From Chitinophaga pinensis (GTDB lineage Bacteria > Bacteroidota > Bacteroidia > UKL13-3), in NCBI GenBank assembly GCA_945898275.1, contig CAMDHZ010000002.1, positions 134,442 through 198,441 of the forward strand: a DNA stretch of 64,000 nt. The letters run 5' to 3'. Made by a program: the position numbers and the translations under genes. Below, in pieces: positions 1 to 64,000 of the stretch (the stretch's first letter is position 1; the number at the start of each line of letters is the position of its first letter). The notes under the pieces are model-generated. The model made no database searches and was not told where the DNA came from. It saw only the letters and a list, made by a program, of their open reading frames with translations.

Positions 1-1
1 A

Positions 2-1081
2 GAAATAACATACTTAACAAAGACAAACGAAAATGGAACATACAATTTAACAAATATTCCATCAAATTCTTTTGAAATCTTAGCATTTAAAGATGAAAAT
101 AACAATAATCAAATAGATAAAAGTGAAAAAATAGGATTCTACAATGAAACTCTTAACACAGATAAAAATAACGAAGAAATAAACATTAAAGTATTTAAAC
201 AACCTGATTATCAATCAGATAAAATAATTGATACAGTTTATAATAAAATAGGAATAATCAAATTTATCATATATGACCATATAAATGCAGAAATAGTTCC
301 TTTAAACAATTCAACACTAAATTATTACAAGACAATAAAAGGTACTGAAAAATATGATACCATTCAATATTACCTAGGTTCATCAAATGATTCTTTACCA
401 CAAAAGTTTACATTTAAGAGAAATTTAATTAATGATACTATAACAGTTACTGGAAAAAGAATAAAGTCAAAAGATGTTGAAGAACAAACAATAAATATAA
501 CAGTACCTGAAAAACAAGGTGACTCAATACATATTCAGTTTAGACAGCCAGTAACAGAATTTATTTCAGAAAAACTTATTATTAAACAAGACAGTATAAT
601 AATCCAAAACTTAGAGTGGCAAAAATTAGATCCATTCAATTTCTATCTAAGAAAAAAGCTAGAAGAAACTATAAATTATAGTTTAGAAATAAAAGATTCT
701 GCAACAAAAAATATTTATAAAAAATACAGTAAAAGTCAAAATATAAAATTCAGAATACCTAATCAAGAAGAGTTTGGAACAATAAACATAATTAGTAATA
801 GCACAAATAGTAGTAATATTCTAATTCAACTAAAAGATAATAAAGATATTGTTTATAACGAGAAGCTTAATAAGGGAACTAATATATTAAAACACATAAA
901 GCCAGGAACATATATATTAAGACTTGTAAATGATACCAATGCTAACAATAAATGGGACGACGGAAATATTGTTACTAAACAGCAGCCAGAATTAATAAAA
1001 ATACTAAATAACGAACTCAAAATAAAAGCAAACTGGGAAACTGAAATCATACTTACAAATCAAGATTTAAAATTTGATTAA
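2..1081 (+). CDS. Ig-like domain-containing protein, 5'-truncated by the window edge (not in ORF track)
   Basis: Frame 2 reads EITYLTKTNENGTYNLTNIPSNSFEILAFKDENNNNQID... and ends ...PGTYILRLVNDTNANNKWDDG...QPE...IKANWETEIILTNQDLKFD, TAA at 1079-1081. Resembles the Bacteroidota Ig-like family with a DxNxNxxWDxG motif. Confidence 0.75.
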   Translation, partial: EITYLTKTNENGTYNLTNIPSNSFEILAFKDENNNNQIDKSEKIGFYNETLNTDKNNEEINIKVFKQPDYQSDKIIDTVYNKIGIIKFIIYDHINAEIVPLNNSTLNYYKTIKGTEKYDTIQYYLGSSNDSLPQKFTFKRNLINDTITVTGKRIKSKDVEEQTINITVPEKQGDSIHIQFRQPVTEFISEKLIIKQDSIIIQNLEWQKLDPFNFYLRKKLEETINYSLEIKDSATKNIYKKYSKSQNIKFRIPNQEEFGTINIISNSTNSSNILIQLKDNKDIVYNEKLNKGTNILKHIKPGTYILRLVNDTNANNKWDDGNIVTKQQPELIKILNNELKIKANWETEIILTNQDLKFD

Positions 1082-1480
1082 GTGCCTTTATACAGAAGTA
1101 TGACTAAAAATGGTAAGTAACGTGTTAATAAATTAATAACTAATCAACATTTACATTAAAAATAGAAAATGCAGTTACTGAAAATATTTTTGATGGGGAA
1201 AAAAACCATAAAACTCAACACAATTAATAAAAAATACTTTTCCTCAATCTCAATCAATTCAAGAAATATATAACTCACAAAAAAATATAAATATCAGTAA
1301 TACAAACCTATACAAGGTTAAAAAAATGTTAATTAATATTAATAAGTACAAAATCAAATTATAAAAAGAGAAAATATCAACCATATTAACATCTCTATTA
1401 CTATTAGATTAAATAGGTTATTATTAAAATACATATTATAATGTTCGTTGAAAAGTATTGCAGGTTGAACTAGCTAATAA
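1082..1480. other. Probable chromosomal replication origin (oriC)
   Basis: About 400-bp very AT-rich non-coding gap. Tandem DnaA-box-like 9-mers ATATCAACC (1374-1382) and ATATTAACA (1383-1391), a 3-bp spacer, then CTA-TTA-CTA-TTA trios (1395-1406). Further box-like TGTTAATAA (1123-1131) and TAATCAACA (1141-1149). The + strand is A-rich to the left and T/G-richer to the right. Confidence 0.7.
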
Positions 1481-1488
1481 TACCTTTG
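1481..1488 (+). promoter_or_regulatory. Bacteroidota housekeeping -7 promoter element for pheS
   Basis: TACCTTTG matches TAnnTTTG, 15 nt upstream of ATG 1504. Confidence 0.5.
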
Positions 1489-1503
1489 AAGAAATTAAAA
1501 CTG

Positions 1504-2520
1504 ATGAATGAACGTCTGGAATCGATAAAGGATAAAATTGAAAGATTTGAAATCAAAGCTAAAGAACAGGTTGATCAATATAGACTTCAATTTTTATCTA
1601 AAAAGGGTGAATTAAATGACTTATTTGAGCAATTTAAAACCATCCCAAATGACCAAAAGAAGGACATTGGTCTCAAACTTAATAATATTAAAAAGCTTGC
1701 TCAGGAAAAGCTTGATGAAGCTTTATTAATATTTACCGAAAGCACAAATAAAAGTATCAATAATTTAGTTGATTTTACTTTACCAGCTGAGACAACTTTT
1801 AGTGGAACAAGGCATCCTTTGAACCAAGTTGAAAATGAAATCATAACTATTTTTAAGAAATTAGGTTTTGTATACCATGAAGGTCCTGAAATTGAAGATG
1901 ATTGGCATAATTTCTCGGCTCTAAATTTTCCCAAAAATCATCCTGCAAGAGATATGCAGGACACATTTTTTATATCGGAGGATATTGCATTGAGAACACA
2001 TACAAGTTCAGTACAGGTAAGGTTAATGGAAAAGCAAAAACCACCAATTCGAGCAATTATGCCTGGTAGAGTTTATAGAAATGAAGCGGTTTCGGCTAGA
2101 GCTAATTGTTTCTTTCATCAAATTGAAGGCATATTTATTGATGAAAACGTGAGTTTTGCTGATTTAAAGCAAACCTTATATTATTTTGTGCAGGAATTAT
2201 TTGGAAACGATGTAAATGTTAGGTTCAGGCCAAGTTATTTTCCTTTTACTGAACCAAGCGCTGAAATGGATATAAGCTGTTTATTGTGTAAAGGAAAGGG
2301 TTGTAATGTTTGTAAATACACTGGTTGGTTAGAAATTTTAGGTTGTGGGATGATTGACCCTAATGTATTAAAAGCAAGCAATATTGACCCAGAAAAATAT
2401 TCAGGGTTTGCGTTCGGAATGGGTATTGAACGAATAGCAATGTTAAAATTTGAGGTAAAGGATTTGCGTACTTATTTTAACAATGACACTCGATTTTTAA
2501 AACAGTTTGAGAGTATTTAA
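1504..2520 (+). CDS. pheS: Phenylalanine-tRNA ligase alpha subunit
   Basis: HPARDMQDTF, LRTHTS, FRPSYFPFTEPS and GFAFGMGIERIAML motifs. ATG 1504 preferred over TTG 1486. Confidence 0.97.
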   Translation: MNERLESIKDKIERFEIKAKEQVDQYRLQFLSKKGELNDLFEQFKTIPNDQKKDIGLKLNNIKKLAQEKLDEALLIFTESTNKSINNLVDFTLPAETTFSGTRHPLNQVENEIITIFKKLGFVYHEGPEIEDDWHNFSALNFPKNHPARDMQDTFFISEDIALRTHTSSVQVRLMEKQKPPIRAIMPGRVYRNEAVSARANCFFHQIEGIFIDENVSFADLKQTLYYFVQELFGNDVNVRFRPSYFPFTEPSAEMDISCLLCKGKGCNVCKYTGWLEILGCGMIDPNVLKASNIDPEKYSGFAFGMGIERIAMLKFEVKDLRTYFNNDTRFLKQFESI

Positions 2521-2531
2521 TTAAAAAAGAA

Positions 2532-3506
2532 ATGAATAAAGGACCAATTAGTAATTTTATCGAATCGCATTATAAACATTTTAATGCTGCTGCATTAGTT
2601 GATGCTGCAAAAGGATATGAAACACATCTTTTAGAAGGTGGAAAAATGATGGTAACTTTAGCAGGAGCAATGAGCACAGCTGAGTTAGGAAAGTCATTAG
2701 CAGAAATGATTAGGCAAGATAAAATTGCCATTATTTCATGCACGGGTGCAAATTTGGAAGAAGATATTATGAACCTTGTGGCCCATTCTCATTATAAAAG
2801 AGTTCCAAACTATAGAGATTTAAGTCCGCAGGATGAATGGAACCTATTAGAAAATCATTTTAACAGGGTTACAGACACATGTATTCCTGAAGAGGAGGCT
2901 TTTAGAAGGCTTCAAAAACATATTCATAAAATATGGAAGGATGCTGATACTGCCGGCGAAAGATTTTTTCCGCATGAGTATATGTATAAAATCCTATTAA
3001 GTGGCGAATTAGAACAATATTACGAAATAGACCCAAAAGACAGCTGGATGCTTGCTGCAGCAAAAAAGAATTTACCAATAGTAGTTCCTGGATGGGAAGA
3101 TTCTACCATGGGAAACATTTTTGCCTCTTATGTAATCAAGAATGAGATAAAAGCAGTTACCATGAAATCAGGTATTGAATACATGGCATGGTTGGCTGAT
3201 TGGTATGTAAAGAATTCTGAAGGAAAAGGAATTGGATTTTTCCAAATTGGAGGCGGAATAGCAGGAGATTTTCCTATTTGTGTGGTACCAATGCTATACC
3301 AAGACATGGAGATGGAAAATATTCCGTTTTGGAGTTATTTCTGTCAAATTAGTGACTCTACAACATCTTATGGCTCATACAGCGGAGCTGTACCAAACGA
3401 GAAAATTACTTGGGGAAAATTAGATATTCATACTCCAAAATTCATTGTAGAGAGCGATGCTACAATAGTTGCGCCGCTCATATTTGCTTGGATATTGGGT
3501 TGGTAA
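2532..3506 (+). CDS. Deoxyhypusine synthase-like protein (probably homospermidine-forming)
   Basis: TLAGAMS, TGANLEED, IGGG and GSYSGA..EKITWGK (catalytic Lys motif of the DHS family). Confidence 0.9.
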   Translation: MNKGPISNFIESHYKHFNAAALVDAAKGYETHLLEGGKMMVTLAGAMSTAELGKSLAEMIRQDKIAIISCTGANLEEDIMNLVAHSHYKRVPNYRDLSPQDEWNLLENHFNRVTDTCIPEEEAFRRLQKHIHKIWKDADTAGERFFPHEYMYKILLSGELEQYYEIDPKDSWMLAAAKKNLPIVVPGWEDSTMGNIFASYVIKNEIKAVTMKSGIEYMAWLADWYVKNSEGKGIGFFQIGGGIAGDFPICVVPMLYQDMEMENIPFWSYFCQISDSTTSYGSYSGAVPNEKITWGKLDIHTPKFIVESDATIVAPLIFAWILGW

Positions 3507-3514
3507 AAAATAAA

Positions 3515-3539
3515 AAAAAGGCGCCACAGGCGCCTTTTT
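3515..3539. terminator. Bidirectional intrinsic terminator
   Basis: AAAAAGGCGCC-ACA-GGCGCCTTTTT between convergent genes. Confidence 0.85.
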
Positions 3540-3545
3540 CATTTC

Positions 3546-4631
3546 CTACTTTTCAAAATAGAAAAGAGGATATTCTCCGTGTTTTCCAGTATATCCAGGA
3601 TTTTTCTCTTCCCATTTCCAAATTAGTTTTAGCAATTGCTTTCCAAATAAAAATGGATGCAAATAAACCTTCATAAAGGGAACACTAACAACTCGCCAAA
3701 CAGCTAATTTAAAAGGCATTGGCATATTTTGTTGAAAGTACTCATAAGGATGAGCATGAAAATAAAGCATTTTTTGAGGTTTATCCTTACCAGCAGCTTT
3801 TGCAAATAATGCCTTTATTCTGTGTTTAAAGAACTCAAAAGCCCTGAAAGGTAGAAGGGTTAAATTCATTAAAATGGAGTGTTTATACCAATCATAAACA
3901 ACTACACCTTTTCCGTTTTTTGCTAAAACTCGGTACATTTCAGTAATTGCATTAATTTGTTCATCCTTTGGGATATGATAAACAACATTTAAAGAAATGA
4001 AACCGTCTGCTATTCCGTCTTTAATGGGTAATTTTGTTAAGTCACACAACAAACAAATGGCTTTATCTCCTAATTTTTTCTTGCATTCTTGCAGGCCTTG
4101 GAAAGATAAATCTGCACAAATTCTGTATTTATAATTATCTGAATACTGCAAATAATCTGTGAATTGTAAAGCACCAGAACCTGCATCTAACATATAGGAA
4201 CCACTATCATTTAGGTATCTTTTCACTCGCTTATGACAATCTCTTAGGTAATCTGCAGACATTGGTCTTAAATCTTCAAAAATGATGGCATCTTCATAAT
4301 CACCTTCTTCTTCTTTAGACCAGCCTCTGTCATTATAAAAGTTTTGAACCAATTTTTTATCAGCAATTAAACTCTCTCCAACAATTTTGCTATTGTCTGA
4401 AACAATTGCCAAATCAGAAAGTAAAACCACGATGCCTTTAATTATTGGATAAACGTATAAACCGTCAACAGAAACAAGCGCCGTATCAATTGGGTAGTCT
4501 ACTAATGTGCCGTTAAGGTGCCAAAGCGTTTGTTTGTTACTTAATTCATTAAGTGTTGAAATTTCATTTGAAGCAAGTACACGTAAATCTTTTCCTGTGA
4601 TGGTGCACTTTAGAATATTAACCCATTCCAT
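3546..4631 (-). CDS. Class I SAM-dependent methyltransferase with N-terminal Trm112-like domain
   Basis: ILKCTITGKDL...YPIIKGIVVLL (Trm112-like); MLDAGSG SAM motif; D-G-F-I-S-L-N-V-V-Y-H. Confidence 0.75.
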   Translation of the reverse strand: MEWVNILKCTITGKDLRVLASNEISTLNELSNKQTLWHLNGTLVDYPIDTALVSVDGLYVYPIIKGIVVLLSDLAIVSDNSKIVGESLIADKKLVQNFYNDRGWSKEEEGDYEDAIIFEDLRPMSADYLRDCHKRVKRYLNDSGSYMLDAGSGALQFTDYLQYSDNYKYRICADLSFQGLQECKKKLGDKAICLLCDLTKLPIKDGIADGFISLNVVYHIPKDEQINAITEMYRVLAKNGKGVVVYDWYKHSILMNLTLLPFRAFEFFKHRIKALFAKAAGKDKPQKMLYFHAHPYEYFQQNMPMPFKLAVWRVVSVPFMKVYLHPFLFGKQLLKLIWKWEEKNPGYTGKHGEYPLFYFEK

Positions 4632-4874
4632 AAGTTAAGTAATTTGATATCTACGCAATTAATAGATAAATGAAGGAAATTCAAACAAACAAATGATAGC
4701 CAATAATTCTTAATACCCCAAAAACAAGTAATTATGATAAAATAGGCTAATGAAAAAGTCATAATACCAAGTTATGCGCCTTTAAATGTTGAAACAGATT
4801 CTATAGAGAATTTAGCCAAGCTCTTTTTTAAAAAAGAAAGGGGCCCAATAAATACGTTTAAAAAAATGTTTTAA

Positions 4875-5681
4875 CTAAGAAATGTAATCAGCCATTTCAA
4901 ATTGCAATCTAGCTGCTTCTTCGGCTGCTTTCAATGCAAAATCATGGGAATTAGAAGCATAAATAATGCTTCTAGAAGCATTAATTAACAAACCAACACT
5001 TTGGTTCAAACCAAACTTAACGACATCTTTTAAGCTACCACCTTGTGCACCTACACCAGGTACCAATAAAAAATGATTAGGCGCATATTTTCGAATTAAT
5101 CCAAATTCTTCAGGTTTTGTGGCACCAACCACAAACATTAGGTTTTGGTTTGAACCTAATTTACAAGTGTTTTCAACTACATGTTCGAATAAAAACTTCT
5201 CTCCAATTTTTTGTTGTTCATAATCTGCACTACCAGGGTTGGAAGTTAATGCCAATACGATACCCCACTTTCCTTCAAATTCGAAAAATGGTGCAAGCGA
5301 ATCATTTCCCATGTAAGGAGCAAGTGTAACAGCATCAGCGTTTAATGTTTCAAAAAATGCTTTAGCATATTGATTACTTGTATTTCCAATGTCCCCTCTT
5401 TTCGCATCAGCAATTTTAAAGCATTGTTTTGGGATATAATCAAAGGTGCGTTTCATTGATTCCCAGCCAGAAGTTCCAGCCGCTTCAAAAAATGCTGTGT
5501 TAATTTTATAGGATACAGTGTAAGGTTCTGTAGCATCAATAATTGCTTTGTTAAAGGCGAAAATTGGATCAGGTTCAGTAAGCAGATGCGATGGAATTTT
5601 GCTGACATCAGTATCTAAACCAACACACAAAAAGGATTTTTTCCTTTTTATTTCTGAAACCAAATATTCAAAAGAATACAT
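4875..5681 (-). CDS. pyrF: Orotidine-5'-phosphate decarboxylase
   Basis: LCVGLD, ADAKRGDIGNT, LVPGVGAQGG, INASRSIIYA. Confidence 0.96.
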   Translation of the reverse strand: MYSFEYLVSEIKRKKSFLCVGLDTDVSKIPSHLLTEPDPIFAFNKAIIDATEPYTVSYKINTAFFEAAGTSGWESMKRTFDYIPKQCFKIADAKRGDIGNTSNQYAKAFFETLNADAVTLAPYMGNDSLAPFFEFEGKWGIVLALTSNPGSADYEQQKIGEKFLFEHVVENTCKLGSNQNLMFVVGATKPEEFGLIRKYAPNHFLLVPGVGAQGGSLKDVVKFGLNQSVGLLINASRSIIYASNSHDFALKAAEEAARLQFEMADYIS

Positions 5682-5683
5682 AA

Positions 5684-6367
5684 TTAAAATAGAAGATTAA
5701 ATTCAAGGGCAAAGTTATGCATACTACCCAATTTATTATTGATAGGTAAGTTATTATTACCAGGCCAATCTCTTCCAAGGTTTATATTTCTAAGGCCACC
5801 TTTAAAGCAAATCTGAAAAGCAATATAATCTAATTGATATTGATAAGCTGTAACTAAGGACCAATCATTATTATTTAAGGGGATATTTCCTTCGGCAGGA
5901 AATGTGTTATTGTCTTGAAAAACAAGTTTATTAAGAACATGACTAAATTGGGCTCCAGCACCAAATCTGTGCTGGCTTTTTGGACCTGGTTTAACCATAA
6001 GCATGACTGGAAAATCAAGGTATAAAAACTTAATAGCCCCAATATCTGGACTTGTTCCCTTAAAGTTTCCTCCCCTGAAGGTTATTAGTAATTCATGCTG
6101 TAAGCTAATTGTTTTATTAAAATTAACTCTTCCAAAACCGCCACCTAAAACGCCTAGTCTGGCGCCTTTGTCTATGGGATAACTTCCATAAATTGCAGTA
6201 ATGTTAAATCCCATTTTTATACCTAACCTATATCTTCCTTCATCAGAGGCTTTTACCCAAGGAATTGGTTGTTCTTCCACTTCTTCAGTAGAATCGGTTT
6301 GACCCAACAAGGTATTATTGAGAAAAAGCGAAATAAGTATTACAAATAGAATTCTCATTGTTTGCAC
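5684..6367 (-). CDS. Outer-membrane beta-barrel protein (PorT/OMP_b-brl-like)
   Basis: Signal peptide, GIKMGFN, YLDFPVML, amphipathic strands, C-terminal Phe. Confidence 0.7.
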   Translation of the reverse strand: MQTMRILFVILISLFLNNTLLGQTDSTEEVEEQPIPWVKASDEGRYRLGIKMGFNITAIYGSYPIDKGARLGVLGGGFGRVNFNKTISLQHELLITFRGGNFKGTSPDIGAIKFLYLDFPVMLMVKPGPKSQHRFGAGAQFSHVLNKLVFQDNNTFPAEGNIPLNNNDWSLVTAYQYQLDYIAFQICFKGGLRNINLGRDWPGNNNLPINNKLGSMHNFALEFNLLF

Positions 6368-6428
6368 AAAACTATATCATGCAAACGGTTAATTGTTTAA
6401 AAAATTCTAAATATTAGCTTAAAGAAAT

Positions 6429-7238
6429 TTACTTTAAGGTATATCGTTTTCTAACCACATCGTATGCTGTAAAATATCCAACGGCCCCATTTGTGATATT
6501 TGTTGGCAAATTAGCTGGAGGAGTTTGAAAAGGTCCAGGAATATCTGGGCTAGTATTGTTATATTCATTGATAAAGCTATACATGTTTTTATCAATAGAC
6601 CTAAAGATTGCTATAAAAACATCTCCACTATTGTACCTAGAAAAAGGCAATTCAAATACATAAGGCTTATTTACAGGAGTTAAACTATTATCAAAGGTAA
6701 TTTTATCAATGTTAAAAGAATCTTGGTTAATGATTTTACTATAAATTCCACTTACAAAATATGTATATTTTATTTGAGGTCTATCATCAAATCCAGCGTA
6801 GCTAACAGCCCAACCAGCAGGTAGTTGACCACCAAATTCAGCCTCTTTCCAAGTTTGGAAAATCGAGTCGACCCTGAACATTGGTTCCATATATGTTTGA
6901 GCAGTATAGGTTTTTTTATCATATTCAACCAAAAGAGAATAAGTAGTATTTATTTGTCCTTTGAACCCAATAGGCCCTTTGTAAACCTTTAGTGTATCAT
7001 CAAAAACAAAAGGAATATTGTTTACTTTAACCGAGGCATTTTCTATAATTGGCGGAGCATCTGGGCTATAATAATTTCTGCTAAGCGAGAGTTTAACATA
7101 TGAACTATCTGATTCATTAGTTACTTCTCCTTCTACTACTAATAGTGGGGTTTCATTTGGAATTTCTAAGTTTATTTTTTCGCTACATGAAAAAATAAAA
7201 AGTATTGAAATTGCTACGAGATATAGTTTGAATTTCAT
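6429..7238 (-). CDS. DUF4249-type lipoprotein
   Basis: Lipobox FSC, LVVEG.V, VKLSLS, C-terminal PTNITNGAVGYF. Lies downstream of a TonB-dependent receptor, as is typical. Confidence 0.8.
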   Translation of the reverse strand: MKFKLYLVAISILFIFSCSEKINLEIPNETPLLVVEGEVTNESDSSYVKLSLSRNYYSPDAPPIIENASVKVNNIPFVFDDTLKVYKGPIGFKGQINTTYSLLVEYDKKTYTAQTYMEPMFRVDSIFQTWKEAEFGGQLPAGWAVSYAGFDDRPQIKYTYFVSGIYSKIINQDSFNIDKITFDNSLTPVNKPYVFELPFSRYNSGDVFIAIFRSIDKNMYSFINEYNNTSPDIPGPFQTPPANLPTNITNGAVGYFTAYDVVRKRYTLK

Positions 7239-7243
7239 AAAAA

Positions 7244-9640
7244 TTAGAATTTAAAATTATAGGTTACGGATGGAACAATTGTGAACAAGTACCATTTATT
7301 AATAATTGGGACACCTGTATTTTCATCATTGGCATAGCTTAATGTGTAGGCATTTTTTCTTCCATAGACATTATAAATAGCAAATACCCAATCGCTTTCG
7401 TTTTTATAAATTCTTCCTGGTTTTTTCTTTCTTCCTAGTGTTAAAGAAACATCTGCTCTGTGATAGGCAGGAAATCTTGCATTATTTCTAGAACCATAAT
7501 AAATGGAAGGTTGTTCATCACCAAAAAGTGAGTATCGTTGGCTTGCTTGCGTAAAGGCTTCACCAGTAGCGAAAACAAAATTTCCAGAAATACTTACCCT
7601 TTCGTTAATTTTTTGGTTAAGAACAAAGGTTAAATAGTGTGTTCTATCAAATCTAAAGTTATACCAATTGCCTTTATTGATATTATCGGCTCTTCTTTCT
7701 GATTTTGAAATAGTGTAGCCCAACCAACCAGTAGTATTTCCACTTTGTTTTCTAGCAAAAAACTCGATTCCATATGAGCGACCTTCGCCTGCAACGATTT
7801 GGCCTTCTATTGCTTCATTGAATTGTATATCTGCACCTTCTCTTAACTCGATAGTGTTACTTAAAACTTTATAATAGCCTTCAGCAGAGAACTCAATTTT
7901 GTTGTCTAAAAAGTTTCTAAAATACCCAACAGCAACTTGATCAGCAATTTGGGGTTTTATATAATTATCACTTGGTGTCCAAAACTCTTGGCCTACACTA
8001 GCAGTAATGTTTTGTATCAAATGCATATATTGGTACATTCTGTTATATGAGCCTTTTAAAGAGCTATTGTCATTGATAACATAGGTGTAATTTATCCTTG
8101 GTTCAAACCCAATAAAAGTATTATAAATCTCGTTTGAACCGTAATTGGTATAAGGGTTTAGAGGGTCTTTGGCATTTTCTTTAATTTGACCATTTTCTAT
8201 ATAAGTAGGGTTACCTCCTACATAATTTATAGACCTGCCGCTTCCAATGTTAGAAAAAATTGAAATTCTGGCACCATATTCCAAAGATGAACGAGCACCA
8301 AATTTTGTAGAATGCGAGCCATAAATGTCTTGTTGAATTGCATTTTTGACTGGTAATGTTTGAGCTTCAACAATAGAAGTTGACTGGACTGGCTCAATTC
8401 TTCCAGGTAGGAACTCATACTTGTTAGCCTTAGCACCAAATTTAATAACATTTTTATTGTTTAAAAAATAGGTTCCATCTACTTTGATATTTACATCATT
8501 TAAATAGTTTATACGACTAAAGCTTAGGTTTTCACCCAAATTGATATCGAAATTGTAATTATACCTTGAATAAACCAAACTTGTATTTACAAACAATTTG
8601 CTACTAAAAATATGATTCCAACGCAATGTGCCTGTATAATTTCCCCATCCAAAGCCAAAAGCTTCATCCAAAGCTAGATCATCTCTCCCAAAGTAACCAC
8701 TCAAATAAATTTTATCCTTGTCACTTATAGCATAGTTGAGCTTTATATTTAAATCTCCGAAATAGGCAGTAACCTCAGATAATTGAGGAGAAAGCGGAAA
8801 AAACACATCAAAATAACTCCTTCTGCCACTTATTAGAAAAGAGGATTTATCTTTAATAATTGGAGCTTCAACTGTTAACCTACTTGAAAGTATACCAATT
8901 CCACCACTAGCGCCAAATTTCTTGGAGTTACCATCTTTCATGTGAACATCTAGAACTGAGGCTAATCTGCCACCATATTGGGCAGGAATTCCGCCTTTGT
9001 AAAGTTCAAAATCTTTTATTGCATCTCCATTAAATGTAGAAAAGAAACCCAAAACGTGAGAAGGATTATACACTACGGCTTCGTCTAATAGCACAAGGTT
9101 ATGGTCGATATTACCTCCTCTTACAATAAAATTAGTTGAACCATCTCCAGCGGCTTGAACCCCCGGTAACAATTGAATGGCTTTGATGATGTCAACTTCA
9201 CCTAATAAAATTGGTATTTTCTTAACTTGTTTAACATCAATTTTTACGACACTCATTTTATTTTGAGTGACATTGTTATTGCTAATTTTGTCAGAATTTA
9301 CAACAACTTCTTTTAAAGCCTTTTGTGACTCCTTTAGTTCAACATTTAGCTTAATGTTTTGGTTGATTACAAGCTCTTTTATTACACTTTCATACCCAAC
9401 ATAACTGATTTCGACTTTATAAAAACCTGCTGGTAAACTTATAGAATAAAAACCATAGGCATTGGTAGTAGTTCCTGTTTTTAACTCGGCAATGGCAATG
9501 GAGGCACCAATTAATTCTTCTCCATTTTTAGCGTCGGTTACTTCTCCGCTAATCGTATAGTTTTTGGTTTGAGCCAAAATTGAATTTGGTAAAATTAACA
9601 ACCAAGCAAAGCAAGTTGTAAGAAGTATTTTATGTAACAT
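7244..9640 (-). CDS. TonB-dependent receptor with carboxypeptidase-regulatory-like N-domain
   Basis: ISGEVTD..GEELIGASI, TNAYGFYSI, plug LLPGV..VRGG..NLVLLD, YKGG.PAQYGGRLASV, C-terminal PSVTYNFKF. Confidence 0.93.
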   Translation of the reverse strand: MLHKILLTTCFAWLLILPNSILAQTKNYTISGEVTDAKNGEELIGASIAIAELKTGTTTNAYGFYSISLPAGFYKVEISYVGYESVIKELVINQNIKLNVELKESQKALKEVVVNSDKISNNNVTQNKMSVVKIDVKQVKKIPILLGEVDIIKAIQLLPGVQAAGDGSTNFIVRGGNIDHNLVLLDEAVVYNPSHVLGFFSTFNGDAIKDFELYKGGIPAQYGGRLASVLDVHMKDGNSKKFGASGGIGILSSRLTVEAPIIKDKSSFLISGRRSYFDVFFPLSPQLSEVTAYFGDLNIKLNYAISDKDKIYLSGYFGRDDLALDEAFGFGWGNYTGTLRWNHIFSSKLFVNTSLVYSRYNYNFDINLGENLSFSRINYLNDVNIKVDGTYFLNNKNVIKFGAKANKYEFLPGRIEPVQSTSIVEAQTLPVKNAIQQDIYGSHSTKFGARSSLEYGARISIFSNIGSGRSINYVGGNPTYIENGQIKENAKDPLNPYTNYGSNEIYNTFIGFEPRINYTYVINDNSSLKGSYNRMYQYMHLIQNITASVGQEFWTPSDNYIKPQIADQVAVGYFRNFLDNKIEFSAEGYYKVLSNTIELREGADIQFNEAIEGQIVAGEGRSYGIEFFARKQSGNTTGWLGYTISKSERRADNINKGNWYNFRFDRTHYLTFVLNQKINERVSISGNFVFATGEAFTQASQRYSLFGDEQPSIYYGSRNNARFPAYHRADVSLTLGRKKKPGRIYKNESDWVFAIYNVYGRKNAYTLSYANDENTGVPIINKWYLFTIVPSVTYNFKF

Positions 9641-9755
9641 AATTGTAATAAATCACGACAAAACTAACTTGCTAATAGTTCAAACCAAGTTTAAAGCGAC
9701 AAAGTTTGTTACAGAGATGTTGAGTGGTAAATTTTTGTAGATGAAAGGGTTTGGT

Positions 9756-11450
9756 TCAAACCGAAACCTTAAGATTTGAATGCCTGATTCCATAACTGAA
9801 ATAAACTACCAAGCCAACCACCAGCCAAATACTAAAGCCGATCCAATTGCTAAGTCCTAATTCGGTCATCAAGTAGAAATTACTTGTTAATCCAAGCACC
9901 GGAATAAGAGAGAAGTTTCTTTTATAGCTAAGGAAGGTAATAACAATGCTAAGCATAAGAAAGCCAAATACTGGAATATTATGCCACCAATCTTGAAGGG
10001 TAAAAAGGTTTTGAATAAAATTGGGATTTAGGAGGACAGTTGAGAAAGCGCCAACCATAAAAATTGCGGGAACCCAGTATTTACCATTGATATAAGGAAC
10101 ACGAAAACCAGTATGGTATTCACTTTTGTGACTTTCCATTACAATAACAGCTGCATTTACTAGTACAAAGGCGAATAAAGTACCTATACTAGAAAGGTCG
10201 GTAACTTCCTTTAAATTCATAAACAAGGCAGGAACAGCTACCATAATTCCAGTTATGATAGTTGCAAACCAAGGTGTTTTGTAACGTGGATGAATGGCTG
10301 AGAATTTTTTAGGTAGAAGTCCATCCCTGCTCATGGTCATCCAAATGCGCGGTTGACCATTTTGGAACACTAAAAGCACACTAGCCATTGCAATTACAGC
10401 ACTAACTGCTACTATACCTTGCATCCATGGAAGATTAACTTTCTCAAATACAAAAGCTAATGGGTCTCCAACACCTAGTTCTTTATAATCTACCATTCCA
10501 GTGAGAACAATGGCAATAAGAATGTATAATACCGTACAAATGATTAGAGAGGCAATCATGCTTTTTGGCAAGTCTTTTTTAGGATTTTTACATTCTTCGG
10601 CAGTTGTCGCAAGGGCATCAAAGCCTACATAGGCAAAGAACACAGAAGACACACCCTTTAATACACCAGTTAAACCATTAGGAGCAAACGGGCTCCAATT
10701 TTCTGGGTTTACGTAGAAAGCGCCAACTACAATAACAAGGGCTACGACTATCAGCTTAAGCCCTACCATAATATTGCTAGCGTTTTTAGTTTCCTTAACA
10801 CCTCTAAAAATTAACCATGTTATGGCAATAACAATGGCAAGCGCGGGCAAATCTAAAATTAGTTTAAACCCTAAAATTTCTGGGGCTAAAGCCCAGGCAT
10901 TGCTTGCCTCAAGGAGCGATGAAGAGATTTCTTGGTGATTTGCCAATAAGGCCGTAGCTTCTTTGCTGCCATTGAACGCGCTTAAATAATCCATGCTAAA
11001 ATAAGATGGAATCTGAATTCCTAATCCGGAGAGTAGCCCTGTAAAATAGTCGCTCCAACTTATTGCAACCACAATGTTTCCAATGGCGTATTCTACAATT
11101 AGAGCCCAACCAATGATCCAAGCTATAAGTTCTCCGAAAGCTGCATATGCGTAAGTATAAGCCGAGCCACTGATAGGAATTACAGAAGCAAATTCTGCAT
11201 AACATAAAGCGGAAAACCCGCATGCAATGGCAGTAAAAACAAAAAGGGTAATTACTGCTGGTCCACCATGAAAACTTGCATTGCCAATGGTTGAAAAAAT
11301 TCCAGCACCAATGATTGCTGCAATTCCCATGGCAGTTAGGTCTTTAAAACCTAAGGTTCTGTGAAGTGCACCACCACTTTCTGATAGCGCTGCATGGTCG
11401 CGCTGAATATCAGCAATAGTTTTTTTTCTGAAGAGGGATTTGAGCTTCAC
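9756..11450 (-). CDS. APC-family (cationic amino acid type) permease
   Basis: GIAAIIGAGIF, CYAEFAS..P.SGSAYTY, FFAYVGFD, EECKNP; many TM helices; GTG start. Confidence 0.93.
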   Translation of the reverse strand: MKLKSLFRKKTIADIQRDHAALSESGGALHRTLGFKDLTAMGIAAIIGAGIFSTIGNASFHGGPAVITLFVFTAIACGFSALCYAEFASVIPISGSAYTYAYAAFGELIAWIIGWALIVEYAIGNIVVAISWSDYFTGLLSGLGIQIPSYFSMDYLSAFNGSKEATALLANHQEISSSLLEASNAWALAPEILGFKLILDLPALAIVIAITWLIFRGVKETKNASNIMVGLKLIVVALVIVVGAFYVNPENWSPFAPNGLTGVLKGVSSVFFAYVGFDALATTAEECKNPKKDLPKSMIASLIICTVLYILIAIVLTGMVDYKELGVGDPLAFVFEKVNLPWMQGIVAVSAVIAMASVLLVFQNGQPRIWMTMSRDGLLPKKFSAIHPRYKTPWFATIITGIMVAVPALFMNLKEVTDLSSIGTLFAFVLVNAAVIVMESHKSEYHTGFRVPYINGKYWVPAIFMVGAFSTVLLNPNFIQNLFTLQDWWHNIPVFGFLMLSIVITFLSYKRNFSLIPVLGLTSNFYLMTELGLSNWIGFSIWLVVGLVVYFSYGIRHSNLKVSV

Positions 11451-11508
11451 CGGGTATATTTTAGAAAATCAAACCTAAAACATACATGTGGCAATTGCAA
11501 GTTTGATA

Positions 11509-12075
11509 CTAGAAGAGGTGTTGTTCAATATAATCTATCAGAGAATGAATGCATTTGATATGAATTTCTTGGGCTCTATCGGCATATTGGCTAAATGGTG
11601 CACGAATTTCTACATCGCATAATCCAGACATTTTACCGCCGTCTTTGCCTGTTAGGCCAATTATTTTTATGTTAAGTTCTTTGGCAATTTCCATGGCTTT
11701 GAGCACATTTTTGCTGTTACCGCTGGTTGAGATGGCAAGCAGCACATCCCCTGAACGCCCAACAGCTTGAAGGTAACGGCTAAAAATGAAATCATAGCCG
11801 TAATCATTTCCAACACACGCAATATGACTGGCGTCGCTCATTGAAATTGCACCAATTGCAGGCCTATCATTGCGGTATTTACCGGTTAATTCCTCGGCAA
11901 AATGCATGGCATCGCACATGCTCCCGCCATTGCCGCAACTAAGGATTTTTCCACCATTTTTTAGGGAGTTTACCATTATTCTTCCAGCAGCTTCAATTTT
12001 ATCAAAGTTTGATTCATCTGCTAGAAAGCTACTTAAAACGCTTTGGGCTTCAATAAAATGTTGTTTGATACTCAT
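11509..12075 (-). CDS. gmhA: D-sedoheptulose 7-phosphate isomerase
   Basis: [32 protein letters not shown]. Confidence 0.95.
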
Positions 12076-14168
12076 GGATTGGAGTTTTTAAATGCAGCTT
12101 TCCCAGCGTCTAGAAATTTTACAAAGTTTTGGATATTTAGGTCATAGGCTGTTGGTTCAACCAAAACCTTTTCATCGGAATCTATTAAAACATAGAAGGG
12201 CTGCGCGTTTGCATTGTATTTAGAAATCTGCAAATCTGCATTTTGTTTACCTATTGTTTTTTTCTGCTTATTATCTCTGGTACTGGTGTACCACTCGGAT
12301 TCAGGTAATTCTGTTTTATCATCTACATAAAGAGCGAGTATAACATAATCTTCTTGTAATTTTTTAAGAACAGCAGGGTCGCTCCAAACGTTGGCTTCCA
12401 TTTCTCTGCAATTGACACAGCCATGGCCAGTAAAATCAATAAAGATTGGTTTGTTTACCTTTTTGGCATAAGCAAGGGCTTGCTTATAATCAAAGAATCC
12501 ATTTAAGTCATGGGGCAAGTGAAATAATTCTTTAAAGCGCACTTCACCAAGTTCATCTGAGTTATGTTTATTATTAGATTTGGCACTGGATTTACTTAAG
12601 TCAAATTCTAAAGTTTCTTGCGGTGGAAGGTAGCCGCTAAGTGCTTTAAGTGGAGCGCCAAATAGGCCAGGAAAAAGGTAGAGTACAAAGGTAAAAGTTG
12701 CAATTGCCATAAATAACCTAGGCACACTAATAGATGTTGCTTCATCATCATGGGCAAACCTTAATTTTCCGAGTAAGTACAAGCCAAGTAGGAAGAAAAT
12801 AACAATCCAAATGGCAATATAAACTTCTCTATCTAACAAACCCCAGTGGTAGGTTTGGTCTGGGATAGAAAGGAACTTAAAGGCAAGTGCAAGCTCTAAA
12901 AAGCCTAGAACAACTTTTACAGAATTAAGCCAGCCACCAGATTTTGGAAGGTTTTGCAACCAATTTGGAAAGATTGCAAAGATGGTAAAAGGAGCAGCTA
13001 AGCCAGCCCCAAAAGCCGCCATACCTAAGGCTGGTTTTAAGAATTGTCCGCCAACTGCTTCAATTAATAGAGAACCAACAATTGGTCCTGTGCAACTAAA
13101 TGAAACAAGCACAAGGGTGAAAGCCATAAAGAAAACACCTAGAAATGAGCCCATCGAGCTTTTACTATCCACTTGGTTTACAAATTGGTGCGGCAAGGTA
13201 ATTTCAAACATCCCTAAAAAGCTAGCAGCAAAAACTATGAATATGATAAAGAAAAGCATGTTAGGCAGCCAATGTGTGCTAAGGGCATTTCCAAAATCTT
13301 CTCCTAATCCAAATACGCCAAAAACAAGGCCTAAAGATGCATAAATACCAACTATACTAAGTCCAAAACCAAATGCGCGCTTAAGTGCAAGACTTCTGGT
13401 TTCGCTACGTTTGGTAAAGAAGGTTACAGTCATTGGAAGCATAGGAAATACACATGGAGTGACAACTGCAACTAAACCACCTAAAAAGGCAAAAAGTAAG
13501 AATCCCCAAAGAGAGCTTTCATTACCACCACTTACTGAATTTTTGTTTGTAATATTTTTTTCCAAAGTGGTATCAACGGTACTGAGGTTTGTATCTGTTT
13601 TTACTGCTTCAATTGCTATGCTGGCAGTATCAACTTTAGTTGGAACAGCAGCTTCAGTCTTTGCGTTGTTATGATTATCAATTACTTTTATGTTTTTAAA
13701 TATTAAGTCATCCTCAAACAACACACACATGCCAGTAATTTGAGAGCATTCTTGGAATTCGAGCGCCACTTTAATCACCGGATTTGCCTTCAGAATTTTA
13801 ACTTTTTGTCTAAACTCTGCTTTACCAGTGAATGTAGAAACCTCACCTTCAAACACTTCGTCATAATGTTTGTGATTGCCTATTGGTTTTAGTTTTCCAA
13901 CTAATTGGTAGCTTGGGTGTTTTTCAAAATCGAACAAAGCAACTACTGGTCCAACAGATTCGCTAAAATCTGAGGAATACATATACCAGTCTTTTTGAAT
14001 TTTACTGGTGAAAATGAGTTCAATTTCTTCTCCAATGGAAACTTCTTGCTTGGAGGTTTTAAGCTCCCAAGTTGGTTTTTGCTGGAGTTGTGCTTTTAGA
14101 AACAAGGGGTAAAGCCCAAGTAATAAAAACGAAATTAGTAAGTTTTTTATACGAAACATAATATGCAT
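12072..14168 (-). CDS. dsbD: Thiol:disulfide interchange protein DsbD
   Basis: N-domain QEC...MC, TM domain TPCVFPM and SFSCTGP, LPKSGGW, thioredoxin [10 protein letters not shown]. Confidence 0.92.
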
Positions 14169-14311
14169 AACGGTTAAGTGTAGAATAAAAACACCATTCC
14201 TGACTTTAAATTTTCCTAAAAGTTATAAGGAACAAATTTATACATAATGAGGATTAAAGCAATAGAGCTCATATAATCTACATTTATCTATGCTAAAGTA
14301 ATAATTGAGGA

Positions 14312-16054
14312 TTATTTTGGAGCAGCAATTGTTTGAATTAAAATATTTTGAAGAGAATCGCCCTTTTGCAAATTGTAGGCTAATAAGTAAAATTTTGCAT
14401 TTGCAATTGTGTTAAGGCTTTTCGGTTTGAACCAATAGTCCCCTTTTTGGTAAGTGCCTGGAGTTTCGTTACAAAATTGTAAGAGATATTTTTGTTCCCA
14501 AAAGATGGTTTTACCTGTAATAGTATCCTTTGCAAAAATGGCTATTTCGGTTCTAAGTTCATGTGGAAAGTTATGATAAAGCGACAGACGAAGTTCATCA
14601 CCATTTTCAATCCCAACAAAATTAAAGGCATTTGAAGCCATTAATGTATCTGGAATATTCCCTGCAGATTTGAAATTTGGAATGCTTAAAGCCTGAGTAA
14701 CAGTGGTACTAGGTTCACCACATTTTTGTTTCCAAACCCAACCTTTATAAGGACTTGAGGTTCTTAAAAAAACTTGCCAATACTTTTCTTTGTTCATTTG
14801 GTCCCAATGCAAAATGTACTCTTGGTGTTGCCAAGTTTGCGTTAGGTTAAGTAAAATCGAAAGGGTAATAATTATTCCTAAAACCAACTTAGAAGGCCAT
14901 TTAATTTTAAGATGCATCAATGAAACAGGTAAAATTAAAATGGGGAGATAGTCTAAATATACGCGTTGGCCGTAAGAACCTCCATAAAACCAGCTCCACC
15001 AACAACTGAAAACATAAGAAATTGCCAAAAAGTAGAGAATATAGTAAGTTATGAAGTATTTGTTTTTTTTGACCCCAGCCCAAATTGAGAGCAGTTGAAA
15101 GAGGAGGAGCAAAGGAGTATAAATAAATAGGCCTTTTTGATAGCTGAACCAAGAGTTTATAAGTTGGGGGTTATCAAAGTAAAAGCTTTCATTTTGATAA
15201 CTGTATACAATGAAATTACCCGTTTGTAAATACCATAAAAAACATTGCAGAGATAGCGTAATTCCAAAGATGATTAGGGCAAAAAGCAGTGACTTCCAGT
15301 ATCTGAATATATTTCTAAATAGAACAGTTAAGTTGTTAGCATTGCCTACTAATAGAGGGATTGAAAAAACCACTAAGAAATTTATAGGTCTTAAAAGGAT
15401 TATTAATGCCATTAAAAGACCCATTAAAAGTATAAATTTTGATTTGTTTTGGTAGAAGAAGGATATTGTAAAATAACAAAAAAGAGAAACGGCTGTAAAG
15501 GAAAAAACATGGCTAAATCCTGCATCAAACCACGCGTAGTGGGTAAATGGAGTAGCAAATAGGATGGAAAGCTGAACAAGAAAAATCAAATTACTTTCTA
15601 CATTTAACTGAATAAGCGTTTTCCGCAAGAAAACAAGACCGATGAACAACCAGAAAATTGCGGCAAATAAGACCATAACCTGATAGGGTAACTCATAGCC
15701 TGAATCAACATAACCAAGAACTTGTCTCACCAATTGAAGCGGTAAATAAAAAGGAAGTAAAAACGCTGCAGTTCCACAGGAGTATTTATTTACCCTAAGA
15801 TTGCCAAGATTATTGTAAGCATAATTTTGATCTATTCTGGAATAAATTAAAGGTTGTGTATTTCTTGGTTTATCTACCCTATTGATATCTTTATGAAGAA
15901 AAATTGAAGGCAGGTAATCGTAGTATCCATAAGCATCTGCATGAATAAAATCTTGGCGACTAGTAAATCCCCACAACATAATGAAAACGAAGGCCAGCAT
16001 TAAAGCTAGTTCTTTAATAATATGATTAAAGGGTTTTAATGCCATATTGAGCAA
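14312..16054 (-). CDS. Multi-pass membrane protein, GT-C-like glycosyltransferase candidate
   Basis: D..GYYDYLPS after TM1, NKY..G.A, LRP.N, KGLFIYTP, WW.W.YGGSYGQR; about 12 TM segments. Start may be ATG 16045. Confidence 0.55.
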   Translation of the reverse strand: MLNMALKPFNHIIKELALMLAFVFIMLWGFTSRQDFIHADAYGYYDYLPSIFLHKDINRVDKPRNTQPLIYSRIDQNYAYNNLGNLRVNKYSCGTAAFLLPFYLPLQLVRQVLGYVDSGYELPYQVMVLFAAIFWLFIGLVFLRKTLIQLNVESNLIFLVQLSILFATPFTHYAWFDAGFSHVFSFTAVSLFCYFTISFFYQNKSKFILLMGLLMALIILLRPINFLVVFSIPLLVGNANNLTVLFRNIFRYWKSLLFALIIFGITLSLQCFLWYLQTGNFIVYSYQNESFYFDNPQLINSWFSYQKGLFIYTPLLLLFQLLSIWAGVKKNKYFITYYILYFLAISYVFSCWWSWFYGGSYGQRVYLDYLPILILPVSLMHLKIKWPSKLVLGIIITLSILLNLTQTWQHQEYILHWDQMNKEKYWQVFLRTSSPYKGWVWKQKCGEPSTTVTQALSIPNFKSAGNIPDTLMASNAFNFVGIENGDELRLSLYHNFPHELRTEIAIFAKDTITGKTIFWEQKYLLQFCNETPGTYQKGDYWFKPKSLNTIANAKFYLLAYNLQKGDSLQNILIQTIAAPK

Positions 16055-16166
16055 ATATATTTATTTTAAGAAATTTAGGTTTGCTTATAAAACTATACAG
16101 CTTATATTTTTTGTTAGAAAATGCTTATGGTTGGCCTTATTTAGAGCACTACTTTTGTCAGTTGAG

Positions 16167-17645
16167 ATGAAGAAAAAACTGCTGAACCTATTTTGCTGCA
16201 TTATTCCATTGGCTATGTTGGCTCAAACCGATACCTTACCGGTTAAAGTGCCTAGTATGCCAAAGCAAACTGTAGATCAATATATAGAGAAATACAGTGC
16301 TATTGCAGTGGATGAAATGTACAGAAGCAAGATTCCTGCAAGTATTACGCTGGCTCAAGGAATATTAGAAAGTGGCAATGGAAATAGCCGGTTAGCTGTT
16401 GAGGGCAATAATCATTTTGGTATTAAATGTAAGAAAACCTGGACGGGTAAAACCATTTTTGAAGACGATGATGCTTTGCAAGAGTGCTTTAGAAAGTACG
16501 ATGCAGCCATAGATAGCTACCGAGACCATTCAGATTTTTTAATGAATAATCCTCGGTATGCGTTTTTGTTTGATTTAGATAAAACAGATTATAAGGGTTG
16601 GGCTTATGGACTTAAAAAGGCAGGCTATGCCACTAACCCACAGTATGCAGAGTTGCTTATAACTTTTATTGATAAGCATAAGCTTCATAAGTTTGATGGT
16701 GTGAAGTTGAGCGAGGAAGAAGATAAAGAGCTAAAAAACGACAAGGAGGAGCTAGTAAAAAGTCGGGGTAAGGAAATTCACAATAATGGTGTAATTGGCG
16801 TAATAGCCAATGCAAATGAGAGTTATGCTCAAATTGCCATGAATTATGATTTGAAGGTTTATCAATTGTATAGATTTAATGATTTAGAAAAAGATGCTGT
16901 ATGTAAAGAAGGAGATACAGTTTACTTAAAAACTAAAAGAAATAAGTCGGACAGCCTTTATCATTTGGTAACAGGCGCTGAAACGCTACATTGGATAAGC
17001 CAAAGATATGCAGTAAAGCTCGACAAACTTTTAGAAAGGAATCATTTGTTGAATGGCCAACAGCCTGCTGTAGGAGAAATGATTTATTTGAAAAACAAAC
17101 GTGATAATGCGCCTAAGTTGGTTGCAATTGATACCTTAAAGCCCAAATCCAAAGTTGATACAATAATCATCGATATTGCTGAACCAAAGCCTTTAGACAC
17201 AACTTATGACAACAAGGTTTACGACAATATTCAGCAAAACATAGAAACAAGTAAAACAGTTGAAACCGTTACTTCTTTGGACAGTATTCAGGATTTCAAG
17301 GAAAATTTGAGTTTTTTCCATACCGTTCAAAGGGGAGAAACTTTATATAGCATTGGTAAAAAATATGGGATTCGAGTAGATGCAATCATGTATTTAAACC
17401 TATTGACTACGGATGCAATTGAGGCGGGTCAGCGCTTAATTATTAACCCAGCAATTTCTAATGCCGATACCAAGGAACCACAAAGTACACCGGGCGTTCA
17501 TATCGTTAGACAAGGTGAGACTTTATTTAAAATTGCCAAGATGTATGGCTTAAGTATTCAAGATATCAAGGCAACAAATAACTTGGAAAATGAGGTGGTT
17601 TTTATCGGTCAGCGATTGGTTATTGTAAAGCAATCAAAAAAATAA
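16167..17645 (+). CDS. GH73 glucosaminidase/muramidase with LysM repeats
   Basis: IPASITLAQGILESG, NNHFGIKC, GLKKAGYATNP; LysM HTVQRGETLYSI and HIVRQGETLFKI. The signal peptide starts at ATG 16167, whereas the ORF-track start at 16047 overlaps the divergent gene. Confidence 0.9.
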   Translation: MKKKLLNLFCCIIPLAMLAQTDTLPVKVPSMPKQTVDQYIEKYSAIAVDEMYRSKIPASITLAQGILESGNGNSRLAVEGNNHFGIKCKKTWTGKTIFEDDDALQECFRKYDAAIDSYRDHSDFLMNNPRYAFLFDLDKTDYKGWAYGLKKAGYATNPQYAELLITFIDKHKLHKFDGVKLSEEEDKELKNDKEELVKSRGKEIHNNGVIGVIANANESYAQIAMNYDLKVYQLYRFNDLEKDAVCKEGDTVYLKTKRNKSDSLYHLVTGAETLHWISQRYAVKLDKLLERNHLLNGQQPAVGEMIYLKNKRDNAPKLVAIDTLKPKSKVDTIIIDIAEPKPLDTTYDNKVYDNIQQNIETSKTVETVTSLDSIQDFKENLSFFHTVQRGETLYSIGKKYGIRVDAIMYLNLLTTDAIEAGQRLIINPAISNADTKEPQSTPGVHIVRQGETLFKIAKMYGLSIQDIKATNNLENEVVFIGQRLVIVKQSKK

Positions 17646-17748
17646 ATCAGACAAAAGCTTGGATTGCAACCAAATTGGATTTTTTTACATCAAATATTTT
17701 ATTAAACTTGTAATTCTGATTGAGTAAATTAATCAAATATTAAATTGT

Positions 17749-18432
17749 ATGAAAAAAGTTATTCTTATAGTTGCCGTTTTGTTCTTTGCTATTGGTTTGA
17801 AAGCTCAGACTAGGTTTGGTTTTGGTCAGATTGACTACGATAACTGGAATGTGAATGACCCTAATGCACATTTGTTATTATTGGTATGGCCACAAAATAA
17901 TGACACACTTGATTTTGAGGTTGGTGCAGATATTTTTGTGTTAGATGGAACCGCGAAGGCGGGCATAGATTTTAATATGAGTACCTCCAAGTGGACTTTC
18001 CCTATTGGTACCAATATATTTGATTCTTCAAATCGCAAAAAAATTGCTTATAATTTTGTTCCCAATACTACTTTTTGGGGAAAGAAAGATTTCACGATTA
18101 AATTAGGAAACTTACAAGGTGTTACTAGTGCTGATTTATTGAATGGACAGGATTTACTTCGTGTTATTATTGATTATGATGGAACTGGAATTGGATTGCC
18201 AAAGCTAAGCGTTCATGACTATAGATTATATCCAATTCCTGCTAGCACAATGTTATACATTGGAGGAGTAAATCCAACTGCCTACAAAATTTACGACCTA
18301 AGCGGAAGATTAGCCCAAGAAGGTGGAATTTTACAAAGCAGTATTGATGTGAGTAATTTGGGAAATGGCCTTTATGTATTATATGCTCAAACAGATAAGG
18401 GCATGATAGTACAGAAGTTTCTTAAAGACTAG
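17749..18432 (+). CDS. Small T9SS cargo protein (Calx-beta-like domain + CTD)
   Basis: Signal peptide; GTAKAGIDF; CTD LYPIPA...YDLSGR...IDVSNL..GLYVL...KFLK. Confidence 0.75.
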   Translation: MKKVILIVAVLFFAIGLKAQTRFGFGQIDYDNWNVNDPNAHLLLLVWPQNNDTLDFEVGADIFVLDGTAKAGIDFNMSTSKWTFPIGTNIFDSSNRKKIAYNFVPNTTFWGKKDFTIKLGNLQGVTSADLLNGQDLLRVIIDYDGTGIGLPKLSVHDYRLYPIPASTMLYIGGVNPTAYKIYDLSGRLAQEGGILQSSIDVSNLGNGLYVLYAQTDKGMIVQKFLKD

Positions 18433-18433
18433 A

Positions 18434-20257
18434 TTGAAAAAAACTTGGTATGTATTCGACTTTGACAGTACCTTTACGCAAGTTGAGGCGATGGAAGAGT
18501 TGGCAGCCATTAGCTTAGAAAATGACCCAGAGCGGGACATTTTAATAGAAAAAATAAAGCAACTTACAGAACTTGCCATGGAAGGCAAAATGCCTTTTGA
18601 GAAATCATTAAAGGCAAGGATTGCACTGCTTTCTGCAAAAAAGTATCATTTAAACTTATTGGTGAATAGACTTAGGAAGCGCGTAAGCGCTTCATTTGTT
18701 AGAAACAAACAGTTTTTCAAAACACACAAAGGAAACGTCTTAATAATTTCTGGAGGTTTTAAGGAATTTATTGATCCTATCGTAAAAACGTATCACATTG
18801 ATGCTGATTGCGTATATGGCAATACATTTATATACGATAAGAAAAACAATATCATTGGGGCAGATGAGACCAATTTATTGGCCCAAGCCCAAGGAAAAGT
18901 CAAATTACTTAAGCAGCTCAAATTAAGCGGAAACGTAATTATGATTGGAGATGGCTTTACAGATTTGGAGGTTTTTGAATCGGGTATGGCCAATGAATTT
19001 TATGCTTATACCGAAAATGTAAGCCGGCCAAGTGTAATTACTAAATCTGGAAAAGTGGCGCCAAGTTTAGATGAAATTCTTTTTAAACAGCATTTACCCA
19101 TGTCTATTTCTTATCCAAAATCGCGCATTAGTGCTTTATTGGTGGGCAAATTAACTTGGCAAGCTGAAGTATTTTTTAAAAGAGAAGGTTATCAGGTAGA
19201 GAAGTATGATTTGTTATCGCAATTAAAAAGTAGCCCAAAGGGTGGCTCTGTGAATATTGTTTTGTTTGAACCTGAATTAGATAAAAAGGGTACAGTGAGT
19301 TCGTTTATTCTTGAACCTAAAAACAAGGTATTGGCGGCTGGAATTTGGGGCGAGTCGGTTCAAACCGAAACCAACCCAAAGTTTGCAAAAGCAGGAATAG
19401 GAATTTTTAGCAGCAGTTATGCACATACTCGAAGTGTTGCCGAATTGGCCCTATTATATTTATTACAATTTTCGAGGCAAAAGCAACAAGAGTTATTTGG
19501 TAAAAAGCTTGGTATTATTGGGTATGGACACAGTGGCTCCTTGTTATCTGTGATGGCAGCTCATTTGGGTTTGGAGGTTTATTATTATGATATTGACCAC
19601 AAACCACCTATTGGGAATGCTAAGCAAGTTAGAACATTAAGTGATTTATTGCGCAAGTGTGAGTTGGTAGTAGTGGTTGCGGGCCGTCGATTTATTGGGC
19701 AACTAAACATTGGCCCTAAGGAATTGAATTTATTGCCTAAAGAAAGCATTTTAATTCATTTGGGTTACGATGCTTGTATTGATTTTTTGGCGGTAAAAGA
19801 CATGCTTAAAACTGGCAGGCTTTCTGGTTTTTATGCAGATGTTTTAGAAGAAAAGAATTTCGCCATTTTGAAAGAAAGTGAATCAGTAAAAGTTGGATAT
19901 AGAGAAAGGTTAATGACACAACAAACGCAGGCAAATATTGCAGCATCGTTAAGCGAATATTTGTTAGAATATATCAATACTGGCGCCACTAGCGGGAGTT
20001 TAAACTTACCCTTAGTTCATTTGCCAAGTATGCATCAGCTGAATAGGTTTATTCATATTCACGAAAATAAACCAGGGGTTTTGGCTCAAATTAATAATAT
20101 TTTGGCTACTTATAACATCAATGTGTTGGGTCAATATTTAAAAACCACAGAAACCATAGGATACGTAATTACTGATGTTAGTAAAGCATATCCACCAAAA
20201 GCAATTGAAGATTTAAAAAGAATAGCCGAAACCTTGCGATTTAGAGTTTTGTATTAA
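18434..20257 (+). CDS. HAD-IB phosphoserine phosphatase fused to a degenerate D-3-phosphoglycerate dehydrogenase (SerA-like) and ACT domain
   Basis: FDFDST, ISGG, GK, GDGFTD (HAD); RSVAEL and GKKLGIIGYG (SerA); ACT HIHENKPGVLAQIN...GYVITDV. The SerA catalytic motifs are missing. Confidence 0.85.
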   Translation: MKKTWYVFDFDSTFTQVEAMEELAAISLENDPERDILIEKIKQLTELAMEGKMPFEKSLKARIALLSAKKYHLNLLVNRLRKRVSASFVRNKQFFKTHKGNVLIISGGFKEFIDPIVKTYHIDADCVYGNTFIYDKKNNIIGADETNLLAQAQGKVKLLKQLKLSGNVIMIGDGFTDLEVFESGMANEFYAYTENVSRPSVITKSGKVAPSLDEILFKQHLPMSISYPKSRISALLVGKLTWQAEVFFKREGYQVEKYDLLSQLKSSPKGGSVNIVLFEPELDKKGTVSSFILEPKNKVLAAGIWGESVQTETNPKFAKAGIGIFSSSYAHTRSVAELALLYLLQFSRQKQQELFGKKLGIIGYGHSGSLLSVMAAHLGLEVYYYDIDHKPPIGNAKQVRTLSDLLRKCELVVVVAGRRFIGQLNIGPKELNLLPKESILIHLGYDACIDFLAVKDMLKTGRLSGFYADVLEEKNFAILKESESVKVGYRERLMTQQTQANIAASLSEYLLEYINTGATSGSLNLPLVHLPSMHQLNRFIHIHENKPGVLAQINNILATYNINVLGQYLKTTETIGYVITDVSKAYPPKAIEDLKRIAETLRFRVLY

Positions 20258-20985
20258 CTGCGTTGCATTAAAGCTTCATACATAATGATGCCTGCTGCCA
20301 CAGATACATTTAGCGAGCTAACGCCAAAATTCATTGGAATTTGCGCTAATGCCGAGCATTTTTTAATTAATTCTAAACTAATACCCGTTTCTTCTCCACC
20401 CATGATGATGGCCAGAGGTCCTGTTAAATCGGTTTGGCTAATTGAATCTTTGGCTTTTTCTGTGCAAGCCACAGTTGTAAAGCCAGATTGATTTAGATAT
20501 TCTAAAGTAGTTTTAAGGTGTTTTTCTCTGCAAACGGGCAGTTTATGTAAAGCACCTGCCGATGTTTTGATGGCATCCTCATTCACAGGTGCAGTATCTG
20601 TTAGAGGAACAACCAAAGCATGTACCCCAGCGCATAGGGCTGTTCTAGCGATTGCTCCTAAATTTCTTACATCCTTTACACCATCTAAGATTAGAATAAA
20701 AGGTGTTTCGCCTTGCTCGAAAAGCGATGGAATAATTTGTTCTAAACTATGATAAGAAATGGGGGATGAAAAAGCCATAACCCCTTGGTGATTCTTATCT
20801 TTTAGGTTAAAAAACTTTTCTTTTGGTACGGTTTGAACCGGAACCTGCGCTCCACGAGCTGCTTTAAGCAATTCGTCGAGCGCAGGGTTAAAAATGCCTT
20901 TCATGACTTGGATTTTGATAAGGTCTTTACCAGCATCCAAGGCTTCTTTAACGGCATGGGTTCCGTAGATAATATTTTCTTTCAT
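20254..20985 (-). CDS. rlmB: 23S rRNA (G2251-2'-O)-methyltransferase
   Basis: IYGTHAV.EAL, NHQGV, D.RNLGAI.RTA, MGGEETG, SLNVSVA (SPOUT). Confidence 0.93.
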   Translation of the reverse strand: MKENIIYGTHAVKEALDAGKDLIKIQVMKGIFNPALDELLKAARGAQVPVQTVPKEKFFNLKDKNHQGVMAFSSPISYHSLEQIIPSLFEQGETPFILILDGVKDVRNLGAIARTALCAGVHALVVPLTDTAPVNEDAIKTSAGALHKLPVCREKHLKTTLEYLNQSGFTTVACTEKAKDSISQTDLTGPLAIIMGGEETGISLELIKKCSALAQIPMNFGVSSLNVSVAAGIIMYEALMQRS

Positions 20986-20987
20986 TC

Positions 20988-23900
20988 TTACAATCCAACT
21001 TGCAGCGTATCGATGCGTTTTCTGAAATCTGCTGCTAATTCGGTTTGTTTATGAAAATCAACTACTTGCCAGATATAATTTAGTATTTGAACATTGTCTT
21101 CCAAATCTTGGCGCACACTATTTTTCTTTCCTTTAAATGAAAGGAAATATTTAGCATTTTCTTCATGAATTCTTAGTAATTCCTTGGCTAAGTTATTCGC
21201 CTTTTCAGTAGCGCCGGCTTGGTAATAACCTTCCAAAATTCGCACCACAAAAACATCGTAGGCCACTTGCTTATGTGGCATCACCTGTAAACAATAGTCT
21301 AATGCTTTTACAGCAGAATCTTTTCTACCTTCTAGGGTGAGTTGTTCACTTAAACGGTAGAAAATATTTCTAAAGTTCTTAGTTTGTCTTAGAATAGTTT
21401 CATCAAGATAAACATTGTCTTCAGCCATATTTCCCCATTTAAACTTCTCCATTATGTTCTTGTAAAGAATGTTTGAGTTGATCCTACCAGTAGTACCATC
21501 TCTTTGAACCTCGCTCGTTATAGGCACTAATCTGTAGGTTAAACCTTCTAGTTGGAAGTATTTGGTTAGGTTAAGATAAACATCGTTTCCTGTGGTGATA
21601 GCCCAATAAATAGGTCTGGTATTGATATTAGAAGCTATAATGTCTAATAAAATCAAATCAGCTTTTAGTAGATTATTGTTACCAATTTCCCAACGAATGG
21701 TATCTACCATGAATTGTTCGTCTTCTGGTTGAACCACGCCATTTTTTAAGCACTCTTGACGATTAACAATCATGCTAAACTTTTTGGTTGGGTAATATCT
21801 AAGGGCATCACCACCTTGTGTAGCAACTGTACCCATTGGGTCAGCGTCATCATTGATAAAGGCCAGAATATTCTTTAATGGATAAAAATCTTGCGTATTG
21901 ATACCATATCTTCTAGCAAGTTCAGGATTTTCGAAGAAAACCACATAATCCCTTGTTCCTTGCTTGTATTTATCTGGCGTCATGCTAAATTCTACTGGTT
22001 TGCTGTCGTAAGCTTGACGTTTAAGTCCATCTGCATACCAGTCTGTGTTTAGTAAGCTCATATTAATTACGCGCACATCACTTCTAATATTTTCTACGTT
22101 TTGGGCATACCAAAGCGGATAGGTATCATTATCTCCATTGGTAAAAAGAATGGCATCTTTGGCGCAAGAGTTAAGATAGTCTTCTGCAAAAGCCAACGCA
22201 GTAAAGCGGTTACTTCTGTTATGGTCGTCCCAGTTTTGTTGACCCATTAGTGCTGGAACAGCGGCTAAGCTAATTACAGTTGCCCCTACAGCGGCTGTGT
22301 TTTTATTGATTTTCTTACTTAACCAATCAACCAACCCTAAAACGCCTAAACCAATCCAAATCATAAAGGTTTGGTATGAACCAACATAAGCATAATCCCT
22401 TTCTCTTGGCTGATGTGCTGGGAAGTTTAGGTAAAGGATAATGAAAAAACCCGTGAATAGGAATAAAGTTGAAACAATGATTGCATCTTCCTTTGATTTC
22501 TTGAAATGGTACACTAAACCAATTATTCCTAAAATTAAGGGTAAGAAGAAATAGGTATTTTTGGCTTTATTGTTTGCCATTGTTTCTGGCATATTCTTTT
22601 GAGGACCTAAGCGCCATTCATCAATAAAGTTAACGCCACTGATCCAATTTCCTCTAGTAAGTTCACCATAACCTTGTTCATCATTTTGGCGACCGATGAA
22701 ATTCCAGAAGAAGTATCTCCAATACATGAAACCCAATTGGTAGCTAAGCATAAAGTCGATATTTTTTCCGAAGCTAACTTTGTTTTTACCTTCAGGAATT
22801 TTTTCCCAATCTCTATATGCTCTTACGTAATCAGCTCTATCAGCCCACATACGCGGGAGGATTGTACAATCTTTAGGGTCGTAAACTGCCTTCTTTTTTG
22901 TACCTGCTTCAACATATTTTCCATCAAAACCTTTGGCATATTGCATGTCTCCATCATCATATCTAATGGGTCTAGCATAGAAATACTGACCATAAAGAAG
23001 TGGATTTTCACCGTATTGTTCACGGTTTAAGTAACTTAATAAAGAGAAAGGTTGTTCAGGGTCGTTCATGTCAATTGGTGGATTGGCCAAAGAACGAATG
23101 ATGATCATAGCATAAGAAGAGTATCCAACGATTACAAAACTGATAGAAAGCACAATGAGATTAATAACATCCATGGCTGCTTTCTTTTTGAACACAAAGA
23201 AATAAATAGCGCCAGTCATTGCTCCCCAAAGTATTAATGAACTTAAGTGAAAGTTAATGACCAAATTGCTGATAAACATAACACCATAGGCAGCAATTGC
23301 TACGTATAGGCTTATGGCACTTTTAGTATGTGTATAATGTAAGAAAGAAGCAAAAAGTGTAATTAATAATAAAATTAAGAGCAGCGCGCCCGAGTTAAAG
23401 CTTAATCCCAAAGAGTTTACCGCAAAGTAATCTAATTTAGTAGCAATGCCGGGTAGGCCTGGGATTAGTCCAAACTGAACAATTCCAATAGCTAAAATAG
23501 CTACAGCAGAAGCTCCAAGAAAACCGTTTCGGGTGTATTTGTATTTTTTAAAGTAATAAACGTAAACTATCGCTGGGATAACAAGTAAGTTTAACAAATG
23601 GACGCCAATAGCTAAACCAATAAGATAGGCAATAAGCACTAACCACTTGCTTGCATCCTTTTCATGAGCAACGTTTTCCCACTTTAGAATGCACCAAAAA
23701 GTTAGGGTTGTAAAAAAACTTGAAGAGGCATATACCTCTGCTTCAACAGCCGAAAACCAAAAGGTATCTGAAAAGTTAAGCGTTAAAGCACCAACGGCAC
23801 CTGCGCCCATGATGGAAACTGTATTCCAGAATTCAAGTTCTTTGCCATCTTTGTTTAAAATCTTCTTTGCAAGGTGAGTGATGGTCCAAAACATAAACAT

Positions 23901-24170
23901 TACAGTTAGTGCGCTGGTTACTGCGGAGACCATGTTTACCCAAAAGGCAACTTTACTAGGGTCTGAGGCCATCAAACTAAAAACTCTTCCTATCATTAGG
24001 AAAAGTGGCGCTCCAGGAGGGTGACAGATTTGCAAACGATAGGAAGCAGAGATAAATTCTCCACAATCCCAGAAGCTTACAGTTGGCTCAAGGGTGAGCG
24101 TGTAGGTGACTAAAGACACTGCAAAAAGCAGCCATCCGAGTACACTGTTTAACAGGTTATATTTGTTCAT
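20988..24170 (-). CDS. DUF2723 membrane protein (TMEM260-like GT-C glycosyltransferase)
   Basis: SFWDCGEFI, HPPGAPLF, FWFSAVEAEVY, RERDY, GDNDTYPLWY. Confidence 0.9.
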   Translation of the reverse strand: MNKYNLLNSVLGWLLFAVSLVTYTLTLEPTVSFWDCGEFISASYRLQICHPPGAPLFLMIGRVFSLMASDPSKVAFWVNMVSAVTSALTVMFMFWTITHLAKKILNKDGKELEFWNTVSIMGAGAVGALTLNFSDTFWFSAVEAEVYASSSFFTTLTFWCILKWENVAHEKDASKWLVLIAYLIGLAIGVHLLNLLVIPAIVYVYYFKKYKYTRNGFLGASAVAILAIGIVQFGLIPGLPGIATKLDYFAVNSLGLSFNSGALLLILLLITLFASFLHYTHTKSAISLYVAIAAYGVMFISNLVINFHLSSLILWGAMTGAIYFFVFKKKAAMDVINLIVLSISFVIVGYSSYAMIIIRSLANPPIDMNDPEQPFSLLSYLNREQYGENPLLYGQYFYARPIRYDDGDMQYAKGFDGKYVEAGTKKKAVYDPKDCTILPRMWADRADYVRAYRDWEKIPEGKNKVSFGKNIDFMLSYQLGFMYWRYFFWNFIGRQNDEQGYGELTRGNWISGVNFIDEWRLGPQKNMPETMANNKAKNTYFFLPLILGIIGLVYHFKKSKEDAIIVSTLFLFTGFFIILYLNFPAHQPRERDYAYVGSYQTFMIWIGLGVLGLVDWLSKKINKNTAAVGATVISLAAVPALMGQQNWDDHNRSNRFTALAFAEDYLNSCAKDAILFTNGDNDTYPLWYAQNVENIRSDVRVINMSLLNTDWYADGLKRQAYDSKPVEFSMTPDKYKQGTRDYVVFFENPELARRYGINTQDFYPLKNILAFINDDADPMGTVATQGGDALRYYPTKKFSMIVNRQECLKNGVVQPEDEQFMVDTIRWEIGNNNLLKADLILLDIIASNINTRPIYWAITTGNDVYLNLTKYFQLEGLTYRLVPITSEVQRDGTTGRINSNILYKNIMEKFKWGNMAEDNVYLDETILRQTKNFRNIFYRLSEQLTLEGRKDSAVKALDYCLQVMPHKQVAYDVFVVRILEGYYQAGATEKANNLAKELLRIHEENAKYFLSFKGKKNSVRQDLEDNVQILNYIWQVVDFHKQTELAADFRKRIDTLQVGL

Positions 24171-24263
24171 GCGTTCAAAATAATTATGCGCTATTAACGA
24201 AGAAAGGCAAACATAAATGATTTCTCCTAAATTTGCGGAGGTTTTGATAGGAGAAAAAGATTA

Positions 24264-25496
24264 GTGTCACATACAGTAGTAATAATTGGTGGAGGGGCAG
24301 CAGGGTATTTTGCTGCCATCCAATGCGCAGAAACAAACAAGTTAGCCAAGGTTATCTTGTTGGAAAAGAGCGCAAAAGTGTTGCAAAAGGTAAAAGTTTC
24401 CGGAGGTGGAAGATGCAATGTAACGCATGCTTGTTTTGATTTAAAACAATTAGCAAAAAATTATCCGCGAGGAGAAAAGCATTTAAAATCTGCTTTTTCT
24501 CGATTTTTCACCCAAGATACAGTGAATTGGTTTGAACAAAGAAAGGTAAAACTAAAGGCAGAGGCTGATGGTAGGATGTTTCCAATTACGGATGATTCAC
24601 AAACTATTATTGATTGTTTGCAAAAAGAGGTTTCTAGGCTAGGAATTGAAGTGAGATTAGAAACTTCTGTAAAACGTGTAGCGCCAAGTTTTCATGGAGG
24701 ATTTGATTTATATCTATCAAATGACCAAAAGCTAGTCTGTAACCGAGTTATTATTGCCAGTGGTGGATCTCCAAAAGCAGAAGGCTTGGATTGGGTAAAA
24801 GATTTAGGAGTAAGAATTGAAACACCTGTTCCGTCTTTGTTTACTTTTAATATTCCAAACTCAGAATTATTAGCGCTACAAGGGATTGCAGTTAATCCGG
24901 TGAGGGTTAGAGTTGTTGATACCAAGCTTGAGAATTGTGGACCTATGTTAATTACCCATTGGGGTTTAAGCGGTCCTGCAATTTTGAAATTGTCCTCTTT
25001 AGGTGCAAGGTATTTTGCAGAAAAAGAGTATAAATTTCAGGCACAAATTAGTTGGCTAGAAAATAAAAAGGAGGATGCTGTTCGCCAAGAATTGTTTAAT
25101 TTAAAGGCAGCTAATCCATCGAAGCAGGTTAGTAGTCTCTTCCCTTTTTTGCTCCCAAAACGTTTAAATACTTATATTTTAGAGCGCTCTGGAATTAATG
25201 AAAAGCTAAATTGGGGTGAAGTAAGCAAAGAAAATTTAAATCAATTGATTCAAAATTTGCTTTATGATACCTACGAGGTTTCAGGAAAAACTACTTTCAA
25301 AGAAGAATTTGTTACCTGTGGCGGTGTGAACCTAGATGACATTGATTTTAGAACCATGGAATTTAAACGCATGCGTGGCTTACATTTCGCAGGTGAGGTT
25401 TTAGATATTGATGGAATTACAGGAGGCTTTAATTTTCAAGCTGCTTGGACAACAGGATTTATTGCAGGTCAGGCTGCTGCAGCTGAGCTAAGTTAA
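24264..25496 (+). CDS. HI0933/YhiN-family flavoprotein (NAD(P)/FAD oxidoreductase)
   Basis: IIGGGAAG, KVKVSGGGRCNVT, GR.FP, THWGLSGP, GEVLD.DG.TGGFNFQAAW. Confidence 0.93.
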   Translation: MSHTVVIIGGGAAGYFAAIQCAETNKLAKVILLEKSAKVLQKVKVSGGGRCNVTHACFDLKQLAKNYPRGEKHLKSAFSRFFTQDTVNWFEQRKVKLKAEADGRMFPITDDSQTIIDCLQKEVSRLGIEVRLETSVKRVAPSFHGGFDLYLSNDQKLVCNRVIIASGGSPKAEGLDWVKDLGVRIETPVPSLFTFNIPNSELLALQGIAVNPVRVRVVDTKLENCGPMLITHWGLSGPAILKLSSLGARYFAEKEYKFQAQISWLENKKEDAVRQELFNLKAANPSKQVSSLFPFLLPKRLNTYILERSGINEKLNWGEVSKENLNQLIQNLLYDTYEVSGKTTFKEEFVTCGGVNLDDIDFRTMEFKRMRGLHFAGEVLDIDGITGGFNFQAAWTTGFIAGQAAAAELS

Positions 25497-25950
25497 GTTT
25501 TTCTAGGAAGGCAATCATAGATTTAGAATCTTGTGTGCCTATTAGAAATTTCTTTCCACTTTTTAAAATCAATTGCAATCCTTCATTTCCCCTGATGGTA
25601 TAAGCTTTTTCACCAGCGAAATTGAACCGGATACCCCATCCTCCAAATTCTTTAATGGCTTTATACTTTCTAACTTGAATGTACTGTAGTTCTTCCCATT
25701 TCACATAATAATAAACGCGCTGGAAAGGAAAGAACCTTAAGGTAATTCCATGTTCATCCATTCTTGTTTCAAGATTTGTGAAATACAATAGGACAGAAAT
25801 GATTGAAACTAAAGTAATACTTATTAATAATCCGTAACGCTCGGTTGGATCAGCCTTGCCAGATAAAATGCCGTAAGCAATTGCTAAAACTGTAATCAGG
25901 AGCATGGTCCAAATCCACCATTGGTTAAATTTTTGTTTCTCGTAGAACAT
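25459..25950 (-). CDS. Small membrane protein (DUF6141-like)
   Basis: F.E.Q.F..WW, two TM helices, EFGGWGIR, G..G.QL....GK...IGTQ. Confidence 0.7.
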   Translation of the reverse strand: MFYEKQKFNQWWIWTMLLITVLAIAYGILSGKADPTERYGLLISITLVSIISVLLYFTNLETRMDEHGITLRFFPFQRVYYYVKWEELQYIQVRKYKAIKEFGGWGIRFNFAGEKAYTIRGNEGLQLILKSGKKFLIGTQDSKSMIAFLEKLNLAQLQQPDLQ

Positions 25951-26087
25951 AATTGGTTACAAAAGTGTAAAAAAGTGCCGAGAATTTAAATGTTTAATTA
26001 AGGTTAGGCATATAATACATCAAACTTATTCAAGTTAATTTGCTGTATTTTGTAAGTTTGAAGTCAGATTATTTACTAAATAATATT

Positions 26088-28193
26088 ATGGGAGTTGAAA
26101 AGAAGAGAGTTTTGGTTACTGCGGCCTTGCCTTACGCAAATGGTCCAGTGCATATTGGCCATTTGGCTGGATGTTATTTGCCAGCGGATATTTATGTTAG
26201 GTATTTAAAAGCCATTGGTAAAGAGGTTTTGTTTATTTGTGGTAGCGATGAGCATGGTGTACCCATTACCATTAAAGCAAAAAAAGAAGGCATTACACCT
26301 CAACAGGTTGTAGATAAATATGATGGCATCATGAAGAATGCCTTTAAATCATTTGGAATAGATTTTAGTTATTATGGCAGAACCAGCTCTCCCGTTCACC
26401 ATCAAACAGCCCAAGAATTCTTTAGGCATTTATATGAAAAAGGGGTTTTTGAGGAAGAGGTAACTCAACAATATTATGATGTAGAGGCCCAACAGTTTCT
26501 TGCAGATAGGTACATCACAGGAACCTGCCCACGTTGCGGAAATCCTGGTGCTTACGGAGACCAATGCGAAAAATGTGGAACATCTTTAAGTCCAACCGAT
26601 TTAATTAACCCAAAATCTGCATTAAGTGGGGCTGTTCCCATTTTAAAGGAAACAAAAAACTGGTTTCTTCCAATGGGAAAATTGCAGAGTACACCTGCTT
26701 TTCAAGCCTACATTAAGCGCTTTGAGGGATGGAAATCGAACATCAAAGGCCAATGTGCCAGTTGGTTAAACGAAGGTTTGCAAAGTAGAGCCATGACCAG
26801 AGATTTGGATTGGGGCGTTCCTGTTCCGATTGAAGGTGCTGATGGAAAAGTATTGTATGTTTGGTTTGATGCCCCAATTGGGTACATCAGCGCCACTAAA
26901 GAAGCCCTGCTTGCTAGTAGCCAGCAGCCAGATGTCAGCAGCTTAACTTGGCAAGACTGGTGGCAAAATGAAGCTACCGAACTCATTCATTTTATTGGAA
27001 AGGATAATATTGTGTTTCATGCCATTATTTTCCCGATGATGCTCATGACCCACGGAGATTATATTCTGCCTTCGAATGTGCCAGCAAACGAGTTTCTAAA
27101 TTTGGAAGGTGATAAGATTTCCACTTCACGCAATTGGGCGGTTTGGTTGCATGAGTACTTAGAAGATTTTCCAAATAGAGAGGATGAATTGCGTTATGTG
27201 TTAACGAGTATTGCGCCAGAAACCAAAGACAGCGAGTTTACATGGAAGGATTACCAAACGCGCATCAATAGCGAGTTGGTTAGCATTTTTGGAAACTTTG
27301 TGAACCGAGTTTTGGTGTTGTGCGATAAATATTATGAAGGTGTTGTTCCTTTGGCATTCGACTTCAGCAACTCAGTAGCTTATGAAAAAATAGAAGCTTC
27401 ACAGAAAATTTGTTTTGAGCAAATAGCCGCAAATATTGCAGAGATGGAGCAGGATTTAAAAGAAGTAAAACTGAGAGATGCCCAAGCATGTTTTATGAAT
27501 ATTGCCCGCGCGGGTAACAAATACCTTGCCGACACAGAGCCATGGAAATTGGTTAAAACTGATGAAGAAGCAGTTAAAGGAATTTTGTTTGATGCACTCC
27601 AAATATGTGCAAAGCTAGCCATAGCTGCAACACCATTTTTGCCACACACTTCCAAGAAGTTGGTAGGTTTGTTAGGTTTGAACCAAGTGAGTTGGCAACA
27701 GTTAAACGCTCAAGTTATTATAGAAACTGGCTCACAGTTGGCCAAGCCAGAAATATTATACAAGCAGGTAGAGGATGAAGAAATTAACAAACAACTCGAA
27801 AGGCTTCAACAGATTAAAACATCAAAAACCCAACAGCCAAGTAGCAGCGATTTAGCCGAGCTTAAGACCAATATTACTTGGGAAGACTTTGATAAATTAG
27901 ATTTGCGTGTAGGTAAAGTTATTGAAGCTGTAAAAGTTCCTAAAGCAGATAAACTCTTAAATTTAACAGTTGATTTAGGCTTTGACAAGCGTACAATCTT
28001 AAGCGGCATTGCCGAATATTATCAACCAGAGGAGTTAATAGGAAAGTTGGTAACAGTAGTTGCCAATTTAGCCCCACGAAAAATTAGAGGAATCGAAAGC
28101 CAAGGCATGCTTTTGATGGCAGGCAATGACTTTGGAAAACTCTACAGCGTGAGCCCAGAAAAAGAAATAGAACCAGGAAGCGTGGTGAAGTAA
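26088..28193 (+). CDS. metG: Methionine-tRNA ligase with C-terminal tRNA-binding domain
   Basis: ALPYANG..HIGH, Zn knuckle CPRC...CEKC, YVWFDA, KISTS, C-terminal DLRVG...NLAPRK. ATG 26088 preferred. Confidence 0.97.
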
Positions 28194-28391
28194 TGCTTAA
28201 CTTGCCACATTTAAATTAATAACATTGAAGGTTTCATTTCCATTACTTTAAAAAATTGAATCGTACCTATCTGTGCTACCTATGATAATCTGTGTCAAGT
28301 AAAATTATGTAAATCTTTTTTACACCTGCATGGACATTAGCCCATAAATCAAGTTATTTGTTAGTTAATCGACTTTTTAATGATTGGGTTT

Positions 28392-31181
28392 ATGAAAAAA
28401 TTGGTGTTTTTTACATTTCTGGTGCTTAGCACTTCCTTGGCTTTTGCACAACAATTAATTACTATCACGCCTGCTTTTGCTACGGCAAATGATAACAATG
28501 TGGTGATTACCTTTGATGCCTCGCTAGGCAATGCTGGCATGTTGGGCGAAGCAATGATTTATGCTCACGCAGGTGTTATTACTGATAAAAGCACTTCGGG
28601 CACCGACTGGAAATATGTGATTGCCGATTGGACCACCAATCTCCCTAAGGCTTTACTTACAAGAGTGGGTTCGAGCAACCTTTACACCTTAAACATTGGT
28701 AATATTAGAACCTATTATAACATTCCTGCAAGTGAAAAGGTGCTTCAATTGGCTTTTGTGTTTAGAAATGCAACGGGTACTAAAACGGGCAAAACCAGCA
28801 GCAATGGCGACATATTTGTTGACATAAACCAAGGCGGTTTTCAGGTTAAGTTGAATGCGCCACTAAAAGGTAGTTTTTTCCAAAGCACAGATTCTGTAAG
28901 CATTTCTGGCAATGGCTCGCTTAAAAGTAACCTTAAATTATTTGCTAATGGAGTAGAAGTAGCCAGTGTAAATGATGAAAGTATCATCAACTTTAAAACG
29001 GTGTTTTCGGCGTTTGGTTCAAACCGAGTAAACCTAGTTTTGCAAGGAAACAACAATGGCCAAATGGCTTATGATAGCACCTACATTTTAGCCAAAACCA
29101 CACCCCTCATTGCAAATGCACCTGCTGGTACAAAAGATGGTATCAATTATATTAATGATAGCACAGTGATTTTGCAGTTGTATGCACCCTTAAAACAATT
29201 TGTATATGTGATTGGCGACTTTAGCAATTGGGAGTTTATGCCTGAAATGTTAATGAACAAAACACCTGATAATTCTCGCTATTGGATTAGTATTACCGGT
29301 TTAAAAAAGGGTATAGAATATGGTTTTCAATATGTGATAGATGATGCTCAAATGCGTGTAGCGGATGTGTATGCCGATAAAATTTTAGACCCTTGGAACG
29401 ACCAATGGATTGCCAAAGAAACTTATCCAAATTTGAAACCTTACCCTGCTGGAAAAACTACCGAAATTGTTTCTGTTTTGCAAACAGGTCAAACAGCCTA
29501 TAATTGGACAACCACCAATTATACCAAGCCAAATAAAGACAAGTTGATTATTTATGAGTTATTGGTGAGAGATTTTGTGGGCAAACATGATTATAAAACC
29601 TTAAAAGATACCATCGGTTATTTTAAGCGTTTAGGCATCAATTGCATTCAGCTAATGCCCATTATGGAGTTTGAAGGCAATGAAAGCTGGGGTTATAATC
29701 CTATGTTTTTCTTTGCACCCGACAAATATTATGGCACCAAAGACGATTTGAAAGCCTTTGTAGATGCCTGCCATAAGGAGGGAATTGCAGTGGTTTTAGA
29801 CATTGCACTTAATCACTCATTTGGGCAAAATCCTCAGGTGCGCATGTATTTTAATCCGGCTGCTGGGCAATATGGACAACCCACCGCAGATAATCCTTGG
29901 TTTAACCAAACAGACCGCCACCCCTTTGGCGTTGGATATGACTATAACCATGAGGCTACGGTAGTGCAGAATTTTACCGATAGAGTAATTAAATACTGGT
30001 TAGAAGAATACAAGATAGATGGCTACCGCTTTGATTTATCTAAAGGCTTTACGCAAAAAAATAGCGGCACCGATGTGGCAACTTGGAATGCCTACGACCA
30101 AAGCAGGGTAAACATTTGGAACCGCATTCGTACCGAAATTCTGAAATATGCCCCTGATGCTTACTTAATTCTAGAGCATTTAGGTGATAACTCAGAAGAA
30201 AAAGTATTGGCAGACATGGGCTTTATGCTTTGGGGTAAAATGACCGAAAACTACGCCGAAGCCATGATGGGTTATAACAACAGTAAAACCAACCTTAGCT
30301 GGGGCAATTACAAGCAAAGAGGTTTTGCGCAACCTAATTTAGTAACCTATGCAGAAAGTCACGATGAGGAACGCGTTATGTTTAGCACCCTTACATATGG
30401 CAATAGCAATGCAAATTATAGCACCAAAACCTTAGACAATGCGCTGAGAAGAGTGGCAGCCTATCATGCTTTGTTGCTGCCATTAAAAGGTCCAAAAATG
30501 TTGTGGCAAGGAGGCGAGTTGGGTTATGAAGTTTCTATTAATACCAATGGCAGAACTGGCAACAAGCCTTTCCGTTGGCAATATGTTACAGATGCAAAGC
30601 GCATTCGTGTATATCATGAAGTGGCTGCCATGGCTCAATTAAAGCAACATGTGGCATTGCAATCAGACAATTATGTGTATGATGTGTCGGGCATGGTAAA
30701 AACCTTACGCATTACCCACGATTCTATGAATGTATTTATTGCGGCCAACTTTGATTTAGTGCCTGCCACCTCCACCATCAATGCACAGAGCAGCAATTGG
30801 TGGTACAACTATATGACGGGGGATTCTATTGCAGCCAATATCTTGCAAACCATTAACATTGCCCCGGGCGATTATGTGATATATACCAGCAAAAAAGTTC
30901 TTTCTAATTTGCCATTGCGTGTGCAAAATGTTAATGCGGCCGAGGCTATTGCTCTGTATCCAAATCCGTTTAAAGATGAATTGTTTGTGCTTTCGGAAAA
31001 GGAGAATATCAGCAAAATTGTGGTAACAGATATGCAAGGCAGGGAGGTTAGGGTTGAACCAAACCTTTTCTCTGCACAACAATGGCGATTAGATTTTTCT
31101 GGTTTAAATGCAGGCGTGTATGTGATTACGGTTTCAGGCAAAAACGGCGTTCAAAGTTTTAAAGCCATCAAACAAGACTAG
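28392..31181 (+). CDS. GH13 alpha-amylase-family glycoside hydrolase, T9SS cargo
   Basis: SWGYNP, DIALNH, DGYRFDLSKG, ILEH, ESHDEER; CBM48-like domain; CTD LYPNPF...GVYVI. Confidence 0.9.
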   Translation: MKKLVFFTFLVLSTSLAFAQQLITITPAFATANDNNVVITFDASLGNAGMLGEAMIYAHAGVITDKSTSGTDWKYVIADWTTNLPKALLTRVGSSNLYTLNIGNIRTYYNIPASEKVLQLAFVFRNATGTKTGKTSSNGDIFVDINQGGFQVKLNAPLKGSFFQSTDSVSISGNGSLKSNLKLFANGVEVASVNDESIINFKTVFSAFGSNRVNLVLQGNNNGQMAYDSTYILAKTTPLIANAPAGTKDGINYINDSTVILQLYAPLKQFVYVIGDFSNWEFMPEMLMNKTPDNSRYWISITGLKKGIEYGFQYVIDDAQMRVADVYADKILDPWNDQWIAKETYPNLKPYPAGKTTEIVSVLQTGQTAYNWTTTNYTKPNKDKLIIYELLVRDFVGKHDYKTLKDTIGYFKRLGINCIQLMPIMEFEGNESWGYNPMFFFAPDKYYGTKDDLKAFVDACHKEGIAVVLDIALNHSFGQNPQVRMYFNPAAGQYGQPTADNPWFNQTDRHPFGVGYDYNHEATVVQNFTDRVIKYWLEEYKIDGYRFDLSKGFTQKNSGTDVATWNAYDQSRVNIWNRIRTEILKYAPDAYLILEHLGDNSEEKVLADMGFMLWGKMTENYAEAMMGYNNSKTNLSWGNYKQRGFAQPNLVTYAESHDEERVMFSTLTYGNSNANYSTKTLDNALRRVAAYHALLLPLKGPKMLWQGGELGYEVSINTNGRTGNKPFRWQYVTDAKRIRVYHEVAAMAQLKQHVALQSDNYVYDVSGMVKTLRITHDSMNVFIAANFDLVPATSTINAQSSNWWYNYMTGDSIAANILQTINIAPGDYVIYTSKKVLSNLPLRVQNVNAAEAIALYPNPFKDELFVLSEKENISKIVVTDMQGREVRVEPNLFSAQQWRLDFSGLNAGVYVITVSGKNGVQSFKAIKQD

Positions 31182-33655
31182 CGTTCCGATTTCCCTTTTC
31201 TTACTGGTTCTGCTTTCCAAGGGTCTTCGGGCCATGCGTGTTTGGGGTAACGGCGTTTGAGCTCTTTTTTAACTTCGTGGTAGGTATTGTCCCAAAAGCT
31301 GCGTAGGTCTGTGGTTATTTGCACTGGCTTATATCCGGGTGATAGCAGGTGCAATACCAATTTGGTTTTTCCTTGGTTAATAACAGGTGTGTCGGCAATG
31401 CCAAAAACCTCTTGCAAGCGTACTGCCAATACAGGCGTTTCTCCATGGGCAAAGTAGGCTATTTTAAGCGCAGAACCTGTAGGAACCACATACTTTTCGG
31501 GGCAAAGTGTTTGAAGCATTTGTTGTTTCTCCCAGCTCAAACTATTTAATAGCGCTTCTTTCAGGTTGATTTTTTTGAAATCGTCATTTCTTTTTATGTC
31601 TAACAAGTAGGGTAGCAACCAATCGGGTTGTTGCAACAAGCTGTCTAAGCTTATGACTGGCCAATTTTCTTCTGGGTTCCAAAGGTGTAAACTTGCCAAG
31701 CGATGGATAAGCTGTTCGAAGGGTTCTTGAATATCCAATAGGCTCAAACCTTCTTTTTTAATTGCTTCTACGAGGGCACGCTGTACCTTTTCTGGATTGG
31801 GATTTGCAAGGGGTTTAGATTGTAGCACGATGCTTCCAATTCTTAAGTCTTTGCTAGCCACAATCCCGCCTTTTCTGGTATCCCAAAGAATGGTTTCTTT
31901 TTCTTTTACCAAGGGCAATAAATCTTTTGGGTTTAGGGGAGCTGCTAAGAATATCTTCCCAAGTCCATCCCGAGTATCCATGTGGGCAACGGCCAACCAA
32001 CTTTCATTGGCAAGGTCGTCTTTATGGCCAGCGGCAGCAATTTTGCCATTGGCCAACTGAAACTGTGCATTGTTACCATTTCTTGCGCAAGCAATGCGCT
32101 CTGGATAAGCGTATGCAAGCAGCAGTCCGGTTTCATATTTATCTACTGGGCTATTGTCTTCGGGCACTTGCAGCAAGCCTCTGTAATAAGCAGCCAGCTT
32201 GGCAATGCGCGCCATTTTATGTCCTGCATTTTGGTTGCTTCTAAAACGTCTAAGGGCTTCAATGCGCAAGCTAAGGTCGATGCCCGCTTCTTTGCCCAAG
32301 GGGTCGCGTTCGTCTAGTAAGGCTGCAATCTCGCAAGCCAATTGCTGTGCGCTGGTATCGTTGGCAAGCAAAAGCATGTGAGCCATGCGTGGGTGGCAGG
32401 CCATAGATTGAAGCTTTTTGCCATGTGCTGTAATCTTGTTGTTTTCGATGGCACCCAATTGGTCTAAGGTTTCCATTGCCATTTGTAGTGCGCCCTCTGG
32501 CGGCAAGGTAAGCCAACTGAGTTTTTTAATATCACTCACGCCCCAAGTTAACAGGTCTAAACAAACAGCTGTTAAATCTGCTTCTAGAATTTCTGGGACC
32601 CTGTGCAGGGCAAGTCTATCTTGCGTGGCGGTGGTCCACATGCGGTAACACACGCCCGGCGCTAGACGGCCTGCACGGCCCGCTCTTTGGTCGGCAGAGT
32701 CTTTAGAAACCATTATCGTTTCAAGTCTGCTCAAACCAGATTTTGGGTCAAACCGAGAAATGCGGCTAAAGCCAGCATCTACCACTATTTTTATGCCTTC
32801 AATGGTTAAACTGGTTTCTGCAATAGAGGTGGCTAATACAATTTTTCTTCTCCCTTTTTTATTGGGCCAAATCGCCGCCATTTGTTCGGCATTAGAAAGC
32901 TGACCGTAAAGTGGGTGTATACTAAAATCGGGCAAATATTTTCTTAGCAGTTCTTCGCATTTTCTTATTTCTGCTTCGCCGGGTAAAAAGGCCAAGGCAT
33001 CGCCTTCATTTTCTTTTACGGCTTGAACCAACACACGTGAAAGGGTCTCAGGTAGCAAGAGCAAATCATTTTGCCCCGTGTATTTAAGCGTTACTGGAAA
33101 CAGTTTTCCATCGCTTACAATGGCGTGAGCCTTAAGCATGCTTTGCAATTTGGGCATGTCTAGCGTGGCACTCATCACCAGAATACGCAAATCTGGACGC
33201 AGAATTTGTTGCACTTCCCGGCAAAGTGCAAGGGCCACATCAGCATGGATGCTTCTTTCATGGAACTCATCAAAAATAACCAAGCCCACATTTTCGAGGG
33301 CGGTATCGTGTTGCATCATCTTGGTGAGGATGCCTTCTGTAATTACCTCGAGTTGGGTATCTTTAGAAACTACGTTTTCTAGCCTAACCCTATAGCCAAC
33401 CGTTTTGCCAATGGGGGTTTTAAGCATATCGCTCATGCGCAGGGCAATGGTTTTAGCGGCCAGCCTTCGCGGTTCGAGCATTAAGATTTTTTTGCCCTTG
33501 AGCCAAGGTTCTTGCAGCAAGGCCAAAGGCAGCAAAGTACTTTTGCCAGCGCCCGGTGGGGCATTAACAATAAGGGTATTTTCTTGAGAGAGGTATTGCT
33601 TGGTCTCGTCAAGAATGGCGGTAATGGGAAGAGAAAAATCGTGCGGGTTAAACAT
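31178..33655 (-). CDS. hrpB: ATP-dependent RNA helicase HrpB
   Basis: [36 protein letters not shown]-terminal LLSP..P.Q.T.DL.SFW...[10 protein letters not shown]. Confidence 0.96.
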
Positions 33656-33708
33656 GTTTTAGTGCTAGAACAAAAACACTCCAAAGCAAAGGCTTCAGAG
33701 TGCAAGGG

Positions 33709-33795
33709 CGGAGAGAGAGGGATTCGAACCCTCGATACAGTTTCCCATATACACACTTTCCAGGCGTGCTCTTTCGACCACTCAGACATCTCTCC
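33709..33795 (-). tRNA. tRNA-Ser(GGA)
   Basis: Reverse complement GGAGAGATGTCTGAGTGGTCGAAAGAGCACGCCT-GGA-AAGTGTGT...GGGTTCGAATCCCTCTCTCTCCG; long variable arm; CCA not encoded. Confidence 0.96.
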
Positions 33796-33902
33796 GTAAA
33801 AAAAGGGTCACGAAGATGCTGTTTTTTTTCTCGATTACAAAACAACATGCTAAGCTTTGGCGTTTAGCGTAAACAATCCTAAATTCGATTAAAACAAACC
33901 AC

Positions 33903-34769
33903 ATGATTAAACCAATCTCAATTGCTCTGCTGCTTGCTATTTTTTGCAACAACAGCATTGCCCAAACCAAATCTAATATTTCGGACGTGTTTATTTTTGG
34001 TGGAGGGCTTCTCATGGACAATCCCTACCTAAGTCGCCAAGAAATGCTGCAACTGGCGCCCAATTCTCCCTTGCTCCAGCAGGATTTAAGCAAGTTCTAC
34101 GACAACAACTCTCCTTACGACTACAGCGGCACACAAGATGCAACCACCTTTTCTGCAATGCTGGGATTTAATCCCTTTAAACCAAAATCCAATCGTTCTA
34201 TAAGTCCAATTGTTAGAGTAGGCCTTTCGTTTGGTCAGGTTAACCTAGTAAACCAATACCTTAGTTATACAGAGCGCTTCCCTTATGATACCCTAATCTC
34301 GCAAAGAACGGGTGAGAAAATTTACCTCGACTCAATGGCTGGGAGCAGCCTAACCATGCAACAAAGTGGCAACCAAGCTAGGGTAGAAATTGCCTTGCTT
34401 TTCCAAACCAATCTCGAGCGGTGGGTGTCTGTTTACAGCGGATTGTCTGCTGGTGCAGGGCTAACCTTTAACAACCGCACGCAAATAGGAAGAAGCAATT
34501 ACCATTATGGCAATGGATATGGTTATGATTATTACTCAAGCAACTCCCAGTATGAGTGGGAAAACTATAATAACAAAAATGGCTACTTGGTTCAAACCGC
34601 CATACCCATTGGCTTAAATGTAAGGTTAGGAAAGAAGAGGCCAATCTTAAATCAATCCTTTATCTTCATGGAATTTTCGCCTGGCCTTGCTTTTTACCAT
34701 ATTCCTGAGCTTAAAACGTATAGTAACTTTACCTATCAAACCAATGTGGGCATCAGGTTTAGGATTTAA
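33903..34769 (+). CDS. Hypothetical outer-membrane beta-barrel protein
   Basis: Signal peptide, amphipathic strands, C-terminal VGIRFRI. Confidence 0.6.
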   Translation: MIKPISIALLLAIFCNNSIAQTKSNISDVFIFGGGLLMDNPYLSRQEMLQLAPNSPLLQQDLSKFYDNNSPYDYSGTQDATTFSAMLGFNPFKPKSNRSISPIVRVGLSFGQVNLVNQYLSYTERFPYDTLISQRTGEKIYLDSMAGSSLTMQQSGNQARVEIALLFQTNLERWVSVYSGLSAGAGLTFNNRTQIGRSNYHYGNGYGYDYYSSNSQYEWENYNNKNGYLVQTAIPIGLNVRLGKKRPILNQSFIFMEFSPGLAFYHIPELKTYSNFTYQTNVGIRFRI

Positions 34770-34790
34770 TTCTGCTATATTGCCCGCGAA

Positions 34791-36734
34791 ATGAAAAAAG
34801 TAATTACCATTTGTTTGATCCTATTTGTTAAATTGATAGGAGCACAGGACCAACATTTATGTTCGATAAGCAAACTCAGTGCATTGCAAAGAAGCAGTCT
34901 CACCAAGAATAATTTAACCAACGCCCAAGCTAGCTTAATAGAAAAATATGATGTGGGTTTCCATCATTTGTCATTGTCTGTTGAACGCACAAGCACTTTT
35001 ATCAGCGGTAATGTTAGAACAATTGCCCGCTCACGGGTTGCTACCTTAGATACTTTTCTTTTTCAATTACATACCAATTTTACGGTTGATTCAGTCCATG
35101 GTTCAAACCAAACCCCCTATTCTTTTACCAAAATTGGCGATGTAACAGTTGTAATGTTGCCGCAAAGTATTGGTTTGAACCAAATCATCGACCTCACTAT
35201 TTATTATAGAGGCACCCCACCAAGTGGCGCAAGTGCAGCGATTGGAAACGGCTTTAGCAATAGGGCTTCTCCTACTTATGGCAATCAAATAACTTGGAGT
35301 TTAAGTCAGCCTTACAGTGCGTATGAGTGGTGGCCATGTAAGCAATCACTTCAAGATAAAATAGATTCTATTTTTGTAAGTGTAACTACAGATACTTCCA
35401 ACAAAGTTGGCTCACATGGGCTATTAAAACAAATAGATCTTAAACCTAATGGCAAGCATACTTTTCATTGGCAAAGTTTTTATCCTATCAACTATTATTT
35501 GGTAATGGTAACGGTAGGTCAATACACAGAATATAGACAATATGCTAAGCCAAAAGGTTATGCAGACAGTATTCTAATTCAGAATTATATTTACAGCAAT
35601 CCAGCAGCTTACACCAATAATGCTACTAGCATTTTGGCCACAAAGCCCCAATTAGAATTGTTCTCCGACATATTTGGCTTGTATCCCTTTCACAAAGAAA
35701 AATACGGCCATGTGATGGCGCCATTTAGCGGGGGCATGGAGCATCAAACCATGAGCAGCATGGGGATTTTTAACTTTGGTATTGTAGCACACGAAGTGGC
35801 ACATCAATGGTTTGGCGACAATGTTACCTGTGCCACTTGGAGCGATATTTGGTTAAACGAAGGTTTTGCTTCTTATAGTGAGTACTTGGCAAGGCGTTAT
35901 TTATTACCCAATACGGCTTTGCAAGAACTAACAGATATGCATGCTGCGTCTAAACAAGAAGTTGGCGCTGTGTATGTAACTGATACTGCCAATGTAAACA
36001 GATTATTTAGCAGTGCGTTAACCTATAACAAAGGTGCAGCAGCCATTAGGGTATTGCATTATTTATTGGGCGATTCAATGTTTTTTGAGGTGTGTAAAAC
36101 CTATCAAACAAGATTTGCCAATGGCAACGCAAGTACGCAAGATTTCAATGATTTGGTAAACGAACTCAGTGGTAAAAACTATGATTTTTATTTTGATCAA
36201 TGGATTTATGGCATTGGCTTTCCGGCATATACGAGCACATGGAATCAAACAAATGGAAAATTCTATTTAAAAGTAAAACAAGCCAATGCGCACAGCGGGG
36301 GTTTATTTAGTCTACCTATCGCCTTTAACTTGCAGCGTGCCATTGGAGACACCCAGATTGTGTTAGATATAAACACAAGCGAACAAAATATTGAACTGCC
36401 CGTTGGTGGAACCATAAGTAATGTGGTAATTGACCCAAATGTTTGGATATTAAAGAATAGCAGCATGACAAAAGATGTAGGCTTAAGCGTTGGAGCACAA
36501 GCAGAAACAGCAAGTTTACGCATTTATCCAAACCCAGGAGAAGGTATGGTTTGGTTTGAACCAAGTTTACCAAACACTGCTAGGGTAGAGGTAATTGACC
36601 TAAGTGGAAGAACTTGCATGACCTTGAGCGGCAAAGATGGATTTGATTTGAGTTCATTGCAAGCTGGAGTTTATTTGCTGAATGTAAGAGATAATGCAGG
36701 CAAGCAACAGGTGATTAAATATCAAAAATATTGA
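34791..36734 (+). CDS. M1-family aminopeptidase, T9SS cargo
   Basis: GGMEHQ, HEVAHQWFG...WLNEGFASY, YNKG; CTD IYPNP...GVYLL. Confidence 0.93.
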   Translation: MKKVITICLILFVKLIGAQDQHLCSISKLSALQRSSLTKNNLTNAQASLIEKYDVGFHHLSLSVERTSTFISGNVRTIARSRVATLDTFLFQLHTNFTVDSVHGSNQTPYSFTKIGDVTVVMLPQSIGLNQIIDLTIYYRGTPPSGASAAIGNGFSNRASPTYGNQITWSLSQPYSAYEWWPCKQSLQDKIDSIFVSVTTDTSNKVGSHGLLKQIDLKPNGKHTFHWQSFYPINYYLVMVTVGQYTEYRQYAKPKGYADSILIQNYIYSNPAAYTNNATSILATKPQLELFSDIFGLYPFHKEKYGHVMAPFSGGMEHQTMSSMGIFNFGIVAHEVAHQWFGDNVTCATWSDIWLNEGFASYSEYLARRYLLPNTALQELTDMHAASKQEVGAVYVTDTANVNRLFSSALTYNKGAAAIRVLHYLLGDSMFFEVCKTYQTRFANGNASTQDFNDLVNELSGKNYDFYFDQWIYGIGFPAYTSTWNQTNGKFYLKVKQANAHSGGLFSLPIAFNLQRAIGDTQIVLDINTSEQNIELPVGGTISNVVIDPNVWILKNSSMTKDVGLSVGAQAETASLRIYPNPGEGMVWFEPSLPNTARVEVIDLSGRTCMTLSGKDGFDLSSLQAGVYLLNVRDNAGKQQVIKYQKY

Positions 36735-36758
36735 GTTTGCCCAAAATTTAGAAAGGCG

Positions 36759-36766
36759 TATATTTG
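36759..36766 (+). promoter_or_regulatory. -7 promoter element for tRNA-Arg
   Basis: TATATTTG, 17 nt upstream of the tRNA. Confidence 0.6.
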
Positions 36767-36783
36767 CCTAGCTTAAGGGAAAT

Positions 36784-36855
36784 GGTCTCGTAGTTCAACG
36801 GATAGAATAGATGTTTCCTAAACATTTGATAGCAGTTCGATTCTGCTCGAGACTA
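36784..36855 (+). tRNA. tRNA-Arg(CCT)
   Basis: GGTCTCGTAGTTCAACGGATAGAATAGATGTTT-CCT-AAACATTTGATAGCAGTTCGATTCTGCTCGAGACTA folds as a cloverleaf. Confidence 0.95.
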
Positions 36856-36890
36856 CAGAAGCTTTTAGCGGTTGGCTATTAGCAGTTAAC

Positions 36891-36922
36891 AAAAACCTGT
36901 CAAGATGTTGGCAGGTTTTTTT
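36891..36922 (+). terminator. Intrinsic terminator after tRNA-Arg
   Basis: AAAAACCTGTCAA-GATG-TTGGCAGGTTTTTTT. Confidence 0.85.
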
Positions 36923-36951
36923 GTTCATAAAGCACTCTTTTTTTCTATACT

Positions 36952-37193
36952 ATTTATGGAGTAGCTCCCCACCATTTATGGAGTAGCACCGCACCATTTA
37001 TAGAGTAGCACCGCACCATTTATAGAGTAGCTTCGCACCTTTTATAGAGTAGCTCCGTACCTTTTATGGAGTAGGTATGTACCTTTTATGGAGTAGGTAT
37101 GTACCTTTTATGGAGTAGCTCCGCACCTTTTATGGAGTAGGTATGTACCTTTTATGGAGTAGCTCCGTACCTTTTATGGAGTAGCACCGCACC
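36952..37193. repeat. Tandem array of 11 x 22-bp units, consensus WTTTATRGAGTAG(CTCCGC/CACCGC/GTATGT)ACC
   Basis: Units start at 36952, 36974, 36996, 37018, 37040, 37062, 37084, 37106, 37128, 37150 and 37172, with no spacers. Confidence 0.97.
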
Positions 37194-37264
37194 ATTTGGG
37201 TACCTGCTTGGTATAACCTATTGGTTCAACCCGAAACCCCTTTAAAATGCCCTATTTTACTTAG

Positions 37265-38533
37265 TTATTCCTTTATAAATTTTTGGCAAACCTTACCCAA
37301 CTGCAGGCTATATAAACCTGCTGGCAAGGTTTCTAGCGAGATTTGGGATTGTGAGTTTTGTAGGATGCCAGTGAGCAGCCTCTTGCCATAAATATCTATT
37401 ATTTGATATTCCAAACCTATCAGGTTTTCTGCTATCTCTACCTGAATTAAACCATTGGCAGGGTTAGGAAACACTTGCACTTTTTGCGAACCTACCTGGT
37501 TTATCCCTGTTGAATTAATATTTATTTCTGTCCATGCAGTATCATTTTCACTGCATTTATGGGCTGTTAAAGTTACCCTAAAGTTCCCAGTAGTTTTATA
37601 GGTATGTAATGGCTCAAATTGGGAGGAAGTATCACCATCTCCAAATTCCCATAGATAGCTATCTGCATTTGTCGCTGCATTTTGAAACTGAATGGTTCTT
37701 GGCTTGTCCGTTTGATAAGTGAAGCTTGCTTTTGGTCCAAATTCACCTACGTTCCAATCGCCTAATTTTTGATAAACAATCATCTTTGCTGCTTCTCTGA
37801 TGGCCAAAGCCTGGTTGGTTGCTAATCCACCATTATAGGTAATTTGGGTAGGATCTTTTTTTAGTAGTATGGTATAAAAACAACAAGCAGCAGCATAGCT
37901 TCCTGCCAAAGAAGGGTGGCTTTCATCTGCATTGTAAAGCTCTATGCTAGGGTTATTTGCTCTAAGGTATTTCCAAACCGCACCAACAGGAGACAGTAGC
38001 GCCTTATTATCCTCAGCCATTTTGCTGTACCGCAGTGCCAATAAGCTATCCATTCCTGCATACGTGCACACAGGTGGCCAAGTTGGGCAGTTTTGTGCAT
38101 CCCCATTTTTCCTGCCCCAAGTCATGTAAAACACCGTTTGGGTACAAGCATGGTTGGCATGAATGAGGCTATCTAAGGCTGTTGCATAAGGATATACCAA
38201 TTCTTCTACATCTGCATCTGGAAAAGAAGGCAACTGACTTTGTTCTTGCAGCACCGCATAATCCCATTTTTGGGAATTTATTTTTCCAAGCGAAACAGAA
38301 TTAGTTGAATGCCCCATAAAGGTATGCCCACCTGGCGTATTGGCATCAGTTATAACCGTATCCCCGCTAGAAAGTGCAATATTGGATAAAAGCAAAGGAA
38401 GGTTATTGTATTGCGTGTAGCTATTTCCAAGGAAAAGCACCTTAAGGGATTGGGTTTGCGCAGAAACTCCTATTGGTAACAGCAGCAATAAAAGATTAAA
38501 GACCAAAAGGTTTTCGAAGGTTTTAGTTGTCAT
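37265..38533 (-). CDS. SGNH-hydrolase-like (DUF4886-like) + PKD domain protein, T9SS cargo
   Basis: VLFLGNSYT, VLQEQS, D.SHPS..GSY; PKD YLWEFGDG...HTY...G; CTD VFPNPA. Confidence 0.8.
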   Translation of the reverse strand: MTTKTFENLLVFNLLLLLLPIGVSAQTQSLKVLFLGNSYTQYNNLPLLLSNIALSSGDTVITDANTPGGHTFMGHSTNSVSLGKINSQKWDYAVLQEQSQLPSFPDADVEELVYPYATALDSLIHANHACTQTVFYMTWGRKNGDAQNCPTWPPVCTYAGMDSLLALRYSKMAEDNKALLSPVGAVWKYLRANNPSIELYNADESHPSLAGSYAAACCFYTILLKKDPTQITYNGGLATNQALAIREAAKMIVYQKLGDWNVGEFGPKASFTYQTDKPRTIQFQNAATNADSYLWEFGDGDTSSQFEPLHTYKTTGNFRVTLTAHKCSENDTAWTEININSTGINQVGSQKVQVFPNPANGLIQVEIAENLIGLEYQIIDIYGKRLLTGILQNSQSQISLETLPAGLYSLQLGKVCQKFIKE

Positions 38534-38548
38534 ATAACCATTAGATAG

Positions 38549-39463
38549 CTATCTGTATAGAAAGGTTGCTAGCCCACCATCACTTATTTCATGAATTAGC
38601 TCAAGGTTTGGTTTACGTCTGGAAAACTCTAACGTTTGATTGAAAAACTTTCTAGGCCTTTCTCTATGTTGTCTCCAATCTTGCATGATTATGAGGGTTC
38701 TATTGGGTACAAAATTCTTTGAAAAAATATTATACCAACCATTATTGGCCTCAAGGGTTCTGCCGCAATCTACAATTATCATTTCTATTGGTTTGTTTTC
38801 CCAAGTTACAAAAGGTAGATTTTCATTTCCATCAAAATTTGCAAATTTTCCATGATTAATAATTAGTTTATCCATCGCTTCGGCAGCGTATTTCTCAAAT
38901 ATAAACCTAAAGTCATTGTGATTATGTGGTCTGTTTGCCTCCGAATATAAAGGATCCATCCAAGCAGAACGCCAAATGAAGTCATCAAACACATGCAATT
39001 TCTTATCCTTAAAATTTGAGTTTTTTGAAAATGCATCAGTAAGGTGCAAAGTTGAATGGCCTAGCCATGGACCTAATTCTACAATTTCTCCCCAACCTGA
39101 ATAGGCTTGCGCTATATAATGATAATAACAAATTTCCTCCCCAGTAATCATACCTGGAACATTAAAATGCTTGGGTTGCATCTTTAACCAAGGAGCTTGT
39201 ACATCCATGATTGCATATTCTAGTTTAAAAGCCGATGTTTCATTTTCCCAGTTTTGGACTTTTGCTTTTGGATTTTTTAGAATTCGCTCAAAATCTTCAA
39301 CGCTTAATTGCAATAATTCCAATTTGCTAATTAGTTTATTTAACTCCTCTAAGGATATTTCTTTTGAAGATTGGCCCACTAAACCTAATCCAAAATCTAT
39401 TCTAGCTTCGGGCGGTAACTGTCTAACTATTTTTCTAAGTATGCTTGCAAATATTGAGTTCAT
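38549..39463 (-). CDS. Class I SAM-dependent methyltransferase-like protein
   Basis: IVELGPWLGHST, HVFDDF, IEMIIVD, IIMQD. Confidence 0.65.
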   Translation of the reverse strand: MNSIFASILRKIVRQLPPEARIDFGLGLVGQSSKEISLEELNKLISKLELLQLSVEDFERILKNPKAKVQNWENETSAFKLEYAIMDVQAPWLKMQPKHFNVPGMITGEEICYYHYIAQAYSGWGEIVELGPWLGHSTLHLTDAFSKNSNFKDKKLHVFDDFIWRSAWMDPLYSEANRPHNHNDFRFIFEKYAAEAMDKLIINHGKFANFDGNENLPFVTWENKPIEMIIVDCGRTLEANNGWYNIFSKNFVPNRTLIIMQDWRQHRERPRKFFNQTLEFSRRKPNLELIHEISDGGLATFLYR

Positions 39464-39617
39464 TGAAGTTTTTAAATAATGTTCCGAAAGTAATGTTTTA
39501 TTTTATTTTCACGAATCCATACATTTTCTCATTTAGAGGAAAGTTATTTTTCAAATTGTTAAGACGTTTAATCAAAGGCTTTTATTATAGTCAAAGAATA
39601 TTCAATAATTTTGCCAC

Positions 39618-39761
39618 ATGAACGAGATAAATTCCATTTATAAACTTACCAAATTTGATTACAAAGACTATTTTGAAAAGGGAGTTGATTTTGAAACTTA
39701 CTTAGCCAAAATGGAGGAGGAAAAACGGGACAAGCTTTTGCCAATGGGGAGTTTACAGTAG
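39618..39761 (+). pseudogene. Truncated 5' copy of the thioredoxin-family gene at 50927
   Basis: MNEINSIYKLTKFDYKDYFEKGVDFETYLAKMEEE|KRDKLLPMGSLQ*. The first 35 codons align with 50927, then similarity stops. Has its own TAATTTTG promoter element at 39606-39613. Confidence 0.85.
39668..39722 (+). repeat. Left copy of 55-bp direct repeat (54/55 identical to 50977-51031)
   Basis: CTATTTTGAAAAGGGAGTTGATTTTGAAACTTAC(T/C)TAGCCAAAATGGAGGAGGAA. Confidence 0.95.
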
Positions 39762-39871
39762 ATTCGTTAGGGTCATCTACCATTGACATAGCTCAGCTAT
39801 CTCGAGGCATCTATTATATTAGAATATTTAATGAGCAGGCCTCTGTTACATTAAAGTTTATCAAGTGTTAG
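39722..39871 (+). pseudogene. Orphan 3' fragment of a T9SS cargo gene (CTD only)
   Basis: KTGQAFANGEFTVDSLGSSTIDIAQLSRGIYYIRIFNEQASVTLKFIKC*. No start codon, and out of frame with the thioredoxin fragment. Confidence 0.75.
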
Positions 39872-39893
39872 GGTATTTAATCTTGTAGCTGTT

Positions 39894-40541
39894 TTAAAGT
39901 AAATTATGTTTATTGGCGAAATCAATTAACCCAGCGGTGTTTTTTAGTTCAAGTTTTTGCAGAATGTTCTTTCTATGTGTTTTTACTGTATAAAAGCTAA
40001 GAAATAACTTTTCTGAAATTTGTGAACTATTCATTTGAAGTGCGATAAGTTTAATTATTTCAAGCTCTCTTTTTGTTAGTTTTTCAATCGTGTGATTTAC
40101 ATTCCTTATAGATAAATCATCTTCCATATTCTGTTGGTTCAGATTTAAAGAGGGTGAAATATATTTTATGTCTTGATCAATAGCGTTTAATGCTTCAATT
40201 AATTCTTGCTTTCCACCATATTTTATTACGTATGCATTGATGTAATTATTCACTAACGAGCTTATTGTTGAAGAATCATCAACCATTGATAGTACAATTA
40301 TTTTGCATTTTGGTTGAATAGACTTTAGTTTTATTATCAAGTCAAAACCACTATAATCATTCATATTTAAGTCAATTATTGCAATGTCAATTTTGATATT
40401 CTTGAATGCTTCGATGGTTTCTTTTCCGTTTTTGCATTCAGCAACAATTTGTATATGATTGAATTCACTTAAAATTAAATTGAGACCTTCTAAAAATATT
40501 TTATGGTCATCTGCAATTAGTATTTTCTTAGGCCTTTTCAT
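39894..40541 (-). CDS. NarL/FixJ-family response regulator (REC + LuxR HTH)
   Basis: ILIADDH, IIDLNM, LTKRELEII, TVKTHRKNI..KL. Confidence 0.93.
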   Translation of the reverse strand: MKRPKKILIADDHKIFLEGLNLILSEFNHIQIVAECKNGKETIEAFKNIKIDIAIIDLNMNDYSGFDLIIKLKSIQPKCKIIVLSMVDDSSTISSLVNNYINAYVIKYGGKQELIEALNAIDQDIKYISPSLNLNQQNMEDDLSIRNVNHTIEKLTKRELEIIKLIALQMNSSQISEKLFLSFYTVKTHRKNILQKLELKNTAGLIDFANKHNLL

Positions 40542-42523
40542 TTAGGTAAAGTAATTTCAATTATGACGGTTGTACCATTATTTTTTTTGGTATCAAAAAC
40601 AATACTTCCATTTAATGATGCAATTCTGTTTTTAATATTATTTATGCCTAGGCCTTTATTATTTTCCTCCAAATCAAACCCAGTTCCATCATCTTCTGCG
40701 ATAATGAGTAGCCTTGAATTATTTTGTATTACTTGAATTGCTGCAGATTGCGCGTGCGCGTGTTTTATGATGTTATTTACAAGCTCTTGTATTATTCTAA
40801 AAATTTGAACCTCTAAATCTTTTGTAAAGGTTTCCTTTTCAATTTGATGAATGAATTTTAAATCAATATCTGAATTTTCTTTTATTTGATGGACAAAGCG
40901 ATTAATACTTTCAATTATTCCAGAATTAATTAACCCCGGCGGCAATAGGTCATGTGAAATGCTCCTAACTTCCAGACAAGCCTCATCAATTTGTTTTATG
41001 AGATTTTGATGGAAGTTTTTTGCCCTATCCATTAGAAGCACTTTTTCGTAGTCTTCTGACTGGGCATGAAGTTTTATTGCAGATAACTGGGCTCCAAGCC
41101 CATCGTGAAGTTCTTTAGCGATTCTTTTTCTTTCTCTTTCTTCTCCAGTTAATATCGACCAATACAACTCGGTCTGTTTTTTTTCCAATTCCTGTGTTTT
41201 AGTTTCAATTTGCCTGGCCAATTCATCATTTAGATTCTCTTTAAGCGTATTTATTTCTTCAAGGTTTTGTATTAATTGTAATTGTGCAAGCTCTTTATCA
41301 TTTTTATAAATTCTGAACCGATCAATTAGTGCCAAGAATAAAATAATGCATTTAAACAACAACAGGAAAACAACAAGATTATTCGTAAATATGAATTCAG
41401 GCTCTTTGTTATTTGTAAGAAAAGTCATGAATGAAATAATCGCTGTTGCAAGCAAAAATCCTAGAATATAAAACCGGGTTATTTGCACTTTTTTAAACAA
41501 GTAATAAACGCCCAGGATACACAGCGATATGTAAAAAATGACTATGAAATTATACATGATTCGAATGGAAACATTAAAAACTTCACCATTTTGCAGCATC
41601 ATGGTTAGCAAGAGCATATTCAGAATAAGAAAAACATTCAAGCTTCGTATAACATACTTATTGTAAACTTCATTTTTAAAAAATGATTTGGCAAATATGA
41701 GTCCGAAAATGATGGTGAGAATAATTGTTATTGGACCACTTTTATTTGACCATTCGCCTTGGTTTGGCCACAAGTACTGAAATGCAATGCCACTTAAAAT
41801 AGCTTGATTGATAGATAGAAAAAAAATGTATAAAGCGTAAAAATAAAATACAGAATCTCTGACAATAAATCCAAAATAGACACTTAGGAAACAAAGTAAA
41901 AATAACACTCCTAAATAGAGTCCAAATATCAGATCTTTTTTTTCTGCATGTAAAACAAATGAATTTGCCTCTAGTAGCCGCAGCGGAAAATTAAGACGCC
42001 GGCCATCTGCAATTATTTTTAACAGAATAATGTGTTTGCCTTTTTCATTAACTACAATTTCAAATAATGGATTTCTGAATGGGGTTTTTCTATTAATAAA
42101 TGGAATTTCATCTCCGGATTGGTCGGTTTTAAATAGTTTATTTTCCGCAAAATGATAAAAGTAAATCTTATCAATTAGCGTATTATCTACCTCAAGAAAA
42201 AGAGTTTTTGAGGTATTCGAGAGATGCGTAAATTCATACTTAATTACAAATTCATTTTTATATTGTTGACTCTGAATGCCAAATAGTTTAAATGGATGAG
42301 CCTTCCATTGTATACTATCGTAATTTTTAATAGGATTGTTGCAATAAGTCGTATCTATATCAAATATTATTGAACACTTATTGGCAATATTTATTGTTGA
42401 ATCTTCTCTGGAATAGGCTATTGTTTTTAATCCAAATAAAATAAACACGAGTGCGGAAATATGAATTTTCCCGCTTCTCTTTATTTCTTTAAAGTTTGAA
42501 TAAAAATGTAATAAAATAATCAA
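40538..42523 (-). CDS. 7TM-DISM sensor histidine kinase (HisKA_3)
   Basis: Extracellular DISMED2-like domain, seven TM helices (G.YLG, FQYLWP), EERERKRIAKELHDGLG, FRIIQELVNN, DDGTGF, GLG. Exact start uncertain. Confidence 0.9.
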   Translation of the reverse strand: MIILLHFYSNFKEIKRSGKIHISALVFILFGLKTIAYSREDSTINIANKCSIIFDIDTTYCNNPIKNYDSIQWKAHPFKLFGIQSQQYKNEFVIKYEFTHLSNTSKTLFLEVDNTLIDKIYFYHFAENKLFKTDQSGDEIPFINRKTPFRNPLFEIVVNEKGKHIILLKIIADGRRLNFPLRLLEANSFVLHAEKKDLIFGLYLGVLFLLCFLSVYFGFIVRDSVFYFYALYIFFLSINQAILSGIAFQYLWPNQGEWSNKSGPITIILTIIFGLIFAKSFFKNEVYNKYVIRSLNVFLILNMLLLTMMLQNGEVFNVSIRIMYNFIVIFYISLCILGVYYLFKKVQITRFYILGFLLATAIISFMTFLTNNKEPEFIFTNNLVVFLLLFKCIILFLALIDRFRIYKNDKELAQLQLIQNLEEINTLKENLNDELARQIETKTQELEKKQTELYWSILTGEERERKRIAKELHDGLGAQLSAIKLHAQSEDYEKVLLMDRAKNFHQNLIKQIDEACLEVRSISHDLLPPGLINSGIIESINRFVHQIKENSDIDLKFIHQIEKETFTKDLEVQIFRIIQELVNNIIKHAHAQSAAIQVIQNNSRLLIIAEDDGTGFDLEENNKGLGINNIKNRIASLNGSIVFDTKKNNGTTVIIEITLPK

Positions 42524-42675
42524 TTGATACTTTTATTTATATTTAATACCATGTAAGTTTTTCAAATGTAATTCCAAAATACTAATGACACTTTATCACT
42601 TATAAAAATACAACTTTGGAGGTATAGTGGCATAAGGTTTTTGATTCTTTATTTGCCTAATCAAAAACCCTTTTT

Positions 42676-43734
42676 ATGATTAAATATATTTTACTATTTC
42701 TCGTTGTAATCTCATGTTCAGTTTCACAAGCAACAGTTAGAACTGTAAACAATTACATTACAAATTCTGCACAGTTTTCAACCGTACAGCCAGCAATTAC
42801 TGCTTCCGCTACAAACGATACCATTTATTTGCATGGGTCTCCGGTTTCTTATGGTGATTTTACCATTACTAAACGATTGGTGATAATTGGAGCCGGTTAT
42901 TATCTTTCAAATACCATTAATAATTATACAACATTGGTAGGTAATATTACCATTGATACCGTATCGGTGAATCAGGCTTTAAGCGGATTAACCTTGCAGG
43001 GATTAACAATTAACGGACAAATTTCTAATGCCGGCACAGATAGGGCAAATAATGTTTTAATTGACAGATGTAAAGTGTCAAATATTACCATTACGGGTTC
43101 AAATTGGATTATAAAAAACTCATTTGGGTCTCCATCATTTGGTATTTCATCAATATCTTCCAACGTTTTAATTTCAAACAATATTTTTCAAACTCTTACC
43201 ATAAGTAATGGAAGTAGTTTAATTAGTTATGCTACTGGAGTCAAGGTTTCTAATAATGAATTAGGATTATTTTATATGAATCCTTGTTTTTATATTTTAT
43301 GTGTAAACAATATTGTTAAGAATTATACTTCTAGTGGTGCAACTTATGTTGCAAACAATACTTTCAGCAGAAATATCACCTTTACGGACGGAGGTCCATC
43401 AATTAATTTTCCACCCACTAATAATACGGGCAGTGGCAATTTTAATAACATCAATCCACTGTATATAAATTATAGCTGTCCTTGGCCAAATGCGCACTAT
43501 TCTGGTGATTTACTTAGTTATGATTTCAATTATCAGACCGGGTCTGTTGCCATTAATGGAGGAACTGATAGCACAAATATTGGCATTTCTGGTGGTCCAT
43601 ACCCAACATTAACAACTAAAATATTTGATGGTAGAACCAAAATTCCGTTGGTTACTGATGTGAACATCGAGAATGCTTATGTAAAACCCGGACAATCAAT
43701 TCAGATTCATTTTAAGGCAAGAAAAAATAATTAA
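42676..43734 (+). CDS. Secreted right-handed beta-helix-like protein
   Basis: Signal peptide; FSTVQ.AI.A...DTIYL.GS...KRLVIIG.G; Asn-rich coils (ISNNIF, NNTF); GTD..NIGI.GG; no T9SS CTD. Confidence 0.65.
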   Translation: MIKYILLFLVVISCSVSQATVRTVNNYITNSAQFSTVQPAITASATNDTIYLHGSPVSYGDFTITKRLVIIGAGYYLSNTINNYTTLVGNITIDTVSVNQALSGLTLQGLTINGQISNAGTDRANNVLIDRCKVSNITITGSNWIIKNSFGSPSFGISSISSNVLISNNIFQTLTISNGSSLISYATGVKVSNNELGLFYMNPCFYILCVNNIVKNYTSSGATYVANNTFSRNITFTDGGPSINFPPTNNTGSGNFNNINPLYINYSCPWPNAHYSGDLLSYDFNYQTGSVAINGGTDSTNIGISGGPYPTLTTKIFDGRTKIPLVTDVNIENAYVKPGQSIQIHFKARKNN

Positions 43735-43741
43735 ACCTTTT

Positions 43742-46030
43742 ATGAAGAATTGTTATCTGTTACTTCTTTTGATGTTAACATTTGGTTTCGTTGCCAGTGC
43801 TCAGCAAATTACTTATGCCGAGTATTATATAGATGCTCCAGTCCAAAATGGTTTAGGTATTTCTATACCGCTAACTCAGAATGGTGACTCAATTTCTCCT
43901 TCTTTTACAATTCCTTCAACTGGTTTAAGTTCAGGATTGCACCATATCAGCATCAGGGTAAGGAATAGTTTGGGAGTTTGGAGTATCATAGAGAACAGAC
44001 AGTTTACGATTCAAGAGGCAGACTACCCAGCTTTAAAAAATGCACCGCTAAAATCATTTGAGTATTATTTTGATTCTGATATAAATGGGACAGGAAACAA
44101 TGCGAAAATTTCCTTTACAAATTTTTCAGATAGTGTAGAATCCTCCTTCACATTTTCTACAGTTGGGTTGAACAATGGTTTGCATACCATTTATTATAGA
44201 TTTCAGGATTCATTGGGCAAATGGAGTTTGTTTGAAGGTAGAAATTTTGTTATACAAGACGATTCGTATCCAACAGAAAAGACTGCACATTTAAAGAGCT
44301 TTGAGTATTATATAGATAATGATGCCAATGGACAAGGCTCTTATCAAAGGTTCTCCCTTAATGGTTTGTTAGATTCTGTTGAATCTGTGTTGAACCTATC
44401 AAGTGTTGGACTTCCTGAAGGTTATCATACTTTATATATTAGATTTCTGGATTCACTTGGAAGATGGAGTTTGTTTGAAGGAAGAAATTTTCAAGTTATG
44501 AATCATTCGGGTTCTAAAGTTCCTTCAGGAATAGTGGCCGCTGAATATTACAAAGATTCTGATCCTGGCGCAGGCAATGGAAGTCAGATTTATAGAAGAA
44601 CGATACCAGTTGATAGTTTAATCGAAAATCATTTTATCTCTACCCTGAGCCTTAGTGCAGGAATTGATTCAATCTTTGTTCGTGTTAAAGATTCTACTGG
44701 CGTATGGTCTTTGCCTAAATTCGTCAAATTTGAGCTTTGTGCGAATTCCCCTGCAAAGGCCATCCTGTTAGGTGATAGTATTACATACACTTGTAAAGGA
44801 ATTAAATTTACTAAAAATGTCTTAGCGCTTAGTGGCGAAAGCACTTTTTGGAGAGGGCCTAATTCTTTTGTTTATATTGGCGATACACTTCAAATAAACC
44901 AATTGAATGAAACGCATTTTGGCAGGTATTACATTTATAAAGTAAAAGGTAGTACTGGTTGTGATACAAGTGAAGTGAAGATTTTTGATTTGTTGGAAAG
45001 TACGCCAATTAATCCATTGAAGTTGGGTGTTGTTTCACAACAATCTATTTGCGCTGGTGACACAATAAAACTGATTTCTCCTGTTACTGGAAATTTCAAA
45101 TACTTATGGTATAAAAATCAAAACAAATTAAGTGCAGACACCAATACCAATTCTGAACTCTTAATCTTTAATTCAGGAAATTACGGACTTCAAATTAAAA
45201 CACCTGATGCATGCATTTATGCAATGGAAGATACAGCTATAACTTTTAATCCTCGTCCAAATTTGCCTATAATTTTGGGTAAATCTGAAGGAATCGTGAA
45301 TGGCAAAGATGTGTTTACTTCAAGTTTAATAAGCTTACAGCATAATTGGTTTGCATGGAATGGCAATATTATTAGTCGAAATGATTCAAATTCAGTTGCA
45401 GTACAATGGCCTAATCTGGCTGTAAATGCAAGTATTAAGCTTGTTCATAAAAATAATTTTGGTTGTCAAAGTGATACTGGATACAAACAGGTAGGTGTTC
45501 AATTGCCCTATTTTAATTCGGATTCAGTGTTTTTAATTAACTCAAGTAATCAAAAATTGAATGTATCGTTCCAAACTAATTATAAATGGAAAACAACATC
45601 AAGCCAGACTTGGCTGCAGATTAGTAAAGATTCGATTGGTATAGCTGACACTTTTCAAATAAATGTAGATGCCAATAATCTTACTGTAGAAAGAATTGCA
45701 TTTATCAAGGTAGAAAACGAATTTTCATTCAAAATTATCAGGATAGCGCAATCTGCTGCAACAGGGAAATTAGAACTTTGGGGTTCGCCAGAAATTAAGA
45801 TTTTTCCCAATCCAAATGTGGGCTTTTTAAACATTGAAAATATCCCTGAATCAATTGAAAAGATAAGTTTAACAGATATTACAGGAAGGACTATTCTACA
45901 AGACCTGGCTCCTAAATTTGGAGAGCTATATCTAGATATACGTGAATTTCCGGATGCAACTTATTGTCTTGTTTTGGAAGATTTAGAGGGGATAAAACAA
46001 ATTTTTAAAATTATTAAAACAAAAAATTAA
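43742..46030 (+). CDS. T9SS cargo with four tandem EYYxD...G.H....R..D..G.WS Ig-like repeats, further Ig/BACON-like domains and CTD
   Basis: Repeats AEYYID, FEYYFD, FEYYID, AEYYKD; WKTTSSQTWL (BACON-like); IFPNPN CTD. Confidence 0.75.
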   Translation: MKNCYLLLLLMLTFGFVASAQQITYAEYYIDAPVQNGLGISIPLTQNGDSISPSFTIPSTGLSSGLHHISIRVRNSLGVWSIIENRQFTIQEADYPALKNAPLKSFEYYFDSDINGTGNNAKISFTNFSDSVESSFTFSTVGLNNGLHTIYYRFQDSLGKWSLFEGRNFVIQDDSYPTEKTAHLKSFEYYIDNDANGQGSYQRFSLNGLLDSVESVLNLSSVGLPEGYHTLYIRFLDSLGRWSLFEGRNFQVMNHSGSKVPSGIVAAEYYKDSDPGAGNGSQIYRRTIPVDSLIENHFISTLSLSAGIDSIFVRVKDSTGVWSLPKFVKFELCANSPAKAILLGDSITYTCKGIKFTKNVLALSGESTFWRGPNSFVYIGDTLQINQLNETHFGRYYIYKVKGSTGCDTSEVKIFDLLESTPINPLKLGVVSQQSICAGDTIKLISPVTGNFKYLWYKNQNKLSADTNTNSELLIFNSGNYGLQIKTPDACIYAMEDTAITFNPRPNLPIILGKSEGIVNGKDVFTSSLISLQHNWFAWNGNIISRNDSNSVAVQWPNLAVNASIKLVHKNNFGCQSDTGYKQVGVQLPYFNSDSVFLINSSNQKLNVSFQTNYKWKTTSSQTWLQISKDSIGIADTFQINVDANNLTVERIAFIKVENEFSFKIIRIAQSAATGKLELWGSPEIKIFPNPNVGFLNIENIPESIEKISLTDITGRTILQDLAPKFGELYLDIREFPDATYCLVLEDLEGIKQIFKIIKTKN

Positions 46031-46037
46031 GTATACA

Positions 46038-47795
46038 ATGAGAGCTTTTATTTTTCTAGGTTTACTTTCTATAAGTAATTTAGTATCTGCACAATTACCG
46101 CAGGTGGTTTCAGATATTGGTGATGTTTTTAGGTGGCAATCTGTGCTGCTAAAAAATCACATTGTTTATACCACTTATAATGAAAAAGCATATGGATATG
46201 AAAATCTGTTTTCAAGTCAGGGTAATTCTGTTGGTAATGTTAAACTTATTGATAGCGTTCTTCATTTAATTCCAGTTGCTAGCAATGAGCAGTGTTTTTT
46301 TGTCCGTAAATCAGATGAACTTTGGAAAACAAATGGTACGCTGTCAAATACAAAAATGATTTTTAAGTTGCCAGAGAATTTCACATTTTGGAGTTATCGT
46401 TTTATATCTTCTGGTGATTATCTTTACTTCCTGACAAAAGATTCCATTTATGGAGAAGAATTTTGGGTAACAGATGGAAGTGGGAACGCAAATTCTACCA
46501 AAATGCTGGGTCCTTATTTTTTAGAGACGGATCAGTTAGGTACAGCAGTGGCATACAATGGCGGTGTTTTACTGTGGGTTCAAAAAAACAATCCCTTAAT
46601 TTCTAATGATTCCAACGACCTCTATTTTTTTAACAAGGATTCCCAAAAACCGGTTAATTTAACAGATGGATTTCCTCGTTGGGGTTCTGGTTATCCAAAT
46701 GCGTCTTTAAGCATTCCTATAGTTTTTAAGACAAAAGCCTATTTTGCATTCAACCATAGCACCTATGGCATGGAACTTTTTGAAACAGATGGCACCGCAA
46801 AGGGCACAAAAGTTATTGATATCAGTCCCGGCCTCGACGACTCTCATCCCAAAGATGCCTTCATTGAATATGGTAAGTTATTTGTTTGTGCAGGCACCAG
46901 ACCAGGTATTTCAAGAAATGTTATTACCATTGATGACGGCGGAATAGAAAATATACTTCCCTTTCAAACCCTTACCCTTGATAAAGATTACGCCCTTACT
47001 CATGACGGAATTTTTCTTGAGGGCTTAAGCGATACCACAGATAATAGGGGATGGGAGTTATGGAAAACAGACGGAACTAAAGCAGGTACTTCCTTTGTTA
47101 TCGATTTAAAACCCGGTACTCAATCTAGTAATCCCAGGTATTTTAGGTATGCTGCAAATACACTTGTATTTGAAGCTAATAAAAAAGTGTATATAAGTAA
47201 TGGCACAGATAATGGTACAATGTTAATGCCCATTCAAGACAGCCTTCTAAGTGCAAGAAATTTTACAGGCTACGATGATAAAATATTTTTTGTAGGCAAA
47301 TTGGGTAAAAATGATTATCACCTGTACAAGTACGATAAGAACAGCAAAGCCGGTAAAATTGCTCCCTTAGGTGCTGAGAATGCAATTAATCCACTTGGAG
47401 AGGGAAATGGTTCTGTTGATTATGGCCATAGTTATTTATTTACCTGGAAAGGCGAAATCTTTTTTACGGCTAATTATGGACAAGGGAAAAAATTATACAA
47501 AATTGGGGCTAGTACAAGCACAGCAATCAATAATTTAGTGCAAGAGGAATCACAAGCTCAAGTATACCCTAATCCTGCTTCCTCTATTTTGAACATCCAA
47601 CTTAATGACATGGGTGAAAGTGAAATAAATTATGCTATATTTAATTTAGATGGACAATTACTTCAGGAATATCATCAAGTTAAGCTTGAGAATAATTCTA
47701 CAAGTATAATACTGGATAATATGGCACCGGGCTTGTATTTTATTATGATTGATACCGGCCAATCAAAATATTATAACCGTTTTATTAAATATTAG
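46038..47795 (+). CDS. ELWxxDGT-repeat beta-propeller protein, T9SS cargo
   Basis: ELWKTNGT, EFWVTDGS, ELFETDGT, ELWKTDGT; CTD VYPNPA...GLYFI...RFIK. Confidence 0.88.
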   Translation: MRAFIFLGLLSISNLVSAQLPQVVSDIGDVFRWQSVLLKNHIVYTTYNEKAYGYENLFSSQGNSVGNVKLIDSVLHLIPVASNEQCFFVRKSDELWKTNGTLSNTKMIFKLPENFTFWSYRFISSGDYLYFLTKDSIYGEEFWVTDGSGNANSTKMLGPYFLETDQLGTAVAYNGGVLLWVQKNNPLISNDSNDLYFFNKDSQKPVNLTDGFPRWGSGYPNASLSIPIVFKTKAYFAFNHSTYGMELFETDGTAKGTKVIDISPGLDDSHPKDAFIEYGKLFVCAGTRPGISRNVITIDDGGIENILPFQTLTLDKDYALTHDGIFLEGLSDTTDNRGWELWKTDGTKAGTSFVIDLKPGTQSSNPRYFRYAANTLVFEANKKVYISNGTDNGTMLMPIQDSLLSARNFTGYDDKIFFVGKLGKNDYHLYKYDKNSKAGKIAPLGAENAINPLGEGNGSVDYGHSYLFTWKGEIFFTANYGQGKKLYKIGASTSTAINNLVQEESQAQVYPNPASSILNIQLNDMGESEINYAIFNLDGQLLQEYHQVKLENNSTSIILDNMAPGLYFIMIDTGQSKYYNRFIKY

Positions 47796-47874
47796 AGGCG
47801 CATCAAAATAAGTGTATTGCCTCCATACTTGTATCCCAACAAAACTGTCAGTGGGTTTCTAAATCTAAAAAACA

Positions 47875-50094
47875 ATGAACACATCTAAACTTAAATTAAA
47901 ACTGTTGCTATTTTTATTAGCATCTCTTTTGCTGATTACTTGTAAAAAAGAGGAGGTACTTAAAGAGGATGAAAGCACTCCAACCACTACCACTCCAACT
48001 ACAAAAACACCTTTAGATTATGAAATCGACTATAATGTAAATATGATTTATTCGGTGATGTTGGTATCAGGTAATCATTACGCGATTGGACTAGGCAAAT
48101 CTAGTCCAACTTGGGTTGAAGGCGCTTTGGTAACCATTACGCAAGGCGATAAAGTGCTACAAAAAACAACAGGCGCAACGGGCGTGGTTAGCTTTAACGG
48201 CATCTTTAAAGGTTTGGTAGCTGTGAATATACAAAAGTCAGGGTTTACCACATTAAGTTATCTTGTATCTGCAAATGGATCTGTGGTGCAGTCTAACGGC
48301 ACACAGCTCGACTTGGCAAATCTTGTTTCTATTTTTAAGAAAGAAGACCCTACAAGCTCTGCAAGCCTCCAGGGAAGAGTTACCTATCAAAGTAACTTAA
48401 CAAACGAAACAAGAGAGCTTGTCCCTCAAAACACAAAGATTGTTGCTACCATTGATGTGGATGATCCTACTTTTAAATCAAATTATTTGAATTCGACTGG
48501 CATTCTTATACCAACTTCTTCCAATAATGGTAAAATAGTTCAGTATGCCTATGAGGCTTTTTTTTATGATACAACTGATGCTAATGGCAATTACTCCATC
48601 GCTGTGCCTGCAGGTATTGCAGGGTTGCCCTTTAAGTTAAATGCACCTGATTTAGCAGCAGATCAAGACCTTTATGAAAATTCAGGGGTATCTGGCTTTA
48701 ATAGAAAAGTTACAGTTAGAACAGTATTTAGCGCAAGCAGCACAGCAGTTCCAACTCCGGTACCATTGGCTGGTGGCGCAACAGTATTTTTTGTGACTGG
48801 GAGTGGAGCCTCGGCGTCTGCAAGCATTTCTGGCGCAGGTGAATTAGACAAAATCAATGTAACCAATGGAGGGTCTGGATATGCTTCCGCTCCTCGTGTA
48901 GTAATAACTGGTGGTGGTGGAAGTGGTGCTGCCGCTGTTGCTGTAATAGCAGGGGGTGTAGTAACAGCCATTAACCTTACATCTGCCGGTACAGGATATA
49001 CTTCTGAACCAAGTATTGGTTTAATTTCAGGTTCTGGCGCACAAATTAGCGCTACTATTGGGGGTGGATCAGCAATAAAATCAATTGTAGTGGTTAATTC
49101 AGGAACTGGGTACACAACTGTTCCCAATGTTACCATTGGCGCACCTAATTTACCAGGCGGAATCAATGCCACAGCCATTGCAAACATTAACAATGGGCGG
49201 CTTACAGGAATTACACTCACTAATATAGGTTCTGGATATACAACCATTCCAAGTATTGTAATAGACCCAGCTCCTTCAGGAGGCATAAATGCAAGTGCTT
49301 CAGCAAATCTTGCCGGGCAATCGGTTCAAACCGTAAGCATTTTAAATACTGGTTCAAACTACACAGGCGCCCCTACACTTGTTTTTTCTGAACCAAGTGT
49401 GAGCGGAGGTGTAAGAGCTACTGCTTCCGCACAAATTGATAATACAACAGGGCAAATTATTGGGATTATTTTGTTAAATGCAGGTTCTGGCTATACTTCT
49501 AATCCTACTATAACGGTAATCTCTGGATCAGGTGCTTCAGGACAAGCCATCACAAAAGGCAGATCGCTTACTGGTGTTACCATTGTTAATCAAGGAGACA
49601 ATTACGATTTTGCACCAGATGTAATCATCTCAGGCGGTGGCGGATCTGGGGCAACTGGAACTGCAAACATTACAAATGGACGTGTTACAGGAATTACCAT
49701 TACCAATCCTGGCTCAGGATACCAATTTCCGCCAAATATTAGCTTCTTCTCAGGCTCAGGTGCCCAAGCATCAGTTACAATAAACAATGGGGGTATAGCC
49801 TCAATAAAAGTTGTAAACCCAGGAAGCGGTTATGCAGGGGCACCTAGGATATTAATAGTTCCAAATGGCCCGGGCGGAGGTGCAACCGCAACGCCAGTTT
49901 ATGATGCCAATTCTAAATCTATTTCTGGCGTAACTATCACTAATGCTGGCACAGGTTTTATTGGTGGCAACGTACCATCAGTGTCTGAACCTTTCTCAAT
50001 TACACCAAGTTTATTAAGTGATAAGTTAATAGTAAGATCAGGCATGACTTATATCAGAGATATCTATTATGGAACAGGTAAAAGGGTAGAATAA
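47875..50094 (+). CDS. Surface lipoprotein with about 10 Gly/Ser/Thr-rich N.GSGY...P.V.I.GG.GSGA.A.A repeats
   Basis: Lipobox LITC followed by acidic KKEEVLKEDE; repeats NGGSGYASAP, SAGTGYTSEP, NSGTGYTTVP, NIGSGYTTIP, NTGSNYTGAP, NAGSGYTSNP, NQGDNYDFAP, NPGSGYQFPP, NPGSGYAGAP, NAGTGF. Confidence 0.8.
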   Translation: MNTSKLKLKLLLFLLASLLLITCKKEEVLKEDESTPTTTTPTTKTPLDYEIDYNVNMIYSVMLVSGNHYAIGLGKSSPTWVEGALVTITQGDKVLQKTTGATGVVSFNGIFKGLVAVNIQKSGFTTLSYLVSANGSVVQSNGTQLDLANLVSIFKKEDPTSSASLQGRVTYQSNLTNETRELVPQNTKIVATIDVDDPTFKSNYLNSTGILIPTSSNNGKIVQYAYEAFFYDTTDANGNYSIAVPAGIAGLPFKLNAPDLAADQDLYENSGVSGFNRKVTVRTVFSASSTAVPTPVPLAGGATVFFVTGSGASASASISGAGELDKINVTNGGSGYASAPRVVITGGGGSGAAAVAVIAGGVVTAINLTSAGTGYTSEPSIGLISGSGAQISATIGGGSAIKSIVVVNSGTGYTTVPNVTIGAPNLPGGINATAIANINNGRLTGITLTNIGSGYTTIPSIVIDPAPSGGINASASANLAGQSVQTVSILNTGSNYTGAPTLVFSEPSVSGGVRATASAQIDNTTGQIIGIILLNAGSGYTSNPTITVISGSGASGQAITKGRSLTGVTIVNQGDNYDFAPDVIISGGGGSGATGTANITNGRVTGITITNPGSGYQFPPNISFFSGSGAQASVTINNGGIASIKVVNPGSGYAGAPRILIVPNGPGGGATATPVYDANSKSISGVTITNAGTGFIGGNVPSVSEPFSITPSLLSDKLIVRSGMTYIRDIYYGTGKRVE

Positions 50095-50166
50095 ACAAGT
50101 AATAACCTAAATTCATTTTATTGGCAATTTGCTTTTTTAAGGATGATTGAAATGGGGTGGTAAAAT

Positions 50167-50559
50167 TTGCCTGAAAATATGATAATTAGATTTGACTCGT
50201 TTTCTTGTGATATAGTTAAATTTGACTCAATATTATATGATGAGACTATTAATTTGTATAGTTTTTTACTTAATGGGAATTCGTTCAATGATGAAGTGGA
50301 GGAAGAATTAATGATATTTGAGAATAAAACATCAAAAAATTTAGACTATATAAATAAAAAATATAATACAAATTTGGAGGTGAATGAAACTAACCACGAT
50401 TTTAATAAAGATTTATTGAAAAAACTTGAAATAATATTGAGTAAGGGTATTATTTACAAACCAGAATTCTGGACAATTTTATCTTCAGGAATGAAAATAA
50501 GATTTAATATGTTATTGGATGAAAGAAGAAATATTTTAGAAATAATTCAGGACAGATAG
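50167..50559 (+). CDS. Hypothetical protein (very AT-rich)
   Basis: 130-codon ORF with no recognised motif; may start at ATG 50179. Confidence 0.4.
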   Translation: MPENMIIRFDSFSCDIVKFDSILYDETINLYSFLLNGNSFNDEVEEELMIFENKTSKNLDYINKKYNTNLEVNETNHDFNKDLLKKLEIILSKGIIYKPEFWTILSSGMKIRFNMLLDERRNILEIIQDR

Positions 50560-50596
50560 TTTTTCTGAAAAACCATAGATAATGTGCTAATTTTCA

Positions 50597-50857
50597 GAGC
50601 CTGTAAAGTATTTTGTGTAAATGGTAGATGTTAGATTAGGCATCTATTTTCAAATGTAATTAAAAATTGATGTACAATTATACCCCAGTTTCTAATTTGA
50701 TTGGTCCACTTTCTTTCGATTATATTAATGGCAAGGTAAATAGCTTTGAGGGCAGCATTATCATCAGGGAATACTGTTTTGGTCTTGGTGTATTTTCTGA
50801 TAGTTGAGTTCATGCTTTAAATCACATTGGTGGTATAAATCATTTTTCTTATTTCAC
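50597..50857 (-). mobile_element. IS256-family remnant: transposase C-terminus plus terminal inverted repeat
   Basis: EIRKMIYTTNVI*SMNSTIRKYTKTKTVFPDDNAALKAIYLA...KW...IRNW (in-frame TAA where YTTN.IE has Glu); terminal repeat-like GAGCCTGTAAAGTATTTTGTGTAAAT at 50597-50622. Confidence 0.88.
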
Positions 50858-50926
50858 ACCTTCCCTATGCAACAAATAAATGCAAATAGCTATTAGAATT
50901 TATAGAAGAAACAATAATTTTGCGGC

Positions 50927-51562
50927 ATGAACCAAGTAGAAAGTATTCATCAATTAAGCAAGTTTGACTATAAAGGCTATTTTGAAAAGGGAGTTGATTT
51001 TGAAACTTACCTAGCCAAAATGGAGGAGGAAGCTGCTTTAAAAACTTCAGAAGGACTTTTAGCATATGTGCCAATGAATTTACAGCGCGTGTCTAGGATT
51101 CTCAAAACTTATGAAGTTTCACCAGCTTTGCTAGAAACTTTTGTACAAATTCAACACAAGATAAATTGGCTTGTAATAACAGAAAATTGGTGTGGAGATG
51201 CTGCTCAAATTGTACCTGTAATGCATAAAATTGCTTTAGTTTCAGAAGGTAAGATTACTTTAAGATTGATTTACAGAGATGAACATTTACCCCTGATAGA
51301 TGCGCATTTAACAGGAACAAGCAGGTCTATTCCTAAGTTAATTCAATTAGATACACATTTTAATTTGACTGCTATTTGGGGTCCAAGACCTAATGAAGCG
51401 CAGCAATTGGTGCTAGATTTAAAAAAGAATCCTGCAACTGCTGATAAGTATTCTGAGGAGCTACACAAATGGTATGCTCAAAATAAACAGGCTTTTATTG
51501 AAAGAGATTTATTCAAGGCAATTCAAAAGGGATCTGCCTTATGTGCAGACTGCTTTATTTAA
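50927..51562 (+). CDS. Thioredoxin-family protein (WCGD type)
   Basis: ITENWCGDA, RD, SIPKLI, WGPRP. Confidence 0.88.
   Translation: MNQVESIHQLSKFDYKGYFEKGVDFETYLAKMEEEAALKTSEGLLAYVPMNLQRVSRILKTYEVSPALLETFVQIQHKINWLVITENWCGDAAQIVPVMHKIALVSEGKITLRLIYRDEHLPLIDAHLTGTSRSIPKLIQLDTHFNLTAIWGPRPNEAQQLVLDLKKNPATADKYSEELHKWYAQNKQAFIERDLFKAIQKGSALCADCFI
50977..51031 (+). repeat. Right copy of 55-bp direct repeat
   Basis: Matches 39668-39722 with one mismatch. Confidence 0.95.
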
Positions 51563-51594
51563 GCGGGAAATTATTTATAAATAATTCCCCGCTT
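51561..51594. terminator. Hairpin between convergent genes, probable terminator
   Basis: AAGCGGGAAATTATTT-AT-AAATAATTCCCCGCTT. Confidence 0.65.
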
Positions 51595-51613
51595 TGTAAA
51601 AGGCTTTTAATAT

Positions 51614-52552
51614 TTAAGGTACAATAACTTTATTAATTACATGCACAACCCCATTTGTAGCTTGCAGGTCTGCAGTAATTACTGAGGCATCTGTGGTTTT
51701 TCCGCCACTTAATTTTACTCCAGAAGAGGTGTTAAATGTTAATTCCACAGCAGGATTTAAACTAGTTACTTTTTGTCCGTTAAGAATTTGATTAGCTCTC
51801 ACTTGACTTCCCAACACATGTGCTGTTAAAATTGGGGTTAATTGCGCTTTTGTAGTAGCATTTAAGTCGAAGTTGATATCTTTAAAAGCTTGATCAACTG
51901 GTGCAAAAGCTGTGATGTTTTTAGTTTCTTTAAGTGTAGTTACTAATTCTGCTTTTACAACTGCTGCTACCAGAGAGGAAAATAAAGGGTCATTTATTGC
52001 GATGTCTACCACAGTTGGTGGTGTTAATACAGCATCAATAACGTGAAGCACACCGTTGCTTGCATCAACATCAGCTGTAATTACATTTATTGTACCATTT
52101 AATTTTACTGGAGCAATACCAATTTTCAACGAAACGCCATTTTCACCAATTTTATAAAGTGTAGACGCGTAAGAATTTGTAAGCTGAGTAGACTTTACTT
52201 CTGAACCCAAAACATGGTACAATAAAGTAGATTTCAAATTCTCAAGATCGGCACCTTGAAGTGTACTGATAACTTGCTCAGTTATGCTAAGTTTTCTAAA
52301 AGCCTCATTTTTTGGTGCAAAAACTGTGAAGTTTCCTGTACCATTTAAAGTTGCTGTTAAACCTGTTTTATTCAAAGCAGCTACTAAGATTGAAAATGAA
52401 GTGTCGGCACTTGCAATCCCAGCAATTGTTTTTTGAGCTGGTGCAGGGGTTTCATTTTTGTCATCTTCTTTTGTACATGCTGCAAACAAAAGTGCAAAGG
52501 CTACCAATGCACTTACTAATAGACCATTTTTTTTCATTTTTATTTTTTTCAT
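51614..52552 (-). CDS. Fasciclin (FAS1 x2) lipoprotein
   Basis: Lipobox AAC; FTVFAP.NEAF, LLYHV, ASNGVLHVID; second domain TAFAP..AF, ATNGVVHVIN. Confidence 0.92.
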   Translation of the reverse strand: MKKIKMKKNGLLVSALVAFALLFAACTKEDDKNETPAPAQKTIAGIASADTSFSILVAALNKTGLTATLNGTGNFTVFAPKNEAFRKLSITEQVISTLQGADLENLKSTLLYHVLGSEVKSTQLTNSYASTLYKIGENGVSLKIGIAPVKLNGTINVITADVDASNGVLHVIDAVLTPPTVVDIAINDPLFSSLVAAVVKAELVTTLKETKNITAFAPVDQAFKDINFDLNATTKAQLTPILTAHVLGSQVRANQILNGQKVTSLNPAVELTFNTSSGVKLSGGKTTDASVITADLQATNGVVHVINKVIVP

Positions 52553-52744
52553 AAATTGTTCGTTATAGACATTTGATGTTTTTGATAGTTGTCTAGAAAC
52601 TGAAGAAAAAACTTATTTAACCTGATAACTAGGTTAGAAAAAATAATTAAAAACAATTTTGCAAATGCTTTGAACAATGCGACTTATAAATTGTTTGTAA
52701 TAATTTGGTCTAGATTTTAGAAATTTGGATAGAACAAATAAGCC

Positions 52745-53269
52745 ATGAACATTTTCAGTAAATTATTATTTTTTTTCTATGTATTTGGGTTATTATTTTG
52801 CAGCTGCGGAAAGCAGTATTATTATCTTAATAAGGTAAGGGCTAATCCAAACAAGGGAACCTTTACTTTACAAATTGATAATTATGCCCCAAAACAAATT
52901 TATCCGGCTTTTGAAGCAGAAATAAAGGATGCAGCCATAAAAAAACTTATAAGATTAGGACACGCCTATAAGCCTAACAATCCACAGTATGTAATTTCAT
53001 TGAGTGTAATGGTTGATTCTGTTGAAAGTATTGGCACGGCTTATATTGGTGGTATGTTTGTTGGCAGATCAATAGCTACAGGGACCTATCGAAATTATTC
53101 TGTTAATAGCAGAGGCATATATTTAAAAGCAAGTGCAGAATTCTTTAAAACTAAAGCAAGTGTTTGGGAGATGGAGTATGATTTATATTACTTTGCACAA
53201 CCCTACAGAGATATCAGAAGAACGCGTGGCGTGGTTAGGTATATGATGGGTAAATTTAAACATAAATAG
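52745..53269 (+). CDS. Hypothetical lipoprotein
   Basis: Hydrophobic leader ending CSC; no recognised family. Confidence 0.55.
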   Translation: MNIFSKLLFFFYVFGLLFCSCGKQYYYLNKVRANPNKGTFTLQIDNYAPKQIYPAFEAEIKDAAIKKLIRLGHAYKPNNPQYVISLSVMVDSVESIGTAYIGGMFVGRSIATGTYRNYSVNSRGIYLKASAEFFKTKASVWEMEYDLYYFAQPYRDIRRTRGVVRYMMGKFKHK

Positions 53270-53270
53270 C

Positions 53271-54113
53271 ATGGTTCAATATAACCCCAAAGAATGGTTT
53301 GGTTTAATATTTAGGTTTCATAAAAGCGATACCTTTCGGCAACTATTTTGGGTGATGGTTTGTGTAGCTTTGTATTCATTTATACTGGCTTATTTAGAAA
53401 TTGAGGTACTTTCTCTAAACTTTAAGTCCAATCCTGCTTTGCACAGCATATTGGGATTTGTGTTGTCGATATTATTGGTTTTTAGAACAAATACAGCCTA
53501 CGACAGATGGTGGGAAGGTAGAAGACATTGGGGCGCCTTAACCAATTACTCTAGGTCTTTGGCTATAAAAATCAAAAGTATGCTACCCAATAAGGATGAT
53601 AAATATAAGCAATTGATGTATTGGATAGGAATCTATCCGCAAGTTTTGGCAGCGCATTTAAGAAATAATAAGTTTGAAGGATTTCAAATTCCTACCAATG
53701 TTCATCAGCCAAATTTTGTTTACCATCAATTGGTTAGCGGTTTGAACCAAATGAAGCAAGAGGGTAAACTGAATGATTTACAATTGCTTCAACTCAACAT
53801 AGAGCTTTTGTGTTATCCAGAGGTTTGTGGGGCTTGTGAAAGAATTAAGAATACGCCAATTCCTTTTAGTTATAGCATGTTTTTAAAAAAGTTTATCTTT
53901 ATCTATATTATAACAATGCCTTATGGTTTCATCAAGGAGTTTGAGTATGGAATTGTGTTGGTTGTAACATTTGTGCTTTATGTTTTAGGAAGTTTAGAGT
54001 TGGTAGCAGAGGAAATAGAAAACCCATTTGGTACAGATGCCAATGATTTGAATTTGGATGAAATGGCGAGAAATATTCAATTAAATGTAGAAGAAATTGA
54101 ACAATCTTTTTAA
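53271..54113 (+). CDS. Bestrophin-family ion channel
   Basis: LVFRTNTAYDRWWEGR..WG, CERI.NTPIP, EIENPFG.D.NDL. Confidence 0.93.
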   Translation: MVQYNPKEWFGLIFRFHKSDTFRQLFWVMVCVALYSFILAYLEIEVLSLNFKSNPALHSILGFVLSILLVFRTNTAYDRWWEGRRHWGALTNYSRSLAIKIKSMLPNKDDKYKQLMYWIGIYPQVLAAHLRNNKFEGFQIPTNVHQPNFVYHQLVSGLNQMKQEGKLNDLQLLQLNIELLCYPEVCGACERIKNTPIPFSYSMFLKKFIFIYIITMPYGFIKEFEYGIVLVVTFVLYVLGSLELVAEEIENPFGTDANDLNLDEMARNIQLNVEEIEQSF

Positions 54114-54702
54114 TCAAAATCAACCCAATATTTTACCCTGCGACGGTGAGCTTTATTTAATTGAAAACTTTTTTTCCTCAATTGAATCTAAGCAAATTTA
54201 CACGACATTACTTGAGGAAATAGATTGGCAACAATACCAAATAAAAATGTTTGGTAAAATGATTAACCAACCTCGGCTAACAGCTTGGTATGGAGAAGAA
54301 AATATAGCTTATAGTTATTCTGGTTTGAGCCTAAATGCCTTGCCTTTTACTCCTTTATTAGAGAATTTAAGAACCAAAATTGAAGAGAATTTTCAAGCAA
54401 GTTTTAACAGCGTATTACTGAATTTATATAGAAATGAAAAGGACAGCATGGGTTGGCATGCCGATGATGAAAAAGAATTAGGCAGTTCCCCTATTATTGC
54501 ATCACTCAGTTTTGGTTCAACCCGAAAATTCTTACTAAAACATAAACAAGATAAAGCACTTAAATTGGGGATAAATCTTACACCCGGTAGTTTAGTGTTA
54601 ATGAAAGGAACGATGCAACATCATTGGCTACATGCTATCCCAAAAACAACGATAAATTGTGATTCAAGAATAAATCTGACCTACAGAAAAATACTGTTTT
54701 AA
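54097..54702 (+). CDS. AlkB-family 2OG-Fe(II) dioxygenase (ALKBH2/3 type)
   Basis: PRLTAWYG, FNSVLLNLYR...DSMGWHADDE, W.HAIPK, RINLTYR. Confidence 0.93.
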   Translation: MNNLFNQNQPNILPCDGELYLIENFFSSIESKQIYTTLLEEIDWQQYQIKMFGKMINQPRLTAWYGEENIAYSYSGLSLNALPFTPLLENLRTKIEENFQASFNSVLLNLYRNEKDSMGWHADDEKELGSSPIIASLSFGSTRKFLLKHKQDKALKLGINLTPGSLVLMKGTMQHHWLHAIPKTTINCDSRINLTYRKILF

Positions 54703-54801
54703 TCGTCATGCCTAATATACTTTGGCGTCCAGCCAATGTCTTTCTTATTTATTCGACTATGCCACTTTGTATTATTTGTTTATTTTCATAATATTGAATC
54801 G

Positions 54802-55392
54802 ATGGATTATAACAAGGCCAGCGAATTTATTATAAACAAGGTAAAAAGTGATTTGCCTGAATTTCTAAAATACCATAGTTACCATCATGTGATGGATGTG
54901 CTAGAAGCTGCCATTAATCTTGCTAAATCAGAAGGTCTATCCGATTACGAATGTCTTTTGCTTAAAACAGCTGTTTTGTATCATGATGCTGGCTTTATTA
55001 AACAAGCTAATGAACATGAAAATGTTGGATGTGAAATTGCGCAAGAAACCTTACCGCAGTTTGATTATTCAGAAGAAGAAATTACCAGAATTTGTGGGAT
55101 GATTATGGCCACAAAAATCCCTCAAACCCCCCATAATTTGCTTGAACAAATTATATGTGATGCCGACCTTGATTACCTTGGAAGAGATGATTTTTGGAAA
55201 ATTGGAAATAACCTTTACCAAGAATTGAAGATTTATGGGGTTTTAAATAATGAAAAAGATTGGAATAGATTACAGCTTAAATTCCTTACTTCGCATAACT
55301 ATTTTACCAAAACTGCTATTCAGCTTAGACAAGAAAAAAAGAACAACCACGTAGAAAAAATAAAACTAATTGTTTCATCTTACCAAGAATAA
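54802..55392 (+). CDS. HD-domain protein
   Basis: YHS..H, YHDAG, HE, ATK.P, CDADLDYLG. ATG 54802 preferred. Confidence 0.88.
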   Translation: MDYNKASEFIINKVKSDLPEFLKYHSYHHVMDVLEAAINLAKSEGLSDYECLLLKTAVLYHDAGFIKQANEHENVGCEIAQETLPQFDYSEEEITRICGMIMATKIPQTPHNLLEQIICDADLDYLGRDDFWKIGNNLYQELKIYGVLNNEKDWNRLQLKFLTSHNYFTKTAIQLRQEKKNNHVEKIKLIVSSYQE

Positions 55393-55399
55393 AAATAAA

Positions 55400-56224
55400 A
55401 TGACTAAACCAGTTATCCTCGTTCCTACGGATTTTACTCCAATAGGCGAAAGTGCAACCAATTATGCACAACAATTGGCAAAAATACTTCACGCCAGTGT
55501 TACAATGTTCCATGTAGTAAGTAAAGACAAAGAACTTCCTATGGCAGAAGCTGCCCTACAAACCATTGCTTCTAACTTATCAACCAGTGGAGTAGAGGCA
55601 AACACTCATGTTGCTGTTGGAAATATTTTTGATGATATTGGTGAAGTGGCAAAAACCTTAGATGCAAAACTAATTGTAATGGGTACACATGGCGTTAAAG
55701 GCATGCAACATATCATGGGTTCCAAGGCCCTAAAAGTTATTACAAATAGTGATGTTCCATTTATTGTGGTTCAAAATAAACCCTTGAAACCCGAAGGATT
55801 TAAAACCATTGTGATTCCTCTTAATTTTCAACAAGAGGTGAAACAAAGCATTAAATACGCATGGGAGATTGGTAAGTATTTCAACGCAAAAATTCATATT
55901 GTTTACCTAAAAGAAAAAGATCCTTTTATTGCTGCTAAAATTGAAAGAAACATACCTTACGCACAAGAGTTATTAGAGGAAAACGGCGTTAGCTACGAAA
56001 TCACTGGAATTGAAAAAAATAACTTCGAAAAAGACCTATGCCAATTCTCCGAAAAAGAGAATGCGGATTTAATTACAATTATTAATAACCAAGAGAACAT
56101 TTTTACCTATTTCGGCGGTTCATTTGAGCAATCGGTTATAGGAAATGAGCAGGAAATTCCTGTGCTTGTTATCAACGCAATACATTTAAAAGCAGCCTAC
56201 AGTTTTAGTATTTATTTCGGTTAA
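55400..56224 (+). CDS. Tandem universal stress protein
   Basis: ILVPTDF, LIVMGTHG..G...MGS, two USP domains. ATG 55400. Confidence 0.9.
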   Translation: MTKPVILVPTDFTPIGESATNYAQQLAKILHASVTMFHVVSKDKELPMAEAALQTIASNLSTSGVEANTHVAVGNIFDDIGEVAKTLDAKLIVMGTHGVKGMQHIMGSKALKVITNSDVPFIVVQNKPLKPEGFKTIVIPLNFQQEVKQSIKYAWEIGKYFNAKIHIVYLKEKDPFIAAKIERNIPYAQELLEENGVSYEITGIEKNNFEKDLCQFSEKENADLITIINNQENIFTYFGGSFEQSVIGNEQEIPVLVINAIHLKAAYSFSIYFG

Positions 56225-56277
56225 AATTTTTAATTTTTTAGTTGGTCAATAACTATTTTTTTAAAAATATCTTTTCA

Positions 56278-56306
56278 TGTAACACTTTTATCTTTGTAGT
56301 AGTCTT
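56278..56306 (+). promoter_or_regulatory. Putative ECF-sigma promoter TGTAACA-N15-TAGTCTT (autoregulatory)
   Basis: The same bipartite motif with the same spacing recurs at 58149-58177. Confidence 0.7.
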
Positions 56307-56325
56307 CATTTAAATCACCAGAAAG

Positions 56326-56883
56326 CTGACGGACTACGACCTTATTAATGCTTGCCTCAAAAATAATCCTAAAGCCGAAAAACTGCTTTGGGATCGCTAT
56401 GCCCCAAAATTATTAGGAATTTGTATGCGTCATTGCCGTAATCAAACTGAGGCGGAAGAAGTATTGCAAGAAAGCTTTATTAAGATTTTTAGTAAGCTCA
56501 GTGATTTTAAAAATCAAGGGTCATTTGAAGGATGGATGAGAAGGATTACTGTTAACACGGCCCTTACATACCTTAGACTTACCCATAAATTTACCTTAGA
56601 AACCGATACAGAGGCCGCTATTTATTTGAGTGAGCATGCTTATGAGCCACTAGAAAATATTCAGGTAAAGGAATTATTAAACACCATTCAAACGCTGCCA
56701 GAAAATTACAAAGTAGTACTCAATTTGTATTGTATTGATGGCTATTCCCACCCAGAAATTGCAGCCCAATTAGGAATCTCAGAAGCGGCTTCACGAGTTC
56801 ATTTACATAGGGCAAAGCAGTTGTTATCACAAAAATTAGGACTAAAAAGAAAGGAGAATCTGGCATATGAACACCAAGGATAA
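56326..56883 (+). CDS. ECF RNA polymerase sigma factor, probable CTG start
   Basis: AEEVLQESFIKIF, SFEGWMRRITVN, LP..Y..V..L..IDGYSH.EIA..LGISE. In-frame upstream extension LTDYDLINACLKNNPKAEKLLWDRYAPKLLGICM. Confidence 0.88.
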   Translation: MTDYDLINACLKNNPKAEKLLWDRYAPKLLGICMRHCRNQTEAEEVLQESFIKIFSKLSDFKNQGSFEGWMRRITVNTALTYLRLTHKFTLETDTEAAIYLSEHAYEPLENIQVKELLNTIQTLPENYKVVLNLYCIDGYSHPEIAAQLGISEAASRVHLHRAKQLLSQKLGLKRKENLAYEHQG

Positions 56884-58144
56884 AGACGCTCTAGATCAGC
56901 AACTATTCGATAGCTTGCATACCTTTGAAAGCACACCAAATGATAAGTTGTTTGAAAGCATGCAAACTCAACGCAACAATAAGAAAAGGAAAATGGTCTT
57001 TGCTTGGTTTTGGCTTTTACCAGTTGCTGCTGCAAGTATTTTAGCATTTAGTTATTGGTTTCGGTTTGAACCAACCTTAGCGCCCCAAAAACAAGTAGGA
57101 AATAAGCTTGCTGATAAAGCACCTTTAAATACACCTGAAAAGAAACTTACTTCTAAAAAGCACCACCATAAAAATTCAAATAAAGCCTCAAAGAATTTCA
57201 CGAGTCAAAGTTTGGTTCAAACCGAAAAAAAAGAGCACCGGAAAATTAGAAAATTAACACCAAGAAAAGCTCTTAAAGAACCAATGAGCACTGCGGAACA
57301 AAAGGGCCAGCAAGCGCTACCTATAATTGAGAATGTTAATCCCACTGCTTTTAATTCAACAGGGTTTTCTAATCTATTTAATGATTCCCTGAACTTTGCA
57401 GATACAATTAGGGCATCGGTTTGCGAAAACATTGAAATTCCAGCTGATAAATTGGGTTTAATTAATGTACAAAGTGATAAGCCTAATAAGCAATGGTGGC
57501 TAGCTGCTAATTATCTGCAGTTATTTGGAAAAGGTGTGTTAAGTAATAATGAGGAGAGCTTTTTACAAATAACAGATAAACCATCAAGTAACTCTGCACA
57601 AGCTGCTTATGGCTTGAATCTTTTGCTGGGAAAGCGAATTTACAAGAATTTTTGGCTCTGGACGGGCTTGCAATATCAACGTACCATTTTTACTGACATG
57701 CGCTTATATACTGACTATACGGAAGGAAATATTAATGCAAGTGGGGATGAGATGTTTTATCATAAGCAATACTTTGATTTAAATTATACAACAGCCACTT
57801 TACCGCTTGGAATAACTTACTTGAAGCAACTGAATAAATGGCAATTAAAAATGGATGTTGCTGCTCAATTTAACTATCTTTTAGCTACCTCTTCTATGCG
57901 CTATGATCCTATAAGTAAAGCCATTGAATCGCCTATTAATGCCGCAAATCAAGATAGATTTAATAGAAAAATGTTTGGCCTTACAAGCACGGCATCGGCA
58001 GGATACAGCATTCGAAAAAATCTTTGGATGAATGCAGGTTTAGGGGCAATTGGTTACCGCAGAAGTTATTTAAATCCAAGTGTATACAATAAGAAACCAA
58101 GCGCCAATTTTGTCATACAAATGGGATTACAATATTATTTTTAA
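56867..58144 (+). CDS. Putative dual-membrane-spanning anti-sigma factor (short cytoplasmic domain, TM helix, Lys-rich linker, C-terminal beta-barrel)
   Basis: Overlaps the sigma gene; TM MVFAWFWLLPVAAASILAFSYWF at about aa 43-65; low-complexity linker; barrel ending QMGLQYYF. Confidence 0.72.
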   Translation: MNTKDKDALDQQLFDSLHTFESTPNDKLFESMQTQRNNKKRKMVFAWFWLLPVAAASILAFSYWFRFEPTLAPQKQVGNKLADKAPLNTPEKKLTSKKHHHKNSNKASKNFTSQSLVQTEKKEHRKIRKLTPRKALKEPMSTAEQKGQQALPIIENVNPTAFNSTGFSNLFNDSLNFADTIRASVCENIEIPADKLGLINVQSDKPNKQWWLAANYLQLFGKGVLSNNEESFLQITDKPSSNSAQAAYGLNLLLGKRIYKNFWLWTGLQYQRTIFTDMRLYTDYTEGNINASGDEMFYHKQYFDLNYTTATLPLGITYLKQLNKWQLKMDVAAQFNYLLATSSMRYDPISKAIESPINAANQDRFNRKMFGLTSTASAGYSIRKNLWMNAGLGAIGYRRSYLNPSVYNKKPSANFVIQMGLQYYF

Positions 58145-58148
58145 ACTT

Positions 58149-58177
58149 TGTAACATGCGAGTCATTTAGATAGTCTT
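58149..58177 (+). promoter_or_regulatory. Second putative ECF promoter TGTAACA-N15-TAGTCTT
   Basis: Ends 22 nt upstream of ATG 58200; elements identical to 56278-56306. Confidence 0.7.
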
Positions 58178-58199
58178 TGGTATATAATCATTAATAGCT

Positions 58200-58931
58200 A
58201 TGCAAAAATTAAACAACCTGGCAGCCATGTTTGCCATTTCAATTTTAGTAGGATTTGTATCTTGTAAGAAATTAGAAGAAGGAAAGGGCAGTGGTGGCGG
58301 CTATTCCAAAGATTGCAATCTTTCAGGCACCTTAATCAAAACAGATTATAGTAGAAGTGTTTTAAACAATTTATGGATACAGGGTGGCAACGGAGAGATT
58401 TACCAAGCCTGCGCCAATGACATAATTAACTTTACGGCAGAAAGTTATACCGAAGGACAAAAAGTAGTATTTGGCACAAGAGCGCTAAAGTCAAATGAAA
58501 CTTGCGAAAGTATTTTTATTGAATGCCCAAATGGAATGATTATGCCTACCCAAAAGGTTGGTATTACTTGTATTAATAAGGTTTCTGGCAAGTGTAGCAA
58601 AAGTTTAATCAATAGTCCGTCTTTAGATAAAGAGCAAACAGTAAGCATAGAAAACGTATGGCAAGAAGGAAACAATTTAAAGTTATTAGTGGCATTTAGT
58701 GGCTGTAATTTTGATGCTTCACCCATTAATTTACATTGGGATGGGAATCTAAAGGAGAGCATGCCTATGCAGATAGAATTTGCATTAGGAAATATGCCAG
58801 CGCCACAGATGTGTTTGGCCTATTTTACAGATACGCTTTGTTATGATATAAGTAGTTTAAAAGCGCATGGCAATCAATATATCCTGCAAGTAAAGGGTTA
58901 TAAAAAAGGACAAATTCCAATTAAGTTTTAA
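58200..58931 (+). CDS. Cys-rich lipoprotein with NigD-like C-terminal domain
   Basis: Lipobox VSC-KK; C-domain L.L.V.FSGC...L.W.G...ES.P.Q...CLAY......YDIS.L. Confidence 0.6.
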   Translation: MQKLNNLAAMFAISILVGFVSCKKLEEGKGSGGGYSKDCNLSGTLIKTDYSRSVLNNLWIQGGNGEIYQACANDIINFTAESYTEGQKVVFGTRALKSNETCESIFIECPNGMIMPTQKVGITCINKVSGKCSKSLINSPSLDKEQTVSIENVWQEGNNLKLLVAFSGCNFDASPINLHWDGNLKESMPMQIEFALGNMPAPQMCLAYFTDTLCYDISSLKAHGNQYILQVKGYKKGQIPIKF

Positions 58932-59423
58932 TTAGGGTGTAGCTGTGATATGCAGTTGTGTGCCCAGATTTCGTACATAATACTGTCTAAGGCCCCGCTT
59001 TGCGGGGCCTTCTATTTGCGAACCATTGCTGGCCACAAACCTAGACCCGCAACAACTTGTAAAATTACTGCCTTTAAATTGTCCGCATTTAAAAAAAATA
59101 CCTGAGGCTTCAACACTTACATAACTGCAACTACTATCTACATTCACTGGGCAAGATCTGTCGAAGGCAACATATTTTTCCTGCCCTTCAAAGCCAGTAT
59201 TATATATAATTATCCCGCGCTGTCTGTACCCTTGGTTCAACTCATAAGCATAGCCATTGGTAAATTGTAAATCTGCATAGCTTGGCAAATTTAAGTTCAC
59301 ATAAAAATCTACATTAACAGGCGGAAAAAAATCGCCTTGTTGGTTTCTGCTTTCATCCTTACGACAACCAGCAAAAACCAGCGTTGCTAAACAAAAAACT
59401 AGAATGATTCTCATTACCTTCAT
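58932..59423 (-). CDS. Rieske-like lipoprotein
   Basis: Lipobox AGC; LNLPSY..L; AFDRSCP...C...C...CCGSRF...G....GPA..GL..Y. Confidence 0.65.
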   Translation of the reverse strand: MKVMRIILVFCLATLVFAGCRKDESRNQQGDFFPPVNVDFYVNLNLPSYADLQFTNGYAYELNQGYRQRGIIIYNTGFEGQEKYVAFDRSCPVNVDSSCSYVSVEASGIFFKCGQFKGSNFTSCCGSRFVASNGSQIEGPAKRGLRQYYVRNLGTQLHITATP

Positions 59424-59468
59424 GCCTCAAAGATAACTGATTTAACGCTGAGATGATTACATCAATAC

Positions 59469-59975
59469 TTATAAACCTGAATTGGGAATTTCCTCAAGTT
59501 CTAGTACTTCTTTATAATAGTTTTTGCCATCAGAAAACACACCAATTAAAACAAGTTTTTTACCTCGCTTATCTACAGTATAAGTAACCCTTCGCACAAA
59601 ATCTGTACCTGTTGGAATCGTAAAAAAGCTAAAAGATTTAGCCTCTTTCCAATCGGCATACCATAAAATACCAGCCCCAGAACTTGTTAACTTTTGAAAC
59701 GAATTGCCCCAAGAAACAGGATATGCTTTAACTTTAAAATCTATTTGGTTATAGGTGTCGCTGCTATTATCCCAAAAAATAATGGAACCTAAAGTATCTA
59801 GGTCATAAATGGTTTTATTAAAATCGCCCGATACCGAATCTTGCTTTATCCATTGGTATCGGCTAATTTTTCTAGGTCCGCTAAAGTTTTGTCTTAAACC
59901 ATTTTCAGTTTTGCAGGCGCCAAGTGTTACTAAAACAATTAAAAGGGCGGTTTGAACCAAGCGATTAATCTTCAT
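59469..59975 (-). CDS. Hypothetical lipoprotein
   Basis: Lipobox LGAC-K; beta-rich. Confidence 0.6.
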   Translation of the reverse strand: MKINRLVQTALLIVLVTLGACKTENGLRQNFSGPRKISRYQWIKQDSVSGDFNKTIYDLDTLGSIIFWDNSSDTYNQIDFKVKAYPVSWGNSFQKLTSSGAGILWYADWKEAKSFSFFTIPTGTDFVRRVTYTVDKRGKKLVLIGVFSDGKNYYKEVLELEEIPNSGL

Positions 59976-60753
59976 AAACGTTGAGGTTTAGTTGTAATCC
60001 TGCGAAAAGCATAAAATAATCCATCTTCCAATATTGATTGTCTGGGTAGTCATAGAAATTTCCATTGGGAATTACCTGTTCATAGGCTTCAAAATTTACG
60101 GGTACCCATGAGTCACTCGCGCCGTCTTCGCCTCTCACACCAGATAAATCGTTGTAATAACCACCTGCATTAGTAGCGCCAGCAATTCCAAAATATAGGT
60201 TCAATGGACCTTTTAATTTTATGCTGGTGTCTATTTTATAGAAAAATCCAAAAGTATTATATGTGCCGTTAATAGGCTGCATCTGACTAAATGAAACGGT
60301 ACCATCAGGGTATTCGTAATTTGAAACCAAAGAACTGGTAGCAAAACCTATGCGCGTTTGTAGTGCCCATTTTTTTCTGTTCCCAAATACCAATCCGAAA
60401 TCTAATGGTGTGCGGTTGAGTAAGGTAAATTGCCTAATGTTTCCATTGGTAAACTCTGCCTTCATAACATTTCTAGCAGCGCTCAAGTTTAAGCACATGC
60501 CAAAATTATCAGACAGCCAGAAACGCATTCCTATGTCTGTTAGATAAGGAATACCCACTGCTCCCATTTCTCGTTTTAACTGCGTACCGTAAACCTCATT
60601 ATAGGACTGCGTTGCAGCTTTGATGCTTTTTCCACCAATCCTATTAATAGCAGCACTAAAATTTAGGTCAATTGCCTCTAATTGTGCCTTGCTGGAGAAG
60701 GCCAATAAAAGCATCAATAAAACAAGCAAAAAAGGAGTGTTAAATTTTTTCAT
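59965..60753 (-). CDS. Hypothetical outer-membrane beta-barrel protein
   Basis: Signal peptide; amphipathic strands; FAGLQLNL near the C-terminus. Confidence 0.55.
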   Translation of the reverse strand: MKKFNTPFLLVLLMLLLAFSSKAQLEAIDLNFSAAINRIGGKSIKAATQSYNEVYGTQLKREMGAVGIPYLTDIGMRFWLSDNFGMCLNLSAARNVMKAEFTNGNIRQFTLLNRTPLDFGLVFGNRKKWALQTRIGFATSSLVSNYEYPDGTVSFSQMQPINGTYNTFGFFYKIDTSIKLKGPLNLYFGIAGATNAGGYYNDLSGVRGEDGASDSWVPVNFEAYEQVIPNGNFYDYPDNQYWKMDYFMLFAGLQLNLNVYED

Positions 60754-60758
60754 GTTGC

Positions 60759-61466
60759 TTATTTTTTATTTCCAATGATGATAGCCGCCTGTAAACTGAA
60801 GGAGTTTAACTGGTAGGCATAAAATGGATCAATGCCAAGCTCAGTAGGAATATAATCAAAGTAATAAGAAGCCCGTAGTCGGAAAAAACGAATTGGGTAA
60901 ACATCTGCATATAGGGTCATTCCCAAAGTAGTATTTTGTGAAAGCAAACCAGTGTTTCCTTGGTATAATTGTATAAATTCTTCTGGATTATCAGTTGATT
61001 TTGTATCCTTTTTTAGCACTTTAAAATTGCCAATATCAATTGGGCAAACACCAAAGGTAAATTTATCAGAAAGTTTGTAACCTATCCCAAACGTATGAAA
61101 CAAATTATGCCTAATTTTAACCGTTATGTCGCCTTCATAGTTACGACCTTGACTAGTATAATCACCACTGCCATGGGTTGAGAAATGTTTGTTTTCCCAG
61201 CCTGTAAACACATGCATGCCATCCCTGGTATAGGTGCCAATTTCAAAACCCATTCCATGAAAGAAATTGTTAAACTCAAACTTATCTCCAAATTCTGAAT
61301 AAGTGATGTTGTTCCACTTATATACTTCATTTTTAAAATTTGTCAATCCTCTAGCGAAGGAAGAACCTTGGTAGGTAATACCAAAATAGGTTTGCCCAAA
61401 GGTAGGATAAGCAAGAAAATGCATGCACAAAAGTGCAAGGGTAATTTTTACTTGGGTAGCTCTCAT
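60759..61466 (-). CDS. Hypothetical outer-membrane beta-barrel protein
   Basis: Signal peptide; alternating aromatic strands; C-terminal FSLQAAIIIG. Confidence 0.55.
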   Translation of the reverse strand: MRATQVKITLALLCMHFLAYPTFGQTYFGITYQGSSFARGLTNFKNEVYKWNNITYSEFGDKFEFNNFFHGMGFEIGTYTRDGMHVFTGWENKHFSTHGSGDYTSQGRNYEGDITVKIRHNLFHTFGIGYKLSDKFTFGVCPIDIGNFKVLKKDTKSTDNPEEFIQLYQGNTGLLSQNTTLGMTLYADVYPIRFFRLRASYYFDYIPTELGIDPFYAYQLNSFSLQAAIIIGNKK

Positions 61467-61523
61467 ACATTAATTGATGAGCAAGTATAAGAATTTACCC
61501 AAGTTAAAAGAAAATGAAGTTTA

Positions 61524-63869
61524 TCAGTTTCCTTTCTTTGCCTTTTTCATCGGGTTAGCATCATCATACTGACCTCTACCAAGGGTTTTAGCCTTAAATA
61601 AGTCAAATGAAGTAGGTGTCAAATCTTTGGTCCAAGCATTGTTGCGTTCATCTATATCTGCAGTTTCTTTATATGGATCAAGCTGTATACCAGCCACCTT
61701 TTTGTCTTTTGCAAAGGTTTTAATTACCTCCTTTTCATTCTTGCGCCAGATATAAGCATTAATGTATTCCACCTCTTTGGTTCCGTCTTCGTAAGTCCAC
61801 TCAATAATAATTGGCATTACACTACCTCCTTTATTGCTAAAATGCAATTCGTAGTAATATTTGTCTTTATACTTTTCAAAATCAGTTTCTGTAATCGGTG
61901 TGTTGCTTTCGTATCGGTTTACACGTCTTGAACTAGTATCTGTTACAGGTTTATAGTAATAATAAAAATCGCGCAAGCTGGTGTCTTTGTCCACCAAAAA
62001 TACCATGCCACTGGCTAGGTTTCTTTGCCTGCTTACATGAATGAATTCTTCAGGTTCTGGTCTGCTTCTTTTTGTTTCAAATTTCTCCAAAGGCGCCTTT
62101 GGTATATCTGCCCTAAATACAAATACACTATCCAATGAAATATCAACTGGCTCTATATCATAAAACCATGCGCGCCAATACCAATCTAAATCCACTGCTG
62201 AGGCATCTTCCATGGTTCTGAAAAAATCTGATGGAGAAGGATGTTTAAAAGCCCAACGTTTGCAATATTCTTTAAAGGCATAATCAAATAATTCTCTGCC
62301 CATCACGGTTTCCCTAAGTATATTTAATGCTGTTGCTGGTTTTGCATAAGCATTCGGACCAAATTGTATGATGTTTTCGCTATTGGTCATTATTGGTTCA
62401 AGCTGGTTCTTGGGTAATCTCATGTAATCTACAATTTTGTGGGCCGGACCTCTAGAAGAAGGATAGTTGTTGTCAAATTCTTGCTCGGTTAAAAACTGTA
62501 CGAAAGTGTTTAATCCCTCATCCATCCAACTCCATTGGCGCTCATCACTATTGATAATCATTGGGAAAAAGTTGTGTCCCACTTCATGAATAATAACGCC
62601 AATCATGCCATACTTTGTTCTAGCACTGTAAGTGCCATCTTCATCGGTTCTTCCAAAGTTAAAGCAAATCATAGGATATTCCATCCCGCTAGCTGCTTCT
62701 ACGCTTATAGCCACAGGATATGGATATGGGATGGTAAATTTACTATAGGTTCTTATGGTTTGGGCCACCACCTTTGTAGAGTATTTTCTGTATAAACCAT
62801 AAGCTTCTTTAGGATAATAACTCATACACATTACCTTTTTGCCTTCTACAGGTTCAGCCATGGCATCCCAAACAAACTTCCTTGAACTTCCCCAAGCAAA
62901 GTCTCTTACATTGGTTGCCCTATATCGCCAAGTTTTGTAGCTATTACTTACTGGCGACTTTTCTTTTTGTTTTGCCTCTTCTAAACTTACAATTTCTATT
63001 GGTTCTGTTGCGGTTTGAGCCAAATTCCATCTAGCTAATTGCTCCTTAGTTAATACCTCTGCATAATTGCTGCATGTTCCAGTAGAGCCCACCACATGGT
63101 CTGACGGAACTTTCATATTCACTTCAAAATTTCCAAACACTAAAGAGAACTCGCCTCTACCTGTAAATTGCTTGTGGTTCCAACCTTGATAATCATTGTA
63201 TATGCACATTCTTGGATACCATTGCGAAATGGTAAAAGTGCAGTTACTGTCTGAACCAAAACGCTCATAACCCCCTCTTCCTCCAATTTTCATGCGCTCT
63301 GGAATTTTGTAATTCCACTTAATTTTAAAGCTAAACTTGCCTTTAGACTTTAAAGGCGTTTTTAACTCCACACGCATCATGGTTTGGTTGATGGTATATT
63401 TTAATGGGTTACCAAAAGTATCAGTAACTGAAAGTATATTTACGCCATATCCTTCTAAGTTCTTTCTAAATTCTAAGCCTTCTAATTGGCCAACCGTAAG
63501 TGGATAAGATTTCTCACTGCCATCGAAATTATTGCTTTCTGCATTTGGCTGGTGTTGGTTTTCATCTAGTTGTAACCATAAATAGCTAAGCACATCTGGC
63601 GAATTATTGTGGTAAGTAATACGCTCCTCGCCATGCAGTCTTAGGTTTGCCTCATCTAAAAAAGCTTCGATTTTATAATCGGCTTGTTGCTGCCAATATT
63701 GATGCCCTGGTGCGCCAGAAGCGGCTCTATAGGTATTGGCATCTGGTAAAATGGTCCCTAATTGTTCAAACTTGTTGCCATGATTTGAACTTGGATTGTT
63801 GCGGAGATTCTGGGCTTGCAACACAAAGGTGCTTCCACAAATCCATAATAAAAGTAGAATTCTATTCAT
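61524..63869 (-). CDS. M1-family aminopeptidase
   Basis: YR.ASGAPG..YWQ, GMEYPM, HEVGHNFFP...WMDEG, YAKPA. Confidence 0.93.
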   Translation of the reverse strand: MNRILLLLWICGSTFVLQAQNLRNNPSSNHGNKFEQLGTILPDANTYRAASGAPGHQYWQQQADYKIEAFLDEANLRLHGEERITYHNNSPDVLSYLWLQLDENQHQPNAESNNFDGSEKSYPLTVGQLEGLEFRKNLEGYGVNILSVTDTFGNPLKYTINQTMMRVELKTPLKSKGKFSFKIKWNYKIPERMKIGGRGGYERFGSDSNCTFTISQWYPRMCIYNDYQGWNHKQFTGRGEFSLVFGNFEVNMKVPSDHVVGSTGTCSNYAEVLTKEQLARWNLAQTATEPIEIVSLEEAKQKEKSPVSNSYKTWRYRATNVRDFAWGSSRKFVWDAMAEPVEGKKVMCMSYYPKEAYGLYRKYSTKVVAQTIRTYSKFTIPYPYPVAISVEAASGMEYPMICFNFGRTDEDGTYSARTKYGMIGVIIHEVGHNFFPMIINSDERQWSWMDEGLNTFVQFLTEQEFDNNYPSSRGPAHKIVDYMRLPKNQLEPIMTNSENIIQFGPNAYAKPATALNILRETVMGRELFDYAFKEYCKRWAFKHPSPSDFFRTMEDASAVDLDWYWRAWFYDIEPVDISLDSVFVFRADIPKAPLEKFETKRSRPEPEEFIHVSRQRNLASGMVFLVDKDTSLRDFYYYYKPVTDTSSRRVNRYESNTPITETDFEKYKDKYYYELHFSNKGGSVMPIIIEWTYEDGTKEVEYINAYIWRKNEKEVIKTFAKDKKVAGIQLDPYKETADIDERNNAWTKDLTPTSFDLFKAKTLGRGQYDDANPMKKAKKGN

Positions 63870-63872
63870 TGT

Positions 63873-63998
63873 TTAATTTATAATTTCTTGTAAACGCTGC
63901 CAGGTTAGTACCAAAGAAACTACCACAGCTATTAATCCGTAAACCTTGATTTGTCTGGAGAGTTTTATTTTTAACCTATTTTCTAAAAGCCAACAAAT
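63873..63998 (-). CDS. 3' end of a membrane protein gene running off the window (possibly HupE/UreJ-like)
   Basis: ...ICWLLENRLKIKLSRQIKVYGLIAVVVSLVLTWQRLQEIIN*. The family guess comes only from its position next to an M1 peptidase. Confidence 0.45.
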   Translation of the reverse strand: MCWLLENRLKIKLSRQIKVYGLIAVVVSLVLTWQRLQEIIN

Positions 63999-64000
63999 TG

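Follow-up and report, generated by a model that had tools for sequence, protein, structure and literature searches.

Copies of a short word in the window

The stretch of DNA analysed here (the window; 64,000 nt of a Chitinophaga pinensis assembly) carries 18 exact copies of GGTTCAAACC in genes that include an amino-acid permease (Pfam AA_permease_2) and an M1 peptidase, nine on each strand and interleaved along its length (Table 1). An exact search returned every copy named in the original prediction, with the same coordinates and strands, and likewise the 18-mer TTGGTTCAAACCGAAACC, which is identical at 9751–9768 (+) and 57057–57074 (−). In 100 dinucleotide-preserving shuffles of the window, GGTTCAAACC averaged 0.16 copies with a maximum of 1, and TTGGTTCAAACCRA, present eight times in the window, never occurred. 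With at most one mismatch allowed, TTGGTTCAAACC matched at 29 places compared with 0.73 in shuffles; the one-off variants noted earlier at 6296, 31051, 32743, 33020, 37221 and 54512 are in this 12-mer list, and those at 8131, 9677, 12154 and 21727 fall outside it. The peptides previously read from the copies were correct (WFKP at 14424; GSN, VQT, GLN and FEP at others), as was the overlap of the copy at 9753 with the permease stop codon.

Table 1. Exact copies and variants of the motif in the window, with their sequence context.
Feature	Position	Strand	Context
Exact core GGTTCAAACC, flank ttGG..CCaa	5003..5012	+	Antisense in ORF 4875-5681(-), read FGLNQS
Exact core, flank taGG..	5147..5156	-	Sense in ORF 4875-5681(-), read LGSNQN
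Exact core	8100..8109	+	Antisense in ORF 7244-9640(-), read IGFEPR
Exact core inside 18-mer TTGGTTCAAACCGAAACC	9753..9762	+	Overlaps stop/end of permease ORF 9756-11450(-), Pfam AA_permease_2
Exact core	14424..14433	-	Sense in ORF 14312-16045(-), read YWFKPK
Exact core, flank tcGG..	19357..19366	+	Sense in ORF 18491-20257(+), read ESVQTE
Exact core without T at -2 (flank ccGG..)	20830..20839	-	Sense in ORF 20254-20985(-), read VPVQTV
Exact core	27675..27684	-	Antisense in ORF 26088-28193(+), read LGLNQV
Exact core	29016..29025	+	Sense in ORF 28380-31181(+), read FGSNRV
Exact core	34589..34598	+	Sense in ORF 33903-34769(+), read YLVQTA
Exact core without T at -2 (flank atGG..)	35100..35109	+	Sense in ORF 34791-36734(+), M1 peptidase with T9SS sorting tail, read HGSNQT
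Exact core	35172..35181	-	Antisense in M1 peptidase ORF 34791-36734(+), read IGLNQI
Exact core	36553..36562	-	Antisense in M1 peptidase ORF 34791-36734(+), read VWFEPS
Exact core, flank tcGG..	49323..49332	+	Sense in ORF 47875-50094(+), read QSVQTV
Exact core	53739..53748	-	Antisense in ORF 53271-54113(+), read SGLNQM
Exact core inside 18-mer TTGGTTCAAACCGAAACC	57063..57072	-	Antisense in ORF 56867-58144(+), read FRFEPT
Exact core	57214..57223	+	Sense in ORF 56867-58144(+), read SLVQTE
Exact core	59949..59958	-	Sense in ORF 59469-59975(-), read RLVQTA
Variant TTGGTTCAAAAC (C8 to A, tolerated)	4341..4352	-	Variant class with 64 copies genome-wide vs 0-6 for reversed-control words
Variant TTGGGTCAAACC (T2 to G, tolerated)	6296..6307	-	73 copies genome-wide
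Variant TTGGCTCAAACC (T2 to C, tolerated)	9566..9577	-	25 copies genome-wide
Variant TTGGCTCAAACC (T2 to C, tolerated)	16218..16229	+	
Variant TTGGTTCAACCC (A7 to C, tolerated)	31051..31062	-	97 copies genome-wide
Variant TTGGGTCAAACC (T2 to G, tolerated)	32743..32754	+	
Variant TTGGTTCAAGCC (A7 to G, tolerated)	33020..33031	-	58 copies genome-wide
Variant TTGGTTCAACCC (A7 to C, tolerated)	37221..37232	+	Intergenic
Variant TTGGTTCAACCC (A7 to C, tolerated)	54512..54523	+	
Variant TTGGCTCAAACC (T2 to C, tolerated)	63012..63023	-	

Abundance, structure and placement of the motif in the genome

The genome from which the window derives (G000; 3.52 Mb in 106 contigs) holds 785 copies of GGTTCAAACC, 394 on the plus and 391 on the minus strand, or one per 4.5 kb. 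Together with TTGGTTCAAA (787) it is the commonest canonical 10-mer; the best motif-unrelated 10-mer reaches 227 copies, and Markov models of order 1–5 predict 8–56. Coding sequences contain 634 copies, compared with 46.0 ± 5.9 after synonymous-codon shuffling per gene with the protein kept and 6.4 ± 2.3 after shuffling of codon order. The abundance is unexplained by composition, codons or proteins, and the enrichment over codon-preserving nulls extends genome-wide rather than being confined to a few promoters or to this window. The 634 copies fall into three sense (100, 36, and 223) and two antisense (199 and 76) reading frames; the sixth frame, with none, reads G GTT TGA ACC and is possible only when its TGA serves as the stop codon, so that the claim of a motif embedded in all six frames holds for the five stop-free frames and, for the sixth, only as stop-codon overlap. 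Five-frame use and the codon shuffles support the proposal that selection or drive acts on DNA rather than on protein.

The consensus, t-T-n-G-G-t-T-C-A-A-a-c-c-R-A-a-a (also written TnGGtTCAAACCrAAA), carries information from −3 to +14 only; a weak A-rich tail runs on to about +22, beyond which the composition is that of the background. In a variant census, T-2, G0, G1, T3, C4, A5, and A6, all on the left side, were strict, one-off variants at these positions having 0–5 copies at a reversed-control level of 0–6, whereas A7, C8, and C9 of the right arm tolerated changes. Perfect palindromes are rare (60 copies of GGTTCGAACC and 26 of GGTTTAAACC versus 785), and no Watson-Crick covariation was seen in the flanks. 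The motif is a short asymmetric word and neither a true palindrome nor a hairpin or a mobile element; the quasi-palindromic appearance first described is incidental. Remnants of miniature mobile elements such as REP or MITE, or a frequent protein motif that left its footprint, would account for the high copy number and the partly self-complementary core, but this reading is already contradicted and retains next to no credibility: the flanks are at background, hairpin covariation is missing, orthologous sites differ by substitutions rather than insertions, few copies survive synonymous shuffling, and about 81% of copies lie within genes in five frames.

Motif density is 2.5 times higher between genes (0.505 per kb) than in coding sequence (0.201 per kb), with 0.73 per kb in convergent and 0.40 per kb in divergent spacers. 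Intergenic copies lie mostly just past stop codons, and in co-directional spacers 52 of 75 are closer to the preceding stop codon (p = 0.001). Among pairs less than 200 bp apart (+− 16, −+ 16, ++ 12, and −− 10), close inverted pairs, which form terminators in the case of the DUS, were not over-represented.

The strand neutrality originally claimed was borne out relative to replication. Plus and minus copies number 206 and 210 in GC-skew-positive regions and 169 and 160 in skew-negative regions, the 15 largest contigs show the two orientations fully intermixed, and 49–54% of motif 8-mers lie on the inferred leading strand, an assignment of modest power in which the most skewed 8-mers reach only 65–68%. 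Copies are evenly spread over 20-kb bins (mean 4.85, variance 5.98). A polarised signal for recombination or for a translocase, such as Chi, KOPS or AIMS, would also be a short over-represented word of the core genome, but the missing polarity, here as among the interleaved copies of the window, contradicts this explanation, within the modest power of GC skew, and we give it almost no credence.

Accessory DNA is depleted of the motif: 14 contigs, each 8 kb or longer and together 239,647 bp, contain a single exact copy where 53 are expected. The four largest of these motif-poor contigs carry genes for the synthesis of capsule or exopolysaccharide, for a DISARM-like system, for restriction-modification of type I, and for a methylase that is type IIG or BREX-like, and two of the four are without counterpart in five relatives; such contigs could be mis-binned DNA instead of islands of this genome. 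All DNA methyltransferases located in the genome sit on small accessory contigs without the motif, which lends no support to the suggested link with a GGTTNNAACC methyltransferase.

Distribution and turnover of sites among relatives

The lineage specificity that had been proposed was evident from the related genomes. TNGGTTCAAACC has 759 copies in the source genome versus 11 for the reversed control, 38–1297 in each of 24 other genomes of the genus (controls at most 14), and 0–6 in 16 other families. The core TNGGNTCAAA exceeds its control 2.6–9.5 times in all 19 scored genomes of the genus, 5.6 times in the sister genus (G082), and about 2.4–2.9 times in G047, G050, and G080, with most remaining genomes at about 1. 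Sampled top k-mers vary by species (TTGGTTCAAAA in G082, GGGTTCAA in G021, and TTGGTTTAAA in G005). The motif is genus-specific with dialects, including that of the sister genus, and most other genera of the family are at background. The genus is known from uncultured assemblies only, and we found no description, in the literature searched, of this motif or of such a signal for the phylum, in keeping with the original prediction.

Motif sites are actively maintained and turn over by point substitution. In G010 (93.8% identical), 88 of 101 sites are conserved compared with 60% of all 10-mers (p = 2e-9), and 23 of 24 differing sites differ by substitutions only; the motif itself diverges by 1.5%, compared with 6.2% for the sequence overall and 7.5% for the 200 bp on either side. 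In G006 (76% identity), 41 of 71 sites (58%) are conserved versus 10.7% of controls (p = 6e-22). In a comparison at about 71% identity, 5 of 42 sites are conserved in position. Per-position conservation agrees with the strict positions of the variant census, and parsimony gives six gains and three losses since the split from G010, some gains requiring several steps toward the word.

Such steps are also what a sequence-specific mutation or repair bias would produce, for example methyltransferase-coupled very-short-patch (VSP) repair that turns near-matches into the word, and a Vsr domain does share a 562-residue open frame with a C5-methyltransferase domain on contig C81 of the source genome. 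However, Vsr was found neither in 18 other members of the genus nor in G082, but in seven genomes of motif-less genera, and variants at the strict positions are no rarer than the reversed-control words. VSP is known to change word frequencies by small factors, compared with about 100-fold here, and a by-product of mutation or repair bias is quite improbable.

A candidate self-recognition signal

The resemblance to USS, DUS, and HIP1 rather than to Chi, KOPS, and parS stands, although sequence alone does not choose among the uptake, recombination and nucleoid-protein sites first suggested. Our preferred reading, to which we give a probability of about 0.5, is a genus-level signal of "self" DNA, USS/DUS-like in uptake or self-recognition, in a lineage that lacks type IV pili. 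A surface or periplasmic receptor would prefer double-stranded DNA with the asymmetric core T.GG.TCAA over other DNA, and same-genus DNA would hence enter via ComEA, ComEC, and DprA and undergo recombination at a higher rate than DNA from elsewhere. Biased uptake, which we infer to be the driving force, could together with recombination act as a molecular drive, possibly with selection, and have established the word across the core genome, through point mutations at those places where protein function permits.

Of the companion genes named in the original prediction, the inner competence genes are present (ComEC, a ComEA-like protein with two HHH_3 domains, and in addition two DprA genes), and the canonical pilus uptake machinery is absent. 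Of the 81 family genomes, 80 have ComEC irrespective of the motif, so competence genes do not discriminate carriers from non-carriers. The source genome yielded neither a secretin nor an ATPase of the T2SSE or PilB/PilT type, and only 2 of 81 family genomes passed the pilus ATPase cut-off; the apparatus by which USS and DUS are recognised is thus missing, and uptake would need a pilus-independent outer-membrane route. The Bacteroidota DNA-binding lid DdbD (DUF5689) has no clear homologue in the source genome (a 25.6-bit sub-threshold match lies inside a 1877-residue ORF), and its matches across the family do not follow motif presence. A candidate outer-membrane barrel beside a nuclease gene has orthologues in motif-less genera as well. 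In Riemerella, of the same phylum, natural transformation is reported to take place without pilus genes, and R. columbina favours its own DNA, although no uptake sequence was found for it (PMC8459023, PMC7965970).

The word might instead, like HIP1, be bound by an intracellular protein without any role in uptake (a nucleoid-associated protein, an SMC or condensin loader, a recombination or repair factor, or a methylation-linked reader), its sites being kept by selection on chromosome function. The absence of pili, the receptor search, which gave no uptake receptor, the even spread, the strong conservation in G006, and the divergence four-fold below the surroundings would all suit this explanation, and site conservation would be equally expected under selection for any DNA-binding function. 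The near-absence from accessory DNA would be unexpected if sites were needed for chromosome-wide organisation, and the few positions shared at about 71% identity suggest that what counts is density and not location. Known nucleoid sites (parS, matS, and those of Noc and SlmA) are regional and number in the tens, compared with 785 evenly spread copies here; the motif is not a palindrome, and every methyltransferase found sits on a motif-poor accessory contig. We regard a purely intracellular role as possible but doubtful. The precedent itself is viewed in two ways: Elhai's review sets HIP1 apart from uptake sequences, in an over-represented word class of its own (PMC4390886), whereas a 2026 paper argues that HIP1 is uptake-related and cites studies in which it enhances transformation (PMC13756078).

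One point against the self-DNA signal that we favour is the exact-copy density of one per 4.5 kb, which lies below that of USS and DUS at about one per kb. A few other bacteria use uptake signals to recognise the DNA of their own species, and the motif described here is much like those signals.

Abundance and anatomy of the word

The 10-mer GGTTCAAACC occurs 785 times in the source genome G000, a metagenome bin of 3.52 Mb in 106 contigs with 35.8% G+C (completeness 98%, contamination 1.1%), in which the window is C2:134442-198441. No other 10-mer of this genome is as frequent except the overlapping TTGGTTCAAA (787 copies), and the best unrelated 10-mer reaches 227 copies. The 18 exact copies that the original prediction had counted in the window, nine on each strand, are all present where it placed them, compared with a mean of 0.16 and a maximum of 1 in 100 dinucleotide-preserving shuffles. 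The longer form TTGGTTCAAACCRA is found eight times in the window and never in the shuffles, and TTGGTTCAAACC with at most one mismatch has 29 matches compared with 0.73 in shuffled sequence. The duplicated 18-mer, the peptides as which the motif is read and its overlap with the stop codon of a permease gene were each re-examined in the window and are correct.

According to our own simple ORF-based heuristic (2826 genes that cover 89.7% of the genome), 634 copies lie within genes, 11 across a gene end and 140 in intergenic DNA. A within-gene shuffle of synonymous codons that keeps the proteins yields 46.0 ± 5.9 copies and a shuffle of codon order 6.4 ± 2.3, as opposed to the 634 observed in coding sequence, while Markov models of order 1 to 5 predict 8–56 copies of the 785 observed. 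The enrichment under the codon-preserving null proposed earlier is therefore 14- to 100-fold, so that composition, codon usage and protein sequence do not produce it, and both codon shuffles rule out an origin of the motif at the protein level. Motif-compatible peptides are about sevenfold commoner in the proteins than amino-acid content predicts (46 versus 6.4), which suggests an influence of the word on protein sequences as well.

In the alignment of all 785 copies, the information is confined to positions −3 to +14, numbered from G0 of the core, and the sequence further out is background save for a weak excess of A that extends to about +22 (41–45% versus a background of 32%). T−2 is present in 97% of the copies and T−1 in 64%, and position +10, which is G in 56% and A in 30%, is followed by A, A, A and a weaker C. 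The unit is a word of 12–17 bp, with information over about 17 bp, and no piece of a longer repeat. Single-substitution variants of TTGGTTCAAACC (487 copies) were counted alongside words of the reversed control (0–6 copies). Variants at the strict positions T−2, G0, G1, T3, C4, A5 and A6 have 0–9 copies, except for A5-to-G with 33 and A6-to-G with 19, and those at the tolerant positions −1, T2, A7, C8 and C9 have 9–137. Divergence between two species independently gives the same split, with 0–2% at the strict positions, 2–4% at T2, A7, C8 and C9, 6% at −1, 13% at +10 and 5–12% in the flanks, and the two lines of evidence together identify the recognised core as the asymmetric T.GG.TCAA. The quasi-palindrome from which the original prediction started is hence incidental: the strict positions are one-sided, the motif centre (CA/TG) is asymmetric, and the true palindromes GGTTCGAACC and GGTTTAAACC are represented by just 60 and 26 copies versus 785.

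Three structural readings of the word were rejected. A stem-loop of the form tTTGG-TTCAAA-CCRAAa has no Watson-Crick covariation at −1/+10, −2/+11, −3/+12 or −4/+13. The segment GGTTCAA resembles what we take to be the T-loop consensus of tRNA (G52 G53 T54 psi55 C56 R57 A58), but with no T-stem pairing in the flanks and no preference of the motif for either gene strand, mimicry of this loop was dropped. A REP or MITE element is at odds with the short span of information, the lack of covariation, the intragenic location of 81% of copies and the orthologous differences, which are substitutions.

Placement along the genome and turnover of sites

Strand neutrality, claimed earlier for the window, extends to the whole genome (394 copies on the plus and 391 on the minus strand) and the orientation has no association with GC skew, with 206 plus and 210 minus copies in regions of positive skew and 169 and 160, respectively, in regions of negative skew. 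Motif 8-mers lie 49–54% on the inferred leading strand compared with 65–68% for the most skewed 8-mers of the genome, a range that gives the test only moderate power; the strand assignment by GC skew is imperfect. Plus and minus copies are thoroughly mixed on each of the 15 largest contigs. A polarised signal of the Chi, KOPS or AIMS type is ruled out, since the orientation does not follow replication. The number of copies per 20-kb bin is near Poisson (mean 4.85, variance 5.98), and the 785 copies are spread evenly over all large contigs, unlike the known nucleoid or partition sites (parS, matS, Noc/SlmA), which number in the tens and are confined to one chromosomal region.

Inside genes, 100, 36 and 223 copies are in the three sense frames and 199 and 76 in antisense frames, with none in the frame that reads TGA; the proposed use of all six frames thus stands for the five that are free of stops. 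The copies are placed evenly along the length of genes. Their density is 2.5 times higher in intergenic than in coding DNA (0.505 versus 0.201 per kb), with a preference for the 3′ side: convergent spacers have 0.73 copies per kb and divergent ones 0.40, and 52 of the 75 copies in co-directional spacers lie closer to the stop codon that precedes them, with a median distance of 36 nt (p = 0.001). Close inverted pairs of the motif are not over-represented genome-wide.

Two local features of the window are listed in the table below. The gap without an exact copy has a chance of about 6% and is not significant alone. T9SS sorting domains and SusC-like barrels, present in both the window and the genome, are consistent with Bacteroidota. 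Stretches that are 80–86% identical to the tandem array of the window are found on contigs C37, C25 and C5 of G000 and in the relatives G006 and G010.

The sites are conserved between close relatives. Over 363 kb aligned between G000 and G010 at 93.8% identity, 88 of 101 sites have stayed intact, whereas the figure for all 10-mers is 60% (p = 2e-9), and 23 of the 24 sites private to either genome involve substitutions only. Divergence between these two genomes is 1.5% in the word, 6.2% overall and 7.5% within ±200 bp (6.3 ± 0.46% in random windows), which makes the word an island of conservation within the faster-evolving parts of genes. In the 304 kb that align with G006 at 76% identity, 41 of 71 sites persist, versus 10.7% of controls (p = 6e-22). 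In six more distant samples (about 69–72% identity) this falls to 5 of 42 versus about 5% of controls, and 48 of 167 loose-core sites there are common to G000; with so few intact, the places turn over in the long run. Gains and losses were scored by parsimony at 54 scorable sites with G006 as the outgroup: 29 are common to all three genomes, 16 to G000 and G010 only, and the remaining nine comprise six gains and three losses since the split of these two, which are small numbers. Several of the gained sites had neared the word by successive substitutions. The scores indicate that the process of gain and loss is still active.

Contigs, relatives and dialects

The mapping of core versus accessory DNA proposed with the original prediction revealed depletion of the motif in the defence, capsule and methylase contigs of G000. 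A single exact copy lies in fourteen contigs of 8 kb or more (239,647 bp together), for which 53 would be expected (P = 3e-22); the loose core is also only at background in them, and the four largest are C24, C33, C35 and C36. The gene set of C33 is what we take to be DISARM-like. Neither C24 nor C33 has a counterpart in five relatives, which include one that is 94% identical elsewhere. Either these motif-poor contigs were acquired recently as islands or their DNA was mis-binned, and in both cases the word marks DNA long resident in this lineage. On a long contig of G010, 23.6 kb of unaligned sequence has 4 copies (1.69 versus 2.71 per 10 kb), a small sample. The word is a practical marker in G000 for bin refinement and island finding, with 5.2 core sites per 10 kb in core DNA versus well under 1 per 10 kb in acquired or mis-binned DNA.

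Methylases of the C5, N4/N6 and Eco57I-type families, those covered by the search, are encoded only on small accessory contigs of G000. Vsr, which is part of the apparent fusion on C81, is present in none of the 18 other genomes of the genus that were searched, and on this distribution Vsr-type (VSP) repair was rejected as the origin of the word. The second DprA gene, on C42, may be part of a mobile element.

Features of G000 and of the window (C33, C35 and C36 are loci L180-L182)
Location	Feature	Remark
C8:35938-39481	938-residue CarboxypepD_reg + OMP_b-brl_3 barrel adjoining a GLPGLI-family protein	receptor lead
C2:84307-88340	998-residue barrel adjoining an endonuclease/exonuclease/phosphatase-family gene	receptor lead
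C13:54843-58377 (L176:6843-10377)	ComEC, then enoyl-CoA hydratase and a 236-residue DUF4412 protein	same strand, overlapping ends
C24	capsule or exopolysaccharide cluster	motif-poor, among the four largest
C33	SNF2 helicase, Eco57I-type methylase, DEAD helicase with MZB domain	motif-free defence island
C35	HsdM-type methylases, NERD helicase	motif-free defence island
C36	glycosyltransferase, PLD-SNF2 protein, Eco57I/TaqI_C methylase, SMC-like ATPase	motif-free defence island
C42:6261-6872	second, more divergent DprA-family gene (126.7 bits versus 242.2 for the main copy)	18-kb motif-free contig
C81:334-1989	Vsr domain and C5 DNA-methyltransferase domain in a single 562-residue open frame	apparent fusion
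Window 36953-37197	22-bp unit TTTATGGAGTAGCTCCGCACCT, 11 times in tandem (88% matches)	just downstream of a tRNA gene (36784-36855)
Window 37265-50094	T9SS-sorted proteins (PKD, BACON, Por_Secre_tail), 7TMR-DISM histidine kinase, LuxR-type response regulator	12.7 kb without an exact copy, between copies at 36553 and 49323

The presence of the motif in related genomes, another point raised by the original prediction, was borne out within the genus. TNGGTTCAAACC has 759 copies in G000 versus 11 for the reversed control, and 38–1297 copies in all 24 other genomes of the genus (controls at most 14), compared with 0–6 copies in 16 genomes that represent other families within the class. In a set of 81 family genomes with a completeness of 90% or more, the genus and G082, a member of a sister genus (69 versus 3), are the only ones where the 12-mer clearly exceeds its control. 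The looser core TNGGNTCAAA exceeds its control 2.6- to 9.5-fold in all 19 scored genomes of the genus, 5.6-fold in G082, 2.8- to 2.9-fold in two of the seven species of genus g19 (G047 and G050), 2.4-fold in G080 and about twofold in G052, with a ratio of about 1 in the remaining genomes; the close relatives without enrichment are G045, G046, G048, G049, G051 and G081.

The top k-mers in samples of 80–400 kb are like those of G000 in G010 and G017, and are TTGGTTCAAAA in G082, GGGTTCAA in G021 and TTGGTTTAAA in G005; G045 has no motif-like top k-mer in a sample of this size. This suggests species dialects that share a core, which are provisional given the small samples; a logo built from the loose seed GG.TCAA was too noisy to define them. 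Other top repeated 10-mers are ATGAGGTATG with CTCATACCTC in G021 and GAATTATGAA with TCATAATTCA in G013 (loci L151-L155 and L164-L171), and probably stem from tandem or dispersed repeats that have no relation to the motif. Ten IMG/VR contigs that vary in G+C have the 16-mer TTGGTTCAAACCGAAA once each, and the stretches examined contain no others; these matches are chance-like and have no bearing on phages of the genus.

Uptake machinery and known systems

The search for ComEC, ComEA and pilus genes that had been suggested as a check came out divided. G000 encodes ComEC, two DprA genes and, on C17, a ComEA-like protein that has two HHH_3 domains, and neither the pilus ATPase of the T2SSE family (PF00437) nor the secretin (PF00263) has a match in this 98% complete genome. 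The cut-off for PF00437 is passed by two of the 81 family genomes, one of them an assembly with 8% contamination, which leaves secretion and pilus ATPases of this type all but missing in the family. ComEC, found in 80 of the 81, is near-universal in the family and does not explain a word that occurs in only some lineages, so that competence genes are uninformative as a discriminator of the motif. The profiling of gene presence against the motif covered five protein families and a single protein.

Natural transformation without pilus genes is described for Riemerella, where it needs ComEC, DprA, ComF, RecA, a helix-hairpin-helix protein and an outer-membrane barrel with its neighbour protein (PMC8459023). 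The barrel and its partner are presented as homologous to DdbC and DdbD (DUF5689) of Bacteroides (PMC12478041). R. columbina favours its own DNA; the k-mer table reported for Riemerella consists of A-rich low-complexity words only, and an uptake sequence was not found (PMC7965970). G000 encodes several CarboxypepD_reg + OMP_b-brl_3 barrels. No receptor of the motif was identified in this genome, and the barrel, GLPGLI and DUF4412 genes of the table are leads only. The 998-residue barrel has orthologues of at least 40% identity in genera without the motif, and matches to DUF5689 are weak and do not track it. The DUF4412 protein is weakly GLPGLI-like, and the odd apparent operon with ComEC might include a competence accessory protein.

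The original prediction had likened the word to USS, DUS and HIP1 rather than to Chi and KOPS, and its properties now exclude the Chi type and match uptake signals point by point: the asymmetric graded core, the A-rich tail, strand neutrality, even spread, use of all open frames, the excess just 3′ of genes, the genus rank and its dialects, scarcity in foreign DNA, a point-mutational origin and stronger conservation than neutral change would give. From this match, we put the probability of a USS/DUS-like uptake or self-recognition signal that acts via a pilus-independent route at roughly one half. Such a signal would lie outside the USS/DUS systems in the strict sense, since their defining pilus machinery was looked for and is absent. 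The chief rival reading, a site under selection that a DNA-binding protein within the cell would recognise, seems less likely to us but takes a sizeable share, and the rest of the probability belongs to minor rivals and to explanations that we have not thought of.

More tentatively, and somewhat short of an even chance, an uptake signal here would be the first DNA-uptake specificity signal of the Bacteroidota and the first to be read by a pilus-independent outer-membrane DNA receptor; the T.GG.TCAA dialects would be gene-flow barriers among co-occurring uncultured Bacteroidota, and the asymmetry of the core would hint at a sequence-specific extracellular DNA-binding protein of a new kind. If so, the evolution of genomic self-marks would be a repeated one that draws on different machinery, the word would give a handle on the outer-membrane DNA receptor of Bacteroidota competence, and its addition to donor DNA would be a route to the genetic manipulation of lineages that have none. 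Even without a role in uptake, a 100-fold enriched and actively maintained word is a real problem to explain.

To our knowledge, Pasteurellaceae and Neisseriaceae are the only groups with established sequence-specific uptake signals, and HIP1 is a debated third case. We found no description of the word in Bacteroidota in the literature on uptake sequences, over-representation, HIP and competence, a body of work in which subscription journals were mostly outside our search, so that absence is unproven. Among the literature matches listed for the 10-mer, the titles and abstracts are unrelated to bacterial over-represented motifs; one of these matches is to the target oligonucleotides of a meganuclease and to cloning primers.

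Three classes of strongly over-represented bacterial words are distinguished, namely Chi, uptake sequences and HIP1 (PMC4390886). The word shares with Chi, KOPS and AIMS that it is an over-represented oligomer of the core genome, but these are replication-polarised and it is not. Like HIP1 (GCGATCGC) of cyanobacteria, it is hyper-abundant, independent of frame and strand, and of debated function; HIP1 is conserved beyond neutral expectation (PMC5861425) and is now argued to be related to uptake or to aid transformation (PMC13756078). However, HIP1 is a perfect palindrome, phylum-wide and tied to conserved orphan methyltransferases, whereas the word is asymmetric and of genus rank, and a core-genome methyltransferase was not found among the C5, N4/N6 and Eco57I-type families. 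Riemerella and the DdbCD transporter of Bacteroidales belong to the same phylum and resemble G000 in the lack of pilus genes and the presence of ComEC, DprA and a helix-hairpin-helix protein; in contrast to Riemerella, G000 has a clear signal, but a convincing DdbD (DUF5689) partner was not found.

The DUS of Neisseriaceae are similar in their genus or family rank and in species dialects with a conserved core (PMC3630211), as well as in depletion from acquired elements and enrichment downstream of genes. They are read by the minor pilin ComP (PMC3868556), whereas no pilus genes were found in the genome of the word, and the inverted-pair terminators that are common for DUS were not seen. The USS of Pasteurellaceae differ in sequence and phylum, in the type IV pilus machinery that is absent here, and in density, as exact copies of the word are sparser, at one per 4.5 kb. 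Nonetheless, both have a short asymmetric core with an A/T-rich extension, hundreds to thousands of copies equally divided between the strands, a mostly intragenic location in several frames, positions of very unequal weight and lineage subtypes. USS sites occupy less conserved stretches of genes and originate through point mutation at orthologous positions, and the same placement and origin were observed for the word in the comparisons of G000 with its relatives.
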